Assembly (NCBI GenBank): GCA_963766775.1
Contig: CAVYBP010000010.1
Span: 120,523-184,522 of the forward strand
DNA: 64,000 nt
Source of the DNA: an uncultured Phycisphaerales bacterium
Lineage (GTDB): Bacteria > Planctomycetota > Phycisphaerae > WQYP01
Reading direction: 5' to 3'
Part shown: piece after piece, positions 1-64,000 of the stretch
How positions within the stretch are numbered: the first letter of the stretch is position 1
Layout of the letters: every line of letters begins with the position of its first letter
Program-made: the position numbers and the translations under genes
Notes under the pieces: model-generated
The model's input: only the letters and a program-made list of their open reading frames with translations
What the model was told of the DNA's origin: nothing
Database searches by the model: none

Positions 1-3
1 CCC

Positions 4-645
4 ATGTACCACGCCTGCCCCAACTGCCCCGTCCATCCCCCCGTCGTCGCCGAAGTCGTCTCTGCCCACACCGACGACAGCCTCAACAGTTGGCACATGG
101 AACACATCTCCATGGTCAGCCACACCGGCAGCCACCTTGACGCCCCACTCCACAAAATCCGAGGCGGAAAATCCATCGATCAGTTCCCCCTCGACGCCTT
201 CGCCGGTCCTGCCTTCATCGCCGACCTCCGCGGCATCGCCCCGCGCACGCCCATCACCGCCGAACTCCTCGCCCAAAAACTCCCCCCAAATCTCGCCCAC
301 CGCATCGTCCTCCTCGCCACCGGCTGGGGAGACAAACGCGCCGCTACCCCCGAATGGCACCACCATTCCCCCTTCCTCACCGAAGACGGTGCCCGCTGGC
401 TCGTCGATCATCAAGTCAAAATGATCGGAATCGACCACTACTCCATCGGAGGCTCCACCGAACCCGCCAACGCCGCCACCCACACCCTCCTCCTCTCCGC
501 GTCCTCCCCCGTCCTCATCGTCGAAGATCTCCACTTCCCCGAATCCGTCTTCTCCCTCCCCCAACCTCTCCAATTCATGGCACTACCCATCCACTTCCGC
601 AACTTCAGCGGCTCCTTCTGCCGCCCCGTCCTTATCCTCCCCTGA
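4..645 (+). CDS. cyclase-family protein (kynurenine formamidase-like); ORF is open to the window start, so the 5' end may lie upstream
   Basis: ORF open to window start; motif HTGSHLDAPLH matches the HxGxHxDxPxH signature of the cyclase/arylformamidase family. Confidence 0.55.
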   Translation: MYHACPNCPVHPPVVAEVVSAHTDDSLNSWHMEHISMVSHTGSHLDAPLHKIRGGKSIDQFPLDAFAGPAFIADLRGIAPRTPITAELLAQKLPPNLAHRIVLLATGWGDKRAATPEWHHHSPFLTEDGARWLVDHQVKMIGIDHYSIGGSTEPANAATHTLLLSASSPVLIVEDLHFPESVFSLPQPLQFMALPIHFRNFSGSFCRPVLILP

Positions 646-650
646 TCGAC

Positions 651-3125
651 TCAGCCCTTACGGGGTCGAACCAACATGCCCACCGCACCCACAATAAAAG
701 CTCCCAGGCACCCCGGCTCCGGCACTCGCGCCGAACCCGGCAACGATTCCGCAAACCCCACCACATTCGCGCCCCCCGGAATCGCCACCCCCAAATTATT
801 CAACACATCATTCAAATCATTCAGGTCAATCGTCCGCGCCCCATCAAAATTCCCGCGCGTCCACAAACTCGTCGCCGTCCCAAGATTATTCAGAACAACA
901 TTCAAATCGTTCAAATCCACCTTCCCATCATCATTGGCATCGCCAATAAACCCCCGATGGATATCGATGAACCCGGCATCCTCATTCCCTTCCAGCGTGT
1001 ACGAAATATTGCTGACAATCGGCGGCAGAACAATCGATCCCGTGTCGCCACCAAGAACACCCGAGTAAGACATCACCTTGTAGTACCCCAGCGACGTATT
1101 GCCAACCGAACCCTGCGACGCAATCACCAGGGTGCCTCCCGCGAGAGTGATGTTCCCATGAACCGCCAACAAATCGCTCGCTCCCGAAGGCGAGCCGAGA
1201 TCGAAGGCGAGGGTCGTATGAACATTCGTCGTCAACCCACCCACGGTCAACGTGCCCATCGAACCCGCAAGCCCCGGGCTGATCGTGTGAGAGCCGCCAC
1301 CCGGCATGATCGGCCCGCTGATGGCACCCGTGCCGCCCAAGGTCCCGCCCGCCAAGGTGATCGCGCCCGCTCCCGACGCGCTGCCAACTGTATTGGTAAC
1401 CATCAGCGTGCCCCCGCTGACGTTGGTTCCGCCCGTGTAGATATTATTCCCGCTGAGGTTGACCGTTCCCCCGCCGGCGATGGTCAACGCCCCGCCGCCA
1501 CTGATGACGCCCGGGATCGCCACTGTCATCGCTCCGTCGGCCTGAACAGTCCCACCGCCGCTGTTGAGAACAATCGCGCGATTGGTGGCACCCGGATTGA
1601 CGTTGAAGAGTCCGACATTCGCTGTCGCTTCAAGAGTCCCGCCGCTGAAAATAATCGGACTGGCGGTGGTAGCGTTTCCCAACTCACCGTTGGCGTCGAC
1701 CGCAATCGTGCCTTCGTTAATGAAAGTATCGCCCGTGTAGCTGTTGCTTGCATTGGAAAGAATGAGTCTGCCAACCCCGGATTTCACGACCGATGTGGGC
1801 ACGCCGGTGCCGGCGTTGGTGATGCCGTCGCCAATCGTCAAATCGCCCGCGGTGCTGTTCTGAATAATCGAAAATGTCGCACCCGTATTGCTGACATGAT
1901 TCACACGCACGGTTCCGCCGGTGAGCGTGGCCCCGCCCGAGTTCGGCGTCACCAGGATTCCCCCGATGGTCCCCAGCCCCGTCTGCGTCAAAACCACAGG
2001 GGCGGCGTTGTTGAAACGCATCGAGCCCGCACCAAACGCCCCAATACTTTGATTGCTGGTCACGTCAAAGTTGTTCGTGGGAGTCGGACCGGTCGTGACA
2101 TAAGAGGCCGCGATGACTTTTCCATTGGCGTCGGTTGCGGCCCAATCGTTCAAGCCGAAGGTGGCGTAGACATTGCTTCCGGGGTCCTGCAGCATCGCCT
2201 TGCCGATCAAACCGGAAAGCGTGATCGTTCCCGTCGTGCCGAACCGCAACGTTCCTCCGACATTTCCGTTGAGGGGGCTTTGAGTTCGGGTGCTGGTACC
2301 CGTGATCGTCAACGTGGCGGTTTGGCCATTGCCCGGACATACATCAATGCTCGCAGCGCCGGTATTGATTGCAAGGCTGGCGAAGGATTGACTAATACCA
2401 CGTGCGGCCGAGCCATTCACCACCAAATGTCCCCCCGCCATATTGAGCTGAGTTCCCCCGACGATGTCGCTCGCCGGCGCTGTTGCCGCGGCGAAATCAA
2501 GGATCAGGGCACCTCCGTTGATACTGGTCGCCCCTGCCGTGCCGTAGGTATTGGTGCCGCTGAGAGTGAGGGTTCCGGTGCCGGTCTTGGTGAGTCCGCT
2601 CGCACCGGAGATCGAGCCGGAGAGGGCCGTGTTGCCCGAACCTGCAATCGTCAACAGCGAGCCGCCGATGTTGGTCGGACTCAACACCATGAGGTTCGTC
2701 CCGGCGTTGACGGTCCAGGTTTGGGGTGCGCTGAGGGTCAAACTGCTGGGCGAGAGCGTGAGGTTTTGCGATGCCGCCGACATATCAATGCCGGCCCCGC
2801 CGAGCGTGAGCGCGTTCGAGAAGTTGTCGATGGTCACGGCGGCGGCTGGGTTCTTCATGACAATGCCCAACCAATTCGTGTCCGATCCCAGCCTGAACAT
2901 GGTCGGCACGGCCAAGTTGGCGCTGCCATCCCACGCGGCAAGGTCCGCATCGCCGGGAACATTCACGCTCCCAGCGTTCGTCTCATCAGTCCACCCGCTT
3001 GCGACGTTGAGTACAGTGCCGCCATTGCTGGCATAAGTGTCGGCGCAAAGGCAGGTGCGCGAACCCGCCCCCGACACGAGAACCACCATCGCCAAAACCC
3101 GCGGCACCTTGCGCAATGTACCCAT
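651..3125 (-). CDS. large secreted PEP-CTERM-anchored protein with autotransporter-associated beta-strand repeats and two dockerin-like repeats
   Basis: signal peptide MGTLRKVPRVLAMVVLVSGAG (alternative start at 3152); ~700 aa of Gly/Thr/Ser-rich beta-helix-like repeats; two DANDDGKVDLNDLNVVLNNLG-type repeats; C-terminal VPEPG + hydrophobic helix + RPRKG = PEP-CTERM sorting signal. Confidence 0.6.
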   Translation of the reverse strand: MGTLRKVPRVLAMVVLVSGAGSRTCLCADTYASNGGTVLNVASGWTDETNAGSVNVPGDADLAAWDGSANLAVPTMFRLGSDTNWLGIVMKNPAAAVTIDNFSNALTLGGAGIDMSAASQNLTLSPSSLTLSAPQTWTVNAGTNLMVLSPTNIGGSLLTIAGSGNTALSGSISGASGLTKTGTGTLTLSGTNTYGTAGATSINGGALILDFAAATAPASDIVGGTQLNMAGGHLVVNGSAARGISQSFASLAINTGAASIDVCPGNGQTATLTITGTSTRTQSPLNGNVGGTLRFGTTGTITLSGLIGKAMLQDPGSNVYATFGLNDWAATDANGKVIAASYVTTGPTPTNNFDVTSNQSIGAFGAGSMRFNNAAPVVLTQTGLGTIGGILVTPNSGGATLTGGTVRVNHVSNTGATFSIIQNSTAGDLTIGDGITNAGTGVPTSVVKSGVGRLILSNASNSYTGDTFINEGTIAVDANGELGNATTASPIIFSGGTLEATANVGLFNVNPGATNRAIVLNSGGGTVQADGAMTVAIPGVISGGGALTIAGGGTVNLSGNNIYTGGTNVSGGTLMVTNTVGSASGAGAITLAGGTLGGTGAISGPIMPGGGSHTISPGLAGSMGTLTVGGLTTNVHTTLAFDLGSPSGASDLLAVHGNITLAGGTLVIASQGSVGNTSLGYYKVMSYSGVLGGDTGSIVLPPIVSNISYTLEGNEDAGFIDIHRGFIGDANDDGKVDLNDLNVVLNNLGTATSLWTRGNFDGARTIDLNDLNDVLNNLGVAIPGGANVVGFAESLPGSARVPEPGCLGAFIVGAVGMLVRPRKG

Positions 3126-3245
3126 GGGGAAACCGGCATGCATGTGCATCATCTCCAGCGGGTTGCTTTTGTTTTAAGTGGGATCAAATCTATTCGAGAT
3201 GCGGCGGGTTGCAAGTCTGTTTTGGCAGTTTGGCAGGATAGGGAA

Positions 3246-4679
3246 TTAGCGGTGTGGGGTGAGGCGGTAGAGGACTGCACCGTGAGGATTAAGGGTGGCG
3301 GAGAGAGTATCCTTGGTCATCTCCACGTCTTTGCCGCTCCAAAGATCGTGAATGATGCACGGAGTGGTGAATCCAATGTCGGCAAGGGTGACCGTGATCG
3401 TCGCTGGCGGGTCAATTCCGGGAAGGGTCGTGTCCCGATCATGCCCCGATCCCACCCTGTTCCCTCCTCCGGAAGGGGGCGGAGAGGCGTTAAAGAGGGC
3501 GATATATTTGTCTTTTGAATCGGGGACGTCGGCGACCCAGGCGATATGGTTATCGCGCCGGAAAAGTTGGCGGTTGTGGATGGAATGTTGATCGACGGCG
3601 ATAACTTCGTCGTTGGTAATGAGGGAAAGCGTGAACGGGTCGGCGTTGGGGAGATTAGAGCCGAGGATGAGGGGCGAGCGAGCGATCGACCAGAGGGTCA
3701 TGAGGGTGATTTGTTCGTCATGGGTGAAGCGGGTCTGGTTGTTGTTGTCTCGCCAGGCGCGGATGTTGCCGAACGGGATCATGTCGGCATCGGGGAAATG
3801 GCCGGGACCGCGGTACGGGGTCCAGGCGTCGAGGCGTGCGAATTGTTCGTAGAGGGCGGGCCAATTATCCCAGAAGTCGTCGCTGACTCGCCACATATTG
3901 GCGTTGGCGGCGATGTGCGGACCCTGGGCGACGGGGGTGGCGCCGGGGGAGGTGGAGAAGATGATGGGGCGACCGGAGCTGTCGATGGCTTTGCGGATCG
4001 CTTCGATTTCGGCTGTGTGGTAGGGGGCCGAGAGGTCATCGACTTTGACGAGGTCGAGGTCCCAGGAGGCGAGGAGGGCGAAGACGGAGTTGTAGTATTC
4101 CTGCGCGCCGGGCTTGGCCATGTCGATGCCGTACATGTCGGTGTTCCAGCGGCAGAGGGATGTGGTGTCGGCGATGTCGGCGGCGTGGAAATTTGTGCCG
4201 AGGATGGGGAGATTTTGGGCGACGGCCTGGCGGGGAATTCCGCGCAGGAGATGGAGGCCGAACTTGAGGTCTTGGGCGTGGAGCGCATCGGCGAGCGGCT
4301 TAAAGGAGCGGGTCTGGGCCGTCATGGGGAAACGGTTGGCGGCGGGGAGGAGGCGGCCGTTGGCGTCCATTTCGAGGACCGCGTTTTTGCGGTAGCGGTC
4401 GGTGTGGGCGAGGGGTTCGTACCACTGGATGTCGACGGTGACGATGGTCCAGCCGTGGGATTGGAGGTTCTTGTGGATGAAGTCGGCGTTGTCGAGGGTT
4501 TGTTTTTCAGTGACGCCGGCACCGAAGCAGTCCCAGGAGTTCCAACCCATGGGAGGGGTGGGGGACCACGAATGGAATGCAGGCGTCAGAGTTTCTGTGG
4601 AGTTGGCGGTGACCTGTGCGGATGCGGTCGCATCGACTAGTCCAATCACCAAGAAGAGTGTTGCAAGCTGGCTGTTCAT
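3246..4679 (-). CDS. alpha-galactosidase, glycoside hydrolase family 27
   Basis: PPMGWNSWDCFG motif and downstream GH27 conservation; start placed at internal Met preceding signal peptide MNSQLATLFLVIGLVDATASA (ORF extends to 4898). Confidence 0.7.
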   Translation of the reverse strand: MNSQLATLFLVIGLVDATASAQVTANSTETLTPAFHSWSPTPPMGWNSWDCFGAGVTEKQTLDNADFIHKNLQSHGWTIVTVDIQWYEPLAHTDRYRKNAVLEMDANGRLLPAANRFPMTAQTRSFKPLADALHAQDLKFGLHLLRGIPRQAVAQNLPILGTNFHAADIADTTSLCRWNTDMYGIDMAKPGAQEYYNSVFALLASWDLDLVKVDDLSAPYHTAEIEAIRKAIDSSGRPIIFSTSPGATPVAQGPHIAANANMWRVSDDFWDNWPALYEQFARLDAWTPYRGPGHFPDADMIPFGNIRAWRDNNNQTRFTHDEQITLMTLWSIARSPLILGSNLPNADPFTLSLITNDEVIAVDQHSIHNRQLFRRDNHIAWVADVPDSKDKYIALFNASPPPSGGGNRVGSGHDRDTTLPGIDPPATITVTLADIGFTTPCIIHDLWSGKDVEMTKDTLSATLNPHGAVLYRLTPHR

Positions 4680-4758
4680 CGATATCTCGTTTTGGGGTGG
4701 CCTATTCCGGCGATGCCATCGCAGGATTTTTACGGGTGTTTCGCGAGAAAACTGCGCG

Positions 4759-4782
4759 TAAAAAAAGCCGCGTTTCCGCGGC
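4759..4782 (-). terminator. rho-independent terminator of the downstream prepilin-like gene
   Basis: on minus strand GCCGCG-GAAA-CGCGGC followed by TTTTTTTA, immediately 3' of the stop at 4813. Confidence 0.6.
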
Positions 4783-4812
4783 TCCTTTGGTTCAATTCTA
4801 ATTGTCAGCAAC

Positions 4813-5538
4813 TCAATCGATTTTGTAAACAGTCCAGTATTTGCCGTTGGGAGGTTGACCGGAGGTTGAGACGATATTTGCGTCATAGTCGGAGGCAATG
4901 TGTTGTTCGATGTGGCCGTCGAGGAAGAGGACGTTGCCCTTACCCAAATGCCGCAGATTGAGGGCCTGCACTAAGGTTTGGGGCTGAGTCACACAATCCA
5001 CGTCTCCGCGATAACTGACGATGGGATTAATGCCGCTCCCTGTGATAGTGGCGGAGTCACACATGAGCAAGGCGGTAGAAGGATGGTTGATATCCGACAC
5101 TCGCCAGTTCGTGCCATTCATTTTTCCGGACGCGAGGCGGTTGGAATTACTATCGACGAATCGGATAAGACAGTAATCGATCGGTCCCATGTTCGCGGTG
5201 GCAGCTTGACTTCCGTTAAGCATATAGTTGCCAAACTGGGCATCGCCAGGACAGGTATGGAGGCCGCGTGAGAATTTGGAATTATTAGGCCATTCCGCGT
5301 CATAGACACCATTTCCACCGATGGCAACCGCCCAAGTCGTGGGGCTTTGGATCCAGCCATCATAGTCGGCAGCGTAGATGTTGATGACGCCTCCCCATTG
5401 TTTGAGGACGGCGGCACACTTCACGCGGATGGCGCTTGCCTTAGCACGGTTGAGGGAGGGCAATAAGACCGCGATGAGAAGTGCGATGATCGCCACCACA
5501 ACGAGAAGTTCGATGAGGGTAAAACCGCGTCTACGCAT
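4813..5538 (-). CDS. prepilin-type N-terminal cleavage/methylation domain protein (DUF1559-like pseudopilin)
   Basis: [28 protein letters not shown]-terminus (class III signal peptide), C-terminal NVLFLDGHIEQH motif; ORF extends to 5556. Confidence 0.7.
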   Translation of the reverse strand: MRRRGFTLIELLVVVAIIALLIAVLLPSLNRAKASAIRVKCAAVLKQWGGVINIYAADYDGWIQSPTTWAVAIGGNGVYDAEWPNNSKFSRGLHTCPGDAQFGNYMLNGSQAATANMGPIDYCLIRFVDSNSNRLASGKMNGTNWRVSDINHPSTALLMCDSATITGSGINPIVSYRGDVDCVTQPQTLVQALNLRHLGKGNVLFLDGHIEQHIASDYDANIVSTSGQPPNGKYWTVYKID

Positions 5539-5944
5539 GACATCTCCAATCCGCATTAAATTTTACAAACGCCACACTTTAGGAAATGTAACAGCCCCTT
5601 GGCGGAGGGCTCACGTGGCACACAATGCACAGCTCCCCGATCACTTTCATAGACATGTTCGCACAAGTTTATGAAATTTTGACCACGAAGGGATCTGCAG
5701 ACATCTCAAGGATATCGGATTAACGACGAAAAGCAAGGATTGATTTCGGAGATTTCAGGACATCGGCAGCGGACGAAGGGATAAATATGCGAATCAGGTC
5801 AGCGGTGCGGAATTTATGGGCGGTTCTTACAGTTATTAAGCGATAAATAAGCGATTTAGTTAGGGGACCAAAGGGTTAGAAGCAGAGTCAACTCATCGAT
5901 TCCTCATTATTGGAGGATAAGGGCTTGGGGCGCAAACATGCGCG

Positions 5945-5970
5945 TAAAAAGAGCCGCGTTACGCGGCTCT
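5945..5970 (-). terminator. rho-independent terminator of second prepilin-like gene
   Basis: on minus strand GAGCCGCG-TAA-CGCGGCTC followed by TTTTTAC; near-identical to the terminator at 4759-4782. Confidence 0.55.
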
Positions 5971-6005
5971 TGAGGAATGGTGAAATGATTGGGTAATGCT
6001 TCAAA

Positions 6006-6725
6006 TCAGGGGGCGGCAACAGTCCAGATGCGCTTGCCGATAGGAAGAGGTGAATCATAAATATTGGCTTTGTAATCCGCCCAGTTGTGCTGCTCTACGT
6101 GGGCATCCAAAAACAACACGTTACCAAGGTTTTGATGCCGCGCGAGCAGTCCGGCTTGCAAGGTTTCTACAAGGCCATCAAATTGTCCGAAGTAGGTGAC
6201 GAGACCTTTCGCACCAGCAATAGGTAGCTGGCCCGCCCCCTGCCCCACATCGGCCATTAGAAGTGCAGAAGCGGGATGGGTGATATCCGTACTTCGCCAG
6301 TAGGTTCCATTCATACCGCCGGAGGCATGCAGGTTGCCGATATTATCCGTATAGCGGACAAATCCATAATCTATGGGCCCTGCGGGAATAGAGGTCTGAC
6401 TCCCTGCCTTAAGATAGACGCCAAAGGCCGGATCTGCGGGGCAGGTATGCAGTCCTTTGGAAAATTTCGAGTTTGGCGGCCACTCGTTGTCGTAAAAGTG
6501 CTGGGTGTTAGGATTTGCCCATTGCGTATCGGCTTGCATCCATCCATCGTATTCTGTCATGTATATATTTACAATATTACCCCATTGCTTAAGCACTGAG
6601 GCGCATTTCACGCGATATGCTGTCGCCTTTGCCTTGCCTAGAGCAGGGAGGAGGATGGCGATCAGCAGAGCGATGATGGCGACCACCACGAGTAGTTCGA
6701 TAAGGGTGAAACCCCGTCTACGCAT
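6006..6725 (-). CDS. prepilin-type N-terminal cleavage/methylation domain protein (paralog of 4813-5538)
   Basis: [28 protein letters not shown]-terminus, [12 protein letters not shown] motif; start at internal Met (ORF extends to 6869). Confidence 0.7.
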
Positions 6726-7476
6726 AAGTATCTCCGATCTAAAATGTACCCAAACCACAGTATAAGAAATGTTAAAGTGCCCGCAGTGCGGGCACTTCTG
6801 TGGCGAATTGCGTGATATGCAAATCACTCGAATCGGTTCTATTGTCCAACCTTGAACGCATAATATCAAATTTTGATCAGTGAGACGTGTAGATCAATAC
6901 AGAATAATCGATCTAACGCAAACAAGCAACAGCAAATTTCGCAAATTTCGGGTGCGGAATTTCGAAAATTTGCGATGCGAGATTTTCCATGTGGAGAGGG
7001 GTGACACCTGACGACCAAGGGAAGAAAACGCTATTTTTGGCTTTGCGACTGCGATTCCGACTTCGTCCTCTTAATCGCTTTTTAAAAAGATGGAAGATCG
7101 GGATGTTGAGGCGCGGCATTCGGGCGCCCGAGGCAGCGGCGTCGATTCTAGGACAAATATGTGTGCTTTTGTATTCTTCTCAAATAGGTTTTTAAGCCCA
7201 AAACAGAGCTGGTTTTGAAAGCTTTTTTGGATGAGATGGGGGCATTTTGGAGGGAACTCGTTTTTGTGAAGAATAAAGTGGCGTAGGGTGGGCACTATTA
7301 AAGTGGTGGGTCCTAGCGGTACCGCGAAGGCATGTTCGTTAGGTCCGATTTCGTTGGGCCTGATTTGGATCGGATGTGGGCTTTGATGGTTAAGAAACGG
7401 TCCATGGCGGTGCGGCGGGGGGGGGGGATTCCGGCGGAGCCGGTGACGGCGGCTATTTTTTCGCCGCAGGTGACAA

Positions 7477-8310
7477 ATGCGCGGCGGTGTTTTGTGGGGC
7501 CGGCGTCGGATGGGGCCGGGTCACTGGCGGTGGTTTGTTGCGGACGGGAGCAATGTGCCGCCGGCGTACGAGGTTCGACGTCCGAGCTTTCCGTATCTTG
7601 GGGTGGAATTTGTTGCGAGCGGGGAAGGGGTGTTGCGGATGGGGGGCAAGGAACATCGGTTGGTGGCGGGGGTGGTTTTTGCGTATGGGCCTGGGGTGGC
7701 GCATGAGATCACGTGTGTGCCGGAACGGCCGTTGGTGAAGTATTTTGTGGATTTGGCGGGGCGGGACGCGGATGAATTGCTGGTGACGCCGCGTCCGGGG
7801 GGGATTGTTCAGACGTCGGCACCGGAGCAGATTTTGCGGTTGTTTGATGATCTGCTGGATGCGGGGATGAAGAAATCGGCGATGACGGAGAAGATCTGTG
7901 CGGTGATCGTGCAGCATTTGTTGTTGAAGATAGCGGAGACGGCGGTGCCGCTGGGTGAGACTGGGGCGGAAGCGTTTGAGACGTATCAGCGGTGTCGGAG
8001 TTATATCGAGACGAATTATCAGAATGTGGTGGACTTGCCGCAGATCGCGGCGCATGGGGATATTGATCCGGCGTATGTGTGCCGATTGTTCAAGAGGTTC
8101 GATCGGCATGGTCCGTGGCAGTATGTGGTGAAGTTGAAGATGCAGGATGCGGCGCAGCGGCTGAAAAGTCCGGGAGCGATGATCAAGACGGTGTCGGCGG
8201 AATTGGGGTTCAGCGATCCGTTTCAGTTTTCGCGGACGTTTCGGCGGGTGTATGGGGTGTCGCCTCGGCGGTTTTTGCAGTTGCAGCGGGGGGCGGCGGT
8301 GGGGGTTTGA
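7477..8310 (+). CDS. AraC-family transcriptional regulator (cupin N-domain + C-terminal HTH)
   Basis: C-terminal IKTVSAELGFSDPFQFSRTFRRVYGVSPRRF AraC HTH signature; N-terminus uncertain (poly-G11 at 7421-7431 and alternative frame upstream). Confidence 0.55.
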   Translation: MRGGVLWGRRRMGPGHWRWFVADGSNVPPAYEVRRPSFPYLGVEFVASGEGVLRMGGKEHRLVAGVVFAYGPGVAHEITCVPERPLVKYFVDLAGRDADELLVTPRPGGIVQTSAPEQILRLFDDLLDAGMKKSAMTEKICAVIVQHLLLKIAETAVPLGETGAEAFETYQRCRSYIETNYQNVVDLPQIAAHGDIDPAYVCRLFKRFDRHGPWQYVVKLKMQDAAQRLKSPGAMIKTVSAELGFSDPFQFSRTFRRVYGVSPRRFLQLQRGAAVGV

Positions 8311-8508
8311 GTGGTGGGGGGGGGTGGGCATTTTGAAATGAGGGCCGGATGCCCCGCCATCGCGGATGGCGGGCTTTTTTTTGGTTTCCGAGTTGTGCGC
8401 GGCATCGATGAAGTGCCGGATTGCCGGCACTTTATCGATCACGGTCGGGGGCGGCCGTGCCACATTTTGAGCCATGCACATTTTTTAGCTGTGCACCTTT
8501 GAGATGTT

Positions 8509-9586
8509 TCAGCGTTGGAGTTCTTGGTTTTCGGGGATTCCGGGTTCGTCGAGGAGTTGGAGGGAGGTAGCGGGGCCGAGGTCGGCGGGGGCGTCCCAGG
8601 CACGGAGGGCCCAGACGAGTTTCTTGTCGGGGGTGACTTCGAGAGCCTGGACGGACTTGGGCCAGTCTTTGGGGTTTTTGATTCCGTTGGGGCACCAGTT
8701 GGTGATGACGGTGTTGCCGTTGGCGAGGCGGTCGGCTTCCTGGATGCTGAAGAGTTTGATGTCGGGGACGTCTTTCTGGGTGAATTCCCAGACGGTTTGT
8801 TTGTCGGGGGTGACTTCGTGGATGAAACCTTTGTTGCTGGTGATGAGGGTGTTGCCATTTTTGAGGCGGACGGCGGCCCAGGGCGCGGGGACTGCGATGG
8901 ACCAGATTTCCTTGCCGGTGTTGTCGTATTCGGCGACTTTATTCATGTCCATGTGGGTGGCGAGGAAGGTACCGGCGGCGGTCATGCGGACGCGGCGGAA
9001 TTGGCCGTGGGTTTTGGTGGGGTAGCCGGTGGGGAGGGTGAATTGGGTTTCGGTTTTGTCGGTGGCGAGGTTGAGCACGGTGAGTGTGGCGGGGTTGCCG
9101 TTCTGGACGTACATGACGCTTGTCGAGGCCGATGGGTTGGACGGAATGGACTTCAAAGCCTTTGGGGGCGGTGTAGGACCAGAGGATTTTTTTGTCAGCG
9201 GAGATTTTGGCGGCACCGGTTTTACAGCCGTAGACGACGGAGCCGTCGGAGAGGAGGGTGGCGTCGGAGAATTCGGAGAGTTGTTTGTTTTCGTCTTTGG
9301 TAGGGATGGAGTAGTCCCAGACGATTTTGCCGTCCTTGACGATGAACATGGTTTGTTGGGGCTTGGGGTAGTTCCACTCGCCGGCGTAGAAGAAGGGGTG
9401 TTGTGAGAGGCCATTGCCGGGGAGGGTGTCGGGGGAGAGTGGGCCGGTCCAAGCGGGTTTTGTGGAGGCGGCGCGGGTGGTGGTGGGGAGGGTAGTAGAG
9501 GTTTGTGCGTAGAGGGGAAATGTGAGGGCAAGGAGCAGGGACAGAGAAAGTTTGTAGGGCATGGGTTCTCCAGAAAAAGATGCCAC
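8509..9586 (-). pseudogene. secreted beta-propeller repeat protein, paralog of 13249-14319, interrupted by a 1-bp frameshift near 9120-9125
   Basis: N-terminal half read in ORF 8939-9586 and C-terminal half in ORF 8509-9531 both align with the intact paralog; length 1078 nt is not a multiple of 3; removing one A from GACAAGCGTCATG restores IGLD-SVMYVQNGN. Confidence 0.5.
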
Positions 9587-9600
9587 GACGCAAGATAGAT

Positions 9601-10260
9601 TTAGCCGCGGTCCTGGGGACCGCGTGCGAGTGAGTCAATACCGCTCGACAAAGGCCCAACGCTGGCGTTTTTTTCCCTCTTTGAGGGGATTGTTTTCGAC
9701 GTACTTGATCGCGCGGTGCATGTCCTGGGGCGAATCGAGAAAGACGTTCCAGCCGCGACGCGCCAGCAGGTGGCGCGGCCGCCATCGGGATCAAAAGAAT
9801 TCTGAAAGGGATGAATTTGCGCGGCCGTCAGCGCCCCGCTCGCCCGGCCTTTGAGTTGATTCATGACCTGCGTGATGGGGCGGTGTGTGCGGCCGATGAC
9901 GAGGTGAACATGTTGCGGAAGGATAGCGCAGGCATGAAAGCGGAGGAGCCAATGGGTCATGACTTCCTGGAAGCCGAGGGCGATGGCCACGGCTTGGTGT
10001 CCGTCCCAAGTGACCGGTGGATGTTTGAGGAGTTGTTTCATGGCGAGGCGATGGTCGCGGTTGTGGGGAACGGCGGCGACGGATTTTCGGGTTTCGACTT
10101 TGGTGGCCTTTCCGCCGGCGAGGAAGAGTTCCCATGCGCCGACGAAGTCGGACCAGCTTCCGCGCGGGTCGTTGGGGAGCCAGAAGCCGTAGGCGGTGAG
10201 GATCATGTGGTAGCCGAGGATCATGGTCGCTCCGCGTGCGGCCCCGAGGGCCGCGGCTAA
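9601..10260 (-). mobile_element. IS200/RAYT-like element: single HuH-Y1 transposase gene flanked by 13-bp terminal inverted repeats embedded in GC hairpins
   Basis: ends TTAGCCGCGGTCC (9601-9613) and GGGCCGCGGCTAA (10248-10260) are inverted repeats; hairpins CGCGGTCC-TGG-GGACCGCG (9606-9624) and GCGGCCC-CGA-GGGCCGC (10238-10254); element exactly fills the intergenic gap. Confidence 0.55.
9635..10224 (-). CDS. IS200-like/REP-associated tyrosine transposase (HuH Y1) with a frameshift near 9750-9770
   Basis: GYHMILTAYGFWLPNDPRGSW N-terminus, HuH motif HVHLVI; true C-terminus WNVFLDSPQDMHRAIKYVENNPLKEGKKRQRWAFVERY (catalytic Tyr in IKYVENNP) is in the +1 frame ending at 9635; 590 nt is not a multiple of 3. 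Confidence 0.5.
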
Positions 10261-10265
10261 ATGGG

Positions 10266-13120
10266 TTAGTGTGGGAGGTTTCCGAAGTAGATGGAGAGTT
10301 GGGTGTGGTAGTCGCCGGTGGCGATGGGTTGTTGGGAGTTGGGGCCTTCATCCGCGGGGTTGCTGAATTTTGTGCCGATGGCGGGGATTGCGTGGAGGAA
10401 GGCGATGGAGGTGGCGGGGTAGGGGACGAGGGTTTTGAGGGCGAGTTTTTTGTCGGGTTGGGTGGGGGTGAAGTTTTGGAGGAAGAGGTTATCAGTGTGG
10501 ACGAGGAAGGTGATGGGGCCTTCGGTGGTTTGGTATTGAGCCCAGCGGACGTTGGCGAAGTAGCCTTTGAATTCGGGGTATTTCCAGGGGATGGAGCCGG
10601 TGACGGAATCGTTGTAGTCATTTTGCCAGACGCCGAGGGTGGGTCCGGCGGTGCGGTTTTTGTAGACGCGGGTGGGTCCGTCGCCGAGCCATTTGAGGGA
10701 TTTGATATTTTTTTCGGGGTAGTTGAATCCGAGGCCGATGAAGTTTTGGGGGCCGGTGAGGTTGTAGGTGGCGTCGAAGTCGATCCAGCCGGAAGAGTGG
10801 ATACTCCATGTGGCGGATTTCATATTGCCTGAATAGGTGGCGGTGACGGTGGCGAGGATGTCTGCATTTTTAGCGTAGTCGCCTTTGAGAGAGATGAGTT
10901 TGGCGTCGCCGGTGACAAGGCGGGGGCCATTGGTGAGGGAGAAGTTTTTTCCGCCGTGCGCGACGGAGGCGAGAAGTCCATCGGACTTGTGGAAGGTGAG
11001 GAGGAGGCCATTGGTGCCGGTGACTCTGATGGCGTCGGGGGATTCGGAGACGTTGGTGATACCGTTGGCGAATGCGGGTTGAGTCGTGATCGCCATGTCG
11101 GGGGTGGCATGTGGTAAGTAAAAACCGGCGTGAAAAGTTCTTCGCCGGCGGCGTTTTCGATGCGGATGGCGAGGGCGTCGGCGGGTTCGGCGGGCTGTGT
11201 GGTGGGCGGGAGGTGGAATAGAAGTTTGCCGGTGGCACCGGGGGCAATGTCAGGGGAGGCGATGGGGCCTTCGGCGACTACTTTGAAGTTCGTGGTGTTA
11301 TCTGACAGGGAGGGGAATTTGCGGAGTTGATAGGAGAATTTGCACTGGTTCAGGTTGACGAAGTCGTAGCGGTTTTCGACAGTGAACTGGTTGTCTTTTG
11401 GGACTTCTTTGTTGGTGATAACGACGGGGGACCAGAGTTGTTTGATGGTGTAGAAGGAGGCTTCTTTTTCGCGGTAGGGGCCGACGATGCCGTCGGGGGC
11501 CAGGTTGCCGCGGGTGTCGAGGAAGCCACCGGCGTCAACGCGTTTGGGGGCTTCATCGAGGAATGCCCAGATGAATCCGCCGGCGGAGACTTTGCCGTGG
11601 CGGATGACGTCCCAGTAGTCTGCGAGGGATGCGCCGGCGCCGCCGTCGTAGAGGCCGTGGATCATTTCGGTGGGGAAGAAGACGTTGTCGCCGTCGAGCT
11701 TTGGCGACGAGGGTTTTGTAGTCGGGGTAGTGCTTGGTGTCGACGTGATCGTTGACGGCCCAGGGGTGGAGGACGTGGCGTTTTTGCGGGTCGATGCGGG
11801 GAAGTCGGCGTCGAGTTTGGTGTTCCAGCCGCATTCGTTGCCGTTGTCCCAGAAGAGGATGGAGGGGTGGTTGACATCGCGTGTGACCATTTCCTTGACG
11901 ACTTTGTGGCCGATGTCGTCGTCGTAGTTGGCGTGCCAGCCGGGGAGTTCGTCGAGGACGTAGAGGCCCATGTCGTCGCAGGCGTCGAGGAAGTGCTGGT
12001 CGGGCGGGTAGTGGGACATGCGGACGGCGTTCATGTTCATCTGCGTGCATGAGGGCGATGTCGTCGCGGGAGATTTTTTCGGAGGTGCAACGGCCGGAGT
12101 CGGGCCAGAAGGTAGTGGCGGTCGGAGCCTTTCAAAATGATGCGGTTGCCGTTGACGAAGAGGCCTTCGCCGTTGCGGACTTCGATGGTGCGGAAGCCGA
12201 AGCGTTGAGGGTATGGTGTGCAGGGTGACGTGCGCCTTTTTTAAGGCGGAGTTCGGCGAGGTAGAGGTTGGGGGTTTCGGCGGTCCAGAGTTTGGATGGA
12301 TTTGAGATTTGAGATTTGTGGAGAGGAGAACGCTCCTGACGGTTGCGTCTCGGAGTTCCCGCTGGTGCGGTTGAGGGTGGCGGAGAAGGGTTGGCCGACG
12401 GGGTTGCCGTCGGTGGTGAGGATTTGAGCTTCGAGGGTGGTGGCGGGGTCGGCGTGGTCGGTGAAGGCGTCGAGCGGAGAAAGAGCCGTCGGCTTTGGCG
12501 TTGATGGCGACGTGGTCGATGAATTGTGGTGGGACGGATTCGAGGTAGACAGGGCGGTAGATGCCGCGCGTAGTTGCAGTAATCGCCGCGGCGTTCGGCG
12601 TTGTTGATGGATGTGGTTGGCGGATTCGTCGATCGACGATGACGTCGAGGGTATTGGGTGCGCCGGGTTTGAGGAGGTTGGTGACGTCGTATTTGAAGCG
12701 GAAGTAGCCGCCCTGGTGTATGGGGCCGACGGATTTGCCGTTGATGAGGGCTTGGGTGTCCGTCATGACGCCTTCAAAGACGAGGAAGTTGCGGCGATTG
12801 GCAAAGTCGGATGGGAGGGTGAAGGTGGTGGAGTAATGGCCATGGACGGGAATGACGGGGACGCCGGGTTTCGTTTTGGAGCTGCGGTGTTCGACGCCGT
12901 AGGTGAAGATTCCGAAGCCTTGGAGTTCCCAGTTGGAGGGTACGGGGATGGTGGAGGGGGTATTGGCGTGTTGGCCGGTGGTGCAGGAGAATTTCCAGGG
13001 GATGGCATCGTCTTTATTATGGCCGGAGAGGTAGAGGGTGGCGGTCTCGGTGGGGGGCTGTGCGGCAAGGGCGGAGGTGGCGGCGAGGAGTAGGGTGGCG
13101 ATGGAGAGAGGCAGTTTCAT
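10266..13120 (-). pseudogene. GH2 beta-galactosidase (lacZ-like) with at least 6 frameshifts
   Basis: signal peptide MKLPLSIATLLLAATSALA; GH2 segments GIYRPVYLE, KLWTAETPNLYLAELRL, QRFGFRTIEVRNGEGLFVNGNRIILKG, MNMNAVRMSHYPPDQHFLDACDDMGLYVLDE, C-terminal Bgal small-domain (ORF 10266-11096), scattered over three frames between 11500 and 12650. Confidence 0.5.
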
Positions 13121-13248
13121 GGATGCTCCGAAAGGTGGAGAGGTGTTCACGCGGGACGAGGGGGCTGTACCGAGTTGAAGGTTGAGAATTTTAACCGCGA
13201 AGGCGCGAAGACGCGAAAGGGGGAGGAAGAGATTTTAAGAGGTTGTTC

Positions 13249-14319
13249 TTACCGCTGTTGCTCTCGGTTTTCGGGGATGCCGGGTTCGTCGAGGAGTTGG
13301 ATGGAGGAGGCGGGGCCGAGGTCGGGAGCGGACCAGGAGCTGAGTGCCCAGACGATTTTTTTGTCTGGAGTGACTTCGAGGACCTGGACGGAGCCGGGCC
13401 ATTTTTTGGTGTCTTTGACGGAGACGGGGATCCAACTGCACATGACGGTGTTGCCATTGGTGAGGCGGCTGACTTCCTGAATGATGAAGAGCTTGATGTC
13501 GGGGCTGTCTTTTTGGGTGAAGTCCCAGACGGTTTCGCCGTTGGGGTTTACTTCGCGGACTCCGTGGGAGGAGCAGGAGATGAGGGTGTTGCCGTTTTTG
13601 AGTCGGACGGCGTCCCAGGGGTCGGGTGCGTCAATGGCCCAGATTTTTTTTCCGTCGGCGTCGTACTCGACGACTTTTTTCTGGTCGACATGCGCGGCGA
13701 GGTAGGTGCCGGCGGGGGTCATGTGAACGCGTCGGAATTGGAGGTGGGGTTTTTCGGGGTGGGGGACGGGGAGGATGAGGGTTTTTTCGGTGACGTTGGT
13801 GGTGGTGTTGATGAGCATGAGGGTGGCGGGGTTGCCGTTCTGCATCATGAGGACGTGGTCGAGGCCGATGGGTTGGACGGAGTGGACTTCGGCATTTTTG
13901 GGGCAGTCGTAGTTCCAGATGATTTTTTTGTCAGGGGTGATTTCGCTGGCGCCGACCTTGCGGCAGAAGACAATGTTGCCGTTGGAGAGGCGGGTGGCGT
14001 CACCGAGTTCCTGGAGAGTGCCGTTGGGGTCTTTGATGGGGACGCTGTAGGACCATTCGACTTTGCCGTCGCGGACGAGGTAGATGGTTTGGAGTGGGAA
14101 GCGGTGGTCCCATTCGCCGGTGTAGAGGAAGGGGTGTTGAGCAAGGCCCTTGCCGGGGAGGAATGCGGGGTGTGTGGCCGGGGCGGTGCTGGTGGCGGGG
14201 GCAGTTTGGGCGGGGGCAGTTTGAGCGGGAGCCGGGGTGTCGGCGAAGGAGGTGAGTGGGAGGAGCATGGCGGCGAGAGCGATGGTGGTGAGCGATGCGG
14301 CGATGCGCTGGGTGTGCAT
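13249..14319 (-). CDS. secreted beta-propeller repeat protein (PQQ-like/ASST-like fold), intact paralog of 8509-9586
   Basis: signal peptide MHTQRIAASLTTIALAAMLLPLTSFA; ~60% identity to the translated pseudogene at 8509-9586; family assignment tentative. Confidence 0.5.
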   Translation of the reverse strand: MHTQRIAASLTTIALAAMLLPLTSFADTPAPAQTAPAQTAPATSTAPATHPAFLPGKGLAQHPFLYTGEWDHRFPLQTIYLVRDGKVEWSYSVPIKDPNGTLQELGDATRLSNGNIVFCRKVGASEITPDKKIIWNYDCPKNAEVHSVQPIGLDHVLMMQNGNPATLMLINTTTNVTEKTLILPVPHPEKPHLQFRRVHMTPAGTYLAAHVDQKKVVEYDADGKKIWAIDAPDPWDAVRLKNGNTLISCSSHGVREVNPNGETVWDFTQKDSPDIKLFIIQEVSRLTNGNTVMCSWIPVSVKDTKKWPGSVQVLEVTPDKKIVWALSSWSAPDLGPASSIQLLDEPGIPENREQQR

Positions 14320-14356
14320 GGAAAACCCTCGAGAAGGAAAGTGACAATGCGGCGGA

Positions 14357-15079
14357 CTATTGGGAAGCGGCAAGCGCTTCATCGAAGATCACGGCGGTCA
14401 GGGTGTGTTGAACGGAGCGGATGTGCTGATCCATGGCTTTAGCGGCGCGGTCGCCTTCACCGGCGAGGAGCGCTTGCACGATTTTGAGGTGTTCGGGGAT
14501 ATCGTTAGAGCGTCGGTAGGCGGTTTCGGAATCGCGGAGGTGGGAGACGTTTCGGAGTGCGCGGAAGAGGACGAGACAGCGTTCGATTTCGGCGGCGAGG
14601 CGAGGATTTCCGCAGTGCTCGGCGATGAGGGTGTGGAGGCGCGTGTCGGCAAGGCGGGCGCGCTGGTCGCGGCGTGCATTGCGGGGAAGTTTATCGACCT
14701 GGCGGAGTTCGGTGCGAAGGTCGTCGAGGCCGGTGATGGGGAGGTTTTTGGCGGCGCAGAGGACGGCTTCGACTTCGAGGATGCGGCGGATTTGGGAAAG
14801 GTCGCGGAGCTGGGTGGGGCCGAAGGGTTTGACGACGGCGCCGCGGTTGGGGAGTAGAGCGACGATTCCAAGGCCCGCAAGTTCGACGAGGGATTCGCGG
14901 ACGGGGGTGGGGCTTACGCCGAAGAGTTTGGCAAGGCGTTCGACGACGAGTCGTTCGCCGGATTTGAATTGGGTTTCAAAGATCGCGGTGAGGATGCGAT
15001 GAGAGACCTGTTCGCGCAGGCCGACACGAGCGAGGGGAGTGTCGATGCTGAAGTGGGTGTTGAAATTTTGCCGTTTCAA
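14357..15079 (-). CDS. GntR/FadR-family transcriptional regulator
   Basis: N-terminal winged HTH (REQVSHRILTAIFETQFKSGERLVVERLAKLFGVSPTPVRESL) plus FCD-like C-domain; TTG start with GGAGG 7 nt upstream (ORF extends to ATG at 15130). Confidence 0.6.
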   Translation of the reverse strand: MKRQNFNTHFSIDTPLARVGLREQVSHRILTAIFETQFKSGERLVVERLAKLFGVSPTPVRESLVELAGLGIVALLPNRGAVVKPFGPTQLRDLSQIRRILEVEAVLCAAKNLPITGLDDLRTELRQVDKLPRNARRDQRARLADTRLHTLIAEHCGNPRLAAEIERCLVLFRALRNVSHLRDSETAYRRSNDIPEHLKIVQALLAGEGDRAAKAMDQHIRSVQHTLTAVIFDEALAASQ

Positions 15080-15133
15080 ACAGTTCCTCCGAAGGGGGCA
15101 GAGTATACCGTCGGCGGTTGTAAGGGCCATCCC

Positions 15134-15161
15134 TTGACAGATTTTGTATATTATATATAAA
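15134..15161 (+). promoter_or_regulatory. sigma70-like promoter in divergent GntR/MFS intergenic region
   Basis: TTGACA at 15134-15139, 16-bp spacer, TATAAA at 15156-15161, embedded in an AT-rich TATATTATATATAAAA stretch ~55 bp upstream of the MFS start. Confidence 0.45.
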
Positions 15162-15214
15162 ACGGCAAAGCGTTGAGAGTTCGGTCAACCGTTCCCCGGC
15201 AAAAGAGGAAACGA

Positions 15215-16519
15215 ATGTTGCGATGGCGGATCGCCATTCTGGTGAGCGCGGCGATTGCGATCAGCTATCTGGATCGCCAGACGTTGCCGCTGGCGATCAA
15301 GGCGGTTCAGACCGACATTCCGATTTCAAATCAGGTGAAGGCGTTTTTGGATACGGCATTTTTGGCGTCGTATGGGTTGATGTATCTCGGCGGGGGGAAG
15401 TTGCTGGATTTGTTGGGGACGCGACTGGGGTTCGGGTTAGTGATGGTATTCTGGTCACTGGCTTGTGCGAGCCATGGGCTTGCGGGAGGAGTGGTTTCAC
15501 TGGCGATTTCTCGGCTATTGCTGGGGTTGGGGGAAGGGGGTGGATTTCCGGCGGCGACGCGGGCGGTGGCGGAATGGTTTCCAATTAAAGAACGATCGAC
15601 GGCGATGGGGATCATGAATGGCGGGACGGCGATCGGGGGAATTGTCGCGGGTCCGCTGATCACGTTGGTGTTGCTGCCGTATATACATTGGTTCGATGTG
15701 GCGTCGTGGCGGTGGGTATTTTTTCTGACGGGCGGGATGGGTTTGTTGTGGACGTTGTGGTGGGCGGCGGCTTATTTTCCGCCGGAGCGGCATCCGCGGC
15801 TGACGGAGCGGGAGCGTGGGGAGCTCGAATCGGTCCTGCGGCGGGAGGATGCGCCGCTGGAAACGCCGGTTCCGCTTCGCGTGTTGCTGCGATATCGGCA
15901 GACGTGGGGGCTGGTAGGGGCGAAGTTTTTAACGGATGCGGCGTGGTACTTTTATTTATTTTGGCTTCCGAAGTATCTCTATGACGCGCGAGGGTTTGAT
16001 TACAAGGCGACTGGGTCGGTGGTGTGGATACCGCCGGCGGCGTCCGGGGTGGGATGTCTGGTGGGTGGGATGTGTTCGAGTTGGTTGATCAGGCGTGGTC
16101 GGTCGGTGGATTTTTCCCGGAAGGCGGTTCTTTTCGGAAGTGCGATGATGATGCCGCTGGTGGTTCTTGTGCCGTTTGTGTCGGTGCCGTGGGTGATTGC
16201 GATTTTTAGCATCGCGTTTTTCGGGCAGCAATCGTGGTCGACGCTGATCATGATTTTACCAACGGATCTTTTTCCGAAGCGGACGGTGGGGACGGTGGCA
16301 GGGCTGGTGGGTTTAGGGGGTGCAATGGGCGGGATTGTGCTGGGGCAGGTGGCGGGCTATTTACTGGATCACGGGTACAGTTATGTTCCGGTGCTGGGCA
16401 TTGCGGGTTGTTTACATGTGGCGGCGTTTATTGTGATACTTGCGATGGTGCCGTCGTTGCGTCCGATTTCATTGAGTGCGGATGGAAGTTATTCACGAAA
16501 TTTAGAGGGTGTGCGATGA
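15215..16519 (+). CDS. MFS transporter, anion:cation symporter family (hexuronate/aldonate, ExuT/DgoT-like)
   Basis: 12-TM MFS with N-terminal AISYLDRQTLPLAIKAV...GLMYLGGGKLLD; RBS AGAGGA; stop overlaps the next start as ATGA. Confidence 0.65.
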   Translation: MLRWRIAILVSAAIAISYLDRQTLPLAIKAVQTDIPISNQVKAFLDTAFLASYGLMYLGGGKLLDLLGTRLGFGLVMVFWSLACASHGLAGGVVSLAISRLLLGLGEGGGFPAATRAVAEWFPIKERSTAMGIMNGGTAIGGIVAGPLITLVLLPYIHWFDVASWRWVFFLTGGMGLLWTLWWAAAYFPPERHPRLTERERGELESVLRREDAPLETPVPLRVLLRYRQTWGLVGAKFLTDAAWYFYLFWLPKYLYDARGFDYKATGSVVWIPPAASGVGCLVGGMCSSWLIRRGRSVDFSRKAVLFGSAMMMPLVVLVPFVSVPWVIAIFSIAFFGQQSWSTLIMILPTDLFPKRTVGTVAGLVGLGGAMGGIVLGQVAGYLLDHGYSYVPVLGIAGCLHVAAFIVILAMVPSLRPISLSADGSYSRNLEGVR

Positions 16520-17689
16520 AGATTACGAATGTGCGGACGCGGGTGGTGGAGTGGCGGGGCAAGACGGTGCCGTTTGCCGCCGCATTTTTGTACGAATCCG
16601 ATGGATGTGCTGGCGATTCAGCAGTCGTCGATGAGCACGTTTACGTTTCATGGGTGGTTGATTTGTGAGATTGAGACGGATCAGGGGTTGGTGGGGATTG
16701 GGAATGCGGCGCTGTCACCGCAGGTGACGAAGCAGGTGATCGATCTGTATTTGAAGCCGTTGTTGATTGGGGCGGATCCGTGGGATATCGAGTTGATCTG
16801 GCAGCATATGTATCGGAAGACGATGGCGTTTGGGCGGAAGGGGATAGGGATGGTGGCGATCTCGGCGGTGGATATTGCGTTGTGGGATTTATTGGGGAAG
16901 TCGGCGAAGCAGCCGGTGTATCGGTTGTTAGGCGGGAGGACGAAGGCGCGGATTCCGGTGTATGCGAGTCGTTTGTATAGCACGCCGTTGGATGAGCTGC
17001 GCGCGGAGGGGACGAAGTATAAGAATGAGGGGTACAAGGCGATGAAGATGCGGTTTGGGTGGGGGCCGACGGATGGTGCGGCGGGGATGCAGAAAAACGT
17101 GGCGTTGGTGCGGACGCTGCGGGAAACGCTGGGGGATGGAATCGATATTATGGCGGATGCTTATATGGGGTGGAACCTGGATTATGCGAAACGGATGATT
17201 CCGCTGATTGAGCCATTTAATTTGCGGTGGCTGGAGGAGGCGGTGATTCCGGATGACATCCATGGGTATGCGGCATTGAAGTCGTTTGGACGGATACCGA
17301 TCGCGGGCGGGGAGCATGAGTTCACGCTGTATGGGTTCCGGGAATTGATTGAGGCGAAGGCGGTGGACTACATTCAGTTTGATACGAATCGGGTGGGCGG
17401 CATCACGCAGGCGCGGAAGATATCGGCGTTGGCGGAGGCGCATTCGATACCGGTGATTCCGCATGCGGGCCAGATGCATAATTATCATGTGGTGATGGCG
17501 AGCTTGAATTCGCCGATGGCGGAATATTTTCCGAAGGTGGATGTGGAGGTGGGGAATGAGTTGTTCTGGTACATCTTTAATGGTGAGCCGACGCCGACGG
17601 ATGGGTTTATTGATTTGGATGAGAACGTGGCGGGATTGGGGTTGACGGTGAATGAGGCGGGTTTGAAGCAGTTTCATGTGACGGAATAG
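16516..17689 (+). CDS. mandelate racemase/muconate lactonizing enzyme family L-rhamnonate/L-fuconate dehydratase-like; 1-bp frameshift near 16575
   Basis: MKITNVRTRVVEWRGKTVP (ORF 16234-16668 tail) continues in frame of 16529-17689 (LPPHFCTNPMDV...); enolase-superfamily motifs WDLLGK..PVYRLLGG, GGEHEFT; resembles E. coli RhmD. Confidence 0.6.
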
Positions 17690-17707
17690 ACGCGCGGCGA
17701 CGTTGAG

Positions 17708-18731
17708 GTGAAGTTAGTGAAGAAGCGGTTGGTACAGATTCAGCGTGGGGAGGTGCGGCGCGTGGCGCTGGTGGAGGAGCCGGAGTTGCGGCTTCTGCGG
17801 ACGTTTGGGTCGGTGTATGCGCTTGCGGCGGCGGCGATTGGGAATGGCGGTGGGATATCGGATTTGATTGAGGCGGACATGGGGGACGAGGTGGTGAGGT
17901 ATGACGAGGTGTATCGTGGGGAGTCGGCGTGGCGGCTGATGGTTCCGGTGGATCATGTGGGGGATGTATCGCGGTTGCTGGTGTCAGGGACGGGGTTGAC
18001 GCATTGGGGAGCGCGCGGGATCGGGATGCAATGCATGAGGGAGCGGCGGGTGGGGGAGAGGAGCATTTGACGGACAGCATGAAGATGTTTCGGTGGGGTG
18101 TGGAGGGGGGCGTCCGGAGGAGGGGAAGGTGGGGATTTCGCCGGAATGGTTTTATAAGGGGTCGGGTGGGATTGTGCGGGCGCATGGTGAGGCGTTGGAG
18201 GTGCCGTCGTTTGCGGAGGATGGCGGCGAGGAGGCGGAGATTGCGGGTGTGTATATGATTGGGGCGGATGGCAGGCCGTGGCGGATCGGGATGGCGGCGG
18301 GGAATGAATTTTCGGATCATGTGTTTGAGAAGCGGAATTATTTGAACCTCGCGGGGTCGAAGGTTCGGACGTGTTCACTGGGGCCGGAGCTAGTGGTGGA
18401 TGCGGAGTTTGGGTCGGTGGCGGGAGAGGTGAAGATTGAGAGAGAGGGGCGGATGCTGTGGTCGAAATCGATTCGGACGGGGGAGGCGGAGATGTGTCAT
18501 AGCGTGCGGAACATTGAGGATCATCATTTTAAGTTTGATGGGCATCGTCGAGCGGGGGATGTGCATGTGCATTTTTACGGGGCGCATTCGTTGAGTTTTG
18601 GGGATGGGGTTCGGTTGGCGGATGGGGATGTGATGTCGATTGAGTTTGCGGGGTTTGGGCGGGCGTTGCGAAATGCGGTGCGGATGCAGGGTGGGACGAG
18701 GTCGCCGATGGTTGTTTCGTGCCTAAGATAG
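17708..18731 (+). CDS. fumarylacetoacetate hydrolase (FAH) family hydrolase, candidate 2,4-diketo-3-deoxy-L-fuconate/rhamnonate hydrolase; frameshift near 18050
   Basis: PEWFYKGSGGIVRAHGEALEVPSFAEDGGEEAEIAGVYMIG and GDVMSIEFAGFGRALRNAV match FAH-fold signatures; N-terminal domain in ORF 17708-18070 (GTG start), rest in 18093-18731. Confidence 0.5.
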
Positions 18732-18734
18732 GGA

Positions 18735-19625
18735 ATGAAGATGAAGAATTTACGAGTTGGCTTTTTGGGGTTGGGGACGATGGGCGCGGGGATGGCTCGC
18801 CGGCTGTTGAAGGCGGGGTATGGGCTGAGCGTGTACAACCGGAATGTGGAGAAGACGGTCGCGTTTTCGGTAGAGGGGGCGCGGGTGGCGGAGAGTCCGG
18901 AGGAAGCGGCGCGCGGGAGCGATGTGGTGATCAGCATGTTGGCGGACGATGTGGCGTCGCGCGCGGTGTGGTTCGGGGAGAAGGGGGCGTTGAGCGGGGC
19001 GGAAGCGGGGGCGGTGCTGATTGAGTGCGGGACGGTGAGCGTGTCGTGGATTCGGGAGCTGGGGGATGCGGCGGAAGGGCGCGGGTGCCGATTGTTGGAT
19101 GCGCCGGTAACGGGGACGAAGCCTCATGCGGCGAATGGGGAGCTTACTTTTTTGGTGGGGGGAGATGGGGAGTCGTTGGAGAAAGTTCGGCCATTATTGG
19201 CGGCGATGAGCAAGGAGATTGTGCATCTCGGGCCACTGGGTTCAGGGGCGGCTTTGAAACTGGTGAATAATTTTTTGTGCGGGGTTCAGGCGGCGGCGTT
19301 TGCGGAGGCGAATGCGTTGGTGCATCGGGCGGGCCTGGACGCGGCGAAGGCGTTGCCGGTGTTGTTGAATGGGGCACCGGGGAGCCCGGTGGTGAAGACG
19401 GTGGCGGGGCGGCATGCGAATCGGGATTATTCGCCAAATTTCCAGTTGCGGCTGATGGCAAAGGATCTTGCGTATGCGATTGCGGAGGGGAAGCGGCATG
19501 GCGTGGGATTGCCGTCGGCGGTGACGGCGTTGAATACGTTCTCGCGGGCGATAAATGCGGAGTTGGGGGATCAGGATATGGCGGCAGTGATTAAGTTTTT
19601 AGAAACGGTGCCTGGGTCGGCGTAG
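18735..19625 (+). CDS. NAD(P)-dependent beta-hydroxyacid dehydrogenase (3-hydroxyisobutyrate dehydrogenase family)
   Basis: N-terminal Rossmann VGFLGLGTMGAGMA, 6-PGDH-like NAD-binding plus C-terminal helical domain. Confidence 0.6.
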   Translation: MKMKNLRVGFLGLGTMGAGMARRLLKAGYGLSVYNRNVEKTVAFSVEGARVAESPEEAARGSDVVISMLADDVASRAVWFGEKGALSGAEAGAVLIECGTVSVSWIRELGDAAEGRGCRLLDAPVTGTKPHAANGELTFLVGGDGESLEKVRPLLAAMSKEIVHLGPLGSGAALKLVNNFLCGVQAAAFAEANALVHRAGLDAAKALPVLLNGAPGSPVVKTVAGRHANRDYSPNFQLRLMAKDLAYAIAEGKRHGVGLPSAVTALNTFSRAINAELGDQDMAAVIKFLETVPGSA

Positions 19626-19662
19626 AAGGTTGCGCTGGCCGGGCTATTTTTCGGAGTTTGAG

Positions 19663-21244
19663 ATGGCTGTGCATTCGATACTTGTGAATGGTGAATGGCG
19701 CCGGCGAAGTATCACGCGACGTTTCATGCGGCGAATCCGGCGACCGGGGAGGCGTTGGGTGAGGAATATCCGGTGAGCGATTGGTCGGATATTGATGCGG
19801 CGCTTTCGGCGAGTGTTGAGGCGGCTGCGGTGTTGCGGAGGATGCCGGGTGCGGAATTGTCGCGATTTCTGGTGAGGTTTGCGGAGCGGCTGGAGGCGCG
19901 GGCGGGGGAGATCGTGGAGATGGCACATCTGGAGACAGCGCTTCCGCGAGCGCCGCGGTTGCAGGATGTGGAGTTGCCGCGGACGACGGGGCAGTTACGG
20001 AAGGCGGCCGCGGCGGCGATGGAGGGATCGTGGGCGTTGCCTACGATTGATACGAAGTTGAACATTCGGTCGTGTCATGCGGCGCTGGGGCCGGTGTGCG
20101 TGTTTGGACCGAACAATTTTCCGCTGGCGTATAACCCGATGTGCGGCGGTGATTTTGCGGCGGCGATCGCGGCGGGGAATCCGGTGATCGGGAAGGGGCA
20201 TCCGGCGCATCCGGGGACGACGCGGATCGTGGCGGAGGAGGCGTTCGCGGCGGTGGGCGAGTCGGGTTTGCCGCGGGCGACGGTGCAGTTGATTTATCAT
20301 ACGTCGTCCGAGAATGGGACGCGGCAGGTGGGGGATCGGAGGGTGGGTGCGAGCGGGTTTACCGGGAGCCGCGTGGCGGGTTTGGCATTGAAGGCGGCGG
20401 CGGATGCGGCGGGAAAGCCGATTTATCTGGAGATGTCGAGTTTGAATCCGGTGGTGATTTTGCCGGGGGCTTTGAAGGAGCGGAGCGAGAAGATTGCGGG
20501 AGAGTTTGCGGATAGTTGTTTGGGAGCGGCGGGGCAGTTTTGCACGAAGCCGGGGGTGGCGGTGGTGATTGCCGGGGAAGCGAGCGAGCGGTTCATGGCG
20601 GATGTGCGCGGCCTGTTTGAAGGGCGGGCGGCGGGGACGTTGTTGTCGGCGGGGGTGGCTCGATCGCTGCGGGAGAGTTTGAAAACGCTGCGCGGCGCGG
20701 GGGCCGGTGTGGTGGCGGGGGGAGAGGCGTTGAGCGGGATGCCGGTGCGGTTTGCGAATACGTTGCTGCGGGTGGAGGGTGAGGTGTTTCTGCGCATGCG
20801 GAGCGGCTACAGACGGAGGCGTTTGGGAATGCGTCGCTGGTGATTGTGGCGCGGGATTGCGAGACGGCTTGTGCGGTGATTGCAAAGTTGGATGGGCAGC
20901 TTACGGGGTCAATTTATTCAGATACAAAGGGGGCGGATGATGGGGCGTACGGGGCTCTGGAGCCGTTGTTGCGGCGGCGCGTGGGGCGGTTGCTGAATGA
21001 CAAGATGCCGACGGGGGTGGCGGTGACGGCGGCGATGAATCATGGAGGTCCTTATCCGGCGACGGGGCATCCGGGTTTTACGGCGGTGGGGATGCCGGCG
21101 TCGCTGCGGCGGTTCAGCCAGCTTGAGTGTTATGACAATGTGCGCGCGGAGCGGCTGCCGGAGATTTTGCAGAATAAGAGTCCGAACTCCCAGGCGTGGC
21201 GATTGGTGGATGGTGTGTGGACGCGGGATGATGTGGTGGTTTGA
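19663..21244 (+). CDS. NAD(P)+ aldehyde dehydrogenase (alpha-ketoglutarate-semialdehyde/lactaldehyde dehydrogenase-like); frameshifts near 19700 and 20800
   Basis: MAVHSILVNGEW (frame of 19663) + body in ORF 19695-20843 + C-terminus in ORF 20840-21244; ALDH catalytic region GQFCTKPG; RBS GGAG. Confidence 0.55.
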
Positions 21245-21275
21245 AAGTTTATAGGCCAGCGGCTGAAGGAGACGG

Positions 21276-23033
21276 GTGATGGGTATTGAGGATCGAATGG
21301 GCGTGTTTTTTGCTGGGGACAGCACATTTCGGGGACGCCGTCGCCGGCTTTTTTGGGGAGTCGGGGTTGCGTTGCTGGCGGGGGTGTTGCTCGGTGGAGG
21401 GACTCATGCGGTGGCGGCGGAAGATGAGATGGCGGTGAACTTCGCGATTGATGCGGGGGACTCTCGTGGCGATCTTCATCCGATCTGGCGATTTTTTGGG
21501 TATGACGAATGCAACTTTACTTACATGAAGTATGGGAAGGAGTTGTTGGGGGAGCTTGGGAAGCTTGGGCCGGCGCAGGTGTATATTCGGTGTCATCATT
21601 TGATGACGTCCGGGGATGGAACGCCGGGGATGAAGTGGGGCTCGACGGGGATGTATAGCGAGGATGTGCAGGGGAATCCGGTGTACAACTGGACGATTGT
21701 TGATCGAATCTTTGATACCTATTTGGCGGCAGGGGTTAAGCCGTATGTACAGATTGGGTTCATGCCGAAGGATCTTTCGACGCGGCCTGATCTTTATCCA
21801 ACGGATATCTCGATGGAGAAGCGTACGCCGGAGAATGGAGGGCAAGCGTATCCGCCAAAGGATTTCAATAAGTGGCGGGAACTGGTGAGGAAATGGGTGG
21901 AGCACTCGGTGGAAAAGTATGGGAAGGCGGAGGTGGAGAAGTGGTATTGGGAGGTGTGGAACGAGCCGAACATTTTGTATTGGAAGGGGAAGCCGGAGGA
22001 GTATTTTAAGTTATACGATTATGCGGTGGACGGCGTGCGGCATGCGCTGCCGACGGCGCGGGTGGGAGGGCCGGAAGGGGCTGGATCTGAGAAGTTTTTG
22101 AACGGGTTCTTGGAGCATTGCGCGCGGGGGGTGAATGAAGCGACGGGCGGGCATGGGAGTCCGATTGATTTTATTTCGTTCCATGCGAAGGGGAGTCCGA
22201 AGTTTGTGGAGAATCATGTGGAGATGGGGATATCGAATCAGTTGAATCGGATCGATAAGAATTTTGGGGTGGTGGCGTCATTTTCAGAGTATAAAAAATT
22301 GCCGATTGTGATTGGGGAGTCGGACCCGGATGGGATGGCGGCGCGGCCAGTGTCAGAAGCGAAGGGGCTCGGGTATCGGAACACGACGCTGTTTTCGAGT
22401 TACACGGCTGCGACGCTGGCGCGCACGTATGAACTTGCGGACAAGCATGGGGTGAATATCGAGGGGGCGTTGACGTGGTCGTTTGAGTTTGAGAATAAGC
22501 CGTATTTTGCGGGGTATCGGGTGCTGGCGACGAACGGAGTGGATTTGCCCGTGCTGAATGTGTTTCGGATGTTTGGGAAAATGGCGGGGTCGCGGATCGC
22601 GGTGGAGAGTTCGGGGGCGTTGGGCGTGAAGGAGATGCTTGCGGGCGGGGTGAGAGGGAAGCCGGATGTGTCAGCGGTGGCCGCGGTCGCACCGGGGCAA
22701 CTGAGCGTTCTCGCGTGGAATTATCATGATGATGATGTCGCGGGTCCGGCGGCGGCGATTGAGATGAATCTGAAGCGGTTGCCTTTCGCGAATGGTGAGG
22801 CGACGGTCACGCAGTATCGGATCGATCACGATCACAGCAATGCGTACACGGCTTGGCTGGCGATGGGCTCGCCGGCAGAGCCTTCGGCGGAGCAGTATGC
22901 GCAGTTGAAGGCGGCGGGTCAGCTTGCGATGTTGGATGGGAAGGAAACGGTGCATGTGGTGGATGGGGCGGCGAAGGTGCGACTCAGTTTGCCGCGGCAG
23001 GGGGTGGCGCTGGTCGTGGTGCAATGGCGTTAA
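21276..23033 (+). CDS. clan GH-A glycoside hydrolase (GH39-like), secreted
   Basis: catalytic WEVWNEPN motif, TIM-barrel plus C-terminal beta-sandwich length; N-terminal RRRRLFWGVGVALLAG (possible Tat-type) signal. Confidence 0.5.
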   Translation: MMGIEDRMGVFFAGDSTFRGRRRRLFWGVGVALLAGVLLGGGTHAVAAEDEMAVNFAIDAGDSRGDLHPIWRFFGYDECNFTYMKYGKELLGELGKLGPAQVYIRCHHLMTSGDGTPGMKWGSTGMYSEDVQGNPVYNWTIVDRIFDTYLAAGVKPYVQIGFMPKDLSTRPDLYPTDISMEKRTPENGGQAYPPKDFNKWRELVRKWVEHSVEKYGKAEVEKWYWEVWNEPNILYWKGKPEEYFKLYDYAVDGVRHALPTARVGGPEGAGSEKFLNGFLEHCARGVNEATGGHGSPIDFISFHAKGSPKFVENHVEMGISNQLNRIDKNFGVVASFSEYKKLPIVIGESDPDGMAARPVSEAKGLGYRNTTLFSSYTAATLARTYELADKHGVNIEGALTWSFEFENKPYFAGYRVLATNGVDLPVLNVFRMFGKMAGSRIAVESSGALGVKEMLAGGVRGKPDVSAVAAVAPGQLSVLAWNYHDDDVAGPAAAIEMNLKRLPFANGEATVTQYRIDHDHSNAYTAWLAMGSPAEPSAEQYAQLKAAGQLAMLDGKETVHVVDGAAKVRLSLPRQGVALVVVQWR

Positions 23034-23188
23034 TTATGCGTTGTGCATAAGATTTGGCTCACAGAGGACACCGAGACGGCATGTCGATTGATTTTGTGTT
23101 GTGTAAGTTTTGTTTGGCGAAATATAGTTCGATCGAGAACGTTTAGTTTTTTATCTTTTTCGTCTATTGATTATTACTGAGGAAATTC

Positions 23189-24446
23189 ATGAGCAATCGC
23201 ACGATGTATCGGATGATGGGCTTGGCGTGTTCGATGGCGGTTGCGCTGGGTGTGGGAAGGATTGCGAGGGCGGAGGATGTTCCGGTGAGTGGCGCTCCGC
23301 CGTTGCCGGAGGTGATCCCGGGGGGCGAGTGTGGTCCTGGGGTGCCGCAATTTACCGTGGGGAAGGGGTATCGGGTGACGATCGCGATTGATGCGCCGCC
23401 GGAGTCGCGATTCATGGAGTTCGACAATTACGGACATCTGTATGTGTCGGCACCGAAGCATGGGACGATCACGGTGTACGAGTTGCAGCCGAATCGGACG
23501 TACAAGGAGATCGCGGTAGCCGTCAAGGATAAGCCGACGATCCACTGTATGGATTTTTTTGATGGGTGGCTTTGGTACACGACCTCGGGGGCGATTTTCA
23601 AGGGGAAGGTGCGGGCGGATGGGATGGGGCTCGATGAGATGACGACGGTGATTCCGGATGACAAGACGTTGCCTTCGGGAGGAAGTCACTGGTGGCGTCC
23701 AATCCTTGTGGATAAGGATGGTTTTTATACGGGGATCGGGGAACCGCGAAATATCAGCGACCAGTCGGCGACGGATCGCGAAAAGATTTGGCGCTATTCG
23801 TTGGATGGCAAGACCAGGACGCTGTTTGTGAGTGGAATTCGGAACACGGAAAAATTGCGGTTCCGTCCGGGCACGAACGAGGTATGGGGCCTGGATCACG
23901 GGTCGGACAATTTCTGGTTTACGCATGGGGAGAAGAAGGGGAATCAGCCGGTGACTGATCGGATTCCGGGTGAAGAGATCAATCATTACGAAGCGGGGAA
24001 GTTTTATGGACATCCGTTCGTGGTCGATGCGAATTTGATTCGGCCGGAGTTTATGAAGCGGCCGGACATTCAGCAGATTCTGGCGAAGTCGACGCCGCCG
24101 GAGTACATGCTGCCGGCGCATTATGCGGACAACGGCTGGACGTGGCTGACGAAGGATACGGGTTTTGGGAAGGCCGGTGACATGTGTATTCCGTCGCACG
24201 GGAGTTGGAACAGCACGGTGAAGGTGGGGTATTGCGTATCGCTTTTACATTTTGATGCGAAGGGCAAGCCGGTGCATGCGGCAAAAGATCGTGAGTTGTT
24301 TTGCTCCGGATGGAACAACGGTGTTGGGGCGCCCTGTGGACGTGGTGGAGGAGCCGGGGACGAACGATCTGCTTTTCTCGGTGGATGCGCCCAAGGGTCA
24401 GGTGTATCGCCTGAGTGCGACGGCGGTGGCGACGACGGAAAAATGA
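23189..24446 (+). CDS. PQQ-dependent sugar dehydrogenase-like beta-propeller (soluble glucose/sorbosone dehydrogenase family); frameshift near 24300
   Basis: signal peptide; EVWGLDHGSD...EEINHYEAGKFYGHPF matches the E.G.GGDE.N.I..G.NYGWP pattern; C-terminus continues in ORF 24252-24446. Confidence 0.5.
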
Positions 24447-24597
24447 TTCGGGTTGCGGCGTTCTGAAGCTCGATGCGTCCGCTGCGCTAAATGAAATTTG
24501 AATCCTGTACGCAAGGAGAGGTGCGCCACGGCGTTTACGCTCAGGTGTTGATCGCGCTCCTTGGCGCGATGGCGGCTTGTGATGATGAAGCGAGGTC

Positions 24598-26943
24598 GTG
24601 ATGCGTTCCATTGAGTGGAAGGGTTTTGGCGCGGCGGTTTTGGTGTTGGCGGTGGCGGGATTGGAGGGTTGTGCGCCGCGCGGCGAGGAGGGTGGTGAAA
24701 GCCTGCATCATTATATGGTGGCAAACGAGGGGGCGTGCGTGGGCGGGCGCGAGCGGTTGTTTAATGAGGGTTGGCGATTTGTGAATGGGGATGTGCGGGG
24801 CGCGGAGGGGGTGGTTTTTTCGGATGCGGGGTGGCGCGGGGTGATGTTGCCTCACGATTGGAGTGTGGAGGGGCCATTCGATCAGAAGTGGGCGAGTGCG
24901 ACGGCGTTTTTGCCGGCGGGGGTGGGGTGGTATCGGAAGACCTTTGCGACGCCGGGCGATGCGGCGGGGAAAGCAGTCGCGATTCATTTCGACGGGATTT
25001 ACAAGCAGAGCAAAGTGTGGTGCAACGGGCATCTGTTGGGCGAGCGGCCGAGCGGGTATGTGGCTTTGGATTATGAATTGACGCCCTATTTGAATCCGCC
25101 GGGGGAGAAGAATGTGATCGCGGTGCGGGTGGATCATTCGGATTTTGCGGATTCGAGGTGGTATCCGGGGTCGGGGATTTACCGGAATGTGTTTCTTCGC
25201 GTGACGGATGCGGTTCATGTGGCGGCGGATGGAACTTTTGTGACGACGCCGGAGGTCTCCGCGACGGGGCCGTCGCGGGTGGATGTTGAAACGACGGTGG
25301 TGAACGGGGGCCGCGAAAATGTGGATGTCACGGTCACAAGCAGCGTGAAAGATGATAAGGGGCACGTGGTGGCGGGGGCGGAGCATCGCCAGACAATTGC
25401 GGCAGGCGGGCAGAGTGTTTTTCAGGGCGACATGTCGGTGATGCACGCGGCATTGTGGTCGGTAGCGCATCCTGTTTTGTATACGCTGGAGACGCGGGTG
25501 ATGAAGGGCGGGCGCGAGGTGGATCGATACGAGACGCCGTTTGGAATTCGCGCGGTGAAATTTGACCCGGTGCACGGACTGCTGGTGAATGGGGAGGCCG
25601 TGAAGATGAAGGGGGTGTGTTTGCATGAAGATGCGGGAGTGCTGGGGTCGGCGATTCCGGTGGAGGTGTGGGAGCGGCGGCTGCGGATATTGAAGGAAGG
25701 CGGCTGCAACGCGATTCGGACGAGTCATAATCCGCCGGCACCGGAATTTCTCGATCTGTGCGACCGCATGGGGTTTCTGGTCATGGATGAAGCGTTTGAT
25801 GAATGGAACAAGGCGAAGAAGAAATGGGTGGATGGATGGAACGGGACGAAGTTCAGTCTTGACGGTTATCCGCCGGCGTTTGAGAAGTGGGCGGATCGGG
25901 ATATTCAGGCGATGGTGGTGCGCGATCGGAATCATCCGAGCGTGATCATGTGGAGCATCGGGAACGAAATCGATTATCCAACCGACCCGTATCCGGTGAA
26001 TTCGCCGGAGCTTTTGCCGATTGCGCAGCGATTGGTAAAGGATGTGAAGGCGATGGATACGACGCGGCCGGTGACGGCGGCGTGCGCGGCGATTCGGACG
26101 AATCTGTTTTTTCCCGCGTTGGATATTGTGGGATACAACTATCAGGAGAAGTTGTACGCGGAGGATCATGCGGCGCATCCGGAACGGATCATGTACGGCA
26201 GCGAGAACAAGCACGATCTCGCCGCGTGGGAGGCGGTGGAGAAAAACGAGTTTATCCCCGGGCAGTTTTTGTGGACGGGGATTGATTATCTGGGGGAATC
26301 GCACAAGTGGCCGAACCGGGGGAACCCGAGCGGGCTGTTGGATTACGCGGGATTTCCGAAGGCGGCCTATTACTTTCGGCAGAGTTTGTGGAGCGTCAAG
26401 CCGATGGTTTATTTGGATCGCGTGGCGGACGGGGTGCAGTGCGATACGAATTGTGAGAGTGTCGAATTGTTTGAGGGCGGGAAGTCCGTGGGGGAGAAGA
26501 CGCTGCCTGCGGATCGGGTGATCCGTTGGTCAGTGGGTGCGGACGGCGGGGATCTGAGGGCGGTGGGAAAGAATGGGGGCAAGGCGGTTTGTGAGTTTGA
26601 GTTGAAGAAGGCGGGCCCCGCGAAAAAGTTGGTGATTCGGGAATATAAAACCGAGGCGCGGACGTGCGAGGGCGTGCGCGTGGCTCAGTTGGAAATGGAT
26701 GTGACTGATGATGCGGGGAGGTGCGTGACGACGGCGGCGGATCGGATTGAGGTGACGTTTGAGGGGGAAGGACGGTTGTTGGGGATTGAGAATGGCGATG
26801 TTGCGGATCATGAGAATGGGCAGGTTCGAGCGAAGAAGGCGTATCACGGGCGAATGATTGTGTATGTCGAGGTGCGAGGCGCGGTGATAGTTCATGCGTC
26901 GGCGGCGGGTTTGAGCGCTGCGGGATTGCGGTTGAAAGAATAG
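24598..26943 (+). CDS. glycoside hydrolase family 2 (beta-galactosidase/beta-mannosidase-like)
   Basis: GH2 architecture with NAIRTSHNPPAPEFLDLCDRMGFLVMDEAFDEWN catalytic region, sugar-binding N-domain, signal peptide. Confidence 0.7.
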   Translation: MMRSIEWKGFGAAVLVLAVAGLEGCAPRGEEGGESLHHYMVANEGACVGGRERLFNEGWRFVNGDVRGAEGVVFSDAGWRGVMLPHDWSVEGPFDQKWASATAFLPAGVGWYRKTFATPGDAAGKAVAIHFDGIYKQSKVWCNGHLLGERPSGYVALDYELTPYLNPPGEKNVIAVRVDHSDFADSRWYPGSGIYRNVFLRVTDAVHVAADGTFVTTPEVSATGPSRVDVETTVVNGGRENVDVTVTSSVKDDKGHVVAGAEHRQTIAAGGQSVFQGDMSVMHAALWSVAHPVLYTLETRVMKGGREVDRYETPFGIRAVKFDPVHGLLVNGEAVKMKGVCLHEDAGVLGSAIPVEVWERRLRILKEGGCNAIRTSHNPPAPEFLDLCDRMGFLVMDEAFDEWNKAKKKWVDGWNGTKFSLDGYPPAFEKWADRDIQAMVVRDRNHPSVIMWSIGNEIDYPTDPYPVNSPELLPIAQRLVKDVKAMDTTRPVTAACAAIRTNLFFPALDIVGYNYQEKLYAEDHAAHPERIMYGSENKHDLAAWEAVEKNEFIPGQFLWTGIDYLGESHKWPNRGNPSGLLDYAGFPKAAYYFRQSLWSVKPMVYLDRVADGVQCDTNCESVELFEGGKSVGEKTLPADRVIRWSVGADGGDLRAVGKNGGKAVCEFELKKAGPAKKLVIREYKTEARTCEGVRVAQLEMDVTDDAGRCVTTAADRIEVTFEGEGRLLGIENGDVADHENGQVRAKKAYHGRMIVYVEVRGAVIVHASAAGLSAAGLRLKE

Positions 26944-26962
26944 GCTTCTGCGTTGGGTTTAT

Positions 26963-28648
26963 ATGAAAGATTTTTTTGCAGGTGGCATGATGCTCGTGGT
27001 GCGGAGGCTCGCGGCGGTTGCTGTCGTGATGGCCGGCATTGCGATGCCGGCGCGGGCGGCTTCCGGTTCGGGGGCGGAGATTGTTGCGAAGCCTGCGGAA
27101 TTGAAGGCTGCGTGGGGCGATCAGGGGAACGGGACGTATGTGAATCCGGTGCTTCCGAGCGATTACAGCGATCTAGATGCGATCCGCGTTGGCGATGATT
27201 TTTATGCGATGTCGTCCACGTTTCAGTTTTCGCCCGGGGCGGTCATTCTGCATTCAAAAGATCTTGTGAGTTGGACCGTTTTTAGTCACGCGGTGGGGGA
27301 CGTCACGCAAATCGCGCCGGAGATGAACTGGGACAAGATGGATCGCTATGGGCATGGCATTTGGGCGGGCGCGATTCGGTTTCATGCGGGCAAGTTCTGG
27401 GTTTATTTTGGCACGCCGGAGGAGGGGGTTTTCGTGACGACCGCGAAGGATGCGGCGGGTCCCTGGGAGCCGGTGCATGCAGTGCTGAAGGCGAAGGGAT
27501 GGGATGATTGTTGTCCGTTCTGGGATGATGATGGGCAGGGGTATCTGGTCTGCACAAACTATGCGGACAAGTATAAAATTCATCTGTTCAAGATGTCAGC
27601 GGATGGCAGGCAATTGGTGATGGGCTCCGATAAGGTGATTCACCAGTCGCGGGGAAGCGAAGCGAACAAACTCTATAAAATAAAGGGACTTTACTATCAT
27701 TATTACAGCGAGGTTCAGCGAGAGGGGCGGGTGGTAATGATGGAACGGTCGAAGAGTTTGGATGGGCCTTGGGAGAGCAGGCAGTTGATTCATGTGAATA
27801 AGGCGTTGGATAAGGAGCCGAACCAGGGGGGGCTGATTGAGCTTGCGTCGGGTGATTGGTGGTTTGTGACGCATCAGGGGACGGGGGATTGGGAGGGGCG
27901 GGCGATGGTGCTGCTGCCGGTGACGTGGGTGGAGGGTTGGCCGGTGATTGGGAAGGTGGGTGCGGACGGGATTGGGAACATGATGTGGACGGCGAAGAAG
28001 CCGGTGGTGAGCAGCGGGGGCGCGGCCGGGGGGGCGGTCGCGGTAGGGCTGGTGCCGCAGACGGATGATGAGTTTGAGGCGAAGTCATTGCCGGCGCAGT
28101 GGGAGTGGAACTATCAACCGCGCGGAGAAATGGTCGCTGTCGGAGCGGCCGGGTTTTTTGCGGCTGCATGCGTTGCGCCCTTGCAGCCGAATGATTTGCT
28201 GAAGGCGGGGAATACGTTGACGCAGCGATGCCTGCGGACGGAGACGAATGAGGTGACACTGAAACTGGATATTAGCGGGATGGCTGATGGGGAGCAGGCG
28301 GGGCTGTGTCATTTCGCGAAGGGGTATTCGACGGTCGGCATTTCGCAGTCGGGTGAGACGCGGACGCTGACATTTAATGAGGGGGGAAAGGTGACCGCGG
28401 GGCCGGTCATCGCATCAAAAAATGTATGGCTGCGAAGCACATGGGGCTACGATGGGATCAGTCAATATGCGTACAGTATCGATGGAAAAAAATTTACGCC
28501 GTTTGGGCAGCCTTATGCTTTGACTTGGGGCTATTACCGGGGTGATCGGATTGGAATCTTTAATTACAACAACAAAGGCGACCGCGGATTTGTGGATGTG
28601 GACTCATTTCATTACACGTTCGCCAAGCCTGCGGGTGCGTCCAGGTGA
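26963..28648 (+). CDS. glycoside hydrolase family 43 (beta-xylosidase/alpha-L-arabinofuranosidase) with C-terminal beta-sandwich
   Basis: signal peptide; NPVLPSDYSDLDAIRVGDDFYAMSSTFQFSPG 5-bladed propeller N-terminus typical of GH43. Confidence 0.7.
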   Translation: MKDFFAGGMMLVVRRLAAVAVVMAGIAMPARAASGSGAEIVAKPAELKAAWGDQGNGTYVNPVLPSDYSDLDAIRVGDDFYAMSSTFQFSPGAVILHSKDLVSWTVFSHAVGDVTQIAPEMNWDKMDRYGHGIWAGAIRFHAGKFWVYFGTPEEGVFVTTAKDAAGPWEPVHAVLKAKGWDDCCPFWDDDGQGYLVCTNYADKYKIHLFKMSADGRQLVMGSDKVIHQSRGSEANKLYKIKGLYYHYYSEVQREGRVVMMERSKSLDGPWESRQLIHVNKALDKEPNQGGLIELASGDWWFVTHQGTGDWEGRAMVLLPVTWVEGWPVIGKVGADGIGNMMWTAKKPVVSSGGAAGGAVAVGLVPQTDDEFEAKSLPAQWEWNYQPRGEMVAVGAAGFFAAACVAPLQPNDLLKAGNTLTQRCLRTETNEVTLKLDISGMADGEQAGLCHFAKGYSTVGISQSGETRTLTFNEGGKVTAGPVIASKNVWLRSTWGYDGISQYAYSIDGKKFTPFGQPYALTWGYYRGDRIGIFNYNNKGDRGFVDVDSFHYTFAKPAGASR

Positions 28649-28674
28649 TCCGTCCATTTTAAGGAGAAACCATC

Positions 28675-30280
28675 ATGCGGAAACGAATCTGTGCGGCGAG
28701 CGTTGCCACTCTTGCAATGATCGCGATGAACACGAGTCGAAGCGTTGCGCAATTTACTGCGGACAGCACGTCTGAGATGTCCGATGTCGCGGCGACGGCG
28801 GCACCGGCAATTCCGCCGGGGCCGGTGAAGCCCACATGGGAATCGATTGACCAAAACTATAAAGTGCCGGAGTGGTTCCGCGACGCGAAGTTCGGCATTT
28901 TCATGCATTGGGGGCTGTATTCCGTGCCGGCGCATGGGAGTGAATGGTACGTCCGTTACATGTACGCCAACACGGCTTTTATTCAGTGGCATACGGAGCA
29001 TTTTGGGCCGCCGGATAAGTTTGGGTATAAAGATTTCATACCGCTGTTCACGTGCGCGAAATTCGATCCGGATGCATGGGCGCTGTTGTTCAAGAAGGCG
29101 GGGGCGAAGTATGTGGTGCCGACGGCAGAGCATCATGACGGCTGGGCGAATTGGGACAGTGATTTGACGCCGTGGTGCGCGGGGAAGATGGGGCCGAAGC
29201 GGGACCTGATCGGCGACCTTGGAAAAGCGGTGCGAAAGCAGGGGCTTAAGTTCGGCGTCTCGAGTCATCGTATGAATCACTACGACTTCATCAAGCCGAT
29301 GGCGGGGCTCGCGACGGATTTGTACGATCCCGCCAACGACTCGTTTTACTGGGTCGCCAATCACAGTACGAAACATTACGAGGAATTCCTGGCGGACTGG
29401 GTGGCACGGAGTTGCGAGTTGATTGATAAGTATCAGGTGGACATGCTTTGGTACGACATGGGCGGGACGAGCCGCATGCAGGATGCGATCAAGCTGAAAG
29501 TAGCGGCTTATTATTACAATCGCGCAAAGGAGTGGAACAAGGAAGTGTCACTGAGCGCGAAGGGGGAGGCGTTCAAGACGGGAAGCATCATGGATTATGA
29601 GCGCGAGGGCCGCGCGCCGCTCGAACTGACGGATTATGTCTGGCAGGCGGATGATCCGATTGCGGACAAGTTTGGATACGTCGAGGGGATGAAGGTCACG
29701 AGCACGGGGTCGCTGGTGATGCGGCTCATTGAGAACACGAGCAAGAACGGAAATCTGCTGCTCAATATTTCTCCGAAGGCGGACGGGACGATTCCGGACG
29801 ATCAGCAGAAAGTGCTGCTGGGCATCGGGAAATGGCTGGATGTGAATGGCGAGGCGATTTATGGCTCGCGGCCATGGGTGAGATATGGCGAAGGGCCCGC
29901 GTCGGATGCGGCGGCGGCACTTGCGGCAAAGACGCTGCGCGGCGGGCGGGGGTGGCCGGACCAATCAGGCGCAGACCGGAGCCGGCGATGTCGCGGGCGG
30001 CGGATTGCCAAAGAAGGGTTACACGCCGAAGGATTTCCGCTTCACCACCAAGGGCGACACGTTGTATGCGATCGGCATGGCGTGGCCGGGGAATGAGGCC
30101 GTGGTCACCTCTCTCGCTTCTGATAAAACCAAGGGCACGATCGAGAAGGTGGAAATGCTCGGCCATGATGGCGCGTTGAAGTTCACGCAGGATGCGGCGG
30201 GATTGAAGGTCGAGATACCGTCGGAGAAGCCGTGCGACTATGCGTATGTGCTGAAGATTACAGGATTGAAATCAAAGTGA
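28675..30280 (+). CDS. alpha-L-fucosidase, glycoside hydrolase family 29; frameshift near 29950
   Basis: signal peptide; EWFRDAKFGIFMHWGLYSVPAHGSEWY GH29 signature; C-terminal domain continues in ORF 29885-30280. Confidence 0.65.
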
Positions 30281-31878
30281 TGTTCAGCGGGATGGCGTGA
30301 CTTTGATGAGCACCGTGCCGTGCGATGGAATTTGAGTGTCGAACTTTCCGTCGAAGGTGCCGAGCTCTTTTGCCGCCAGAGGTCGCGGACGGTTTGAGAG
30401 CCGTTGATTTTCAGGTCGGTCCATTTCAGCGTGCCGGTGGCGGGCGATGAACCCAGGTTGAAGAGGCCGACGGCGTGCGATCCGTCTTCGAGTTCTTTGG
30501 CATAGACTTGCACGTCTCCGTCCTGGCTGATGCGCGAGCCTTGTTTTCCCAGCGTGTCCTGATCGACCGCCAGCACTTCGTCATTGGTGAGCAGGTTCAG
30601 CGTAAATGGATCGAGGCGGTCGAGATCGCAGCCGATCAGCATCGGCGCGGCAAGGAGACACCAGAGGCTGATGTGCGTGTATTGTTCATCAGGCGTCAGC
30701 TTGGATGCGTGCAACTGCGGGCCCCAGCCGACCCAGCCCACGACGAGCATGTCGGTGTCGTTCCAGTGCCCCGGTCCGGCGAAGGCGGTCCATTTTTCCT
30801 GCTGCTCGAATCCGATTTTTCGGACGACGCCCCAGTTGTCGCGGATATCGTTGGTGGTTCGCCATGCGTTGGCGAGGCGGATGTAGTCGGCAGAGAGGGC
30901 GATGGGGGCCTGGTTGGAGAGGCTGAGGATCATGTCGCGGCCGCTGGCTCGAAGGGCGTCGCTGATTTCCTGAATCTGCGGGACTTCGATGGGGTTCCAG
31001 TCGTATTTGAGATAATCGAAACCCCAAATGCCCCATTGCTTCGCGTCGACGGCGGCGAAGGAATATTTGCCGACGGCGTAGGGGAGGACCTTCTTATTAC
31101 GCGGCGGCTTGCCGGGCCATTTTTGCAGATCGCCTTCGGGGTTTTCCGCGGAGCCGCCAAGTTCACCCGCATACGAGCGAACCCAGGGAGTCGAGTAAAT
31201 TCCGACCTTCAGGCCCATCGCGTGAATGTCGTCGCACATGGCTTTGATGTCAGGGAACTTAGTCGGGTTGGGCTGGAGCGCGTTCAAGGGTCCGCCGCGT
31301 TTTCCCTGCCATTTGTCGTCGATGTTGATGTAGGTCCATCCGTGGTCGATGAGGCCGGACGCGACCATTGCTTTGGCGGAGCGGAGGACTTTGTCCTGAT
31401 CGACGGCACTGGCCCAGCAGTTCCAACTGTTCCAGCCCATGGGGGGCGTGAGTGCGATCTGGTCACCGACGACGATTTTGAACTCTTTTTCTGTGGTGCC
31501 CAAGGCGTTGGTTGCCGCGAGGGTGACGTGGTATTCACCGGGGTTGTCGAGGGTTCCGGTGATGTGGCCGGTAGCGGAGTCGAGTTGCAGGCCGTTGGGA
31601 AGGTTTTTGGCGGAGAATATTTTGGGCTGTTGGCCGGTAGCGGGGATGGTGTAGAGGAAGGGATGGCCGGGGCGGACGCCGAATATCTTTGGACCGTGGA
31701 TGCGGGGTGTAAGGGGAGGTGGCGGCGTCAGGATGAAGGATGAGAGATCGACCGGAGCGGGGGCGGACGCGGTGGATGGCGCGGAGGCGGCGGGCAATGT
31801 GGTGTCATTTGCCGCGATCAACGGAAGGGTGCAGAAGAAGCCGAGTGCGGCGGGTAGGCACCATTTGATGGGGGACAT
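30238..31878 (-). CDS. alpha-galactosidase GH27 with N-terminal Ig-like domain; probable frameshift in the last ~40 codons (~30400)
   Basis: signal peptide MSPIKWCLPAALGFFCTLPLIAA; PPMGWNSWNCW GH27 motif; G9 tract at 31903-31911 just upstream of the start. Confidence 0.65.
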   Translation of the reverse strand: MSPIKWCLPAALGFFCTLPLIAANDTTLPAASAPSTASAPAPVDLSSFILTPPPPLTPRIHGPKIFGVRPGHPFLYTIPATGQQPKIFSAKNLPNGLQLDSATGHITGTLDNPGEYHVTLAATNALGTTEKEFKIVVGDQIALTPPMGWNSWNCWASAVDQDKVLRSAKAMVASGLIDHGWTYINIDDKWQGKRGGPLNALQPNPTKFPDIKAMCDDIHAMGLKVGIYSTPWVRSYAGELGGSAENPEGDLQKWPGKPPRNKKVLPYAVGKYSFAAVDAKQWGIWGFDYLKYDWNPIEVPQIQEISDALRASGRDMILSLSNQAPIALSADYIRLANAWRTTNDIRDNWGVVRKIGFEQQEKWTAFAGPGHWNDTDMLVVGWVGWGPQLHASKLTPDEQYTHISLWCLLAAPMLIGCDLDRLDPFTLNLLTNDEVLAVDQDTLGKQGSRISQDGDVQVYAKELEDGSHAVGLFNLGSSPATGTLKWTDLKINGSQTVRDLWRQKSSAPSTESSTLKFHRTARCSSKSRHPAEHHFDFNPVIFSTYA

Positions 31879-31990
31879 GGTTGCTCCTTGATGGTGGTGG
31901 GGGGGGGTGGGGGAGCGCGCGGCGAAAAAAAATAAGCCGCGGAGGTGGTCCGCGGCTTGGAGGGGGGTCGAGGGTCGATTGCGGAGTCGC

Positions 31991-32272
31991 TTAGACCGGG
32001 CTGCCGCCGACGTAGGGGAGCATGCCGAGGAATCGCGAGCGCTTGATCGCGTCAGTGATCATGCGTTGTTCGGCCGCGGAAGCGCCGCTGCGCTTGCGGG
32101 GCAGAATTTTGCCGTTGATGGAGAGCATCTTCTTGAGGCTCTCGACGTCCTTATAGTCGATGTAGACTTTGCCGATTGACGAGACTTTGGCAACGCGGGT
32201 CTTGGGGCGTTGAAATGTCTGGAAACGGGGCTTGCGGGCTGGAGGGGGCATGGTAGTCCTTACTTTCTTCAT
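31991..32272 (-). CDS. rpsR: 30S ribosomal protein S18
   Basis: [53 protein letters not shown] matches bS18; start at MKKVRTT (alternative MPPPARKP at 32251). Confidence 0.75.
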
Positions 32273-32343
32273 TTCCGTCACGCGACTCCCGCACACGCGG
32301 CGGGAGAGGTCGGTTGGCGGCAAGAGCCGCCACATGACAGTGG

Positions 32344-32604
32344 TTATTTCTTATAATGATCGGCGTTAATCTGGATGTACTGTTTCCACTCGCTGGGGAC
32401 ATCGTCCTCGGTGAAGATGGCTTTGACGGGACATTCGTCGACACAGAGGCCGCAGTCGATGCACGTGTCCGGGTCGATGTAGAGCATCGAGCTTGGTCCG
32501 AATTCGGGTTCATCTTTGCGTGGATGGATGCAATCGACGGGGCAGACATTAACGCAGGCGGTGTCTTTCGTGCCCGCGCAGGGTTCAGTGATAATATGCG
32601 GCAT
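32344..32604 (-). CDS. 7Fe-type ferredoxin (FdxA-like)
   Basis: [28 protein letters not shown] ... [12 protein letters not shown] cysteine clusters; GGAG RBS 8 nt upstream of internal Met. Confidence 0.7.
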
Positions 32605-32685
32605 ACAGCAACTCCATGGGCGTGGGCGGCATACGACCGCTCCAGCAGGTTTTGAGTCGGTCAATTATAGGGATTAGGGGTAACG

Positions 32686-33141
32686 ATGCAATGTCCAAGG
32701 TCAGACTTGTCGGATTCCTCAGGCCAAACGCCGACGGCTCTGAGTCTGAAACCAACTGAAGATACGAATGCGCTGCTTGATTATGGCCAGGGGGAGGATT
32801 TGCAGAAAATTCGCCGCTTGGCGCTTTGGGTTGGTATCTCGACAATTCTTGTTCCATTTTATCCAATGGCAATATCGCGGGCTTTGGATCCCGTCCGCTT
32901 CGTTGCCCTGCATCTACCCCCTCATCATGCACTAAAAAACGCGATGTTAATCATTTCGGCGGTTAACGATATCTTCTTAGGAATTGCTTGCTCGCTTTGT
33001 GTATGGGCAATGACCAGAATGTGGGGAAAAAGGGTAGGTTGGGTGCCATTCACTGTGGTTTGGACGAGCATGGTGCTCAATGGACTTTTCTTTATTCTGG
33101 TGTCCATCATGGCGTACTTTATCTTCTCCCACGAGCCTTGA
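32686..33141 (+). CDS. hypothetical small integral membrane protein (3-4 TM) in a locally low-GC segment
   Basis: long ORF with hydrophobic helices, codon usage and GC (~50%) unlike neighbours; no recognisable family. Confidence 0.35.
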   Translation: MQCPRSDLSDSSGQTPTALSLKPTEDTNALLDYGQGEDLQKIRRLALWVGISTILVPFYPMAISRALDPVRFVALHLPPHHALKNAMLIISAVNDIFLGIACSLCVWAMTRMWGKRVGWVPFTVVWTSMVLNGLFFILVSIMAYFIFSHEP

Positions 33142-33285
33142 TAATTTGCATTTTGTTCGGTATCTAAAACTTCTCCGCCGCCTTGTCAAAACTCCCGATT
33201 TTGCATATGATTATGCGTTCTGAAATTCATGTGGTGATCGCCTGCGGGCGCACTTAACAATCAAGCAAATCCATGAGGAGCATTC

Positions 33286-35877
<2,592 letters not shown>

Positions 35878-35919
35878 TGATGCAAAAAAAGCGGGCCGAG
35901 GCCCGTGCTACGAGACCGA

Positions 35920-35960
35920 GGCCTGCGCGAAAGCGTGGGCCTTTTTTTTTGTTTTGCACG
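35920..35960 (+). terminator. rho-independent terminator after gyrB
   Basis: GC-rich dyads (GGGCCGAGGCCC ... GCGTGGGCC) followed by T9 at 35949-35957. Confidence 0.5.
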
Positions 35961-36045
35961 GGATTTGTTGGGTGCGTCGCAGAGCTTCCTTGCCAAGGGT
36001 ATCGTCACCCGGTGCGAGTAGGCGGTTTTTCCGAAGGAGTCTGCA

Positions 36046-36261
36046 ATGCCACGCGGCGATAAATCAAGTTACACATCCAAGCAGAAGCGGCAAGCGGAAC
36101 ATATCGAAAAGGGATACGAAAAGCGGGGCGTATCCAAAAAGGAAGCCGAACGCCGCGCATGGGCGACGGAGAATAAAATGTCGGGTGGCGGCAAGAAGGC
36201 GGGAAGCGGTCGCGGGAAAAAGACCAACAAAGCCCCAGCGAAAAAAGGCGGCCGCAAATAA
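36046..36261 (+). CDS. small highly basic Lys/Gly-rich protein (stress-protein-like), function unknown
   Basis: GGAG RBS 7 nt upstream; 71 aa, KKAGSGRGKKTNKAPAKKGGRK tail; followed by complex bidirectional hairpin. Confidence 0.4.
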   Translation: MPRGDKSSYTSKQKRQAEHIEKGYEKRGVSKKEAERRAWATENKMSGGGKKAGSGRGKKTNKAPAKKGGRK

Positions 36262-36399
36262 ACCGGACGATCAGATTTAAAAGAGTAGCAAAGGCAAAGT
36301 AGCTCCGTAGCGGAAGCCCGGGGCTTTTTGCGTTCGTCATATTTGTGCGAACGATAAAAACCCCGGCCTGCCGCCACGGAGCTTCGGATCGAAGGATAT

Positions 36400-37299
36400 T
36401 TAGCTGTTCACCACCGTGCCTCCGTTGGGATGCAGAATCTGCCCGCTCATATAACTCGCGTCATCGCTGGCGAGAAACAAGAATGATGGCGCCACCTCCT
36501 CGGGCTGACCGGCACGCCCCAACGGAACATCCTTTCCAAAATTCTCGACCTTCTCTTTGGGAAACGTGCTCGGAATCAGCGGCGTCCAGATCGGGCCTGG
36601 CGCGACGCCATTCACGCGAATCTTTTTCTTCGCCAGCAACTGCGAGAGCGACCGCGTGAAGGCGACGATCGCGCCCTTGGTCGCCGAATAATCAAGCAAT
36701 TGCGGGCTGCCCTTGTAGGCCGTCACGCTCGCGGTATTGATGATGGCGGAACCTTCTTTGAGATGCTTCAGGGCATGTTTCGCGAGAAAAAAGTAGCCAA
36801 AAATATTGGTGCGGAAGGTCCGTTCCAACTGCTCCTGTGTGATATCCTCCAGCGAGGATTGGGGATGCTGTTCGGCGGCGTTGTTCACAAGAATGTCGAG
36901 CTTGCCCAGTTGCTGAACCGTTTCCTGTACTGCCTTGCCCGCGAATTTTTCATCGCCGATATCGCCGGCCAGTTTGATGCAGCGCCGCCCTTCCGCGGTA
37001 ACCAGCCGCACCGTTTCGTCGGCGTCCTTGTGCTCGTTCAAATAGACAAACGCCACATCCGCGCCTTCGCGCGCGAACAGAACCGCCACCGCACGGCCTA
37101 TCCCCGAGTCGGCCCCGGAGATGAGGGCGACCTTCCCATGGAGCTTCCCGCTGCCGCGACGATGCTCATCAATCACCTCCGGCTGCGGAGTCATTTCGTC
37201 TTCACGTCCCGGCCGGTGCGGTTGTGTTTCGCCGGAAATTTTCTGTCCGAGGCGTTCCCGTTTGTTCTCACGGACTGATTCTTTATTGTGCGCAACCAT
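36400..37299 (-). CDS. SDR-family NAD(P)-dependent oxidoreductase, YghA-like
   Basis: GKVALISGADSGIGRAVAVLFAREGADVAFVYL, catalytic YSATKGA; N-terminal extension as in E. coli YghA. Confidence 0.7.
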   Translation of the reverse strand: MVAHNKESVRENKRERLGQKISGETQPHRPGREDEMTPQPEVIDEHRRGSGKLHGKVALISGADSGIGRAVAVLFAREGADVAFVYLNEHKDADETVRLVTAEGRRCIKLAGDIGDEKFAGKAVQETVQQLGKLDILVNNAAEQHPQSSLEDITQEQLERTFRTNIFGYFFLAKHALKHLKEGSAIINTASVTAYKGSPQLLDYSATKGAIVAFTRSLSQLLAKKKIRVNGVAPGPIWTPLIPSTFPKEKVENFGKDVPLGRAGQPEEVAPSFLFLASDDASYMSGQILHPNGGTVVNS

Positions 37300-37476
37300 A
37301 CTTCATCTCCTTGCATGATTCATTCATGCAGCACCTTGCAAATCACGCGCCGGGAATAAGCCGCGAGGAGGAAAGAATGCCAACAATGAACGCACGCCGG
37401 GCTATTGAAAACCTTTCGTTCGTTCGCATTTTCGTGATGAAGCAATCCCCGTCCCGCGTGATGGAAATGTTGAGGT

Positions 37477-37917
37477 TCATTCGCGCCAGCCCGCGCACTT
37501 TTTCTTTTCCCCCTGCCGCTTTTTGGAATCGAGCCGGCGTTCCTTGGATCCCTTGCTGGGCTTGCTCTTCTTGCGAGTTTTAGGCTCGACGAGGGCTTCC
37601 ACGATGAGTTCGCGAAGCTTCTCCATGCAAGCCCGCCGGTTGGCCTCCTGCGTGCGTTCGGTGTCGGCGGTGAAGAGGAGATCGCCGTCCGCCATAAGCC
37701 GCCGCCCGGAGAGGGTCCGCAATCGCGTCAAAGCCCGGCTGCTCAATCCATGAAGAGCGGTGACCGCGACCCGCAGTTCGGTTTTGGTGTTGACCTTGTT
37801 GACGTTTTGCCCGCCTGGGCCGCTGGAGCGTGAAAAGCCGAAGCGCAACTGCTCACGGTCGGTCCATACGCCGGGGCCGAGTTCCACGCCAGGTAAAAAT
37901 GTCGCGTGAGTTTCCAT
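37477..37917 (-). CDS. arfB: alternative ribosome-rescue factor ArfB (peptidyl-tRNA hydrolase, GGQ family)
   Basis: SGPGGQNVNKVNTKTELRV GGQ motif and basic C-terminal tail, ~146 aa. Confidence 0.75.
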   Translation of the reverse strand: METHATFLPGVELGPGVWTDREQLRFGFSRSSGPGGQNVNKVNTKTELRVAVTALHGLSSRALTRLRTLSGRRLMADGDLLFTADTERTQEANRRACMEKLRELIVEALVEPKTRKKSKPSKGSKERRLDSKKRQGEKKKCAGWRE

Positions 37918-38325
37918 GGGGTTTTATTCTACTCCAAAACGAGGTGGAACGCGTCACGTCACTTTTCGTGTTGTGCCTCTGCCCGGATGGACCGCTACAC
38001 AGAGTCCCCAATTTGCCAAAATTACCACCCAAGGAAAAATGAGGCTGGCAGGTGCATGTCTGTTACGTAACGAGGCACGTAAATAGGAGAAACTATTTGC
38101 TCTTGCAAACGTTTACAGTATGCTTCTGGGCGTGACCTCAAGCGGTCGCTTCATTTCTTGTAGTAGTTTTCGGCAACTTGTTCGCAGTATCGTGGTTTGG
38201 ATCGTGCCGTTTTGTTCGCATCCACCATTTTTGGGTTGCAGCGTGGTGCCGAATTTTTGAATGCCTGTCTTCCCTTCCGTCCACCGTGGATCGGTCGGCT
38301 CTTACACTTTAGCGGAGGTTGTACT

Positions 38326-39024
38326 ATGCGGTTTCGCTCATTGATACGTTGTTTGGTAATTCCCGCGGTCGTTCTCGGGCTTGCGGGCGTCGCGCATGCG
38401 GCGGCTTTCACGTCGAGCGCAAATTTTGCGAGCTGGGACAACGGCGGCTACAGCGTTCAAAATGACGTCTGGAACAAGAGCGCCAATCCGGAGACCATCT
38501 GGGCCAACTCCTTCAGCAATTGGGGCGTCTCGACCCACCAAAGCGGGGGCGGCGTCAAGTCGTATCCGCATGTCCGGAAATTTATCAAGAAATCCACCAA
38601 TTCGCTCCGCAGTTGCAGCAGCAGCTTCAATGTCTCGGTTCCCGGCTCCGGCGTTTTCAATGCTTCCTATGACTGCTGGGTTCCCACGGAAGTGATGGTG
38701 TGGATGTATCGCGCCGGCGGCGATAATCCCATTGCCAAGGGTTACGACTCCCACGGTGCCATCCCCAGCTTCACGAACGTGACGGTTGGCGGCCATACCT
38801 GGAATGTTTATATCGGCGGCAACCCGAAGGTTGTCTCGTTCGTCCGCACCAGCAATACGACCAGCGGCTCTGTCGATCTCAAGGCAGTGTTGCAACACGC
38901 GGTCGCCAAGGGTTGGGTTAACAACGGCACGATCGATAACATTCAGTTTGGCTTTGAAGTCGTTTCGACCAATAACAATACGGAAAAGTTTACCTGCAAC
39001 AAGTATTCGCTGTCGTTTAACTGA
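38326..39024 (+). CDS. glycoside hydrolase family 12 endoglucanase-like, secreted
   Basis: signal peptide MRFRSLIRCLVIPAVVLGLAGVAHA with GGAGG RBS; GH12 nucleophile motif TEVMVWM and acid/base FGFEV. Confidence 0.55.
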   Translation: MRFRSLIRCLVIPAVVLGLAGVAHAAAFTSSANFASWDNGGYSVQNDVWNKSANPETIWANSFSNWGVSTHQSGGGVKSYPHVRKFIKKSTNSLRSCSSSFNVSVPGSGVFNASYDCWVPTEVMVWMYRAGGDNPIAKGYDSHGAIPSFTNVTVGGHTWNVYIGGNPKVVSFVRTSNTTSGSVDLKAVLQHAVAKGWVNNGTIDNIQFGFEVVSTNNNTEKFTCNKYSLSFN

Positions 39025-40290
39025 CGCACATCACATCGGCGAATGAAGAGGACGCGGATCTCGGCTTGCCGAATCCGCGTCCTTTGCTTTGCGCCGTGAT
39101 ATTCAAGCTATTGTTAATTGGTCGCGGGGGAGGGCCGGGGTGCTGCCGTTTTAATTTGTCCTGGCGGTGCAGTTCTTCGACGCGGGGCAGCATTTTCATC
39201 AGTTCCGCGGCGGCGGGGGAACCGGGATATTTGTCGATGAGTGATTTCGCGGTGCCTTCCGCTTCTTCATAGCGCTGGGCTTTCAGCAGGTCCTTGAACA
39301 ACTGTTCCTGTTCCTTGCGATCTGCGGCCGCGGCGTTATCGCGCAGGGTGGGGAGGTCGAATTGGAGGCGTTCCGCGTAGGTGTCGGTGGGGTATCGTTG
39401 GATGAAATCCTCTGCCGAGGCGATGGCGCGGGCGCCATTGACGGCGATCCGTGGCGTCGGCCAGGTCGGACAGAAGGCGTTCGCGGTTCTGGCGTTCGAG
39501 TGTTTCACGCTGATTCGAGATGTCGGCGGCGAGTTCGTCGACCTCGGGTTCCCTGGGGTATTTTCGCTGCAGCGCGCCGACGATTTCTTCCGCTTCGGGC
39601 CATGCGGAGATGCTCATTAAGTGGCGCAATTGCGAGCGGGCGGCACCGATATCCTCGGTCAACCGCGTGGCATGTTCCATCTCGACGCGGTCACGGAGCT
39701 TTTGCACTTCGGGGTCCGCGGGCATCGAGCGCCCGCAGTTCCTCGAGCCGCGATTTCGCCATGGCCCAGTCGCCGCTGAGCATGTGCCGTTCGACCAGTT
39801 TGCTGATCGCCTCTTTGCGTTTAGCCCAGTGTGCGATGGCATATTGTTCACGTTGGGTCTCGTTCATCATCGCGGAATCGCGGATTTGCTGGAGAAGTTC
39901 GAGCATCTGGGTGCGCGAGACGTCCATCGGCTTTTCTTCGAGCGCCGGGAATGGTGTTGCCGCCATGACATCCACGGTCGTGGCAGCTTTCGATGGAGCG
40001 GGAGGGGTGGGCGTTTGCATGGCACAAAGCCGTTCGAGCAATTGCCGTTGGACTTTGCTTTGTTCCGATTGTCTCATGATAAGTTTGGACATTGCTGCGG
40101 TCGCCAGCAAAAATATTCCGGCGACAATTGAGGTGGCGGTCATCGCGATCGAACCGATCGCAGCAATGTCGCCCCGGGTACTTTTTACTTGAATGATGAG
40201 ACCGAGCACGCCAGCGAGAATAATAATCGCGCCCGAAACAACCAGCGCAATAATGAGCCAATCTAAAGAAGCCCCGAGTTGCTTTTTCAT
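39017..40290 (-). CDS. membrane-anchored coiled-coil/TPR-like protein, split over three frames (frameshifts ~39500 and ~39750)
   Basis: N-terminal TM helix (LDWLIIALVVSGAIIILAGVLGLII) in ORF 39691-40290, helical repeats continuing in ORFs 39336-39851 and 39017-39508. Confidence 0.4.
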
Positions 40291-40391
40291 AAGCCCGCCC
40301 GCGCTTGGGGAGAAGTGATATGCACGGGATCATACAACGGCTTGTGCGCCGCGAGTAGATTAATCTTGGCGATATAAAGCGAATGAAGCGA

Positions 40392-41120
40392 TCAGATTCG
40401 GAAAGCGCCTCGTGCCGACTTGACCCGCTGTGTTCCCGTGGATTTGTTTCCCTGGGTGGCGCGGGACTTGGCGCGTGTGATGCGAGTCGAGCGGCTCTTT
40501 GGAGCCACGCCGTATCGCGCGACGACTTCCTCGACCCGCAGCCATTCGATGTTTTTGCTTTCGATTTGGCGTAAGGACATGTCGCCTTCGTAGGGGTCCC
40601 ACATGCCGATGCAGTCGGAGACCATGGCGACTTTATGACGTCGTGCGAGGAGGCCGAGGACTGCGGTTTTGACGGTCCATTCGACAGGTGCCCCGATGAT
40701 TAAGAATGTTTCAACAGTGGATTCGCTGAGGAGGCGATCAAGTCGCGGGCACTCAAAAAGGTTGAGGCTGGGGAGATCGAAGACGAATTGTTGGATGGTG
40801 CGGAAGCCTTCGACGGGGAGGCTGGTGCCGCAGTCGAGTTGCCATTCAGTGCGGCGGCGGAGGGTGGTGGAGGGCATTTTGGCGTAGCCGGTGGAGTTGG
40901 GGTGGCAGAGGAGGCGATTGTTGCCGCGCTGACCTGGGGCGACCAAGTTATTCAGGCGGGTAGAGATGACCGGGATGTGGGAGCGATGGGCGAGGGTGAA
41001 GAGGCGTTTGAGGGGGTCGTTGAGTTTTTCGGGTTGGAAGACGGGGTAGACACCGTCGGGCGAGAGGAGGTCTCGCTGGGTATTGAGGTCTAAAATGACG
41101 GGGCCGGGAATCGTAAACAT
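40392..41120 (-). CDS. isochorismatase-family (cysteine hydrolase) protein with basic C-terminal tail
   Basis: FLIIGAPVEWTVKTAVLGLLARRHKVAMVSDCIGMWD matches isochorismatase-like fold; start at MFTIPGP; tail PKSRSTRITRAKSRATQGNKSTGTQRVKSARG. Confidence 0.5.
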   Translation of the reverse strand: MFTIPGPVILDLNTQRDLLSPDGVYPVFQPEKLNDPLKRLFTLAHRSHIPVISTRLNNLVAPGQRGNNRLLCHPNSTGYAKMPSTTLRRRTEWQLDCGTSLPVEGFRTIQQFVFDLPSLNLFECPRLDRLLSESTVETFLIIGAPVEWTVKTAVLGLLARRHKVAMVSDCIGMWDPYEGDMSLRQIESKNIEWLRVEEVVARYGVAPKSRSTRITRAKSRATQGNKSTGTQRVKSARGAFRI

Positions 41121-41492
41121 GGCACCGTTTCCTTTTCGTCGGCGCGGGGACGCATCGGCCGCGGTTGCTGGTTCCACCAGTAAATACATCGACCGATTGC
41201 ACGCTTCACTATATGCAGAGTTTTGCCGGGGTTGGATGAAATCGGAAAATTTTGCAGGGTGGAGCGAGGGCGGGGGGTAACCGCGTTATTGGGTGAAAAA
41301 CGGGGATGGTTTTTCGTATAGGCGAAATGGGGGGAGTTCTTTCTTGACAATTTCATCTGTTTCGCTTGAATAGCCGATTCGCCTTCGGGGTCTCTGCCTA
41401 TAGTTTTGGCGGAAAAACCTTATTTAGCCCGGATGTCGTGCGGTCAGGGAAGGCCGACGACGGCGTATTGACACTCTTAGGATTGGACACTC

Positions 41493-44238
41493 GTGGCCAA
41501 AACCGTTCGTAAAAGCACCACTCCACGCCCCGATCCCGCCTCGGGAGGCCCCGACAACTCCTCGGGACACCCCGGCCCCTCCTCGGGAAAGGCCCTGGTG
41601 ATCGTGGAGTCGCCGGCGAAGGCGAAGACGATCAATAAGTACCTGGGCCCTCGGTTTGTCGTGAAAGCGTCGATGGGGCATGTGCGCGATTTGCCCGAAA
41701 AGGGGATGGGTGTTGATACGGAGAATCATTTCACGCCGACGTATGAAATTCTGGCGTCGCGGAAGAAGATCATTGCGGAGTTGAAGTCGGCGGCGAAGGG
41801 TTGCGATGAGATTTATCTGGCGACCGACTTGGACCGGGAGGGCGAGGCGATCGCGTGGCATCTGGCGCAGCGCTGGGATCTTGATCCGCTGACGGCGAAG
41901 CGGGTGGTGTTTAATGAGATCACGAAGACGGCGATTTTGAATGCGTTTCAGAATCCGCGGCCGATTAATGAATCGAAGGTGAATGCGCAGCAAGCGCGGC
42001 GTATTTTGGATCGGCTGGTGGGTTACAAAATTTCGCCGTTGTTGTGGAAAAAGGTCGCGCGCGGGATTGTCGGCGGGGCGGGTGCAGTCGGTGGCGGTGA
42101 AGCTGGTGGTGGATCGGGAGCTGCTGATTCAGGCGTTCATTCCGGAAGAGTATTGGAAGCTGACGGGTATTTTCACGGCGGATCTGGTGCGTGCGCCGGC
42201 ACTGGCGGGGGAGTGGCGGAATTTTCTGGCGGGGAATGCGGCGGAGACGGCCGAAGAGCAGCCGGATGATGGGACGGATTCGGCGGAAGCGGTGGCATGC
42301 GGCAGCGGCGGGTGGGCCGACGGTTGCGGAGAAGACGCGCGTTTCTGGCGGAGCATGCGGCGTTTCGCGCGGAATTGATTGAGGTGGCGGGAAAGAAGTT
42401 TGATCCGAAGGATGGCGCGGTGGCGCGGCAGGCGGCGGAGATGGTCGGCCTGGTGGATATTCAGGTGACCACCGTCGACAACGACGGGACGAATGGCCCG
42501 CGGGGGATTCCGAACAAAGGGCCGGCGACGAAGCTGACGACGGTCACGGGGTTGCCGGATCCGACAGCGGACGGGCGTGAATTTAGCGGTGCGGGAGCTG
42601 AATCAGAAGCTGTCGACGAGCCGGCCGCCGGGACCGTTCTCGACAAGCACGCTGCAGCAGGCGGCGAGCAACCAGCTTGGTTTTGGCGCGCAGCGGACGA
42701 TGCGCGTGGCGCAGCAGTTGTATGAAGGCGTGGAGATCGCAGGGGCTCGGGCGCGGTTGGTTTGATCACGTACATGCGTACTGATTCGCAGAACATCAGT
42801 CAGGATGCGCTGGCCGCGGTGCGGGGTTATATCGGGGAGAATTTTGGGGACAAGTATTTGCCGGAGTCGCCGAATTTTTATGCGAGCAAGGCCGGGGCGC
42901 AGGAAGCGCACGAAGCGATTCGTCCGACGGATGTGACGCTGTCGCCGGCGTCGTTGCGGAACCGCGGGGTTGAATGAAGAGCAGTTCAAATTGTATGAAG
43001 TGATCTGGAAGCGATTTGTGGCTTGCCAGATGACGCCGGCGCAGTGGAATGTGACGGAGGCGATCATCGACGCAGGAGGAAGAAGGCGGAGCGGCGGCGC
43101 GGTGGCGACGTTTCAAGGCGGTGGGGCGGTCGTTGGCGTTTGATGGGTTTACGAAGGTGGCCGGCGTGTATGCGCGGTTTGACGAACAGATTCTGCCGAA
43201 GCTGGCGCAGAGCCAGCCGGTGGCGCCGCTGGATCTGACGCCGACGCAGCATTTCACGAGCCCGCCGTCGCGTTATTCGGAAGCGTCGCTGGTGAAGGCG
43301 TTGGAGGCGGAGGGGATCGGCCGGCCGTCGACGTATGCCTCGATCATCGCGACGATTCAGGATCGGCAATACGTGGAGAGCAAGGGGCGGACGCTGTATG
43401 CGACGGACCTGGGGATCAAGGTGACGGAGAAACTGGTCGAGGGTTTCCCGGACATCATGGAGACGCAGTTCACGCGGAACGTGGAAGCGCAGCTGGATCA
43501 GGTGGAGGAGTCGCAGAAGGACTGGGTGGAGGTGATGCAGGAGTTTTACACGCCGCTGGAGCGGGACCTGGCGACGGCGGAGACAGCGGATGACGCACGC
43601 CCGCGCGGAGGCGATACCGTCGGAGTACAAGTGCCCGACGTGCGGGGCGATGATGGCGTATCGGCTGTCGAAGCGCGGGAAGCGGTTCTTGTCGTGCTCG
43701 CGTTATCCGGAGTGCAAGGGGGCGCAGAACGTGGATCGGGAAGGGAAGCCGGTGGTGCTGGAGGTGACGGACTACAAGTGCCCGACGTGCACGAAGCCGA
43801 TGATCAAACGGCTGGGGCGATTTGGGCCGTTTCTGGGGTGCTCGGGGTATCCGGAGTGCAAGGTGATTCAGAACATCGACAAGAAGACGGGCGAGCCGCT
43901 GCCGCCGAAGCCGCCTCCGGTGGATACGGGGCTGGTATGTCCGAAGTGCGGGAAGAAGAACATTGTGGTGCGGCAGGGGAAGCGCGGGCCGTTCATGAGT
44001 TGCAGTGGTTTTCCGAAGTGCCGGACGACGTTGCAGGCGGAGCGGCTGGAGGAATTCAAGGCGTCGGTGGCGGCGGGGAAGGGTTGGCCTGACGGATATT
44101 CAGGCGAAGTTTGGCGCTGGGAAGGGTGTGGGGAAGGAAGAGGTAGAGGAGGTTGTGGAAGTGGTGAAGGTGAAGAAGGCGAAGGTGGTGAGGAAGGCGG
44201 CGGTGCGGGGGAAGGTGGCGAAGGTGAAGGCGCCGTGA
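41493..44238 (+). CDS. topA: DNA topoisomerase I with 8-9 apparent frameshifts; three C-terminal zinc ribbons and a Lys-rich tail
   Basis: Toprim ([18 protein letters not shown]), [17 protein letters not shown] active-site Tyr region, [30 protein letters not shown], three C4 ribbons ([32 protein letters not shown] etc.); pieces lie in ORFs 41493-42269, 41983-42378, 42297-42725, 42577-42765, 42762-42977, 43121-44092, 43590-44309, 44005-44238. Confidence 0.75.
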
Positions 44239-44328
44239 GTTTTTTGGGCGGGGCTCACAGAGAGCACAGAGAGGATTTTTGGCAGAGGCTTGGTTGGGCG
44301 AGCTTTTGAGAGGGGCTTGCGCTGGTAG

Positions 44329-44826
44329 TTATTTTTTTATGCCGATGAGTTGGAGGCAGCGGTATCCGACCCAGAAAACTGCGGGTAGGGTGATGATGGA
44401 AAGGGAGAACGCCAGGCCGAGGGTCAGCAGGCGGGGGCCGAACTTTGGCGATAATGTTGGCTTGAGAATGCGTAGGGGCGCTTCGACGAGCCAGCCGAGG
44501 GTGTAGCAGATGTTGAAGGCGAATGGGGCGAATAGGAGGGCGAGCGGTTCGACTGCATCGTCGCCGGGTCGTAGTTCGCCGCTGCTGTTGAGTGCCCAAT
44601 AGAAGATGAGAAGGCAGAGAAGGCCGTATGCGGCGAGGAGCAGATTTACGGGGATTCGACGTGCTTCCCACCAAAGGATGCTGTGTATGGGTGTTGGTGA
44701 TTTGGGTGGGGAAAATAACCAGTTAAATACGAATACGACCGCGTTCTTTAGTAGTGCTTCGGGCGAGATGATGATCTCCGTTCGTAATCCGAAAGTGAGC
44801 CAATTTTTTTTGCGAGGTGAACTCAA
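44329..44826 (-). CDS. hypothetical integral membrane protein
   Basis: 165-aa ORF with 4 predicted TM helices; no family recognised. Confidence 0.35.
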   Translation of the reverse strand: MSSPRKKNWLTFGLRTEIIISPEALLKNAVVFVFNWLFSPPKSPTPIHSILWWEARRIPVNLLLAAYGLLCLLIFYWALNSSGELRPGDDAVEPLALLFAPFAFNICYTLGWLVEAPLRILKPTLSPKFGPRLLTLGLAFSLSIITLPAVFWVGYRCLQLIGIKK

Positions 44827-45005
44827 TCATGGGTATATTTTCTTTTCGACCTCGCGTGCCAGCGTAATCATTCTGGACTGGTACCCCACCCATCGAAATC
44901 TGCATCGTGATCGAAGCCTAGATGGCACATCCTGCGATACTACTACAATCGTGGCGACATTTCCTCATTCACTCGTTCATTATTAGAATTTGAGTCTTTA
45001 TTTCA

Positions 45006-46301
45006 TTGTTCACCCACGCCGGAGATATTGTGTCCAATTCACTTCTTGCATGGCTGCGGCTTGCGCGGGTTCCGTCTATTGGGCCGGTGTTGACGAAGCG
45101 GTTGTTGGAGGCGTTGGGGTCTCCGGAGGCGATTTTGGGGGCGCATCAGGGGGTGCTGGCGGGGGTGGAGGGGATTGGGACGGTGCGGGCGAATCAGATT
45201 GTGGGTGCGGCGGCGGGGACGGAGGGGTGGGCGGCGGGGGAGTTGGCGCGGGTGGAGGCGGCGGGGATTTCGGTGGTGACGCAGGTGGATTCGCGGTATC
45301 CGCCGGCGTTGTTGACGATTGCCGATCCGCCGTTGTTGCTTTATGTGCGTGGGGAGTTGAGGGCGGAGGATGCATTGGCGGTGGGGATTGTGGGGGCGCG
45401 GCAATGCAGTTTGTATGGACGTGAGCAGGCGGCGCGGTTTGGGCATGATCTGGCGCGGGCGGGGATGACGGTGATTTCGGGCGGGGCGCGGGGGATTGAT
45501 ACGGCGGGGCATGAGGGGGCGCTGCGCGCGGGTGGGCGGACGATTGTGGTGCAGGGGTGCGGGTTGATGCACACGTATCCGCCGGAGAATGAGGGGTTGT
45601 ATCGGCGGATTGTGGAGTCGGGCGGGGCGGTGATTTCGGAGTTGGCGATGGAGTCTCCGCCGACGAAGGAGAATTTTCCGCCACGGAATCGGATTATCGC
45701 GGGGATGTCGCTGGGGGTGTTGGTGGTGGAGGCGAATCTGCGGAGCGGGAGTTTGATCACGGCGCGGCTGGCGGCGGCGGATTATGGTCGGGAGGTTTTT
45801 GCGTTGCCGGGGCGTGTGGATTCGCCGGCGAGTGCGGGGACGCATCATTTGATTAAGTCGGGTTCGGCGCATTTGGTGGAGTCGGTGGAGGATATTTTGG
45901 ATCATTTGGGGGAGGTGGGGGAGGCGTTGCGGCGGGGGATGGGGGAGGATGCGCGAGGGGCGGGAGTTGAGAAGATGGGCGGTGTGGATGTTGAGGCGCG
46001 GTGCCCGCGCTGCCTGAGGCAGCGGGCGTTGATTCAGGTGGGGAATTCTTGTGTTTTTTGTTCTTCGCAGACGGGTTCTGAGGGGGCGGTGGGGAGTGCG
46101 GTGGTGGAGGTGGTGCCGGAGGTGGCGTTTACTTCGGTGCAGCGGAGGATTTTGGAGGGGATTTCGGGGGAGGGTTCTTCGGTGGATGATTTGTTGGAGG
46201 TGACGGGGATGGCGGCGTCGGTGTTGATGGCGGAGTTGACGATGTTGCAGATACGGGGGGCGATCAGGCGGGTGGGGGGGAATCGGTTTTGTCGGCGGTG
46301 A
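45006..46301 (+). CDS. dprA: DNA-processing protein DprA (Smf)
   Basis: Rossmann-like DprA core (VISGGARGIDTAGHEGALRAGGRTIVV, PRNRIIAGMSLGVLVVEA), C-terminal winged-helix; TTG start (alternative GTG ~45030). Confidence 0.7.
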   Translation: MFTHAGDIVSNSLLAWLRLARVPSIGPVLTKRLLEALGSPEAILGAHQGVLAGVEGIGTVRANQIVGAAAGTEGWAAGELARVEAAGISVVTQVDSRYPPALLTIADPPLLLYVRGELRAEDALAVGIVGARQCSLYGREQAARFGHDLARAGMTVISGGARGIDTAGHEGALRAGGRTIVVQGCGLMHTYPPENEGLYRRIVESGGAVISELAMESPPTKENFPPRNRIIAGMSLGVLVVEANLRSGSLITARLAAADYGREVFALPGRVDSPASAGTHHLIKSGSAHLVESVEDILDHLGEVGEALRRGMGEDARGAGVEKMGGVDVEARCPRCLRQRALIQVGNSCVFCSSQTGSEGAVGSAVVEVVPEVAFTSVQRRILEGISGEGSSVDDLLEVTGMAASVLMAELTMLQIRGAIRRVGGNRFCRR

Positions 46302-46596
46302 AATTGGTAACGGGGGGGGAACCGCCGATGGACGCGGATGAACGCCGATGGTTTTTTAGAACCACAGAGACGACGTAAACACGAAGTTATGAAGGTATGA
46401 AGGGCCACGAAGGAAAACACGACGGCGCGACGAAAAGACGGAAGTATTGATGAATGCGAGGCATTTGAATAAAAAAATCTTGTTAGGAAAATTGAAATTG
46501 CGGGAGGGGATGGTGAATCGTATTTTTAGAAGGTGGTCATTGGGTATCGGCGTTTATCTGCGTTGATCGGCGGTTTCAATTCGTCGTTTGAGCGAT

Positions 46597-48492
46597 TTAA
46601 GGTGGGCGTTTTGTGGTGGTGGGGGTGATGCGGGTCCAGACGCGGGTGCGCCAGGTGTGGAAGATGTAGCAGCGCCATTCGTAGTGCCATGGGTAGCGTT
46701 CTTCGGCGTCGAGTTTCCAGCGTGGGCCGAGGCGTTTGGCGAGGGATTCGTTGGAGAGTATTTCTTTGGGTTCGGTGAGGTCGCCGTAGCGGTCGGTGAG
46801 GATGATGGTTTTGACGGCGGGTGTGCTGCGCATTTCGGTGAGGAATGCGAGGCATTCGGCGGGGCTGTAGAGGCTGTAGCGCCAGTGCTCTTCGGGGATG
46901 AAGGGTTCTTGTTCGGGCGTGGGGCGTTCGCCTGCGGCGAGGTGGAAGGTGACTTGTTCGACGGGCATGGCGTAGGGGGTGGAGGGGTTGCCGATGGCGA
47001 GGCTGAGTTTCTTTTGGGGATCGTAGTAGCGTTTTGCGATTTCGGCGATGCGGTTGAACGGGGGGTTGCGGAGGATGAGGTGGTTGGAGAGTGATGAGAA
47101 GGTGCAGGCGGCGGTGACGAAAGTGATGGCGAGTGTTCGCAGGGGCCAGGTGGGGAGGCGGCGGAGCGAGGCGGCCATCCAGAGGAGCCATGCGGGTACG
47201 ATCATTCCGAGGTAGCGGGGCTCCCAGATTGCGGGCGGCGTGAAGCTTTGCCAGAGCCAGTTGTGCCACGGGGAGGTGTCGGGGATCCAGGTGAGGGCGA
47301 GGGCGGTGGAGGGGATAAGGATCCAGGCGGCGACCCACCACCAGCGTCGGCGGGTGACGGATTGGATGCGTTCGGGGCTTCGGCGGATGCCGCGCCAGGG
47401 GATGAGGCCGAGGAGTAGGATCGCGAGGAAGGCGATGGCGACGTAGAGTTGTGCGTCAGCCATCCAATGCCAGGAGCGGGTGGCGAGGTGGCGGTTGAAG
47501 TCGCTGTCGCCAAGTTCGAACCAGTCTTGCAGGCGAGCCCAGTCGGCTTTATCACCGGTAAGGGCGGCGGCGGGTGCAAAGGGGTGGAGGAGCAGATGGC
47601 CGATGTTGAGGGTGGGTTCGGTGGGGGGGCTGCTGGGATAGACGGGCCAGAGGTATCCGAGGAGATGGGAGCATGGGAGGCTGGCGAGGGTTTTCCAGGA
47701 CATGTCGGTGTAGCGGGTGATCCAGGAGAGTCCGCCGTCGGAATTTTGATCGACGACGCTGGTGAGCCATTGTGTGCGATAGGTGTACCAGTAGACGGGG
47801 AGGAGGGAGATGAGTCCGACGCCGGTGAGCCAGAGAGGGCCGTCGAGGCTTTTTAAGCGTGGGCGGGTGAGAAGAAAGAGGAGTTGGAGCGCGATGATGA
47901 ACCAGGCCATGGATTGCATGGCGGTCATGAGGAAGCCGGTGAGGACGAAGAGTGGGAACCAGAGGAGATGCTTGTGGGTGGTCTGCCATTTGAAAAAGAC
48001 GGCCATGTTGAGCGCGACGAAGAGCCACATGGCGGAGTACATTTTGATGTCGCGGGAATAGTAGATGAGGAAGGGATTGACGGCGGTGAGGAGGGCGACG
48101 AGGAGAGCGCCTTTGCGGTCGGTGAATTGTCGTGCGAGAAAGTACATGGCGGGGACGGTCAATGTGCCGAGGAGCGCGGGGAGGCTGCGCGTGGCGGCGG
48201 GGGAGAAGGCGAAGGAGCCGGAGCGGGTGTAATTTTCGATGGCGAGGCACCACCAGCGGAGAGCGGCGTACCATCCGGGAGGGAAGCCCTGGGTGGAGAG
48301 GCGTGCGAGGAGGTAGTCGAATGAGCCGCAGATACGGGCGACGGTGGAGGCTTCATCGGTCCAGTAGCATTGATAGCCGATGCGCCAGAAGCGGAGGAAC
48401 GCGCCGAGGGCTGTGAGGGCGAGGAGGCAGGCCCAGAGGAAGGGGGTTGAGGGGAAGCGGTTCCAACGGCTGAGGGCGGGTTGTTTGGACAT
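46597..48492 (-). CDS. GT-C membrane glycosyltransferase, GT39/ArnT-like (dolichyl-phosphate-mannose protein mannosyltransferase family)
   Basis: multi-TM N-terminal region with YWTDEAST...LPALLGTLTVPAMYFLARQ, large C-terminal soluble domain. Confidence 0.6.
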   Translation of the reverse strand: MSKQPALSRWNRFPSTPFLWACLLALTALGAFLRFWRIGYQCYWTDEASTVARICGSFDYLLARLSTQGFPPGWYAALRWWCLAIENYTRSGSFAFSPAATRSLPALLGTLTVPAMYFLARQFTDRKGALLVALLTAVNPFLIYYSRDIKMYSAMWLFVALNMAVFFKWQTTHKHLLWFPLFVLTGFLMTAMQSMAWFIIALQLLFLLTRPRLKSLDGPLWLTGVGLISLLPVYWYTYRTQWLTSVVDQNSDGGLSWITRYTDMSWKTLASLPCSHLLGYLWPVYPSSPPTEPTLNIGHLLLHPFAPAAALTGDKADWARLQDWFELGDSDFNRHLATRSWHWMADAQLYVAIAFLAILLLGLIPWRGIRRSPERIQSVTRRRWWWVAAWILIPSTALALTWIPDTSPWHNWLWQSFTPPAIWEPRYLGMIVPAWLLWMAASLRRLPTWPLRTLAITFVTAACTFSSLSNHLILRNPPFNRIAEIAKRYYDPQKKLSLAIGNPSTPYAMPVEQVTFHLAAGERPTPEQEPFIPEEHWRYSLYSPAECLAFLTEMRSTPAVKTIILTDRYGDLTEPKEILSNESLAKRLGPRWKLDAEERYPWHYEWRCYIFHTWRTRVWTRITPTTTKRPP

Positions 48493-48707
48493 GGGTGGCG
48501 GGTATGTGGGGCGCGGTGCTTCGCAGAAGGCGCGGCGGGGGAGCCTTCGGGGGAGAGCGGCGGTGCGGAGGATGGGATGGGTGAACCGGTGGTCACGGAT
48601 TTGGGAACCTCACGCCGGGCAATGATGTGGGGATGTTACCAAAAGGGCGGAGGAAGGTGGGAGCGGGGGAGGCGTTTCCAATTTTTCTACGGTGGAAGAT
48701 GGTGCGA

Positions 48708-51207
48708 TCAGTCGAAGAAAAATGTTTCGCCAGTGTTGATGTTGAGGTTTTGGAGGGTGTTGAGGGTGCCGGTGAAATGGGTGGTGGAGTTGTCGAGGGT
48801 GAGGGTGGGGAGGTTTTGGAAGAAGACGATTCCGCCGGCGGTGGGGCCGATCTGGGTATCGGTCATGGTGAAAAGTTGGGAAGGATCTTGACCGAAGATA
48901 CGGAGTTCGTCGTTGGAGGCGGCGGTGGCGTTGAGGCTGATGTTGCCGCCGGGGATGGGTGAGCCGTTGGTGAAATCGATGGTGAGAATGTTGTCGGTGC
49001 CGGAGAGGTTGAAGGTGAGGGAGGGGAGTTTGGCGAGGGCGATCTGGTAGGTGGGTGTGGAGGAGGGGGTGGTTCCGGTGGAGATTTGGAGAAAGGTGTC
49101 AGAGGGGTCGACGGCGACGTAGTAGGAATCGGAGTTGGTGGTGGTGTTGAAGATGGTGGAGAAGTTGCCGAAGTTTTGGCCGGTGATGGCGGTAAAGAGC
49201 GGCGCGGTGGCGTAGCCGCTGCCACCGTTGGGGGTGGTGAGGACATCGCCGGCGGGGACGATCTCGCGGATGTTGTAGGAAGCGCCGAGGGGCAGGTTGG
49301 CAAAGGAGTATGCCCCGGCGGCATTGCTGGTGGTGGTCCAGACGTCAGTGGTGCCGGTGGTGACGCTGAGCGACCAGGATTGGAGGGTGCCGGTGTTGCC
49401 GGAAACGGTGTCTGCGACGCGAAGTTTCCAGGTGCCGTTGGCGGATTTACCGTTGAAGTCGGCGAGTGCGTTCTTGGGCCTGTAAGTACCGGAAAAGGGC
49501 GCGGCACCGGAGGAGATGCCGGTGGAGGCCTGATCGCTGAATGTTGTGCCGGTGAAGTTTGATCCGTTGCCACCCACGCCGTCGGCAAGTGCAATCTGGT
49601 TACCGTCGGGCGCTGATGAGATAGATCGTCAGGTCGGAGTCTCGCGCGTGGCCGATGGTAAGGGTGACGGAGAGGTTGGAAATCGGGTCGGTGGTGCCGC
49701 TGATTTGAATACTTGACGAGGCTCCGAGGCGGGAGGCATCGGGTATGAGCATGCTGGAGGTATTGGACACGGTATTGGTGGCACCGGTTTCGAGAACGCC
49801 ATCGTTGTTGGAATCCAGGTAGACGGTGACGCCGCTGAGGGCGGGGTCTGTGGCATCCTTCAGGTTATTGGTGTTGTTGTCCTGAAAAACGGTGCCGGAG
49901 ACGGAGGACGTACCCATGAGGCCGTAAACGAGTTTGTTCACGATGGGCGATCCGCGTCCGGTGACGAGGTCGTATCCTGTGGCGGCGCTATAACCGGAAG
50001 GGAAGTTGGCGTTCGCGTTGCTGCCGGTGAGCACATCGTGAAAATCGCCGGCGGGAAGTTGATAGAGGAGCGGCAATGTTTGGCTGGGACCATCAAGAGA
50101 TGTGAGGCCAAGCGTCGCGCGGCCCTGATCGGCAATGGCGACCATGCCGGCCATGAGAGGAGCGGAGAGGCTGGTCCCGCCGACGCGAATCCAGGGACTG
50201 GATGCGAAATCGTAGGAGTCATAGACGGCAACGCCCGTTTGCGGATCGGCGACGGCGGAGATATCGGGATTGGTGCGAGCCGTATCGCTTTGTGTGGCGA
50301 TGCCGTCCTGATAGGTTGGCTTTGCTTCGTAATTGCTGATTCCACCGCCGCTGCCGCTCCACCCGGTTTCGGAATTGTAGGCATTGCTGGAAGTGAGGGA
50401 CAACGAGGTGCCGCCGACGGCGACGACGTTGGGGGATGCGGCGGGATATTCGGTAGGTGAGCCGCTATCGCCCGTGGAAGCGAGAAAAGTGACGCCGGGA
50501 TGTCCCGCGGGGGTGGTGAAGAAAGAGTCGAGGCCGGTTTCACTGCCAAATTCGCTGCTGCCGAAGCTCATGGAGATGGTGGAAACGCCGGGCTGTCTGG
50601 CGGCCCATGTGGCGGCGGCTTGGACCAGGTTCTGATACTGGCTGTCGACGGCTTCGACGAGAATAATTTTCGCGCCCGGAGCCGCTGCGTGCGCCCATTC
50701 GACATCGAGCGATTCTTCGATGGACCAATTGGTACTTCCTGATGCGGCGGGGAAGTTGGCACTTCCGTTCTGAGCGACTTTGGTAAAGGAGGGCGGGGCG
50801 GGAAGGCCGAATTGAGTGTCAAATGTGTTGAGGTCGGTGATGATATTGGGATCGTCAAAGGCGTCAATGATGGCGATCGTTTGGCCGGTACCATCGCCTT
50901 GGGTCGAGCCAAAGCGAACCTGATCGAATCCGTATGCCTGCCGGATTTGGGCAGGTGTGAAAGCATTGCCAGGGGGGGTGGTGGCGTTGGGCGAGGCATG
51001 ACCGTTTACGATTGCGACGGGATTGGCACGGTTGGTGAGAGCATGACGGCGGCGTGAGGCGATCCATTCATCCGCGATTTCCCGGAGGGTTTCTTTCCAA
51101 GGGGCTGAACTGTCGGCAAAGGTGTGAACTGAGGACAGCAGAACTCGTGATTCGAGGCATTCAAGGAATCCGAAGCGAGACAGAGAGCGGTTACGGCGAA
51201 CGAGCAT
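48708..51207 (-). CDS. secreted S53 (sedolisin/kumamolisin-like) serine peptidase fused to a proprotein-convertase P-domain and Ig-like repeats; frameshift near 49590
   Basis: N-terminal RFGFLECLESRVLLS planctomycete-type motif, prodomain TPAQIRQAYGFD, catalytic GGTSLSAP; P-domain NGTWKLRVADTVSGNTGTLQSWSL in ORF 48708-49577. Confidence 0.55.
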
Positions 51208-51419
51208 CGTTTATCCAAAAGAAAACGCCAAACAGGGTCAGAGGGGGAGAGAGGGAAAATCATATATAGACAATGCCACAAATCCACCGAGAGGCAAGCT
51301 GTACCATTTTGGTAGGGTATTTTTGTGAAAAGGTTAAGGGTTTGGTTGTCTTGGGCAAGGTTGGGGGGCCACATTCCTATAAATCGCCCGGGAAAACGCA
51401 TCGTCACGCGGTTTTCGAC

Positions 51420-52495
51420 CTATTGGGGAGGGCTTTTATAGAGGGCGGAGTAGTCGGTGTCGGTGGGGTGTTGGGCGTACCAGGCGAACAGAAATGAGTA
51501 GACTCGCAGTGCGTGGGGTTGCGTTGCGGGGGGGGGTGGGGTTGCGATTGCTGCTTCGGTGGTGGCTTTCCAGTGGGTTCCATCGGTGGTGGTGAGAATG
51601 AGGGGGGTTTTGAAGGGGAGGGTGGAAGTGGGCCACGGGGGGGTGGGGGCGACGGGGAAGCGGATGTCGTCGGTGGCGAGGTAGAGGTTGAAGGGGTCCT
51701 GGGCGTCGGTGTAGGACTGTTTCAGGGTGCGCAGGCCGCGGAAGACGCGGGTGGCGGGGTGGGCGGCGAGCCATTGTTTCCAAGTGGTCAACTCGAAGGG
51801 GAGGAGGGTAAGCGACTTGCCGGCGGCGGGGCCGGCGATGGCGCGGAAGGAGAGTTGGGACCACAGCGATTCCTGCGCGGGGTCTGGATGGCGGTCGAAG
51901 AGGAGGAGGTTGGAGTTGTACAGGAGGCCGGAGACGCCGAATTCGAGGCCGGAGGCGGGGGCGGGGACTGGGGAGGGGGGGGGGGGGCGGGGCGGGTGAA
52001 GACGACGGCGCTGCCGGAGAGGGCGGACCAGGTGACGGCGAAGGGGGTGTTGGCGATTCGGTCGTTGACGATTTCGTGGAGGTTCATGAAGCGGATGGGG
52101 TAGGCGCGGGCCTGGCCGTCGATGAGGACGCCGATGACGCGGTCGGGGCCGAGGAGGAAGGGGGTGTAGTCGTGCTGGTTCATGAGCTCGACTTCGGGCG
52201 GGGAGAGGGTTTCGACGAGCGATTCGGGGACGGCACGGACGGCGTCCTTGGGCTTTCCGGAGGGGATGAGCTGTTCGCGCGGGACGGTGAGGTTGGCGAG
52301 GTTGAAGTGGTAGGAGTCGAGATGCTGGCCGTCGCCGACGGCGGAACGGAACCCGGTCTGCCACACCGGGATGAGGACGATGACAGCGGAGAGGAGGGTG
52401 AGGATCGCGGCAAGGAGGAGGACCCAGCCGCCGGAGGAGAAGGTGAGGAGGCGGGTGGGGGGGTGGGGCGGCGGGATTTCTGGTGGGTGTTGCAT
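51420..52495 (-). CDS. membrane-anchored DUF3179-like protein interrupted at an internal G13 (poly-Pro-coding) tract
   Basis: N-terminal TM (GWVLLLAAILTLLSAVIVLI) and DYTPFLLGPDRVIGVLIDGQARAYP in ORF 51788-52495; C-terminal half in ORF 51420-52364; frames switch at G13 tract 51975-51987. Confidence 0.45.
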
Positions 52496-53429
52496 GGTGC
52501 GTATGGTAGCGGGATGCGCGGGGTTTGGGGTGGGTAAATTGTAATTGGTAAATAGTAATTGGCGATTTCTTTGAGCGCGGTTGGGGGCAAGGTGCTCATT
52601 GGGTTTGCGCAGGTGCGCAAATGGGAAAGTGGTGTAAGTGGTTGGGGATGCGGGGGTTGGTTCGAGGTGCGCAAGATGCTCATTTTATTTTTTAATTCGA
52701 GGGCGAGTGTTGGGGCTTGGGTCTTGAGTCTTGGGGGGTGGGGAGGGAATGCTGAATGTGGAGTTCTGAATGGTGAAGGGGAGAGTGGGTGCATGGTGGT
52801 CTCCTATAGAGGGGCGGTGCGCCCGAGTTTGTGCGCACAGGATCGCGGGGTGGAGGATGCAAGTGGTTGTGGGGGTGTGGGTTGGGTTTTTTGGAGGGGT
52901 GGAAAATTTGTGGCGGGAGGGGTTGGGCTGTGCGCACAGGCGGTTAAAGGAATTGTTGGGGGGGGGGTCGACTTTTAGAGTGTTTGGGGATATGCGGGTG
53001 GGCAATTTTTTTTTGGGGGGGGGGGCGTGCCGGGAGAAGGGTGGTGGGTGACATTTTGGCGGTCTTTTGTGGCTCGCCGAGCGAAAAAAATGTTTGGGAC
53101 CTCACTTTGCTGGATTCCTCTGTCCTTCTATTAAATTTAATTATAGATATATTCATGTCTCCATTAAAAATGGAGTTGGTTTTTTTATAGGGGTATGGAG
53201 TGGTGAGGGGTGGGTGGGTTTGGGGGAGGTTTTTTTTGGGGGGGGTTGAGGGTGGTGGTGGTGTGGTGCCGGGGGCGGGGTGGTTGTCTGAGGATGGGGG
53301 GTTGGGGTTTGGGGCTTTTGGGGGGTGATTGGAGGGGTAGCGGGGGCGGATGGATCGGGCGGTTTCGGAGGAGGATGGGCCGGCGGTTGGGAGTACGCGG
53401 GTAGACATTTTAGGCGGTCTGTGCGTGAC
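52496..53429. other. 0.9-kb G-rich (plus strand) gene-free low-complexity region with poly-G tracts, repeated TGCGCA boxes and an AT-rich hairpin
   Basis: no ORF with protein-like composition; G8-G12 runs at 52966, 53014, 53237; GTGCGCACAGG x2, AGGTGCGCAA x2; CTCCATTAAAAATGGAG hairpin + T-run at 53158-53187. Confidence 0.5.
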
Positions 53430-54041
53430 TCACCGCGAAAACAAAGATGTTTGACCCCCCTTTCTTCGCCCCGTCAATTTGCTGTTAGTTCGCCTTCTTA
53501 ACCGCCTAGGCCCTACTGCGACCAGCACATGGTGCACGACAAATCGTCCATCCAATCGATCATGACTAGTATCGACGCTCCATTTATAATGGGGTAGGAA
53601 CGTCGATGGAGTGCATACAGAGTTTTGTGTCGGCATCTTCAATGTTGATTTCAGTGCTCGTATTTCCTCTTGGATGTCGCGGAAAGCTGTGGCCACCTTA
53701 TCGTCCATGACATAGCCAACCATGCCTCCGCAGGGTAATCCCTGAGAATACCGGCCTTCTACAAAGCGTTGAACACCTTCTACCACATATTTATCGACGA
53801 GATTTTTGAATCCAGAATTGGTCGTGACCCGCAATCGCTTACATTCCACAGTGAAGAAGATCGACTGGCGATGGTGATGATCTAAAGGGTAGAACCGAAT
53901 GTCATTTCGTCCCGTCTCAGTTCCGAATGTGGAGTCGGTAACGGGATCCTCCAAGGTAACGAACCAGTTACGCCCCGCTGCTACATAGGCGTCGATGAGG
54001 GCATGTCGGAACAATGCCGTAATCGGCTCTTCCAAGAGCAC
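53430..54041 (-). CDS. hypothetical PD-(D/E)xK nuclease-like protein in low-GC island
   Basis: YPLD-x13-ECK arrangement (FYPLDHHHRQSIFFTVECKRL) resembling restriction-endonuclease-fold motifs; C-terminal ~25 codons look like read-through into G-rich DNA. Confidence 0.35.
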   Translation of the reverse strand: MLLEEPITALFRHALIDAYVAAGRNWFVTLEDPVTDSTFGTETGRNDIRFYPLDHHHRQSIFFTVECKRLRVTTNSGFKNLVDKYVVEGVQRFVEGRYSQGLPCGGMVGYVMDDKVATAFRDIQEEIRALKSTLKMPTQNSVCTPSTFLPHYKWSVDTSHDRLDGRFVVHHVLVAVGPRRLRRRTNSKLTGRRKGGQTSLFSR

Positions 54042-54153
54042 CCGGTGGTGGATACAGAATTTGCGCAGGTTTCTAGGACGTGCAACATAACTTCACCAGC
54101 AAATCCGACTGGAAATAGCTGCCGCCGAAAGTCGATGGTGGAGCCGGAATGGC

Positions 54154-57100
54154 TCAATCTCGCCATCCATTCTCCTTCATCATCCGTGTAAGTATCTCGT
54201 CCGCGTCATTCATCGCTGAAGTGCGTGTCCAGTGGCGACGATTTAGTGGTTTTAGGATGTGAACTCTGTCGGCCTCGTAGAGCACAAAGCCTTTTAGACG
54301 TGTGAATTGGACACCATGGTCCGATGTCTGCTGGCGAATACTTTCCAACAAATTTACAACATTATCGTCGACCTGGTCCTCGCAGTATTTCTTAGGCTGG
54401 TCGCCGAGACCAAGGGTTATGAGGGCTAAGCCGATCTTGGTCGCAACATGTCCTTCCGCCCAAAGGCTTCTATTGGTCCTACTCCAGTCGCGAAAATTCT
54501 TCACCAAGCTTTCCGCGTATTCCCTTCGATGTACGGGGTTAGACGGCGCGACGGTCAAAAGCCTGTCTGATAAGAGAGAACCAGGGGTGGAGCTTGGGCG
54601 AAAGAGTCCGACAGTGTCCTGCACTAGCTGCAACTCCCAATCGCACATTTCGAAATATTTGTATACCAGATCGTGTAAATCCTGTTGAGCAGCTTCAATC
54701 AAACCCTCCCTTTGCAGAAAGTTATTTGGCTTTTGTATTTCGCTACGTAGTTTACGCATGCGGCTTGCGCCGGTTTTCAATATGGACTCGCTAAGTTTTG
54801 GATTTGGCATGTCCTCCGGCAACGGAAATGGTAGTTCCAAAATTTCCTCTAATCGAGCAACGTCTCGCTCTATCCCAATGTTTGCCGTGGTGTGGAAAAG
54901 GAGGTATTGGGTCAGTGGGCTGGACAGGACAATCGTCAAGAACAGCAGCTCATCCTCCTCGTGGGAGGGCGCCACATATGGCTTGGAAATCGTGTTGGAA
55001 AAGCACGTCAAAATTCGAAAAGAGAAATTTTGTACAGGCTTGGTTGATAAGAATCAACGGTGCCTCATAAATCAGCGGGTTTCGTTCCCGATGGAGCCCT
55101 TCCTGCTTGTATCGATTTCCGATGGGTTCGCAATCGCTACGCAATAAAAATAGATCGTGAACCGTTGCATCTGCCGCAAGAAAAAGATCAGTGTCTTTCC
55201 AGAAAATTAGCTTAGGAACTGTCGTACTCGCGGTTGCAGGCTGAAATCCCTGACCCTTATACCATTCCCTTGTTCGCTTTTTGGAAACTAAATTATTCTT
55301 TGGAGGGCGCTTGGCCAAACGTTTCAGTTTTGGCAGTTTCATAAGGCGTTCAAGCAATCGCACATCACGTGGGGTGCCCCAGTGCTGCCTTTTCCACTCC
55401 GCGGCAGCCTCCTTTTTCTGCGCAGCCGAAACAATGTCTGATTCATAAAGGATTTTTTGGTCTTCCGGTAAAACGGGAATTATTGCTTCACGCGGATCAA
55501 TTAATTCAACTTTTGGCGACACAAATTCGAAGCTTCCCAATTGCTCATCAATATCGCGAATGTGATAACGGCTGATAAAGCAAGGACAGTCTGCGTTCGG
55601 AAATAGGACGAAGCTCCAATCTGCGAGTAACCAGACTGTTTCTAAACGATGATGTTCAAGCCAAGCTGACTGGAAGCGGTTCGTGTTGTTACTGAGAAAG
55701 ACTCGCGACGGCAAGATTTGACAAACTCGACCTCGTTCAGAGGTATGCAAGCCCGCCTTCCACATAAACCCACACGCGAGTTCGCGGGCTGGGAATAACG
55801 CTTGGCTACGATCGTCGCTCTCTAGATGGGAAAAGTATGGATTCAAGTCGATAGAAAATAGCCAATCTTCGACGACCGGAGCCGGCTTCCGGCTGACCCA
55901 TGGGGGGTTACCGATTACCAGGTCGAATTCCTTTTCGGCGGATAAATCGAAGAAATCTAACTGTCGAATCGTCGGAAAGTGTGGCAGTCTGGGGCGAGGT
56001 TTGTCATGTTCCCAGAGTATTCGAGGCAAAATTCTTTGTTTTGTGTCACGATCTAATACGTCTTTCAACTCAATGATTTCTTTCGGATCCATCTGATCGA
56101 GAAACGCGAGGTAGAGGCTGAAACAACTGACGAAGCACGCTGTTGGATGAACGTCCATTCCTCGGAGGTTGTCCGATAGAAGACGCATCAGTTCATCATA
56201 TCGGCGTCGTGTGTTGGCTCCCGGATTTCGCTTCCGCCACTCCTCCGCCATGCGAATGAAAAGTATCACCAGGAATACGCCTGAGCCACACGCGGGATCG
56301 AAGCAGCGTTTATCTAATAATGTGTCCCACCCCTCGGTTCCGATGTCGACAGCCAGTTCAGCAAGGCGTGGTGGGGTATAATATGCGCCCAAGCTTCGCT
56401 GGCTGTGAGAGCCGGAACTTTCGTGTATGTTGGCTGTTCGCTTCGTGGCTTTCTTTTCTTCTTCTAGTTCGGCTTCTGCCTCGGCACCGAGAAATTCTTC
56501 ATAAATAGAACTGATTAGTTCGACAGGCACAAAGCCGAAGTGATAGAGTTTGAAGAGCGCAAGCTGACCCGTTCGTCAGATCTTCCCCTGAAAGGAAGCG
56601 CTGGAGATGCTCTACTTCTGTCTGCTGAATTTGGTAATCATCCAATAGGGGGCCGAAGAGCGAACCGTTAAAATCTCGTTGTAGCGATTTGAAAAGGACT
56701 TCGAGCGTTTGCGGTCCGTCCGTCGCACGTTGCAAAAGCCCGAGCATGTCATCGGCTTCGGGAAGGTTGGAAGCCTTCAGATAGGAGGCTCCGATGATCT
56801 GACGATCGAAGAAGGTAGCAGGAAAATAGAAATCTTCCAATGAGGGCATGTGTCTGGCGATAGCCCTTAGCACTTCTGGTTGGACAAATGAGGTCACGTA
56901 CCTCCCGAAGATTTTCGAGAAGATTTCGGTCCACGGAAAAATGTGGATCGAAAAGCGATTTATGTTCTCGGTAGATTGCGCCCGTCTCTACTCGATAAAT
57001 TAGTTGGCGCAGCCGCAAAGCGAGTTCAATCGACCGGAGATTTTGAATAGTTTCGTTTGGTAATTCTGCGCTGCTCTCAGAGCTGTTGCGCGTTGGCTTC

Positions 57101-57501
57101 ACAAACGTCGAGAAAACTTTAATATCGCGTTTTCCTTCGGCGATGAGGAGGGTGGTCGATCCGAGATTCCACAAGTTACGCCTGAGTGTTTCAACCTCTT
57201 CTGGCGACAGATTCCTCGCGTTTTTTATGCAGACCGAGGGTCTACCTTCGGTACAGAGAACTGCATCGATTTTCAGTTCGGTAAAAAATCTTCTCAGCGC
57301 ATGGCCATGTGAACGAAATTCCGGGGCGTTTTCCCATTGGTCGGAAGAGCGAATTAGGTGCGCATCCACACAGGCCTCCCATCCGTCGCTACGGAGCAGG
57401 GAGGATGTGGAGTTTCTCACTTCAACTGTCACGAGATTCACCTTTTTCGGACGGCTAACGGCAAAGGCCGTGACTGCAGCGTAAAGGCAGGTAGACCCCA
57501 C
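54154..57501 (-). CDS. MmeI-like Type IIL/IIG restriction-modification enzyme (nuclease-like N-domain + gamma-class N6-adenine methyltransferase + target-recognition domain), split over 4 ORFs by 2 apparent frameshifts
   Basis: LLIAEGK (cf. MmeI LLIEMK ExK), ALIGRFLFSCYL and DFNGSLF helical-linker motifs, GAYYTPP, FDPACGSGVFL (SAM motif I), VIGNPPW (motif IV); ORFs 56749-57501, 56499-56897, 54950-56530, 54154-55011; GC ~50% versus 63% background. Confidence 0.5.
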
Positions 57502-57628
57502 AATATGTGGTTAATCCATTCACGTTACGCAAGATATAGTATTCTTACCACCTCTTCGTTGACACTGCAATAGGCTGCAACCCTCCCTTGGGAGTAAACG
57601 CGCTGTTGCGGTGCAGTCATCAGAACCC

Positions 57629-58896
57629 TCAACTACCGAAGAGGCTGTGGGGTTGGAAGTAGCCTTTTTGGTCGAAGTATTTGAAGGCTTCGTCGACGCT
57701 GCGGAAGACTTTGTTGGCAGTTTGGGTGATGAAGGGGCTTGGTTCTTTTTTTGGTTTCCAGATGACGTAGACGTCTTTGGCGTGTTCGTGGGCGTGTTGG
57801 AGTTCGCGTTCGACGCCGCTGCTGAGGGCGGGTTTTCCGTCTCCGGCGCCGGGGCCGGCGGGGCCGGGGAGTTCGGGGATGTAGGAGATGATCATGTCGG
57901 ATTGTCGGACGAGCATGAAGTCTCGGGCGTAGATTTGGCCGTCGATGTCGGGGACGATTTGGAGGAGGTCTGCGACTTTGAGGTGGAGGGGGGAGGGGGA
58001 GGACTGAGGGGAGGGGCTTGGGGCTTGGGGGCTTGGGGCTTGGAGGGTTGAGGGTTGGGGGTTGGGGGGAAGAGGGTGAGGGTTTGTTTGCCGGCTTGGG
58101 CGGCTTGGATGGCGAGGTTGGAGAGGATTTTTTCGTCGACGTCGCCGGGGTCGAAGGCGATCATTTTTTCGGCGATTTTGGCGCGGAAGGCGTTGATCTC
58201 AGCGAGGATGTCCGGGAGGTCCATGACGTGCGACATCGGGAAGGATGGGTAGACGGTTTTCATGTTGGGGCGGAAGAGGAGGCGGAAGAGGGTTTCGTAG
58301 GTGGGGGTGGTTCGGCCACGGGAGAGGACGAAGAAGCGCGAGGAGTCCTGAGTCTTGAGTCTTGAGTCTTGAGAGGGAGCGGGGGGGGGAGGCACGGCGC
58401 CGCCTTGGTTGGGGGGGATTCGGCGGATGGAGCGGGCGAGGATTTCGGTGGCGAGGATTTCTTCTTCGCGCCAGACCATGAGGTCTTTGAGGGAGTGCTC
58501 GAAGTCGTGGTCGCGGAGCATGCGTTGGTGGACGGTTTCGATGTTGTCGACGAGGGTGACGTAGAGGTCGGCGTCGAATGCGGCGAGCTGGTCGAAGTCG
58601 AAGGCGGAGAAGAGGCCGTGCTTCCAGCGGAAGGTGGCGTGGGTGTTGACGATGACGTTTTTGTGGTTGTGCATGTCGGCGAGGATGTCGCGGAACACGG
58701 CGCGGCGAAGCGAGTTGAGGCGTGAGAGAGGGAGGTCGAGGATGCGGCCCGGGGGGACGTCGGGGGCTTCGCGGTACATCATGTCGCCGATGTGGTAGAT
58801 GTGGAGTTGTTCGCCGTTGAGTTGTGCGATGGCGGCGACCTGGTCGAGGAATGCTTTTTTGTCGAGGCCGATTTGGCCGGTGAGGAGGGTTCGCAT
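57629..58896 (-). CDS. three-domain hypothetical protein (degenerate P-loop kinase-like N-domain) whose inter-domain linkers are encoded by simple-sequence repeats; frameshift in second linker
   Basis: N-domain MRTLLTGQIGLDKKAFLDQVAAIAQ...VIVNTHATFRWKHG; linker 1 from (TGAGTCT)3.5+G9 at 58349-58389; linker 2 from (GCTTGGGG)4 at 58014-58045; C-domain in ORF 57629-57916 (DVYVIWKPKKEPSPFITQTANKVFRSVDEAFKYFDQKGYF). Confidence 0.35.
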
Positions 58897-58926
58897 GGGG
58901 GCTCCTGGGTTGGGGTGGGATGGGTT

Positions 58927-59870
58927 TTAGGGGTTGGTGAGGGGGTTGGGGTTGGTGAGGGCGTTGACTACGTCGCGGGCGACCCAGCTCATTTGGTCCA
59001 TGGCGCCTTGGGTTCGGGCGGCGAGGTGGGGTGCGAGGATGATGTTGGGGCAGTCGAAGAGGGGGTAGTCGGAGGTGGGAGGTTCGGGGTCGTGGACGTC
59101 GAGGCATGCGCCGGCGATGCGGTGGTTTTTGAGTGCGGCGGCGAGGTCGTGGGCGTTGACGACTTCGCCGCGGCAGGTGTTGACGAGGATGGCGGTGGGT
59201 TTCATTTGGGAGAGTGCGGCGGCGTTGATGAGGTGGTGGTTGAGGTTGTTGGGTTGGTGGTTGACGTGGAGGGTGAGGATGTCGGCGCGGGCGTAGAGTT
59301 CGGGTTTGGTGACGCTGATTGCGGGGTAGTCGATGAGTGGGGAGACGTCGAGGAGGTCGTTGTAGAGGACGTTCATTTGCATGGCCCAGGCGATTTTGCC
59401 GACGCCTCGACCGATGCGTCCCATGCCGAGGATGGCGATGGTTTTGCCGGAGAGTTCGAGTCCTCGGATATTTTTGCGGTAGGCGTGGAAGGCGTCGGGG
59501 GGGACGGCTTCTTTGAGGTTCACGACGGGGCGGGCGAGAGAGAAGATGAGGTTGAAGACGTATTCGCAGACGGCGCGGGAGTTGGCGGTGGGGGTGGAGA
59601 GGACCTGGATACCGCGTGCGGCGCAGGCGGGTTGGTCGATGTTGTCGAGGCCGACACCGGCGCGGCCGACGACTTTGAGTTTAGGGGCGTGGGAGAGGAA
59701 GGCGACGTTGACCTGGGTGTAGGTGCGGACGATGACGGCGTCGGCGTCGGCGAGAGCGGCGTGGAGTTTTTCGGGCTCTTTCCAGGAGACTTCGAGGACT
59801 TCGGCGTTTTCGCGGAGCCAGGCGAGGGGGATTTTTTCGAGGCTTTCGGTGAGGAGGATTTTGGGTTTCA
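58927..59870 (-). CDS. D-isomer-specific 2-hydroxyacid dehydrogenase (SerA/glyoxylate reductase-like)
   Basis: MKPKILLTES start with AAGGA RBS; NAD-binding GKTIAILGMGRIGRGVG, catalytic His region LAPHLAARTQ; embedded in spurious longer ORF 58927-60474. Confidence 0.7.
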
Positions 59871-59893
59871 TGGGGGTCCTTGTGGAAGGGGGG

Positions 59894-60012
59894 GGTAGAC
59901 GGTAGACGGTAGACGGTAGACGGTAGACGGTAGACGGTAGACGGTAGACGGTAGACGGTAGACGGTAGACGGTAGACGGTAGACGGTAGACGGTAGACGG
60001 TAGACGGTAGAC
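59894..60012. repeat. perfect heptanucleotide tandem repeat (GGTAGAC)x17 preceded by G8
   Basis: 17 identical 7-bp units; G8 at 59888-59895; lies 24 bp upstream of ATG at 59870 and downstream of HAD stop; inverted partial copies (GTCTACC x2-3) at 60039-60072. Confidence 0.9.
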
Positions 60013-60059
60013 GGAAAAATGCCACTGCCACCATTTTTCTACCGTCTTCTGTCTACCGT

Positions 60060-60791
60060 CTACCTTCTTCCGTTTGGCGACATTTTTATGTTGAGCCATT
60101 GTGCGAGTTGGGTGGGGGTGAGGTGGGAGAGGGAGGGGAGGGCGAAGGTGGCGTGGCGTTGGACTTGTTCGAGTGGGAGTGAGGTGGCGACGCCGAGGAC
60201 GCGGAGGTGGGCGGCTTTGGCGGCGCTGCAACCGCCTTCGGAGTCTTCGATGACGAGTGAGAATTCTTTTTCGAGTTCGGCGTCGTATTCGAGGTTGAGT
60301 TTGTCGAAGGCGAGGTTGTAGCCTTCGGGGTCGGGCTTGCCCATGCGGACGTCTTCGATGGTGACGAGGACGTCGAAGTGGTGGCGGAGGTGGAAGGCGT
60401 CGAGGAGGGTGAGGATTTCCTCGCGGCGGGCACCGGAGCAAATGGCGCGGGGGATGTTGTTTTGTTCGAGCCATTCGAGTGTTTCGCGGACGCCTGGGAG
60501 TGGCTCGGCGAATTCGCTGAGGTTTTTTTCGAAGAGGGCGTGCTTGGCGTCGGCGAGTTTTCGGATGAGTGCGGGAGGGTGCGGGCGGCCATGATCTCGG
60601 AGGATGTGGGTGAGGCCTTCGGTATCGCCGTAGACGATGTATCGGGTGAAGTAGGTTTGGGGGGAGATGGCGAGGGTGCCGCCGATGTCATCGGCGTGTG
60701 CGGCGAGCGTGTGGTTGTAGGCGCTGAGGTGGAGGCGTTCGGTGTCGGCGATGACGCCGTCGAAGTCGAAAATCACGCAGCCTTGGGACAT
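60060..60791 (-). CDS. HAD-superfamily hydrolase (beta-phosphoglucomutase/phosphatase-like)
   Basis: motif I VIFDFDGVIADTE, motif II/III (CSGARREE, GKPDPEGY...EDSEGG); stop TAG at 60060-60062 embedded in inverted copies of the heptamer repeat. Confidence 0.65.
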   Translation of the reverse strand: MSQGCVIFDFDGVIADTERLHLSAYNHTLAAHADDIGGTLAISPQTYFTRYIVYGDTEGLTHILRDHGRPHPPALIRKLADAKHALFEKNLSEFAEPLPGVRETLEWLEQNNIPRAICSGARREEILTLLDAFHLRHHFDVLVTIEDVRMGKPDPEGYNLAFDKLNLEYDAELEKEFSLVIEDSEGGCSAAKAAHLRVLGVATSLPLEQVQRHATFALPSLSHLTPTQLAQWLNIKMSPNGRR

Positions 60792-60871
60792 GGAGGGTTC
60801 CTTGGGAATGTCCGGTTTGTTAGTTAGGTCTTTCAGTGGTGGAGAGATTTTACAGTGAGAGGCGGGGGAGG

Positions 60872-60901
60872 GGTAATTGGTAAATAGTAATTGGTAATTG
60901 G
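60872..60901. promoter_or_regulatory. conserved AT-rich 30-mer GGTAATTGGTAAATAGTAATTGGTAATTGG = (TAATTGG)-like heptamer x4, 81 bp upstream of HAD gene
   Basis: identical 30-mer recurs at 62682-62711; variant at 52533-52562; inverted partial copy at 62755-62770. Confidence 0.5.
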
Positions 60902-60974
60902 CTGGCGCAGGAAGGAAGTACCCCCGCGGTGGGGCGGGGTGTATGTGTGATTTCCTGATTTTTGGAGGTTCCGT

Positions 60975-62033
60975 TTAGTTGCCGTTTTGGAATGGGGGAA
61001 GGGGTTCGGGTTTTCCGGGGCCGGCGTGTTCCAGCATGGTGGATCTGGGGTGGACGGTGTATTCCTCGACTTCGAGGACGCCGAAGTGGCGTTTGCCGTT
61101 TTCGGGGTAGTGGGGAACTTCGCGGCGGACGGTCATGTTGGCGATGGCTTGTTCAACGGAAATCTGGACCTGGGTGCTGACGTGGTATGAGTCGCCATTG
61201 ATGGTGACGAGGTAGGGGACGACTTCCTCGGTGTTGCCGGGATCTGCGCTTTCAATTTTGGCTTTGGAGGGCCAGTCTGCACCGTATTTCTTTTGGAAGT
61301 CGTCATGCATGTGGGTGTAGACCATCTTATAGAGAAGGTCTTCGTGGGTGTTGTTGGTCTGGCGTTCGCGGAAAGAGATGAGGAGGAAGGCGTCGTTGTA
61401 GCCTTTGTCGGTGCCGAGGGCGACGTCCTCAAGGAATTGCCTGATTGCGGCTTCGCGGGTGGTGGGGTAGTCGTCGAAGGCTCCGGCGGGATGGAACATA
61501 AGCCATGCGCCGATGCCAAGGAAGACGACAATGCCGAGCACGAGAAGGATGAGGGCGCCCTTGACGATACGGCCGATCCAGTTGGCGGCGACTTCGGACG
61601 TGGAGGTTTTTTCGGCCTCGGCTTTCATGGCGAGGAGCTTGTCCATTTGGGTGACGTCGCGGTGGCAGCGGAGGCAGAGCTTGCGGTTTTTGATGACGGG
61701 GGCGTCGCAGTTGGGGCAGAAGTCGGGCATTTTGGAGGAAGCCGGCGCTGGGGTGGCGGCGGGGCGAGCGGCAGGTGCGGTGGCGACGGGCGGTTTGACG
61801 GTGGGGGCGGGACGTTTGGGAGCGGATTCTGTGGAGGGGAGAAGGTCGTATTCGCCATCATCAGCGGGGCGTGGAGCGGGGGCTGGAGCGGCTGTCGGAG
61901 CGGGGCCGCGTTGGACGGCGGCGTGGTGGCAGGGCTCGCAGTAGTAGTGGCCTTGGGCGTCTTTGATGCGTTTAGTGGAGGAGACGTCTTTGTTGCAGAG
62001 GCGGCAGATTTTTTTGATCGCGGTGCTGGACAT
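60975..62033 (-). CDS. hypothetical membrane-anchored protein with two N-terminal zinc-ribbon motifs
   Basis: CRLCNKD...CEPCHH and CPNCDAP...CLRCHRD C4 pairs, Pro/Ala-rich linker, TM helix IVKGALILLVLGIVVFLGIGAWLMF, periplasmic domain. Confidence 0.45.
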   Translation of the reverse strand: MSSTAIKKICRLCNKDVSSTKRIKDAQGHYYCEPCHHAAVQRGPAPTAAPAPAPRPADDGEYDLLPSTESAPKRPAPTVKPPVATAPAARPAATPAPASSKMPDFCPNCDAPVIKNRKLCLRCHRDVTQMDKLLAMKAEAEKTSTSEVAANWIGRIVKGALILLVLGIVVFLGIGAWLMFHPAGAFDDYPTTREAAIRQFLEDVALGTDKGYNDAFLLISFRERQTNNTHEDLLYKMVYTHMHDDFQKKYGADWPSKAKIESADPGNTEEVVPYLVTINGDSYHVSTQVQISVEQAIANMTVRREVPHYPENGKRHFGVLEVEEYTVHPRSTMLEHAGPGKPEPLPPFQNGN

Positions 62034-62198
62034 TTGCTTCTCCCGTGACGTGGCTGAGTAGAGTTGACACGATTGTGCGGGAAAGGGGGGATGGAAGGCA
62101 AGCAAAATCGGCCGCGCGGGGGCGGCGATGGGGGTGCGTTTGGGGTGTTTTTTTGCGACACGCTAAAGCGTGAACTCCGGGGGGGGCGGGGTGTGGGG

Positions 62199-62654
62199 TT
62201 ATGGGGTATTTGCGAGGGCGGCGAGGATTTCTGCGTCGTTGCGTTCTTCGCGCATGGGTTGTTCTTTGAAGAAGGAGACTTTGCCGTCTTTGGCGACGAT
62301 GACGGTGGCGCGGCGGCCGATGTTGGCGTCGGGGAGGAATAGGTCGTACCTTTGGACGACTTCGCGTTTGATGTCGGAGAGGAGGTCGTAGGAGATTTTG
62401 AAGGCGTTGCGGAATGCTTTGTGGCACCAGACGGAGTCGATGGAGATGCCGAGGATGACAGCGTCTTTGGCGTCAAATTGGGGGAGGTCGGTCATGAAGC
62501 AGGTGTGCTCATTGGAGCAGACGGGGGAGAAATCGAGGGGGTAGAAGGCGAGTACGACTTTCTTTTTGCCTCGGAAGTCGGAGAGTTTGATTTTGGTTTT
62601 GTCCTGATTTTCGAGTTCGAAATCGGGGGCGAGTTGGCCGACGGTAATGGGCAT
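62199..62654 (-). CDS. peroxiredoxin (AhpC/TSA family, Bcp/PrxQ-like)
   Basis: MPITVGQLAPDFEL...VVLAFYPLDFSPVCSNEH with peroxidatic Cys; AGGAG RBS; ORF extends to 62765. Confidence 0.7.
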   Translation of the reverse strand: MPITVGQLAPDFELENQDKTKIKLSDFRGKKKVVLAFYPLDFSPVCSNEHTCFMTDLPQFDAKDAVILGISIDSVWCHKAFRNAFKISYDLLSDIKREVVQRYDLFLPDANIGRRATVIVAKDGKVSFFKEQPMREERNDAEILAALANTP

Positions 62655-62681
62655 GGGGGGGCTCCTGTGGGAGGGACAAAC

Positions 62682-62711
62682 GGTAATTGGTAAATAGTAA
62701 TTGGTAATTGG
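62682..62711. promoter_or_regulatory. second identical copy of the AT-rich 30-mer, 28 bp upstream of peroxiredoxin start
   Basis: exact match to 60872-60901; forms an inverted arrangement with CCAATTACCAATTACC at 62755-62770 in the peroxiredoxin/queD divergent intergenic region. Confidence 0.5.
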
Positions 62712-62822
62712 GGTATTGGCGAGATTGGGCGGGAGATTTTCAAATTCGTATGTGCCAATTACCAATTACCAGCTGTTCAGTACCCGCTTACTTTGGCACT
62801 TTGATGGAGGTAGGATAGAGCC

Positions 62823-63200
62823 ATGAAAGAGCAGCCGTTTATTGTGGAATTGACGAAGGAGTTTCGGTTTGAGGCGGCGCATAGTCTGCCGCAGGTGCCG
62901 GCGGGGCATAAGTGTGGACGAATGCATGGTCATTCGTTCCGGGTGGAGGTGACGATACGCGGGGCGGTGGATCCGCGGACGGGGTGGTTGATGGATTTTG
63001 GGGAGTTGAAGGAGAAGTTTGGGCCGTTGGAGGAGCAGTTGGATCATCGGTTGTTGAATGAGGTGGCGGGGCTGGAGAATTCGACGAGTGAGAATATAGC
63101 GAGGTGGATATGGGTGCGGTTGAAGCGGGAGGTACCGTTGTTGTTTGAGATTACGGTGCATGAGACGTGTACGAGCAAGTGCGTGTATCGGGGGGAGTGA
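62823..63200 (+). CDS. queD: 6-carboxy-5,6,7,8-tetrahydropterin synthase (6-pyruvoyl-tetrahydropterin synthase family)
   Basis: CGRMHGHSF zinc-binding motif and ~125-aa length typical of QueD/PTPS. Confidence 0.7.
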
Positions 63201-63241
63201 ATGGAATATTGAATGGTGAATTCTGAATGCAGAAAGGGGGG

Positions 63242-63841
63242 TTAGGGGAGGAGGTCGGCGATGGGGATTTGGGCGGTAGGGTTGGCGAGGGGGGAGAGGG
63301 ATTTGTCTGGTGCCAAAGTCAGCTTTGTGGCGTATGTAAATACGGTTTGATCAGACGCATCGGGTGCAGGATCGCGATACACTTCGAGACAACTATCCAC
63401 CAGGTTTACAATCCAATAATCACGGATGCCGACGCTCGCATAAAGGCGGCATTTTGACTGGCGGTCATAGCGTAACGATGTGTCCGCAACCTCAATGACG
63501 AGGAGTGCCGTCTGGGGATGGTGTCCCAAACGAACATAGTCCCGGGGCTTGCCGCTCACGACGGCGATGTCGGGTTCGGGGTCGGTGTTCATTCCAAAAC
63601 TCAATGGAAGTTGTGGCCGAACCCAATCATTCGGAAAAACATTTTGTATCGCGGCCATGACAAGGCCGACCGTGACCGCGTGCAAATCCCGTTGGGGGGC
63701 CATATTGAATATTTCTCCTTCAATGAGTTCGACATGCTTCTCGTGGAATAAGCCTGCTTCAGCCATGCGATAATATTCTTCTCGCGTGAACCGGTAAGGC
63801 ATGGGCTCTCGACGTTCTTGTGATGTGGTGAGCATCGTCAT
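63242..63841 (-). CDS. Uma2-family (DUF820) PD-(D/E)xK endonuclease-like protein
   Basis: YRFTREEYYRMAEAGLF...ELIEGEI and IEVADTSLRYDRQSKCRLYASVGIRDYWIVN conserved Uma2 blocks. Confidence 0.55.
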   Translation of the reverse strand: MTMLTTSQERREPMPYRFTREEYYRMAEAGLFHEKHVELIEGEIFNMAPQRDLHAVTVGLVMAAIQNVFPNDWVRPQLPLSFGMNTDPEPDIAVVSGKPRDYVRLGHHPQTALLVIEVADTSLRYDRQSKCRLYASVGIRDYWIVNLVDSCLEVYRDPAPDASDQTVFTYATKLTLAPDKSLSPLANPTAQIPIADLLP

Positions 63842-63842
63842 A

Positions 63843-64000
63843 CAGGGATTATACCGTTCCCTTGGGCTGGTGATCCATGAAATCCTGGAGGATTCTGGCG
63901 GCGGCGAGGGCGTCGACGCGTTGGCGTTTTTGCATGCGGGTGAAGTGGCCGGCGAGTTTGGATTCGGAGTCGTGGCTGGTGAGGTATTCGCTGAAGCGGT
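63843..64000 (-). CDS. ruvX: Holliday-junction resolvase-like YqgF/RuvX, C-terminal fragment (continues beyond window)
   Basis: translated C-terminus RFSEYLTSHDSESKLAGHFTRMQKRQRVDALAAARILQDFMDHQ resembles RuvX C-terminus; ORF open at window end. Confidence 0.45.

Follow-up and report, generated by a model that had tools for sequence, protein, structure and literature searches.

How can at least 44 disruptions of the reading frame, affecting 17 genes, be packed into a single 64-kb stretch of DNA (hereafter the window) in which the encoded proteins remain conserved? The window is part of a 323,849-bp metagenomic contig (NCBI/ENA) from an uncultured Phycisphaerae MAG, and the public gene calls for this contig are the same truncated ORF fragments as those seen in the window. 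The broken genes are of unrelated function (housekeeping, catabolic, mobile and defence) and include gyrB and topA. The original prediction counted about 30 frame breaks with unbroken protein homology and no nonsense mutations or decay beside them, and read them as products of indel-prone sequencing or assembly, not as pseudogenes. Both observations hold, with the larger number of breaks given above, and the reading itself is supported by the lack of decay, the 1-2 nt spectrum, the clustering, the provenance of the contig and the state of the same genes in relatives. Judged from sequence comparison, the frame breaks almost certainly arose as consensus errors when long reads of a metagenome were assembled, rather than being features of the organism's DNA.

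Results

Protein homology continues through the frame breaks

Breaks were mapped by frameshift-aware protein-to-DNA alignment against intact homologues, combined with conserved-peptide anchors in adjacent frames. At each break protein homology resumes in the next frame; at most junctions the anchors show exactly 1 nt separating two in-frame conserved peptides, and single Pfam domains cross the junctions in the stitched proteins. All of the stitched proteins (15 of 15), amounting to some 9,000 codons, are free of stop codons. For gyrB and topA, full-length homologues at 83-87% identity align straight through the breaks.

In gyrB (33286..35874, forward strand) there are three +1 events, at 34216, 34247 and 35076, one more than had been claimed. 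The stitched protein is full-length against P0001, P0004 and P0009, with 744 of 859 residues identical and no stops; the public gene calls are fragments of 317 and 331 aa. The prediction took the broken essential genes to be single-copy. This premise is less secure than it seemed, since in several relatives a single contig holds two gyrB-family genes (P0037/P0049; P0033/P0063). Nine events lie inside 2 kb of topA (41520..44235, forward strand), where eight or nine had been proposed: +1 events at 42060, 42310, 42338, 42564, 42966, 43111, 43586 and 44094, and a +2 event (CG) at 42748-42749. Alignment to four topA homologues places all of them, with 733 of 884 residues identical to P0121 and no stops.

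The lacZ-like GH2 gene (10269..13120, reverse strand) was predicted to hold at least six breaks; anchors and alignment together find 11-12, with +1 events at about 12630, 12612, 12566, 12472, 12303, 12231, 12208, 12112, 12045 and 11699, and -1 events at about 11800 and 11105. Nine insertions and no deletions fall inside 586 nt. Frameshift-aware alignment nevertheless follows four GH2 homologues at 44-52% identity over ~900 residues without meeting a stop, and the Glyco_hydro_2_N, Glyco_hydro_2 and Glyco_hydro_2_C domains each cross several junctions.

Three further glycoside hydrolase genes are affected. GH43 (26963..28645, forward strand) contains a compensated pair that was absent from the original list, a +1 event at 28124 and a -1 event within 28172-28181: the ORF remains open, the deposited protein has about 17 wrong residues, EKWSLSERPGFLRLHA is readable in the shifted frame only, and the GH43_C2 domain (369-551) covers both junctions once the protein is stitched. 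The GH29 alpha-L-fucosidase (28675..30277, forward strand) has a +1 event within 29934-29999, which puts Alpha_L_fucos and Fucosidase_C into consecutive frames. The 30.3 kb copy of the GH27 alpha-galactosidase (30287..31878, reverse strand) has lost one base at 30367-30370 (A5 to A4 on the coding strand), at a junction covered by the Melibiase_C domain (453-527) of the stitched protein.

Among the other catabolic and secreted proteins, a Mal s 1-like beta-propeller gene (8512..9560, reverse strand) has ...PIGLDK and VMYVQNGNPATL adjoining with 1 nt between them, and the Pfam Mala_s_1-like domain covers the junction. An insertion of AAG had been claimed here at ~9122; the insertion is present, but it is one extra base, at 9118. 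An intact paralogue of this gene lies at 13252-14320. In the enolase-superfamily dehydratase (16516..17686, forward strand) the site proposed at ~16575 is confirmed as CCGTTTGCC, and the single inserted base sits at 16573 (CCG[T]TTG): after MKITNVRTRVVEWRGKTVP, LPPHFCTNPMD follows in the next frame, and the MR_MLE_N and MR_MLE_C domains lie downstream of the break. The next gene (17708..18728, forward strand) has lost one base of a TTT at 18004 and another within a run of G or C at 18111, and the two deletions spread consecutive conserved peptides over three frames; it is distantly FAH-superfamily-like, and the FAH label is weakly supported, by a weak PDB match to KdaD (2q18). The aldehyde dehydrogenase (19663..21241, forward strand) has the two breaks expected of it, -1 events at ~19692 and 20792; MAVHSILVNGEW carries on as APAKYHATF in another frame, and the Aldedh domain (8-411) covers the 20792 junction. 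A second beta-propeller gene (23189..24443, forward strand) switches frame from ...LLHFDAKGKPV to KIVSCFAPDGTTV at a +1 event within 24274-24285; its GSDH match (E=0.002) lends the proposed PQQ-SDH label weak support. The secreted subtilisin/sedolisin-like protease with a P-domain (48711..51207, reverse strand) has a +1 event at ~49609 covered by the P_proprotein domain (510-615); Pfam gave no S53 match to this gene, and the S53 label is not confirmed.

The remaining broken genes lie on the reverse strand. An IS200/Y1-like transposase (9638..10224) switches from ...GGRATCW to RRGWNVFLDSPQDM at a -1 type event at 9760-9763 (GGG to GG). The membrane/TPR protein gene g39 (39020..40290) has +1 events at 39716-39721 and at 39434, both placed by peptide anchors and by alignment to the syntenic orthologue in a related assembly (L084), and its TPR_19 domain is readable only in the stitched frame. 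The DUF3179 gene (51423..52495) has a -1 event inside the G-rich stretch 51950-51989, which includes a G13 run, and the DUF3179 domain (103-274) covers the junction. An Eco57I/MmeI-like N6-methylase of a restriction-modification (R-M) system (54157..57510), in which Eco57I and N6_Mtase domains are detected, is one long protein spread over four consecutive frames by three +1 events (56798-56809, 56567 and 54960-54977); the gene sits in a low-GC, unskewed island. A two-domain gene with an AAA_17 kinase-like N-terminus (57632..58896) switches from ...QAAQAGKQTLTL to VADLLQIVPDIDG at a -1 event inside 57976-58072, a G-rich stretch containing repeats of 7 to 22 nt.

Size, sequence context and clustering of the events

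With the exception of one possible 7-nt repeat unit, all of the indels are of 1-2 nt: a single base is added in 32 of the events, and the other 12 have either lost one base or gained two. The proposed association with homopolymers applies to the deletion-type events, which fall in runs of up to 13, but not to the insertions: single extra bases extend a homopolymer in 7 of 21 cases against 10.3 expected, and CpG is enriched at them instead (11 of 21 against 4.5 expected, p=0.0017). Flanking bases vary from site to site with no common slippery or quadruplet motif, and no A or T run of 9 or more was found at the break sites. As had been suggested, the events are locally clustered (index of dispersion 3.3, p about 1e-9), with 12 observed against 2.2 expected in the GH2 gene and nine against 2.1 in topA. 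The strand skew of the lineage, with a GC3 skew of up to 0.88, is extreme and real, and we rate it as more interesting than the breaks.

The same genes in related assemblies

Apart from the source contig itself, proteins near-identical to those of the window were found in one run only, ERR11571141, whose Logan contig has a frame error of its own in the 24.6 kb GH2 gene, a gene that is unbroken in the window. The assemblies compared are those of clade relatives, all of other species. Their Flye-style long contigs contain broken gyrB (L083, four events) and broken topA (L084 and L085, one event each), mostly at positions other than those of the window, and L084 also contains a compensated frame pair. 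Both gyrB and topA are unbroken in the clade's short-read MAGs (MEGAHIT or SPAdes). Two of the three gyrB break sites coincide with break sites in L083, a recurrence with a chance of about 1e-3 under purely random errors, and a g39 break site is no more than 4 codons away from one in L084. At gyrB 34216, 1 nt is left in the window and 2 nt in L083, and intact relatives have a full codon. Random error alone would not make sites recur between assemblies; the cause must be either systematic error tied to sequence context or a real feature of these positions.

Discussion

Residual indels in long reads (Nanopore or PacBio) are the problem behind the IDEEL test, frameshift correctors such as proovframe and short-read polishing. 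The window shares with them the 1-2 nt indels in otherwise intact ORFs with homology continuing in the adjacent frame, the indifference to gene function, essential genes included, the locally varying density and the truncated proteins left in databases. Such errors are on record from long contigs of metagenomic populations of low abundance (PMC9262707, PMC11017572, 10.1101/2021.08.23.457338). Indels left in a Nanopore consensus shift the reading frame of gene calls, and short-read polishing is needed for bins with less than about 40x coverage (PMC9262707); soil MAGs have been generated at scale from Nanopore-only metaFlye assemblies with one round of Medaka (PMC12313526), and many supposed pseudogenes of public genomes go back to faulty assembly, with platform, assembler and coverage as determinants (PMC11017572).

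Sister contigs are named contig_N in the Flye style, and by likeness to these the reads were probably Nanopore and the assembler probably Flye. Coverage of the population may have been modest, and two stretches, 11.1-12.65 kb and 42.06-44.1 kb, may have received too little local polishing or coverage. Homopolymers would be the source of deletion-type errors, and insertion-type errors would prefer CpG-rich or alternating G/C contexts, through base-calling or polishing. The spectrum is at odds with the textbook Nanopore profile and counts as a contrary point: classical accounts of long-read errors stress homopolymer deletions, whereas three quarters of the events here are CpG-biased insertions that lie outside homopolymers. 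The nine GH2 insertions unaccompanied by any deletion are a contrary point as well. The lack of a homopolymer link at the insertions makes for a poorer fit to that classical profile, not to technical error generally. The recurrence of several positions between independent assemblies (gyrB/L083, g39/L084) is a further departure from classical errors and counts against a purely random origin.

A technical variant would place the main source of the errors in strain mixture and not in low coverage, with reads from co-occurring close relatives merged during polishing and partial alleles kept, for instance 1 or 2 nt out of a 3-nt indel polymorphism, where conserved genes have variable islands. The partly kept gyrB codon at 34216 is what such merging might leave behind, and the errors in gyrB, topA and g39 lie in poorly conserved islands between conserved blocks and recur near the same places across MAGs; conserved housekeeping genes are also over-represented, as the count for topA shows. 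The heaviest cluster, however, is in GH2, a non-housekeeping gene, and when the idea that both wobble alleles had been kept was tested by hand, 15 of 21 cases were synonymous, about the level of chance. We regard strain mixture as an unlikely main source, albeit one to be taken seriously.

Genuine pseudogenisation would require a decaying genome or dominant population in which the genes are inactivated and essential functions are supplied by other copies. Many genes are affected, dispensable glycoside hydrolases, the transposase and the R-M gene among them, and the paired gyrB-family genes of relatives make a back-up copy possible. Mycobacterium leprae and recent host-restricted symbionts likewise have many frameshifted genes per unit length, but decaying genomes of this kind also accumulate nonsense mutations, larger deletions and relaxed conservation while retaining essential genes, and the window bears none of these marks of decay. 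At the usual ratio of indels to substitutions, 44 neutral indels should have brought hundreds of substitutions and some ten or more in-frame stops, yet the stitched codons contain no stop, identity to homologues does not drop at the junctions, and topA with its nine events is still 83% identical to intact orthologues. The insertion bias (32:12) and the uniformly small size (1-2 nt) run counter to what bacterial pseudogenes show, namely indels of variable size with a bias towards deletion, a bias reportedly described by Mira, Ochman and Moran (2001) and Kuo and Ochman (2009). The breaks in sister assemblies lie mostly at other positions. Pseudogenisation is accordingly very improbable.

It is barely credible that this Phycisphaerae lineage really has the indels in its DNA, with full-length proteins made through pervasive, motif-independent frame correction by RNA or ribosome and with the recurring positions as inherited sites; a milder and likelier variant would attribute the recurrence and the CpG bias to a lineage-specific DNA modification that derails base calling. 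Known programmed frameshifting (prfB +1, dnaX -1) and the transcriptional slippage of endosymbionts on long A/T runs likewise yield a full-length protein from two frames; in these known cases a gene has a single conserved site, marked by a defined slippery motif or a long homopolymer. The proposal that real indels are bridged in this way, by programmed +1/-1 frameshifting, transcriptional slippage or quadruplet decoding, could cite the +1 direction of 32 of the 44 events, the restart of conserved protein directly past a single extra base and the few positions that recur in related assemblies, but it is vanishingly unlikely given up to 12 heterogeneous sites per gene, from which realistic efficiencies would give essentially no full-length product, the lack of a shared motif or of slippage-prone A or T runs, a recurring gyrB site that differs in shift size, and relatives whose short-read genes are ordinary and in frame, L083 sharing only two positions.

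Under the consensus-error reading, the true genes of this organism are intact, and gene callers have cut them into the fragments that now stand in public protein collections. Because the frame breaks are almost certainly errors of this kind, the deposited gene calls for the contig are unreliable.

Frame disruptions in otherwise conserved genes

Intact homologues were aligned to the window with a purpose-written protein-to-DNA aligner that permits frame changes and, for genes other than gyrB, topA and the lacZ-like GH2, events were placed by means of conserved peptides lying in neighbouring frames. Frame tracing with a codon-usage HMM served only as a guide: it found many of the sites, mis-assigned the cyclase gene, and missed both short 5' pieces and the detail of the GH2 cluster. 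At least 44 events, each a frame break of one or two bases, are spread across 17 genes. The frame-aware alignment places three in gyrB (33286-35874), each of them one extra base (34216, 34247 and 35076), and the reconstructed protein aligns end-to-end with three homologues with 744 of 859 residues identical and no stop codons. Nine events are found by the same approach in topA (41520-44235), eight of one extra base and one of two; here 733 of 884 residues are identical when compared with four homologues, again with no stops. The lacZ-like GH2 gene (10269-13120, minus strand) contains 10-12 events and no stops over the approximately 900 residues that align with four distant GH2 proteins. These references came from the GH2 matches to a 2,338-residue chimeric query built from windows around 34 junctions (33 of them marked), which returned only GH2 and convertase homologues of at least 1,285 residues, apparently a length effect.

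In the other genes, the paired peptides are mostly separated by exactly 1 nt or share a single nucleotide; a second event in the ALDH gene lies near the start codon. All of the proteins rebuilt by joining frames across the events are free of stop codons (15/15), and Pfam domains run continuously over the junctions (Glyco_hydro_2_N, Glyco_hydro_2, Glyco_hydro_2_C, Aldedh, GH43_C2, Melibiase_C, Mala_s_1-like, DUF3179 and P_proprotein). Together with the alignments, this confirms the original prediction of frame disruptions beneath uninterrupted homology, and shows that its count was too low. Its example at ~16575 was correct, with the extra base at 16573 (CCGTTTGCC), while the supposed AAG insertion at ~9122 is instead one extra base at 9118. 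The GH43 gene (26963-28645) contains a compensated +1/-1 pair which leaves the ORF open.

The lacZ-like GH2 is flanked by two paralogous genes for beta-propeller (Mal s 1-like) proteins, at 8512-9560 and 13252-14320, and an IS200-like transposase gene (9638-10224) separates the first of these from the GH2. Two proteins with prepilin-type N-terminal cleavage/methylation signals (4816-5556 and 6009-6720) are both intact, and each has a C-terminal H-X9-DG-like motif typical of Planctomycetota.

Size, context and clustering of the events

One extra base accounts for 32 events; in the other 12, a single base is missing or two have been added. No event is larger than these, with the possible exception of that at ~12303, whose position matches a unit of a tandem repeat of 7 nt. 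Clustering is strong (index of dispersion 3.3, p about 1e-9), with 12 events in the GH2 gene against 2.2 expected and nine in topA against 2.1 expected. Nine insertions fall within 586 nt (12045-12630), and other stretches of 7-9 kb contain none. Homopolymers (up to 13 in length) host the deletion-type events. The single extra base matches its neighbour in 7 of 21 cases (10.3 expected), and lies within a CpG in 11 of 21 (4.5 expected, p=0.0017), often in a GCGC- or CGCG-like context. Both the bias towards insertion and the CpG context differ from the textbook Nanopore spectrum.

Comparison with related assemblies

The window comes from an uncultured bacterium within the class Phycisphaerae (Planctomycetota): the products of the rebuilt gyrB and topA are 85-87% and 83% identical, respectively, to GyrB and TopA from Phycisphaerae MAGs, and the closest gyrB match among species-representative genomes is at 86% identity. 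Exact protein matching traces ORFs of the window to the gene calls of one 323,849-bp contig in NCBI and ENA; when 10 further truncated ORFs were matched in this way, every cluster found was a singleton. Scans of the 64-kb window for tRNA genes and Rfam families detected neither.

In relatives represented by short-read MAGs (contig names k141_ and NODE_), gyrB and topA are intact, and in frame at the window's break points. The Flye-style long contigs of the clade are different. At 90% clustering, the gyrB fragments of the window group with fragments from a second long contig, the 387-kb contig_625 of ENA ERZ25039475 (L083), whose gyrB is ~93% identical to that of the window and has four events. 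Two further long contigs, L084 (which shares synteny with the window at 36-44 kb) and L085, each have one event in topA, at residues 114 and 121 respectively, neither of which coincides with one of the nine topA sites in the window. L084 also contains a compensated frameshift pair in its orthologue (1316-2455) of g39, a membrane/TPR protein gene at 39-40 kb of the window. In this clade, broken essential genes are therefore a repeated finding in long-read assemblies of Flye style, mostly at differing positions, and are absent from short-read assemblies.

Near-identical proteins were found in only one other source, the Logan assembly of run ERR11571141, an independent k-mer assembly. Compared with the GH2 of the window at 24598-26943, which is intact, Logan protein P0265 has one base fewer in GGCGCGGGG, a frame error that truncates its N-terminus, and also two substitutions near the C-terminus. 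Since this GH2 contig has a one-base error of its own, the reads of the run look indel-noisy.

Some positions do recur between assemblies. The gyrB event at 34216 and one event of L083 affect the same codon, of which a 1-nt remnant is left in the window and a 2-nt remnant in L083; for that at 35076, a further L083 event is no more than one codon away, and the g39 site at 39718 is no more than four codons from an event in L084. The positional recurrence in gyrB would arise by chance with a probability of about 1e-3. An inherited lesion would be an unlikely source, because the shift sizes and the local DNA differ. Candidate explanations are a systematic error that depends on sequence context, to which base modification may be linked, or variable islands at which the consensus mixes strains. 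A model in which both wobble alleles are kept was tested on the insertions and gave a signal at chance level.

Origin of the frame disruptions

The events are not a real feature of the genome and are very probably errors in the consensus sequence of a metagenome assembled from long reads, where we infer both the platform and the coverage of the contig. The lack of stops, the clustering, the indel spectrum and the intact genes of relatives all support this interpretation, which was also that of the original prediction. The rival view, that these are genuine pseudogenes, is contradicted: real pseudogenes contain nonsense mutations, relaxed conservation and deletion-biased indels of various sizes, and spare essential genes, and each of these expected signs was tested here and found to be contradicted. 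The argument from disruption of single-copy genes is weaker than had been assumed, because several relatives have two gyrB-family genes on the same contig (P0037/P0049, P0033/P0063 and P0038/P0051; 73-77% identical to the query), so that gyrB-like genes do not always occur singly in the clade. Recoding that bridges the frames needs a common motif and conserved sites, but the contexts here are heterogeneous, up to 12 sites fall within one gene, and the relatives are in frame.

Assembly error of this kind is already well documented. Nanopore consensus indels split gene calls, and polishing is required for bins with coverage under about 40x (PMC9262707); the window likewise shows indels that cut gene calls into fragments. 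Soil MAGs have been produced at scale by Nanopore-only metaFlye assembly with one round of Medaka (PMC12313526), and many database 'pseudogenes' vary with platform, assembler and coverage (PMC11017572).

Strand skew and tandem arrays

The plus strand contains 36.9% G and 21.1% C. In 2-kb intervals GC skew rises to +0.47, and GC3 skew on the plus strand is +0.5 to +0.88 for genes of either orientation, with T also exceeding A. Skewed regions include 8-32 kb, 42-54 kb and 58-64 kb; skew is about zero in islands at 32-41 kb (the S18-ferredoxin-gyrB-SDR-arfB block) and 54-58 kb (an R-M island, GC 49-51%), and is reversed in a segment at the left end (1-650), where the cyclase gene (1-642) has a plus-strand GC3 skew of -0.85. 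This mosaic points to a recent inversion or acquisition, or else to codon usage under selection. The skew is common to the closest relatives (loci L001-L003), including an Illumina/MEGAHIT MAG (L003) at +0.49 per 2 kb, and is therefore real biology of the lineage, odder than the frame events; more distant Phycisphaerae are without it. Titles and abstracts of the seven papers found to pair GC skew with Phycisphaerae contain no description of it.

Several heptanucleotide arrays were also observed. The spacer that separates a PGDH-like from a HAD gene, both on the minus strand, carries at 59894-60073 a perfect array of (GGTAGAC) x17.3, followed 24 nt on by about 5 copies of the reverse complement (TCTACCG), so that a long hairpin could form. 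An array of (GGTAATT) x4.3 is located immediately upstream of two different minus-strand genes (60872-60901 and 62682-62711) and also at 52533-52562; it may represent a recurring element with a role in regulation or associated with promoters. Within the gene at 58 kb, (GAGTCTT) x4.4 at 58343-58373 lies between two domains and gives SRLKTQDS in all three frames; the length of this array could shift the frame, and the boundary between two genes may lie here.

Consequences for the clade

The chief value of these observations is in quality control. Public gene calls are wrong for roughly one third of the window's genes, which appear there as pieces (of gyrB, topA, GH2 and others). The compensated pairs, in GH43 and in the L084 orthologue of g39, garble about 17-28 residues and escape checks on ORF length because the ORF stays open. 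The signature of many +/-1 shifts, clustered and without stops, can be filtered automatically in genome scans, and the CpG-biased insertions and recurring positions are worth reporting to the developers of polishing tools. For this MAG and its sister MAGs, the artefacts would otherwise pass into pseudogene counts, pangenomes, selection analyses, protein families and structure prediction.

Follow-up and report, generated by a model that had tools for sequence, protein, structure and literature searches.

A probable REPtron-like HUH/Y1 unit in the spacer of a planctomycete carbohydrate-utilisation cluster whose frameshifts most likely stem from long-read assembly

The window analysed here, a stretch of 64 kb of DNA, contains a group of frameshifted genes that surround a small gene of the HUH/Y1 type. 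The best explanation for this locus, and one that we consider rather probable, combines an ordinary sugar cluster, a REPtron-like unit that sits in one of its spacers, and frameshifts caused by errors of the assembly. The cluster, from a Phycisphaerae-like planctomycete, would serve carbohydrate utilisation and comprise propeller B, GH2 and propeller A on the same strand. The unit would consist of one gene for a RAYT-like HUH/Y1 single-stranded DNA nuclease and one inverted cognate REP-like module per side, each module being formed by an (A)TTTAGCC foot followed by an 8-bp G+C hairpin.

The GH2 gene, the Y1 unit and the two beta-propeller paralogues all lie on the (-) strand, with the propellers at the outer sides. 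Paralogue A (8509..9562, -) is Mala_s_1-like, starts with the N-terminal signal-like segment MPYKLSLSLLLALTFPLYA and shows as assembled a single +1 frame change near 9118. Paralogue B (13249..14382, -) matches PF22701, has its likely start at the ATG at 14322 and is intact. Both proteins share 212 of 378 amino acids (56%), and their genes are 73-78% identical across ~900 bp, in agreement with the original prediction of two ~60%-identical propellers on the same strand, one frameshifted and one intact. Pfam matches and a frameshift-aware alignment place the GH2 beta-galactosidase-like gene at 10266..13150 (-), and the N-terminal sugar-binding domain, the TIM barrel, domain 4 and the small-chain domain are all present. 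The Y1 unit sits between this gene and propeller A, in a spacer that measures 39 nt once the unit is subtracted. Near neighbours of the putative carbohydrate-utilisation cluster are two regulators assigned by family search, one of the AraC family (7477..8310, +) and one of the GntR/FCD family (14357..15130, -), and an ORF (15173..16519, +) for a putative membrane transporter, judged by eye from its hydrophobic, G/L/V-rich translation. Rfam and tRNA scans gave no matches in the whole 64-kb window. A metagenome scan with the GH2 C-terminus for synteny or an empty site yielded as best relative a protein of 48% identity, with no propeller neighbours.

The Y1 gene (9635..10224, -) encodes 196 aa after correction of one -1 shift near 9761, where one G is missing from TGGGCG and the catalytic-Tyr motif AIKYVENNP is thrown out of frame. 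This frameshift had been overlooked by the original prediction. Besides the tyrosine motif, the protein contains the HUH motif QHVHLVI and the N-terminal motif YGFWLPNDPRGSW. The YGFWLPNDPRGSW family, to which it belongs, comprises 4,466 relatives, nearly all of 192-255 aa and mostly from Planctomycetota. His105 and His107 (H105-V-H107), Tyr175 and a GFW-PN-RGS motif are invariant across 35 sequences. An AF2 model (pLDDT 81) matched ISDra2 TnpA, TnpA_REP (4er8) and IS608 TnpA with a Foldseek probability of 1.0. With its HUH metal-binding motif, single catalytic Tyr and modelled Y1 fold, the protein can be assigned to the HUH Y1 nuclease/transposase superfamily, and its placement in a planctomycete-abundant RAYT-like family was correctly anticipated. 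The proposed comparison of PF01797 with RAYT models gave a divided result: the RAYT model NCBIfam NF047646 (REP_Tyr_transpos) was the best family match (51 bits, E 1.2e-13) and scored better than Pfam Y1_Tnp (PF01797; 18 bits, E 0.003), but both scores stay below the curated cut-offs of 80 and 23 bits, respectively. The IS200 model was weaker than the RAYT model as well (E 2e-3). Some source annotations label members of the family as RayT, a name assigned automatically.

The whole unit extends from 9599 to 10262 (664 bp) and consists of this single gene between inverted hairpin ends of the form ATTTAGCCGCGG(Y)CC, as expected from the predicted ~660-bp single-gene unit with 13-bp inverted repeats in GC hairpins. 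The downstream end module (9599..9628, +) reads ATTTAGCCGCGGTCC TGG GGACCGCGTGCG, with a TTAGCC foot and an 8-bp stem, and its DNA fold reaches -11.6 kcal/mol (z -4.0). The upstream end module (10233..10262, -) reads ATTTAGCCGCGGCCC TCG GGGCCGCACGCG; it begins 3 nt past the stop codon of GH2, and the distance to the ATG of the Y1 gene is 8 nt from its end and 14 nt from the end of its stem. Each of the two arms comprises 30 nt with an 8-bp G+C stem; they are 83% complementary to each other, and the outer 15 nt are identical save for the Y position. Between the two ends, a C>T change is compensated by G>A, so that the stem stays intact.

The foot, (A/G)TTTAGCC in front of the hairpin, is the conserved part of these modules, while the stems vary. 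Homologues with 55-72% identity are located in unrelated contexts and are flanked by inverted modules in which the TTAGCCGCG foot recurs and the hairpins are lineage-specific, and in more distant homologues TTAGCCGCG is kept with different stems. Considering eight loci (the window and seven further distinct ones), the TTAGCCGCG foot was found in six. An identical 26-nt module accompanies homologues of 65-72% identity in three other contexts (L001, L009, L019). One locus (L021) shows module doublets at both sides (fold z -13), and another (L031) a double-foot palindrome (z -9.8). The Y1 gene thus has the inverted cognate hairpin repeats with a conserved unpaired foot that characterise REPtrons. 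The guide tetranucleotide of RAYTs and REPtrons, GT[AG]G (or CGTC), is replaced here by (A/G)TTTAGCC. Published REP feet are GT[AG]G, CGTC or CnGA (PMC6006769, PMC3733652), the string TTAG is absent from both articles, and a literature search on TTAGCCGCG revealed nothing relevant.

Modules also occur on their own. Seven such solo copies (0-1 mismatch) were found across four Planctomycetota MAGs; all are intergenic and have no Y1 gene within the 1.3-8 kb locus examined, and in 7/7 of them the TTAGCC strand is the C-rich strand. A literature search on extreme GC skew in Planctomycetota retrieved nothing relevant. Since the 64-kb window contains no further module copies outside the Y1 unit and the highest count in any species-representative genome was four exact copies (one MAG), the high copy number of classical REPs was not seen. 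Other exact copies of the 13-mer end are absent from the window as well, and two matches with two mismatches are at chance level. A third candidate in the window at 41424 (TATTTAGCC and a weak stem) was rejected as chance due to its fold z of -0.19. A match in a Megasphaera MAG (L010) with six mismatches to the 26-mer was likewise dismissed, because about one chance pattern match is expected in 596 Gb by our own estimate. Proteins of the family that are present on 2-6 contigs always represent one locus from different samples. The view of the transposase as REP-associated or RAYT-like and not as a classical IS agrees with these observations, namely inverted TTAGCCGCG-foot hairpins at homologues, some of them as doublets, solo modules, and one locus per protein.

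From E. coli TnpA_REP and IS608/ISDra2 TnpA we infer by analogy how the unit could work. At the replication fork the enzyme would bind to the single-stranded hairpin, with a choice of strand, the unpaired foot would be read by the enzyme as a guide, and the single tyrosine (Y175) together with the HVH metal site would cut and rejoin the DNA. The hairpin modules could thereby be mobilised and dispersed at low frequency.

An autonomous IS200-type insertion sequence, in which all 664 bp would move together and the hairpins would serve as left and right ends, would account for the sharp boundaries ATTTAGCC...GGCTAAAT seen in four unrelated contexts. A later arrival is also suggested by the Y1 gene itself, where GC3 periodicity is weaker than in the neighbouring genes and third-position skew is 0.46 as compared to 0.72-0.76. 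We nevertheless regard this origin as unlikely. IS200/IS605 elements are multicopy, and their left and right ends differ from each other and lie on the same strand instead of being inverted identical copies (PMC6006769), while the unit occurs once in the window and at one locus per protein across samples, and its two ends represent a single module in inverted orientation. Solo modules without a gene, and the doublets and extra modules that ring distant homologues, are REPtron-like. We give hardly any credence to a reading in which the hairpins have nothing to do with the Y1 protein and instead terminate transcription of the neighbouring genes or stabilise their mRNA. They are indeed intergenic G+C stems, and several solo copies are placed just upstream of gene starts or past gene ends, but no T-run follows them and the modules around the gene are always inverted. 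Moreover, the 26-mer, with its unpaired TTAGCC foot, stays 100% identical where the adjacent protein drops to 65-72%, and the foot is conserved across lineages whose stems differ entirely.

The frameshifts need a separate explanation. In comparison to an intact 988-aa homologue (L015), the GH2 protein shows 52% identity over 980 columns in a full-length, frameshift-aware alignment, in which the frame changes 11 times (8 times by +1, 3 times by -1) and in-frame stops are absent. A GC3 frame plot, which needs no reference, supports at least five changes, and for the gene as assembled we count about 9-11, so that the original estimate of at least six frameshifts was sound. The corrected alignment retains the ...NGNEC... 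and ...PTEM... segments and has no large deletion. We take these GNE and PTE(M/F) segments to be the expected positions of the GH2 catalytic glutamates, judging from LacZ.

Essential genes of the window are disrupted likewise. For topA eight segments in three frames are needed, that is at least seven frame changes in 1.6 kb without in-frame stops, and the stitched protein has Topoisom_bac (390 bits), Toprim and three Zn ribbons. The gyrB gene has three shifts without in-frame stops, called against the database protein P0124, and a DUF3179 gene in the window has one shift and no in-frame stop. Two GyrB fragments from other read sets (P0121 and P0363, ~90% identical) are unbroken across both gyrB sites. 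A relative in a long-read assembly (L032), which shares with the window gyrB and 213 nt only, has four shifts of its own, and two gyrB shift sites recur at orthologous positions in a relative's assembly, which fits a systematic error but does not prove it. A further case is an EF-G gene with ~20 extra bases (L022), while EF-G is intact in L023, 92% identical to L022. A shared motif at the shift sites (CAGATG, GATC, (GC)3) appeared in single suggestive cases only. Indel errors of a long-read assembly are therefore the most likely cause of the frame changes in the Y1 gene, GH2 and propeller A, so that the organism itself probably has intact versions of all three. It is much less likely that some of the +1 shifts that recur in essential genes are real and decoded.

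The original prediction had interpreted the region as a decaying locus. In such a scenario GH2, propeller A and the Y1 gene would be pseudogenes that accumulated indels after inactivation, possibly tied to the arrival of the Y1 unit. The locus does have more frame changes than any other in the window (13 in 4.7 kb), genes at 13.2-31 kb and 46-51 kb appear intact, and the unit is placed within an apparent operon. However, the disruptions are not specific to the locus, as they are also found in topA, gyrB and the DUF3179 gene. In addition, the corrected GH2 protein can be followed end-to-end free of stops, the surplus of +1 insertions corresponds to the kind of error seen in the L022 EF-G gene, and the shift in the Y1 gene is a single G dropped from a G-run. 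Since topA and gyrB are shifted too, the GyrB fragments are unbroken and the relative's assembly has shifts of its own, the apparent decay is most likely an artefact, and we consider locus-specific decay quite improbable. A local real component may still be hidden within the frame changes, because they are strongly clustered, with none at 13.2-31 kb.

Assembly error being the preferred reading, clusters of one-base indels mimic pseudogenes in the window as well as in sister assemblies of long-read metagenomes, and calls of decay therefore need to be checked against nearby essential genes. The gene of the unit belongs to a large planctomycete family that does show a REPtron-like anatomy, which would carry the REP/RAYT paradigm into a deep-branching phylum. 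The system departs from described systems by its guide foot, its very few repeats and the consistent strand bias of solo copies, and may be a low-copy version of the REP/RAYT system, possibly at an early stage or tightly controlled. We tentatively suggest, as a possibility that falls short of being probable, that the YGFWLPNDPRGSW proteins form an undescribed, Planctomycetota-wide RAYT-like class with a TTAGCC guide foot, an extra beta1-alphaA loop, very low-copy REPs and solo insertion on one replication strand. If so, they would be a natural test system for replication-coupled REP mobilisation, because the extreme GC skew shows the strand directly in the sequence.

Among known systems, the closest anatomy is that of the REPtrons (RAYT/TnpA_REP, E. 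coli YafM, PDB 4er8). Both have one HUH motif and one Tyr in a Y1 fold, a Y-x-x-x-N-P tyrosine motif, inverted short hairpins with a conserved unpaired 5' foot that flank the gene, lineage-specific stems, doublets and solo extragenic copies. REPtrons further carry their gene once and at a stable position, and the present family may do so too; its proteins seen on several contigs represent the same locus. Unlike REPtrons, the unit uses a TTAG(CC) instead of a GT[AG]G foot, stems of the window type are short (8 bp, 3-nt loop), modules are few (0 extra in 64 kb, at most four per reference genome), a conserved ~40-aa insertion (LPNDPRGSW...GGxATK) separates beta1 from alphaA, and the protein does not reach the NCBIfam RAYT cut-off (51 vs 80 bits). 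By description, the Bertels group 4 RAYTs (subclass 2.4 of Quentin et al. 2018) resemble it in the Y motif (Y[IV]xNNP, here YVENNP), in median length (194 aa vs 196 here) and in 'double-foot' palindromic REPs (here in L031), but differ in HuH context (NH[IFV]H vs QHVH here), W motif (WQ vs W-A here), foot, and REP insertions inside the gene, which are not seen here. Class 3 TnpA_Y1 of the same study, from Planctomycetes and Acidobacteria, shares planctomycete hosts, the xHVH and W[TA] motifs, an extended conserved N-terminal region and REPtron-like flanks with atypical hairpins, but combines Y----Q with a CnGA foot, where the YGFWLPNDPRGSW protein has Y---NP and TTAG. The IS200/IS605 TnpA proteins (IS608, ISDra2) are multicopy and carry a Y---Q motif, yet they provide the best structural matches of the Y1 protein and a common logic of single-stranded hairpin recognition, and coupling to the replication fork should bias insertions towards one strand.

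The locus is a minus-strand series of a beta-propeller gene (propeller A, 8509-9562), a small HUH/Y1 gene (9635-10224), a GH2 beta-galactosidase-like gene (10266-13150), an intact second propeller gene (propeller B, 13249-14382, PF22701) and a GntR/FCD regulator (14357-15130). Plus-strand genes lie on its two sides, namely an AraC regulator and a hydrophobic ORF, which from its translation we read as a putative membrane transporter. Between the propellers, 212 of 378 aligned residues are identical, as is 73-78% of the DNA across ∼900 bp, and propeller A carries a single +1 shift near 9118, in agreement with the original prediction of same-strand paralogues, one frameshifted and one intact. An intact second GH2 gene (24598-26943, plus strand) is found 11 kb away and is 24% identical to L015, the intact GH2 homologue used as reference. 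The gene at 6006-6869 (minus strand) encodes a protein whose N-terminus has a prepilin-type methylation motif (PF07963); such proteins are typical of Planctomycetota and Verrucomicrobiota, which agrees with the taxon inferred from GyrB.

The Y1 gene is enclosed by inverted arms of 30 nt (9599-9628 and 10233-10262; 83% complementary), each a module of TTAGCC foot and hairpin with an 8-bp G+C stem and a 3-nt loop. The outer 15 nt of both arms, ATTTAGCCGCGG(Y)CC, are the same save the Y position, and between the two arms a C>T / G>A pair is exchanged without loss of the stem. The predicted single-gene unit with hairpin ends between the propellers is present, with a length of 664 bp. Since 3 nt separate it from the GH2 stop codon and 36 nt from the start codon of propeller A, it occupies an otherwise 39-nt operon spacer.

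A single -1 shift near 9761 (TGGGCG to TGGCG), unnoticed in the original prediction, throws the tyrosine motif of the Y1 protein out of frame. For the corrected protein of 196 aa, 4,466 relatives were found at E ≤ 1e-3; almost all are 192-255 aa long, and those with a named host belong mainly to Phycisphaerae and Planctomycetes. H105, H107, Y175 and an N-terminal GFW-PN-RGS motif are among the positions invariant across 35 sequences. The NCBIfam models REP_Tyr_transpos (E 1e-13) and IS200 (E 2e-3) as well as Pfam Y1_Tnp all score below cut-off, and an AlphaFold model (pLDDT 81) matches ISDra2 TnpA, E. coli TnpA_REP and IS608 TnpA with probability 1.0. In this model residues 16-53, although highly conserved in sequence, are an insertion of low confidence that separates the first strand from the first helix. 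Compared to its neighbours the Y1 gene is less periodic in GC3 and less skewed at third positions (0.46 versus 0.72-0.76); this composition hints at a later arrival or at different constraints.

The same module accompanies homologous genes elsewhere. A 72% identical homologue (L001), located between a hypothetical gene and rtcB, has it as a perfect 30-nt inverted repeat, and two further loci (L009, L019) carry it in different contexts. Homologues at a greater distance (53-58% identical) still have the 9-mer TTAGCCGCG, but their stems differ; at L021 inverted doublets flank the gene on both sides (fold z -13), and a double-foot palindrome occurs at L031 (fold z -9.8). The REP/RAYT signature is this combination of an unpaired foot that is conserved and stems that vary between lineages with their pairing preserved. 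Together with the doublets and the better match to REP_Tyr_transpos than to IS200, this supports the REP/RAYT assignment proposed earlier.

The GH2 gene is multiply frameshifted, as predicted. Frameshift-aware alignment to L015 (988 aa; 52% identity over 980 columns) reveals 11 frame changes (eight of +1, three of -1) and no in-frame stop, and a GC3 frame plot, independent of the alignment, indicates at least five. The NGNEC and PTEM segments, which on established LacZ knowledge we take to be the sites of the catalytic glutamates, are retained. Similar damage occurs in other genes of the window. The gyrB gene (33286-35877) is spread over three frames by +1 shifts at 34219, 34244 and 35079, topA (41595-44036) is readable only by stitching eight segments in three frames, and a DUF3179 gene (51420-52495) has one shift; none of the three contains an in-frame stop. 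The stitched topA product (849 aa) retains Topoisom_bac (390 bits), Toprim and three zinc ribbons, and the density of its frame changes, at least seven within 1.6 kb, equals that of GH2. Two of these genes, gyrB and topA, are essential.

The identical 331-aa GyrB fragment is present in the source contig as publicly deposited (323,849 bp, NCBI and ENA). A relative (L032; ENA ERZ25039475 contig_625, of "contig_N" name type) with 94% amino acid identity in GyrB has four shifts of its own, two of them, at 9988 and 10851, orthologous to those at 34219 and 35079 in the window and differing in base change. GyrB fragments from other read sets (90% identical) are unbroken at both spots. The shifts lie in short repeats, (AAC)n and (GC)3, and at a GATC site, GAT[A]C, and their recurrence is probably due to basecalling or consensus errors that arise systematically in (AAC)n, GATC and (GC)n contexts. 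Likewise, EF-G in one ENA assembly (L022, 801-2873) is broken into five called genes by ∼20 extra single bases, and a 92% identical contig of a sister assembly (L023) has it intact, lacking these insertions. Due to the same damage in gyrB, topA and DUF3179 and the evidence from related sequences, we conclude that long-read assembly errors account for the frame changes, and the earlier view of a decaying locus is not upheld. The clustering of the frame changes leaves some room for a real, local component, which we regard as improbable.

The window itself shows extreme strand asymmetry, with a GC skew of +0.3 to +0.47 in 2-kb bins. Skewed genes of either strand have a third-codon-position skew, in plus-strand terms, that mostly lies between +0.4 and +0.86 (lowest +0.32); for gyrB and the ORFs at 36400, 38197, 54950 and 651 it is near zero (-0.26 to +0.09), so that the window is a mosaic. 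Skew of the same magnitude occurs at relatives' loci (L002-L007, L012, L024); our literature search found no paper on such skew in this phylum.

When 185,579 species genomes were searched for the window-type module, 10 loci were obtained: one full unit, seven solo modules, each with at most one mismatch, distributed over four Planctomycetota MAGs (a single MAG has four of the seven), a two-mismatch variant and a probable chance hit. Where a family protein occurred on several contigs, these always represented one locus in different samples. The solo modules (L005, L006, L007, L008, L012, L013, L014) appear extragenic by eye from their flanks, several lie 15-45 nt upstream of a start codon, and no Y1 gene was found beside them in the 1.3-8 kb available per locus. 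No further module was found in the rest of the 64-kb window; a candidate immediately upstream of topA (41424-41470, plus strand), in which a weak stem follows TATTTAGCC, folds like shuffled sequence (z -0.19) and is probably a chance occurrence. In all seven solos TTAGCC lies on the C-rich strand of the host genomes, which are strongly skewed, with a local skew of -0.19 to -0.89, or -0.19 to -0.50 without one 74-nt flank (two-sided sign test ∼0.016, in a small sample of n=7).

By analogy to TnpA_REP, the Y1 enzyme may bind the hairpin as single-stranded DNA at the fork, would then read the foot, and could cut and rejoin via Tyr175, resulting in rare dispersal of modules. Such a fork-coupled, TnpA_REP-like model is compatible with the strand bias seen among the solos. 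Compared with the subclass motifs tabulated by Quentin et al. (2018; PMC6006769), the Y1 protein (196 aa; motifs QHVH, W-A and YVENNP) agrees in tyrosine motif and length with subclass 2.4 (Bertels group 4), which also has double-foot REPs (PMC6006769). In its W motif, conserved N-terminus and planctomycete hosts the family is reminiscent of class 3, which nevertheless differs in its Y----Q motif and CnGA foot (PMC6006769). Published REP feet are GT[AG]G, CGTC or CnGA (PMC6006769, PMC3733652); the string TTAG is absent from both papers, and a literature search returned no paper with TTAGCCGCG in this sense. The main departure of the present system from classical REP systems is its low copy number.

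What the first reader, a model, noticed from the sequence alone, without database searches (positions are those of the whole stretch)
53430..57610. Low-GC island carrying a frameshifted MmeI-like Type IIL restriction-modification gene plus a small PD-(D/E)xK protein
GC drops from ~63% to ~50% over ~4.2 kb, bounded on the left by a 0.9-kb G-rich gene-free tract. The large minus-strand gene has MmeI-family hallmarks: an ExK nuclease-like N-domain, the ALIGRFLFSCYL and DFNGSLF linker motifs, and gamma-class m6A methyltransferase motifs YYTPP, DPACGSGVFL and NPPW. It is split into 4 ORFs, and the residue aligned to the catalytic Asp of MmeI (VDLFWPGILLIEMK) is Asn here (RNLWNLGSTTLLIAEGK). This suggests a nuclease-dead or phase-variable R-M enzyme. 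A separate 203-aa protein with a D-x13-ECK motif sits immediately downstream, an arrangement not typical of MmeI-like single-chain systems. Together they could form a horizontally acquired, possibly noncanonical defence module.
Basis: partly seen in the sequence, partly recalled or inferred. Interest (0 to 1): 0.7.

Follow-up and report, generated by a model that had tools for sequence, protein, structure and literature searches.

The report
Two-gene restriction-modification island, likely mis-assembled frameshifts
A 4-kb piece of foreign DNA carries a widespread but unnamed two-gene restriction-modification module (a large methylase/recognition protein plus a small separate nuclease), and the "frameshifts" that made it look broken also occur in ordinary host genes nearby, so they are probably sequencing errors.

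Summary
The low-GC, skew-neutral island of about 4.1 kb is real (GC 0.49 against 0.58 +/- 0.02 elsewhere).

It holds two overlapping minus-strand genes. One is a ~1,114-codon Type IIG-like methyltransferase/recognition gene. The other is a ~219-codon PD-(D/E)xK nuclease gene.

The pair is a conserved module, not an oddity. It occurs in 55 of 62 genomic loci from many phyla, is fused twice, and sits on plasmids of cultured strains. The small-protein family has 443 clusters at E<=1e-10 and no Pfam, NCBIfam or PADLOC model.

The large protein has an MmeI-like architecture but fails MmeI family membership. The invariant D...ExK sits in the small protein, which is the likely cutting subunit.

None lies in a repeat.

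However, about seven similar frame breaks (three supported by Pfam or a direct read, four by eye) interrupt ordinary host genes in the same window, at comparable density. The frame-corrected protein is also as well conserved as intact relatives. The breaks are therefore most likely assembly errors, or a genome-wide feature, rather than phase variation or R-M-specific inactivation.

The parts
53396..57587 (.). Foreign island (about 4.2 kb) holding only the two-gene module. The edges are approximate.
   Evidence: GC is 0.49 and skew about 0, against 0.58-0.59 and +0.28 to +0.40 in the rest of the window on either side. The fine-scale switch is at about 53400 and about 57600-57650.
54154..57501 (-). 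Large gene: Type IIG-like protein with REase-fold N-domain, helical spacer, gamma-class N6-adenine MTase, and recognition/C-terminal regions. It is 1,114 codons once three bases are removed.
   Evidence: tblastn of the intact 1086-aa homolog from L001 covers residues 10-1086 in frames -2, -3, -1, -2. Removing bases 56808, 56577 and 54974 gives one ORF without stops. PADLOC PDLC03623 matches.
57082..57384 (-). N-terminal restriction-endonuclease-like fold domain without a family-conserved catalytic triad. The window copy has D79/E85/K93 at 57223-57273. The invariant W111-N112 lies within 57130-57180.
56510..57081 (-). Helical spacer with the ALIGRFLFSCYLL and DFNGSLF motifs.
55898..56383 (-). 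MTase catalytic core: YYTPP (56369-56383), motif I DPACGSGVFL (56270-56299), motif IV NPPW (55898-55909).
   Evidence: Pfam Eco57I and N6_Mtase match.
56808..56808 (-). Frame break 1: extra base (cttctt[c]gat on the coding strand).
   Evidence: DNA alignment to L001 and ORF restoration.
56577..56577 (-). Frame break 2: extra base (ctg[a]cgaacg).
   Evidence: Homologs read FLSGEDLRTGQLSLFKLYDF across this point.
54974..54974 (-). Frame break 3: extra base (tgt[g]gcgccc).
53514..54166 (-). Small gene: about 219-codon PD-(D/E)xK nuclease. Its start overlaps the large gene's stop by 13 nt. The ORF runs on to 53430 past the family's normal end.
54065..54067 (-). Frame break 4: one base missing from the conserved Trp codon (TGG read as TG-C) of the small gene.
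   Evidence: Three-frame reading. W34 is nearly invariant in A2.
53832..53912 (-). Catalytic motif of the small nuclease: GRND (within 53892-53912) ... ECKRL (53832-53846).
   Evidence: D89 is present in 62 of 63 sequences, and E107 and K109 in 63 of 63, across loci. All are invariant in A2.
53387..53395 (+). TTGGGAGTA, left copy of a 9-nt direct repeat at the composition boundary. It is a possible target-site duplication.
   Evidence: The chance expectation is about 0.3 (my own estimate, not a tool result), so this is weak.
57588..57596 (+). TTGGGAGTA, right copy.

Best explanation
A horizontally acquired island of about 4.1 kb carries one copy of a widespread, so far unnamed two-gene restriction-modification-like module.

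Gene 1 encodes a protein of about 1,100 aa laid out like MmeI and other Type IIG enzymes. It has an N-terminal restriction-endonuclease-fold domain, a helical spacer, a gamma-class N6-adenine methyltransferase, and recognition/C-terminal regions. The N-domain has no conserved catalytic triad.

Gene 2 is translationally coupled to gene 1 by a 13-nt overlap. It encodes a PD-(D/E)xK nuclease of about 219 aa with an invariant D...ExK.

Inferred mechanism: the large subunit recognises and methylates its site. It also recruits the small subunit, perhaps through its pseudo-nuclease N-domain, to cut unmethylated DNA. This resembles large/small-subunit enzymes such as BspD6I.

In this window both genes carry single-base frame breaks (3 + 1). 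The same kind of break interrupts ordinary host genes at similar density. The breaks are therefore most likely assembly or basecalling errors, not phase variation and not R-M-specific inactivation.
For: Island:
- GC 0.494 is below all 207 other 4.1-kb windows, and skew is about 0 against +0.45 in the flanks.

Module conservation:
- 62 genomic loci hold a full-length single-frame homolog of the large gene. 55 of them have the small gene immediately downstream. L006 (Pseudanabaena) and L013 (Brocadiia) have the two genes fused in one ORF of 1267 and 1291 aa.
- Starting from the small protein, the reciprocal look-ups returned five places on contigs (plus one short contig with a truncated gene). 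All show an upstream N6_Mtase/Eco57I gene of 1078-1106 aa with the same 13-nt overlap.
- The same pair occurs on plasmids of Bradyrhizobium elkanii USDA 61 and Sagittula sp. MA-2. There it is annotated 'N-6 DNA methylase' + 'hypothetical protein'.
- Pairwise identities of the small and large proteins correlate at r = 0.83-0.91.
- The small family has 1323 cluster representatives at E<=1e-3 and 443 at E<=1e-10. It has no hit in Pfam, NCBIfam or PADLOC.

Nuclease assignment:
- D89 is present in 62 of 63 sequences, and E107 and K109 in 63 of 63.
- The N-domain model (pLDDT 88.6) has an REase-like fold. Only P88 and W111-N112 are invariant. A D/E/K combination occurs in 12 of 63 sequences.

Frame breaks:
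- Exactly three extra bases separate the four ORFs. Removing them gives a stop-free 1114-aa ORF.
- The corrected protein departs from consensus at 4 of 105 highly conserved columns. That is mid-range for intact relatives.
- Host genes are broken in the same way. DUF3179 matches Pfam positions 13-76 in one ORF and 82-179 in the next, across a C13 run. The S8 protease P-domain has an extra G near 49590. The aldehyde dehydrogenase domain extends from profile position 339 to 403 when two frames are joined. By eye there are also breaks in a dehydratase N-terminus, two in an FAH-like gene, and one in an AAA_17 gene.
- That is about 4 breaks in the 5.7-kb operon at 15-21 kb, against 4 in the 3.9-kb module.
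Against: - No read data, so artefact versus real mutation cannot be settled.
- Some long host genes show no obvious break (GH2 776 aa, PMT_2 631 aa, two alpha-galactosidases). The island's density of about 1 break per kb may therefore be somewhat above background.
- A relative-rate test shows 1.3-1.6 times more lineage-specific amino-acid changes in the window copy (91 against 59 and 76 against 47, chi-square 6.8; 70 against 53, not significant). This would fit some relaxed selection.
- Several close relatives in metagenomes are also truncated by frameshifts (P0241, P0245-P0247, P0250, P0251, P0104).
- The subunit interaction and the cutting role of the small protein are inferred. No complex model or experiment exists.
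- In the window's own clade the N-domain keeps D79/E85/K93, so it might still be catalytic there.
Confidence: 0.55

Rival explanations
1. The frame breaks are real. The island is a decaying (pseudogenised) R-M module, inactivated after horizontal acquisition, for example because an incoming R-M system is costly.
For: - There are four breaks in 3.9 kb, none in homopolymers.
- The native stop of the small gene is lost.
- The window lineage shows a modest excess of amino-acid change.
- Close relatives are also often truncated by frameshifts.
- Several long host ORFs appear unbroken.
Against: - There is no nonsense substitution and no loss of conserved residues (4 of 105 conserved columns differ, mid-range for the family).
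- The composition is still entirely un-ameliorated.
- Equivalent breaks occur in a host catabolic operon, a protease and DUF3179. On this reading those would also have to be real pseudogenes.
Confidence: 0.3
2. One reading: a single-chain MmeI-family enzyme that is nuclease-dead (catalytic Asp replaced by Asn) and/or phase-variable through its frameshifts.
Against:
- No other MmeI-named Pfam model scored, and there is no phmmer hit to MmeI.
- A family profile matches MmeI only in the MTase core.
- A conserved partner nuclease exists.
- There are no repeat tracts at the break sites.
- The breaks are not specific to this gene.
Confidence: 0.04
3. The module is an ordinary Type II pair. The small protein is a self-sufficient BamHI-like homodimeric endonuclease that recognises its own site. 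The large protein is only its cognate methyltransferase, with a vestigial N-domain.
Against: - The small protein is recognisably conserved across many phyla, with a mean pairwise identity of 28% that tracks the large protein. Independent Type IIP enzymes usually are not conserved in this way.
- Two natural fusions to the C-terminus of the large protein and the conserved 13-nt overlap argue for a physical complex.
- The large protein keeps a conserved REase-fold domain and spacer that a plain methyltransferase would not need.
Confidence: 0.2

Closest known systems
MmeI / Type IIL single-chain R-M enzymes (Morgan et al. 2009, PMC2731913; Callahan et al. 2016, PMC4833311)
   Same: - Same order of parts: REase-fold N-domain, multi-helical spacer, gamma-class N6-adenine MTase (YYTPP, DPACGSG, NPPW), recognition region, C-terminal region.
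- No second methyltransferase gene is present.
   Different: - There is no sequence-level family relationship beyond the MTase core.
- The N-domain lacks the conserved D70/E80/K82-type motif.
- A conserved separate nuclease gene follows, whereas MmeI-family genes have no constant neighbours (PMC2731913).
YeeA/DnmA-type MmeI homologs without a nuclease motif, flanked by YeeB helicase and YeeC (PMC2731913, PMC9973331)
   Same: A MmeI-architecture methyltransferase whose N-terminus lacks a conserved nuclease motif and which always travels with partner gene(s) thought to supply the restriction function.
   Different: The partner here is a single PD-(D/E)xK protein of about 219 aa. There is no helicase and no T5orf172-type protein.
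Heterodimeric Type IIS/IIT enzymes with a large recognition subunit and a small catalytic subunit (R.BspD6I: N.BspD6I + small subunit; PDB 2ewf, 2p14)
   Different: The BspD6I large subunit is an active nickase without a methyltransferase. Here the large subunit is a methyltransferase fusion and its nuclease-fold domain looks non-catalytic in most members. The similarity is of fold only.
REBASE/PADLOC 'Type IIG restriction enzyme-methyltransferase' cluster PDLC03623
   Same: The intact homolog matches the model nearly end to end (232 bits, residues 53-980 to model positions 48-900 of 1022). The window's ORFs match it collinearly.
   Different: The label implies nuclease and methylase in one chain. 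In this family the conserved catalytic nuclease motif is in the separate small protein, which PADLOC does not model.

Membership tests
MmeI family (Type IIL) | Significant sequence similarity to MmeI over its whole length (E < 1e-20 in PMC2731913) | tested here: not met
   phmmer of the intact homolog against all PDB sequences gives no hit at E<=0.01. The family profile hits MmeI 5hr4 at E=2.1e-7 over MTase residues 303-493 only, and ranks below Type I HsdM proteins.
MmeI family (Type IIL) | N-terminal PD-ExK residues aligning with D70, E80, K82 | tested here: not met
An alternative D79/E85/K93 combination is present in 12 of 63 sequences, including the window copy, with non-canonical spacing.
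MmeI family (Type IIL) | Pfam models named for MmeI (MmeI_Mtase and those for its other domains) | tested here: not met
   MmeI_Mtase is the only MmeI-named Pfam model that scored. It scores 24.4 bits (cut-off 27) for the intact homolog and 28.4 bits for window ORF3. No other MmeI-named model scores at E<=1.
MmeI family (Type IIL) | Self-contained single polypeptide with no constant partner gene | tested here: not met
   55 of 62 loci carry the small nuclease gene directly downstream.
MmeI family (Type IIL) | Five-part architecture: nuclease-fold domain, helical spacer, gamma N6A-MTase, TRD, C-terminal region | tested here: inconclusive
Type IIG R-M enzymes (PADLOC PDLC03623) | Full-length match to the family model | tested here: met
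   E=2.4e-69 and 232 bits for the intact homolog. The window's ORFs match collinearly.
Type IIG R-M enzymes | Endonuclease and methyltransferase activities in the same polypeptide | tested here: inconclusive
   The MTase motifs are present. The N-domain has the nuclease fold but no conserved catalytic residues. Activity is not testable here.
PD-(D/E)xK nuclease superfamily (small protein) | Restriction-endonuclease-like alpha/beta core fold | tested here: met
PD-(D/E)xK nuclease superfamily (small protein) | Conserved D ... (D/E)xK catalytic residues | tested here: met
   D89 is present in 62 of 63 sequences, and E107 and K109 in 63 of 63. They are retained in the window copy at 53832-53912.
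PD-(D/E)xK nuclease superfamily (small protein) | Metal-dependent DNA cleavage | not testable with these tools
   Needs biochemistry.
Phase-variable R-M (contingency) genes | Frame change located in a homopolymer or short tandem repeat tract | tested here: not met
   The break contexts are cttctt[c]gat, ctg[a]cga, tgt[g]gcg and TG(G). The longest run is 2-3 bases. No tandem repeat lies inside the island.
YeeA/DnmA-YeeB-YeeC clusters | Flanking SF2 helicase (YeeB) and YeeC genes | tested here: not met
   The island holds only two genes. Relatives' neighbourhoods show no constant helicase.

The most novel reading that the evidence does not exclude
The module represents an unrecognised class of two-subunit, MmeI-architecture restriction-modification enzymes. 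A large methyltransferase/recognition subunit carries a catalytically dead 'pseudo-nuclease' N-domain. It recruits a separate small PD-(D/E)xK subunit that does the cutting. The class is widespread (hundreds of sequence clusters, many phyla, plasmids). Current annotation sees only an 'N-6 DNA methylase' plus a 'hypothetical protein'.
Probability: 0.45. Interest if true: 0.55.

Novelty: new variant of a known kind. Interest (0 to 1): 0.35.

Why it matters
For this window, the practical lesson is that the 'frameshifted, phase-variable, nuclease-dead' story should not be built on this assembly. The same breaks occur in housekeeping genes.

For the field, the useful result is the family. A conserved gene pair, occasionally fused, is annotated today as a methylase plus a hypothetical protein. 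It probably encodes a complete restriction system with the nuclease supplied in trans.

If that holds, three things follow:
- Many 'orphan' MmeI-like methylases would be reassigned to restriction systems.
- Defence-system finders would gain a new small nuclease family.
- Enzyme engineers would gain a new architecture: a recognition/methylation module separable from a small cutting module.

Cultured carriers exist for testing (Bradyrhizobium elkanii USDA 61 pBel61; Sagittula sp. MA-2 p5).

Tried and rejected
- Looked for the source record to learn the sequencing technology. P0001 is in the protein collection (NCBI/ENA, a 323,849-bp contig) but carries no name, and no gene position is on record. 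The window's genome did not appear in the species-representative genome scan.
- Looked for tRNA genes, Rfam RNAs, promoters and terminators at the island edges. None were found above chance.
- Looked for flanking repeats. Only a 9-nt direct repeat (TTGGGAGTA) lies at the composition boundaries, and it is compatible with chance.
- Tried a GC3 frame plot and a codon-usage model to count frame breaks across the whole window. Both were misled by the extreme strand skew and are not used as evidence.
- Compared profiles of the small protein and the N-domain alignment. There was no credible relationship: 75% probability, in a region outside the N-domain.
- The FAH-like gene and the C-terminal part of the AAA_17 gene have no Pfam model. 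Their frame breaks therefore rest on reading the three frames only.
- A literature search found no description of this gene pair.
- Programmed frameshifting was considered and rejected. Intact relatives are single ORFs, and the break sites differ among truncated relatives.
Full report
**Observation.**
The compositional island is real. Over 53500-57600 the GC content is 0.494. That is lower than any of 207 other 4.1-kb windows of the sequence (mean 0.584, sd 0.019, minimum 0.532). The GC skew collapses from about +0.45 in both flanks to about 0. Fine-scale profiles put the edges near 53400 and 57600-57650.

To the left, 52.5-53.4 kb is a G/T-rich tract with only low-complexity ORFs. There is no tRNA, Rfam RNA or above-chance promoter or terminator signal at the edges. 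A 9-nt direct repeat, TTGGGAGTA, sits at both composition boundaries (53387 and 57588). A match of that length is expected about 0.3 times by chance (my own estimate), so a target-site duplication is only a suggestion.

**The large gene.**
Four minus-strand ORFs (57501-56749, 56897-56499, 56530-54950, 55011-54154) match one PADLOC Type IIG model collinearly, at positions 35-190, 288-625 and 746-1017 of 1022. Pfam sees Eco57I and N6_Mtase in the third ORF.

An intact relative exists on an ENA metagenome contig (L001). It is a single 1086-codon ORF, 72% identical to the window's 526-aa ORF. tblastn of that protein covers residues 10-1086 on the window in frames -2, -3, -1, -2. A DNA alignment places three uncompensated one-base insertions at 56808, 56577 and 54974. 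Deleting those three bases yields one 1114-codon ORF with no internal stop.

The contexts are cttctt[c]gat, ctg[a]cgaacg and tgt[g]gcgccc. None is a homopolymer or a simple repeat.

**The small gene.**
The 203-aa ORF is only part of the gene. Relatives are about 219 aa and start at an ATG that overlaps the large gene's stop by 13 nt. The window has that start at 54166. It reads 33 homologous codons, then loses one base of a nearly invariant Trp codon at 54065-54067 and continues in another frame. The family's normal end (...HHVLxGV) is reached at 53514. The window ORF then runs on for 28 more codons to 53430.

**The pair is a conserved family.**
A scan of one genome per species returned 80 related loci.
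- 62 of them hold a full-length, single-frame homolog of the large protein (978-1151 aa, ORF upper bounds).
- 55 of those have a homolog of the small protein immediately downstream.
- In L006 (Pseudanabaena) and L013 (Brocadiia) the two are fused into one ORF of 1267 and 1291 aa.

The reciprocal look-ups start from small-protein homologs. They returned five places on contigs, plus one short contig with a truncated gene. All show an upstream N6_Mtase/Eco57I gene of 1078-1106 aa with the same 13-nt overlap. The settings include defence islands and integrative elements, and minimal two-gene insertions like the one here.

The pair is also on plasmids of cultured Bradyrhizobium elkanii USDA 61 and Sagittula sp. 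MA-2. RefSeq calls the genes 'N-6 DNA methylase' and 'hypothetical protein'. Pairwise identities of the two proteins are tightly correlated (r = 0.83-0.91).

A profile of the small protein finds 1323 cluster representatives at E<=1e-3 and 443 at E<=1e-10 among 1.84 billion. It matches nothing in Pfam, NCBIfam or PADLOC.

**Where the nuclease is.**

The first 294 residues of the large protein fold confidently (pLDDT 88.6) into two parts:
- A restriction-endonuclease-like alpha/beta domain, with hits to 9y1l, 3ijm, 1wdj, 3ot2, BsaWI and the HsdR nuclease domain.

The N-domain has no conserved catalytic set. Only P88, W111-N112, L119 and P136 are near-invariant. An alternative D79/E85/K93 combination, present in the window copy, occurs in only 12 of 63. 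The D-to-N argument for a nuclease-dead enzyme therefore has no basis. The Asn of the invariant 'WN' motif is the family consensus.

**Relationship to MmeI.**
The domain order is the one described for MmeI: nuclease 1-155, spacer 156-300, MTase 301-620, TRD, C-terminal bundle, with catalytic residues D70/E80/K82 (PMC4833311). Membership fails, however.
- MmeI_Mtase is the only MmeI-named Pfam model that scored, and it sits at about threshold.
- phmmer does not find MmeI.
- The family profile reaches MmeI only in the MTase core (E=2e-7), behind Type I methylases.

Morgan et al. (PMC2731913) defined the family by whole-length similarity and an aligned PD-ExK motif. They also noted a second group without the motif that always travels with a helicase and YeeC. 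The present family is a further arrangement of that kind, with a single small nuclease as partner.

**Most likely mechanism (inferred).**
- The large subunit recognises an asymmetric site and methylates adenine (motifs I and IV are intact).
- The small subunit supplies the catalytic PD-(D/E)xK centre.
- The translational coupling, the co-evolution and the two natural fusions indicate a physical complex.
- The conserved but non-catalytic nuclease-fold N-domain on a helical spacer is a plausible docking partner for the small nuclease. The large/small-subunit enzyme R.BspD6I is the closest analogy.

A rival is that the small protein is a self-sufficient BamHI-like Type IIP enzyme and the large protein only its methylase. 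The conservation across phyla and the fusions argue against this, but it is not excluded.

**Are the frameshifts meaningful?**
This is the weak point of the original finding. Ordinary host genes in the same window show the same defect.
- DUF3179 is split into two frames (Pfam positions 13-76 and 82-179) across a C13 run near 51990.
- The S8 protease's P-domain is split by an extra G near 49590. It reads ...DLTIYLIS|PDGNQ... once corrected, and Pfam P_proprotein positions 51-85 fall in the next ORF.
- The aldehyde dehydrogenase at 19695-21241 is split near 20790. Joining the frames extends the Aldedh match from profile position 339 to 403.
- By reading the three frames, there are further breaks in an enolase-type dehydratase (about 16572), two in an FAH-like gene (about 18004 and 18111), and one in an AAA_17 gene (about 57990).

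That is about 4 breaks in the 5.7-kb operon at 15-21 kb, against 4 in the 3.9-kb module.

The corrected large protein is not degraded. It departs from consensus at 4 of 105 highly conserved columns, which is mid-range among intact relatives, and it has no nonsense substitution.

Three points count against a pure artefact:
- Some long host ORFs look unbroken.
- A relative-rate test gives the window lineage 1.3-1.6 times more private amino-acid changes.
- Several close relatives in metagenomes are also truncated by frameshifts, at different sites.

My estimate is about 0.6 that the breaks are assembly or basecalling errors (or at least not specific to the island), about 0.3 that they are real inactivating mutations, and under 0.05 for phase variation or programmed frameshifting.

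**Verdict.**
The island and the gene identities are confirmed. The 'MmeI-like' label holds for architecture but not for membership. The 'nuclease-dead by D-to-N' and 'phase-variable' readings are not supported. The 'atypical extra PD-(D/E)xK gene' is the defining feature of a large, un-named two-gene R-M-like family. The window's copy is an unremarkable, possibly mis-assembled member. The family is a modestly interesting new variant of a known kind, and it can be tested in cultured strains.

Noticed in passing
window 1-64000 (for example 8000-28000 and 44000-64000): There is an extreme strand-wide GC skew of +0.3 to +0.5 on the + strand. It is not tied to the coding strand: + strand genes at 15-21 kb are G-rich and minus-strand genes are C-rich. 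This is far above usual bacterial values. Only the island and a few patches (1-3 kb, 33-39 kb) escape it.
   Followed up: partly
window ~16572, ~18004, ~18111, ~20790, ~49590, ~51990, ~57990: Single-base frame breaks occur in ordinary host genes: an enolase-type dehydratase, an FAH-like gene (two breaks), an aldehyde dehydrogenase, the S8 protease P-domain, DUF3179 (in a C13 run), and an AAA_17 gene. They suggest an indel-prone assembly or genome-wide gene decay.
   Followed up: partly
window 59894-60014: A perfect tandem array (GGTAGAC) x 17.3 lies just upstream of the start of a 2-hydroxyacid dehydrogenase gene. In the long ORF it reads as PSTVYRL repeats. It could be a contingency-type repeat.
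   Followed up: no
window 58005-58084 and 58343-58373: G-rich 7-, 15- and 22-nt tandem repeats, including (GAGTCTT) x 4.4, lie inside a coding region. They translate as proline- or serine-rich inserts, and one coincides with a frame change.
   Followed up: no
window 52500-53400: A 0.9-kb non-coding G/T-rich tract contains T9G11-type runs repeated 223 nt apart (53006 and 53229) and a 60-nt AT-rich core (53120-53180). Its function is unknown.
   Followed up: no
window 4813-5556 and 6006-6869: Two paralogous prepilin-type N-terminal ([21 protein letters not shown]...) proteins lie in a 50% GC patch. With the ECLESRVLLS-type signal of the protease at 49600-51207, they point to a planctomycete host.
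   Followed up: no
L082 3043-3687, L083 3043-3687, L084 3085-3696: In some relatives a LexA-like gene (LexA_DNA_bind + Peptidase_S24) sits directly upstream of, or overlapping, the large gene. It may be a controller of the module. It is absent from the window.
   Followed up: no
L001 3535-7059; L082 9040-14708: Relatives of the module lie in defence islands, next to a Type ISP-like enzyme, a pAgo (Piwi) + SIR2 pair and an OLD/UvrD Gabija-like pair, and next to integrases.
   Followed up: no
P0241, P0245-P0247, P0250, P0251, P0104: Many of the closest metagenomic relatives of the N-terminal part are themselves truncated by frameshifts at various sites. In addition, gene callers often start the intact gene at an internal Met (856 aa instead of 1086 aa in L001).
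   Followed up: partly

Follow-up and report, generated by a model that had tools for sequence, protein, structure and literature searches.

A perfect GGTAGAC array between two planctomycete genes, best read as the overgrown arm of a widespread repeat hairpin

Anatomy of the repeat locus

Within the window, the 64-kb stretch of DNA from an uncultured Phycisphaerae bacterium analysed here (58% GC), two minus-strand genes flank a tandem array of the heptanucleotide GGTAGAC (Table 1). The upstream gene encodes a HAD-IA family hydrolase (HAD) and the downstream gene a D-isomer 2-hydroxyacid dehydrogenase, whose N-terminus, MKPKILLTE, agrees with the MKPKIVVTE of its relatives. Both are generic housekeeping-type enzymes, and neither is a surface or restriction-modification gene. 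A serA/serB-type functional pairing of the two was considered and found no support, as neither protein scores above an equivalog cut-off in NCBIfam. Along the mRNA, the order is the HAD stop codon, five GGUAGAC-like units, a loop, (GUCUACC)17, C8, the ribosome-binding site (RBS) and the AUG of the dehydrogenase gene.

Table 1. Features of the repeat locus, in window positions and mRNA order
Feature	Positions	Strand	Description
Upstream gene	60060..60791	-	HAD-IA family hydrolase, 243 aa
Proximal arm	60038..60073	-	Five purine-rich, degenerate heptads, reading in mRNA sense GGAAGAA GGTAGAC GGTAGAC AGAAGAC GGTAGAA
Spacer and loop	60015..60037	-	A5TG ... CAT5 imperfect palindrome around GTGGCAGTGG
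Distal arm	59894..60014	-	(GTCTACC)x17 in mRNA sense, (GGTAGAC)x17.3 on the plus strand; units all identical
C8 homopolymer (G8 on plus)	59888..59895	-	Two bases in common with the last heptad; 6 nt upstream of the RBS
AAGGA RBS of the dehydrogenase gene	59877..59881	-	5 nt upstream of the ATG (59871-59869)
Downstream gene	58927..59871	-	D-isomer 2-hydroxyacid dehydrogenase, PGDH-like, 314 aa

Tandem Repeats Finder assigns the array a period of 7, 17.3 copies, 100% matches and a score of 242, in agreement with an earlier, sequence-only reading that had described a perfect run of 17 units. The two-unit 14-mer has 19 matches in the window, compared with 0.15 expected. On the mRNA strand this distal arm is pyrimidine-rich (43% C, 14% G). 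Its last unit lies 22 nt from the dehydrogenase ATG, or 24 nt without the CC shared with the homopolymer, and thus ends just before the AAGGA RBS, where the same reading had placed it. The homopolymer had been said to abut the start codon. It reaches eight bases only when the two leading G of unit 1 are included, and it lies beside the RBS, 16 nt short of the ATG.

The proximal arm is short, and two of its five units are perfect. It covers the last four HAD codons, and one unit contains the HAD stop TAG (60062-60060), confirming that inverted copies overlap the end of the upstream gene. The two 36-nt arms are 89% complementary in at least 12 registers. The spacer between them, previously called palindromic, does form a palindrome, GAAAAATG ... 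CATTTTTC, flanking a 10-nt loop, but an imperfect one.

The GTCTACC strand has no stop codons in three frames, and a spurious 515-aa ORF is present here. Gene callers run through such arrays because this strand is open in all three frames; for annotation, the lesson is that arrays of this kind yield spurious ORFs.

In a GTDB scan, the nearest relatives were Phycisphaerae MAGs with no more than 79% identity and synteny that ends at the dehydrogenase; together with the GC content, this makes the earlier suggestion of a high-GC PVC host right in kind. The homology search returned nothing between 81% and 100% identity, and no conspecific contig was present among 120 metagenome contigs with GGTAGAC arrays. 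In the relatives, a TATGAT/TATCAT box precedes the dehydrogenase ATG by 15-110 nt; the window locus lacks it. Two of them (L003 and L004) have inverted heptad pairs made from other units. A proto-repeat in the leader of a further relative, L001 (CCGTCCTCCATCGTCC, just 5' of the RBS), was dismissed as too weak, being only 11/16 identical to two units.

Apart from the window, the only public contig with the dehydrogenase is a Logan contig (ERR11571141), which stops ~30 nt into the array; exact-protein look-ups gave a 1.2-kb contig ending in the array as their sole match. A break at this point is what a k = 31 graph produces at repeats, and a neighbouring gene has a frame break within C-rich runs, possibly a homopolymer error. 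The array could then be real while the length of the 17 units and G8 was mis-estimated, either because the 121-nt perfect repeat was collapsed or expanded in assembly or because of homopolymer error. We consider this very unlikely. The Logan contig has the same junction of array, C-run, RBS and ATG, arrays of 8-15 units assemble consistently across many independent metagenomes, and an error-prone long-read consensus would not give perfect unit identity.

Predicted folding and expression signals

The minus-strand RNA of positions 59860-60100 folds at -76.5 kcal/mol (z = -5.3 against shuffles). The centroid structure is nearly empty, and therefore the pairing register is degenerate. When 0-30 distal units were folded, the stem saturated at 4-5 units, pairing being limited by the five units of the proximal arm, and the predicted accessibility of the RBS and AUG was flat over the series. 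About five distal units are predicted to pair with the proximal arm, leaving ~12 unpaired. The hairpin of the earlier proposal is thus supported, but near n = 17 its geometry is not predicted to depend on repeat number, except for spacing. Against Rfam 15, nothing reached the gathering score, and the only matches were sub-threshold ones to miRNA precursors, as for any long hairpin.

The locus had also been read as a repeat-number-dependent terminator or attenuator, or as a phase-variable promoter. No minus-strand terminator-like site was detected at the window locus, where further repeats and then C8 come after the stem. Of 34 members of the class described below, only 2 have six or more T within the 12 nt that follow the 3' arm. 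An intrinsic (Rho-independent) terminator was accordingly rejected for want of a U-tract. A sigma-70-like promoter was detected neither within the array nor close to it; promoters are poorly characterised in planctomycetes, and the spacer or proximal arm may contain one.

A structure at the DNA level has to be weighed as well. Comparable heptamer arrays form G-quadruplexes and i-motifs in vitro (PMC4692102), and a cruciform could be extruded from the inverted arms. By analogy with GGGAATC and GGGGATT, two-tetrad quadruplexes on the G-containing strand, or such a cruciform, might act on replication or transcription. However, the published quadruplex class requires at least four G3-G5 tracts with short loops, and GGTAGAC offers only GG. 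Many class members use heptads without any G run, such as TAAAACG and AGAAATG. An explanation by non-B DNA therefore appears barely probable.

Heptad-repeat hairpins as a class

Across 241 kb of unselected Phycisphaerae DNA, there are 16 period-7 arrays versus 1.5 expected, a ~10-fold enrichment, with periods 4 and 5 depleted and period 8 at background. The window alone contains 7 versus 0. Across metagenomes, at least 120 contigs, representing three or more phyla, carry arrays of at least three GGTAGAC units, and inverted heptad-repeat hairpins were met in Planctomycetota, Acidobacteriota, Chloroflexota and contigs classed as viral. About a third of the GGTAGAC arrays (40/127) have an inverted partner within 250 nt, compared with 0-2 partnered arrays for four of five scrambled control units; the fifth control (16 hits) is within two mismatches of the arm variant GTCTACT and hence not independent.

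The arms have a fixed handedness. GGTAGAC forms the 5' arm and GTCTACC the 3' arm in 39/40 partnered arrays (p = 7e-11), the purine-rich arm is 5' in all 18 pairs of unrelated heptads, and all 10 close pairs on viral contigs follow the same order. All-frame stop codons were rejected as the cause: stop triplets are found in 12/19 5' arms versus 4/19 3' arms, and composition-matched shuffles give 11.3 and 4.3. The handedness hints at a selected RNA-level or DNA-level property that lies outside the account proposed below.

The layout of direct and inverted 7-bp units also recalls operators of the omega type. In inc18 plasmids, the ribbon-helix-helix omega protein binds heptad operators and centromere sites, and the units here could likewise be iterated sites for a DNA- or RNA-binding protein. 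For the TAACTGA arrays that directly precede start codons, MacGregor suggested an RNA-binding protein as the ligand (PMC4679880), and a 22-mer of CCAATTA heptads lies upstream of three genes in the window. Nevertheless, single contigs carry several hairpins, each from its own heptad (four in L087), the 64-kb window has just one GGTAGAC element, and no candidate binding-protein gene adjoins it. Nor is GGTAGAC special as a sequence: a link such as that to the REP GTAG tag was discarded when composition-matched permutations proved to array equally or more often in viral contigs (5, 11 and 56 versus 11 contigs). We regard an array of protein-binding sites as very unlikely.

With heuristic gene calls made after the arrays had been masked, the gene pairs around class elements are co-directional in 14 cases, convergent in 6 and divergent in 1, and gene ends lie from -9 to +27 nt relative to the arms they abut. 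In 12/14 co-directional cases, as in the window, the longer of the two arms is the transcript-distal one, and two loci (L105 and L107) repeat the order of gene end, hairpin, RBS and ATG. The same architecture is found beside alr/radA, rplI and tRNA genes, among others, across three or more phyla. Because it recurs beside genes of every kind, a generic element is favoured over a locus-specific switch.

Class members can vary rapidly in length. Among strains with radA at least 99.2% identical, the array in the alr-radA spacer has 8, 9, 9, 12, 12 or 15 units and the spacer measures 90, 97, 118 or 139 nt, while at 84-86% identity the array is absent or different. By analogy with this locus, the array in the window is probably hypermutable too.

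Such hypervariability in unit number would suit a programmed contingency locus, a selected phase-variable or rheostat element in which expression is governed by repeat number, with RNase III processing a 5'-UTR hairpin or with Rho loading on C-rich unpaired repeats to an extent set by their length. The array is close to the ATG, the ancestral promoter box is gone, and the unpaired arm keeps its C-rich, G-poor composition over ~85 nt, which by rut-site criteria is rut-like. As in hmw, where 10 repeats pair and more repeats lower expression, a heptameric simple sequence repeat (SSR) makes up one arm of a leader hairpin and its surplus repeats are unpaired (PMC12721329). The folding result leaves room for a dosage effect, because hmw expression varies with repeat number under an unchanged predicted hairpin (PMC12721329). 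Several points tell against this explanation. The bacterium is free-living and its downstream gene encodes a generic 2-hydroxyacid dehydrogenase, neither the predicted stem nor RBS exposure varies with n once n reaches 5, the arms are in the reverse order to those of hmw, whose pyrimidine-rich repeat arm is 5', and Rehm et al. saw no regulatory role in comparable arrays (PMC4692102). The contingency-type switch that the sequence-only reading had favoured is disfavoured by the housekeeping-type flanking genes and by the breadth of gene contexts, and we judge a programmed contingency locus unlikely. Overall, that reading is partly supported.

Proposed account and comparison with known systems

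The array is a real, perfect repeat and is best read as the overgrown arm of a widespread, fast-mutating repeat hairpin, not as a demonstrated genetic switch. We put at roughly 0.6 the probability that an inverted heptanucleotide-repeat hairpin has had its transcript-distal arm hyper-expanded to give the array, a long SSR of the STRR or Xanthomonas GGGAATC kind, anchored on the HAD stop codon. With long heptameric SSRs it shares tandem 7-nt units, a position near the 3' end of the upstream ORF, a period-7 excess and convergent inverted pairs. As the sequence-only reading had recognised, perfect unit identity implies recent expansion or slippage; the 17 identical units would have arisen by recent slipped-strand mispairing of an arm free of coding constraint, while the proximal arm, overlapping the HAD C-terminus, may have stayed short and degenerate for its part. 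The expansion would have pushed away or taken the place of the promoter box seen before the dehydrogenase gene in relatives, and the dehydrogenase would therefore now probably be transcribed by read-through from HAD.

On the putative co-transcript, a ~34 bp stem would directly follow the HAD stop. This is most likely an intercistronic hairpin, a 3'-end protector or an RNase III-type processing site like REP elements in operons, rather than a U-tract terminator. Copy number would then alter the length of an unstructured C-rich leader and leave the stem unchanged, and if dehydrogenase expression responded at all, it would do so in a graded way and as a by-product, with no programmed ON/OFF switch. 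A regulatory role of the array is unproven, and the consequence for the HAD-dehydrogenase pair is probably modest.

A broader proposal is that inverted heptad-repeat hairpins are cross-phylum functional RNA elements, at 3' ends or between cistrons, with a selected handedness and arms sized by slippage; here, the surplus (GUCUACC)12 would be a length-tunable attenuator of the dehydrogenase, acting for example through Rho loading or RNase III processing. We hold this to be rather improbable. If true, a free-living environmental bacterium would possess a rheostat like that of hmw. The cross-phylum hairpin pattern is also fitted by the arrays published for Xanthomonas and Nostoc. For the long-standing question of what causes heptanucleotide arrays and what they do, three class-level regularities ease testing: the almost invariant handedness, the anchoring on upstream stop codons without a U-tract, and unit-number polymorphism between near-identical strains beside housekeeping genes.

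A related system is that of the Haemophilus influenzae genes hmw1A and hmw2A, in which an (ATCTTTC)n heptameric SSR is transcribed in the 5'-UTR; 10 repeats form one arm of a long imperfect hairpin, the surplus lies outside it, extra repeats leave the predicted hairpin unchanged, and the hairpin is a substrate of RNase III (PMC12721329; PMC8262952). The window element is similar in having a heptameric SSR as leader-hairpin arm, with unpaired surplus repeats and a constant predicted stem. It differs in that the hmw repeat arm is pyrimidine-rich, 5' and paired with a non-repeat G-rich 3' arm, whereas the 5' arm in the window is purine-rich. The hmw promoter lies upstream of the repeats, whereas the nearest plausible promoter for the window array is that of HAD. 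The hmw genes encode surface adhesins of a host-adapted pathogen, in contrast to a PGDH-like dehydrogenase, and their phase variation and expression effect have been demonstrated experimentally.

REP/BIME elements of enterobacteria are extragenic palindromic hairpins just after stop codons, often in operons and without U-tracts, and are thought to shield upstream mRNA from 3' exonucleases. By analogy, the window element probably works like these intercistronic hairpins. REP units are 20-40-bp palindromes that bear a GTAG or CGTC tag, are scattered through the genome in many copies and are moved by RAYT transposases, whereas the arms in the window and its class are tandem heptads of many sequences, here in one copy in 64 kb.

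Knowledge of heptanucleotide arrays in bacteria dates back to 1990, and by 2007 it had been observed that they outnumber repeats of other periods. Mazel et al. (1990) reportedly described the short tandemly repeated repetitive (STRR) heptanucleotides of cyanobacteria. The window element resembles these in its tandem, intergenic heptanucleotides and in the several unit families per genome, but STRR sequences comprise a few high-copy unit families in heterocystous cyanobacteria; they are cited for Calothrix PCC 7601 in PMC4692102. TAACTGA direct repeats occur in marine Beggiatoaceae, cyanobacteria and Bacteroidetes with up to 43 copies, and were read as binding sites for a translational regulator (MacGregor 2015, PMC4679880). 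They too are intergenic heptamers in distant phyla, often ending a few nt before a start codon, with neighbours of all classes including housekeeping genes. Unlike the window hairpin, they are a single specific heptamer, inverted in 1/170 sets, and overlap the RBS position.

Heptameric SSRs of the window array's type are thus already described in Xanthomonas, Nostoc and Beggiatoaceae. The Xanthomonas GGGAATC and Nostoc PCC 7120 GGGGAYT repeats form perfect 7-nt arrays whose maximum is 14 units in Xanthomonas campestris and 26 in Nostoc; ~90% are intergenic, and their mean distance from the end of the upstream ORF is 28 nt (Rehm et al. 2015, PMC4692102). There are ~70 'convergent' inverted pairs per genome, the arrays are depleted between divergent genes, array length varies between sister species, and the neighbours belong to all functional classes, with no regulatory role found (PMC4692102). 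Their inverted pairs have the handedness of the window element. Their units, however, contain G3-G4 tracts and were read as quadruplex formers, in contrast to the GG of GGTAGAC, and one unit dominates a Xanthomonas genome, whereas in the window and related contigs each element has its own heptad. They also come from other phyla than the host of the window. The literature search found nothing on such repeats in Planctomycetes, consistent with the earlier remark that they are rarely described in PVC bacteria, and the window locus extends the known heptanucleotide arrays to Planctomycetota.

The heptad array and other repeats in the window

The sequence-only reading had described a perfect 17-unit GGTAGAC array, and this was borne out: TRF reports 17.3 units with 100% matches (score 242), and two-unit matches in the window number 19 against 0.15 expected. 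The array lies in the 188-nt spacer between a HAD-family hydrolase gene and a D-isomer 2-hydroxyacid dehydrogenase gene, whose predicted N-terminus, MKPKILLTE, agrees with those of its relatives. Read as mRNA, the 5' part of the spacer is ...AAC GGA AGA AGG TAG(stop) AC GGTAGAC AGAAGAC GGTAGAA AAATG-GTGGCAGTGG, followed by CATTTTT CC (GTCTACC)17 CCCCCC TTCCAC AAGGA CCCCC ATG. Inverted partial copies had been claimed across the HAD stop codon; they are present, contain the TAG stop and are 89% complementary to the array, with which they can pair in at least 12 registers. The predicted RNA fold is −76.5 kcal/mol (z = −5.3), with a centroid that is almost empty because the pairing registers are equivalent. 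The array does lie close upstream of the dehydrogenase ATG, at a corrected distance of 22 nt. The G8/C8 run, which shares two bases with the last array unit, is also real, but it does not abut the start codon as proposed; it lies 16 nt from the ATG and flanks the RBS.

Throughout the window, the coding strand (minus for most genes) is markedly rich in C and poor in G and uses C-ending codons, which leads to long shadow ORFs opposite and to many 6–9 nt G/C homopolymer runs near heptad arrays. The GTCTACC strand is open in all frames, and a spurious 515-aa ORF therefore starts inside the HAD gene and crosses the array into the dehydrogenase, the repeat being translated as STVYRLP. Gene callers can make a similar error: P0015, a protein of a relative, is called at 409 aa, its ORF extending upstream of the true start through a degenerate CAATCKC heptad region.

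Immediately downstream of the dehydrogenase, an AAA_17-domain gene that is single in relatives (~390–405 aa) is split by a frame change in a C-rich period-7 tract (CCCCAAG/CCCAACC-like). The frame would be restored by +1 nt, by one additional 7-nt unit or by −14 nt, and the split stems either from slippage of heptads, leaving a pseudogene or a phase-OFF state, or from a sequencing error in a homopolymer. The same gene contains an AAGACTC array beside a C9 run, part of a 25-codon in-frame insertion relative to the homologue P0367, in a poorly conserved linker; a related intergenic stretch lies beside a C6 run. The exact 22-mer CCAATTACTATTTACCAATTAC, composed of CCAATTA-type heptads, occurs three times against 0 expected, each copy ~28–110 nt upstream of a minus-strand start, those of the HAD gene, a peroxiredoxin gene and a third gene. 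It is absent from all 151 comparison loci and is a candidate for a promoter or operator common to the three genes.

Coordinates of the heptad elements and associated features
Feature	Sequence	Position	Strand	Basis or unit
Heptad array	window	59894-60014	plus	TRF; GGTAGAC
Inverted copies	window	60038-60073		
HAD-family hydrolase	window	60791-60060	minus	ORF listing + Pfam
D-isomer 2-hydroxyacid dehydrogenase	window	59871-58927	minus	ORF listing + Pfam
Spurious 515-aa ORF	window	58927-60474	minus	
AAA_17-domain gene	window	57629-58896	minus	
ORF aligned to P0367 residues 20-266	window	57892-58896		
ORF aligned to P0367 residues 279-385	window	57629-57979		
Period-7 tract with frame change	window	58013-58068		
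AAGACTC array	window	58343-58373	minus	AAGACTC x4.4
Intergenic heptad stretch	window	52710-52735		AAGACTC/AAGACCC
CCAATTACTATTTACCAATTAC copy	window	52541-52562	minus	
CCAATTACTATTTACCAATTAC copy	window	60873-60894	minus	
CCAATTACTATTTACCAATTAC copy	window	62683-62704	minus	
Inverted partial CCAATTACTATTTACCAATTAC copy	window	62755-62771		
Third gene preceded by CCAATTACTATTTACCAATTAC	window	51788-52495	minus	
Hairpin	L087	2883-2975		AATGAGT
Hairpin	L087	3908-3980		GGTAGAC
Hairpin	L087	7102-7150		TAAAACG
Hairpin	L087	8165-8210		AGAAATG
Hairpin 3' of tRNA gene	L126	~80-270 (oriented)		
Hairpin 3' of tRNA gene	L003	18980-19130		

Spread, handedness and gene context of heptad hairpins

TRF finds further period-7 arrays in the window, with perfect ones in excess (4 versus 0). 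In 241 kb of Phycisphaerae DNA chosen without regard to repeats, period 7 accounts for 16 arrays versus 1.5 in shuffles, while arrays of periods 4 and 5 are depleted and period 8 is at background. Inverted pairs of other heptads (CAGAAGT/ACTTCTG) are present in the relatives L003 and L004, one of them squeezed in between a tRNA gene and the end of a gene. Three GGTAGAC units occur on at least 120 JGI metagenome contigs with GC from 31% to 73%, two of which are assigned by marker proteins to Vicinamibacterales (Acidobacteriota) and Anaerolineae (Chloroflexota). Among the matches listed, arrays are mostly of 3–6 units and every other perfect run is shorter than the window's 17 units, the next being 14.3 and 11.9 (contig ends) and 13.1 (internal); imperfect arrays are longer. 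Among viral contigs, 11 carry (GGTAGAC)3 and 5, 11 and 56 carry three composition-matched permutations, equal or comparable frequencies that led us to reject GGTAGAC as a special unit. Recognition of the array by a heptad-binding protein is judged very unlikely.

An inverted partner, taken as two or more units in inverse orientation no farther than 250 nt away, accompanies 40 of the 127 GGTAGAC arrays among the matches listed (33 of 87 away from contig ends). Of five scrambled units used as controls, four gave 0–2 matches and one gave 16, the latter because it differs from the GTCTACT arm variant at no more than two positions. The order 5'-(GGTAGAC)n-spacer-(GTCTACC)m-3' is found in 39 of 40 pairs among the matches listed (p = 7e-11). 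Reverse complementation leaves this order unchanged, so the bias is a genuine chirality, with the purine-rich arm 5' on both strands. The same holds for 18/18 inverted pairs of unrelated heptads on the same contigs, for 10/10 close pairs on viral contigs, where the single opposite-order pair has arms 361 nt apart, and for the window element. We regard a non-B DNA element as a slim chance.

Any stop triplet in a 7-nt unit creates stops in three frames, and GGTAGAC contains TAG while GTCTACC is open throughout. Stop triplets are found in 12/19 of the 5' arms versus 4/19 of the 3' arms, exactly the excess that purine richness alone predicts; with cause and effect confounded, they were not retained as the explanation of the handedness. 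The Anaerolineae contig L087 carries four separate inverted heptad hairpins within 10 kb, all with the purine-rich arm 5'.

Gene context was taken from heuristic gene calls after masking of the arrays. Among the matches listed, these calls place the elements between 14 co-directional, 6 convergent and 1 divergent gene pairs, and put gene 3' ends at −9 to +27 nt relative to an arm. In 12 of the 14 co-directional pairs among those matches (p = 0.013), as in the window element, the transcript-distal arm is the longer and more perfect of the two. One natural reading is that overlap with the last codons of the upstream gene constrains the proximal arm, whereas the distal arm can slip freely. Hairpins also lie directly 3' of tRNA genes, and the class is thus not confined to protein-coding 3' ends. 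The window element belongs to a hypervariable class of heptad hairpins anchored on stop codons. At the loci L105 and L107, an RBS and ATG follow the distal arm within ~10–40 nt, so any transcript of the downstream gene must run through the hairpin. A T-rich tail is present in only 2 of 34 elements, and the window element has no U-tract; the class does not fit the terminator proposed earlier, at least in its canonical intrinsic form. Rfam contains no family for the elements, returning only the sub-threshold miRNA-precursor matches usual for any long hairpin.

Repeat number, slippage and transcription of the dehydrogenase

Unit-number variation was followed at a surrogate, the alr–radA spacer of the Vicinamibacterales locus L117, which has near-identical relatives in many soil metagenomes; 13 syntenic loci (L139–L151) were compared. 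Strains with radA at least 99.2% identical have 8, 9, 9, 12, 12 and 15 CGATAGC/CGATAAC heptads, the first of which contains the alr stop codon, in spacers of 90, 96, 97, 118, 118 and 139 nt; a further contig beginning inside the array has more. Lineages at 84–86% identity have one proto-unit (GATCGATAACCGATCGAAC), which overlaps the alr stop codon, no array, or another heptad hairpin (GCAGATT/CAATCTG), so that the locus offers a natural time series for how such arrays arise and grow. Such variation among near-identical strains indicates that arrays of the class are here slippage hot spots and evolutionarily short-lived. They adjoin genes without a plausible need for phase variation, alr and radA being housekeeping genes on the same strand.

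We folded the intergenic RNA of the window with 0–30 distal units. The pairing probability of the proximal arm rises from 0.52 to 0.87 at n = 4 and is flat beyond, while predicted accessibility for n ≥ 1 stays at 0.30–0.33 for the RBS and 0.57–0.68 for the AUG. The five-unit proximal arm caps pairing, and the predicted stem saturates at ~5 units; the claim that alternative registers change the geometry with repeat number was accordingly dropped. Near n = 17, added units are predicted merely to extend an unpaired C-rich leader (43% C, 14% G). In the best-studied heptameric leader repeat, that of hmw in H. influenzae, the predicted hairpin is likewise constant with extra repeats, expression drops as repeat number rises, and RNase III processing is required (PMC12721329). 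Leader length may still affect expression in the window; a selected rheostat of the hmw kind appears unlikely.

The closest genomes are uncultured Phycisphaerae (Planctomycetota) MAGs at 73–79% protein identity, and a search of 5.8 billion proteins gave no match between 81% and 100%. Exact look-up returned no record for the HAD protein. The sole exact match, a 1168-bp Logan contig, begins 51 nt upstream of the dehydrogenase ATG and breaks ~30 nt into the array, as expected of a k = 31 graph; a mis-assembled copy number is given little weight. Synteny with relatives is confined to the dehydrogenase itself. In relatives, another gene lies upstream and ends in a classical hairpin and T-run, followed by a conserved TATGAT/TATCAT box 15–110 nt before the dehydrogenase ATG. 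The box is absent from the window, where the array and C-run occupy its place, and no sigma-70-like site was detected in the array region.

REP hairpins in enterobacterial operons serve in 3'-end protection or as RNase III-type processing sites. The ~34-bp stem after the HAD stop may be an intercistronic hairpin with either role. Recent slippage would have grown the unconstrained distal arm to 17 units, the expansion displacing the ancestral promoter region of the dehydrogenase, which would now be transcribed by read-through from HAD; unit number would alter leader length only. We give this account as a whole a probability of roughly 0.6. The earlier observation is confirmed overall and its interpretation supported in part.

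Relation to known heptameric repeats

We found no report of such heptad repeats in the literature on Planctomycetes. The window element has the defining features of heptameric SSRs, and lacks those of G4 repeats, intrinsic terminators, REP elements or any Rfam family. It places this established kind of repeat, functionally unexplained as it is, in a new phylum; the handedness, stop-codon anchoring and polymorphism beside housekeeping genes are of more interest than the locus itself. As cited in PMC4692102, a bacterial excess of heptameric SSRs was noted in 2007, and Calothrix was reported in 1990 to have three heptanucleotide families. Geobacter has heptad elements of four units (PMC2700814), and TAACTGA arrays of up to 43 copies, in Beggiatoaceae, cyanobacteria and Bacteroidetes, frequently end just before start codons (PMC4679880). 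Rehm et al. described GGGAATC arrays in Xanthomonas and GGGGAYT arrays in Nostoc, including a perfect 26-mer array between pecE and pecF (PMC4692102). Their arrays differ in length between sister species and neighbour genes of all classes, and a regulatory role was not found (PMC4692102). Those of Xanthomonas have 2–26 units at ~185 loci, form ~70 convergent inverted pairs, lie ~28 nt past the end of the preceding ORF and are under-represented between divergent genes (PMC4692102).
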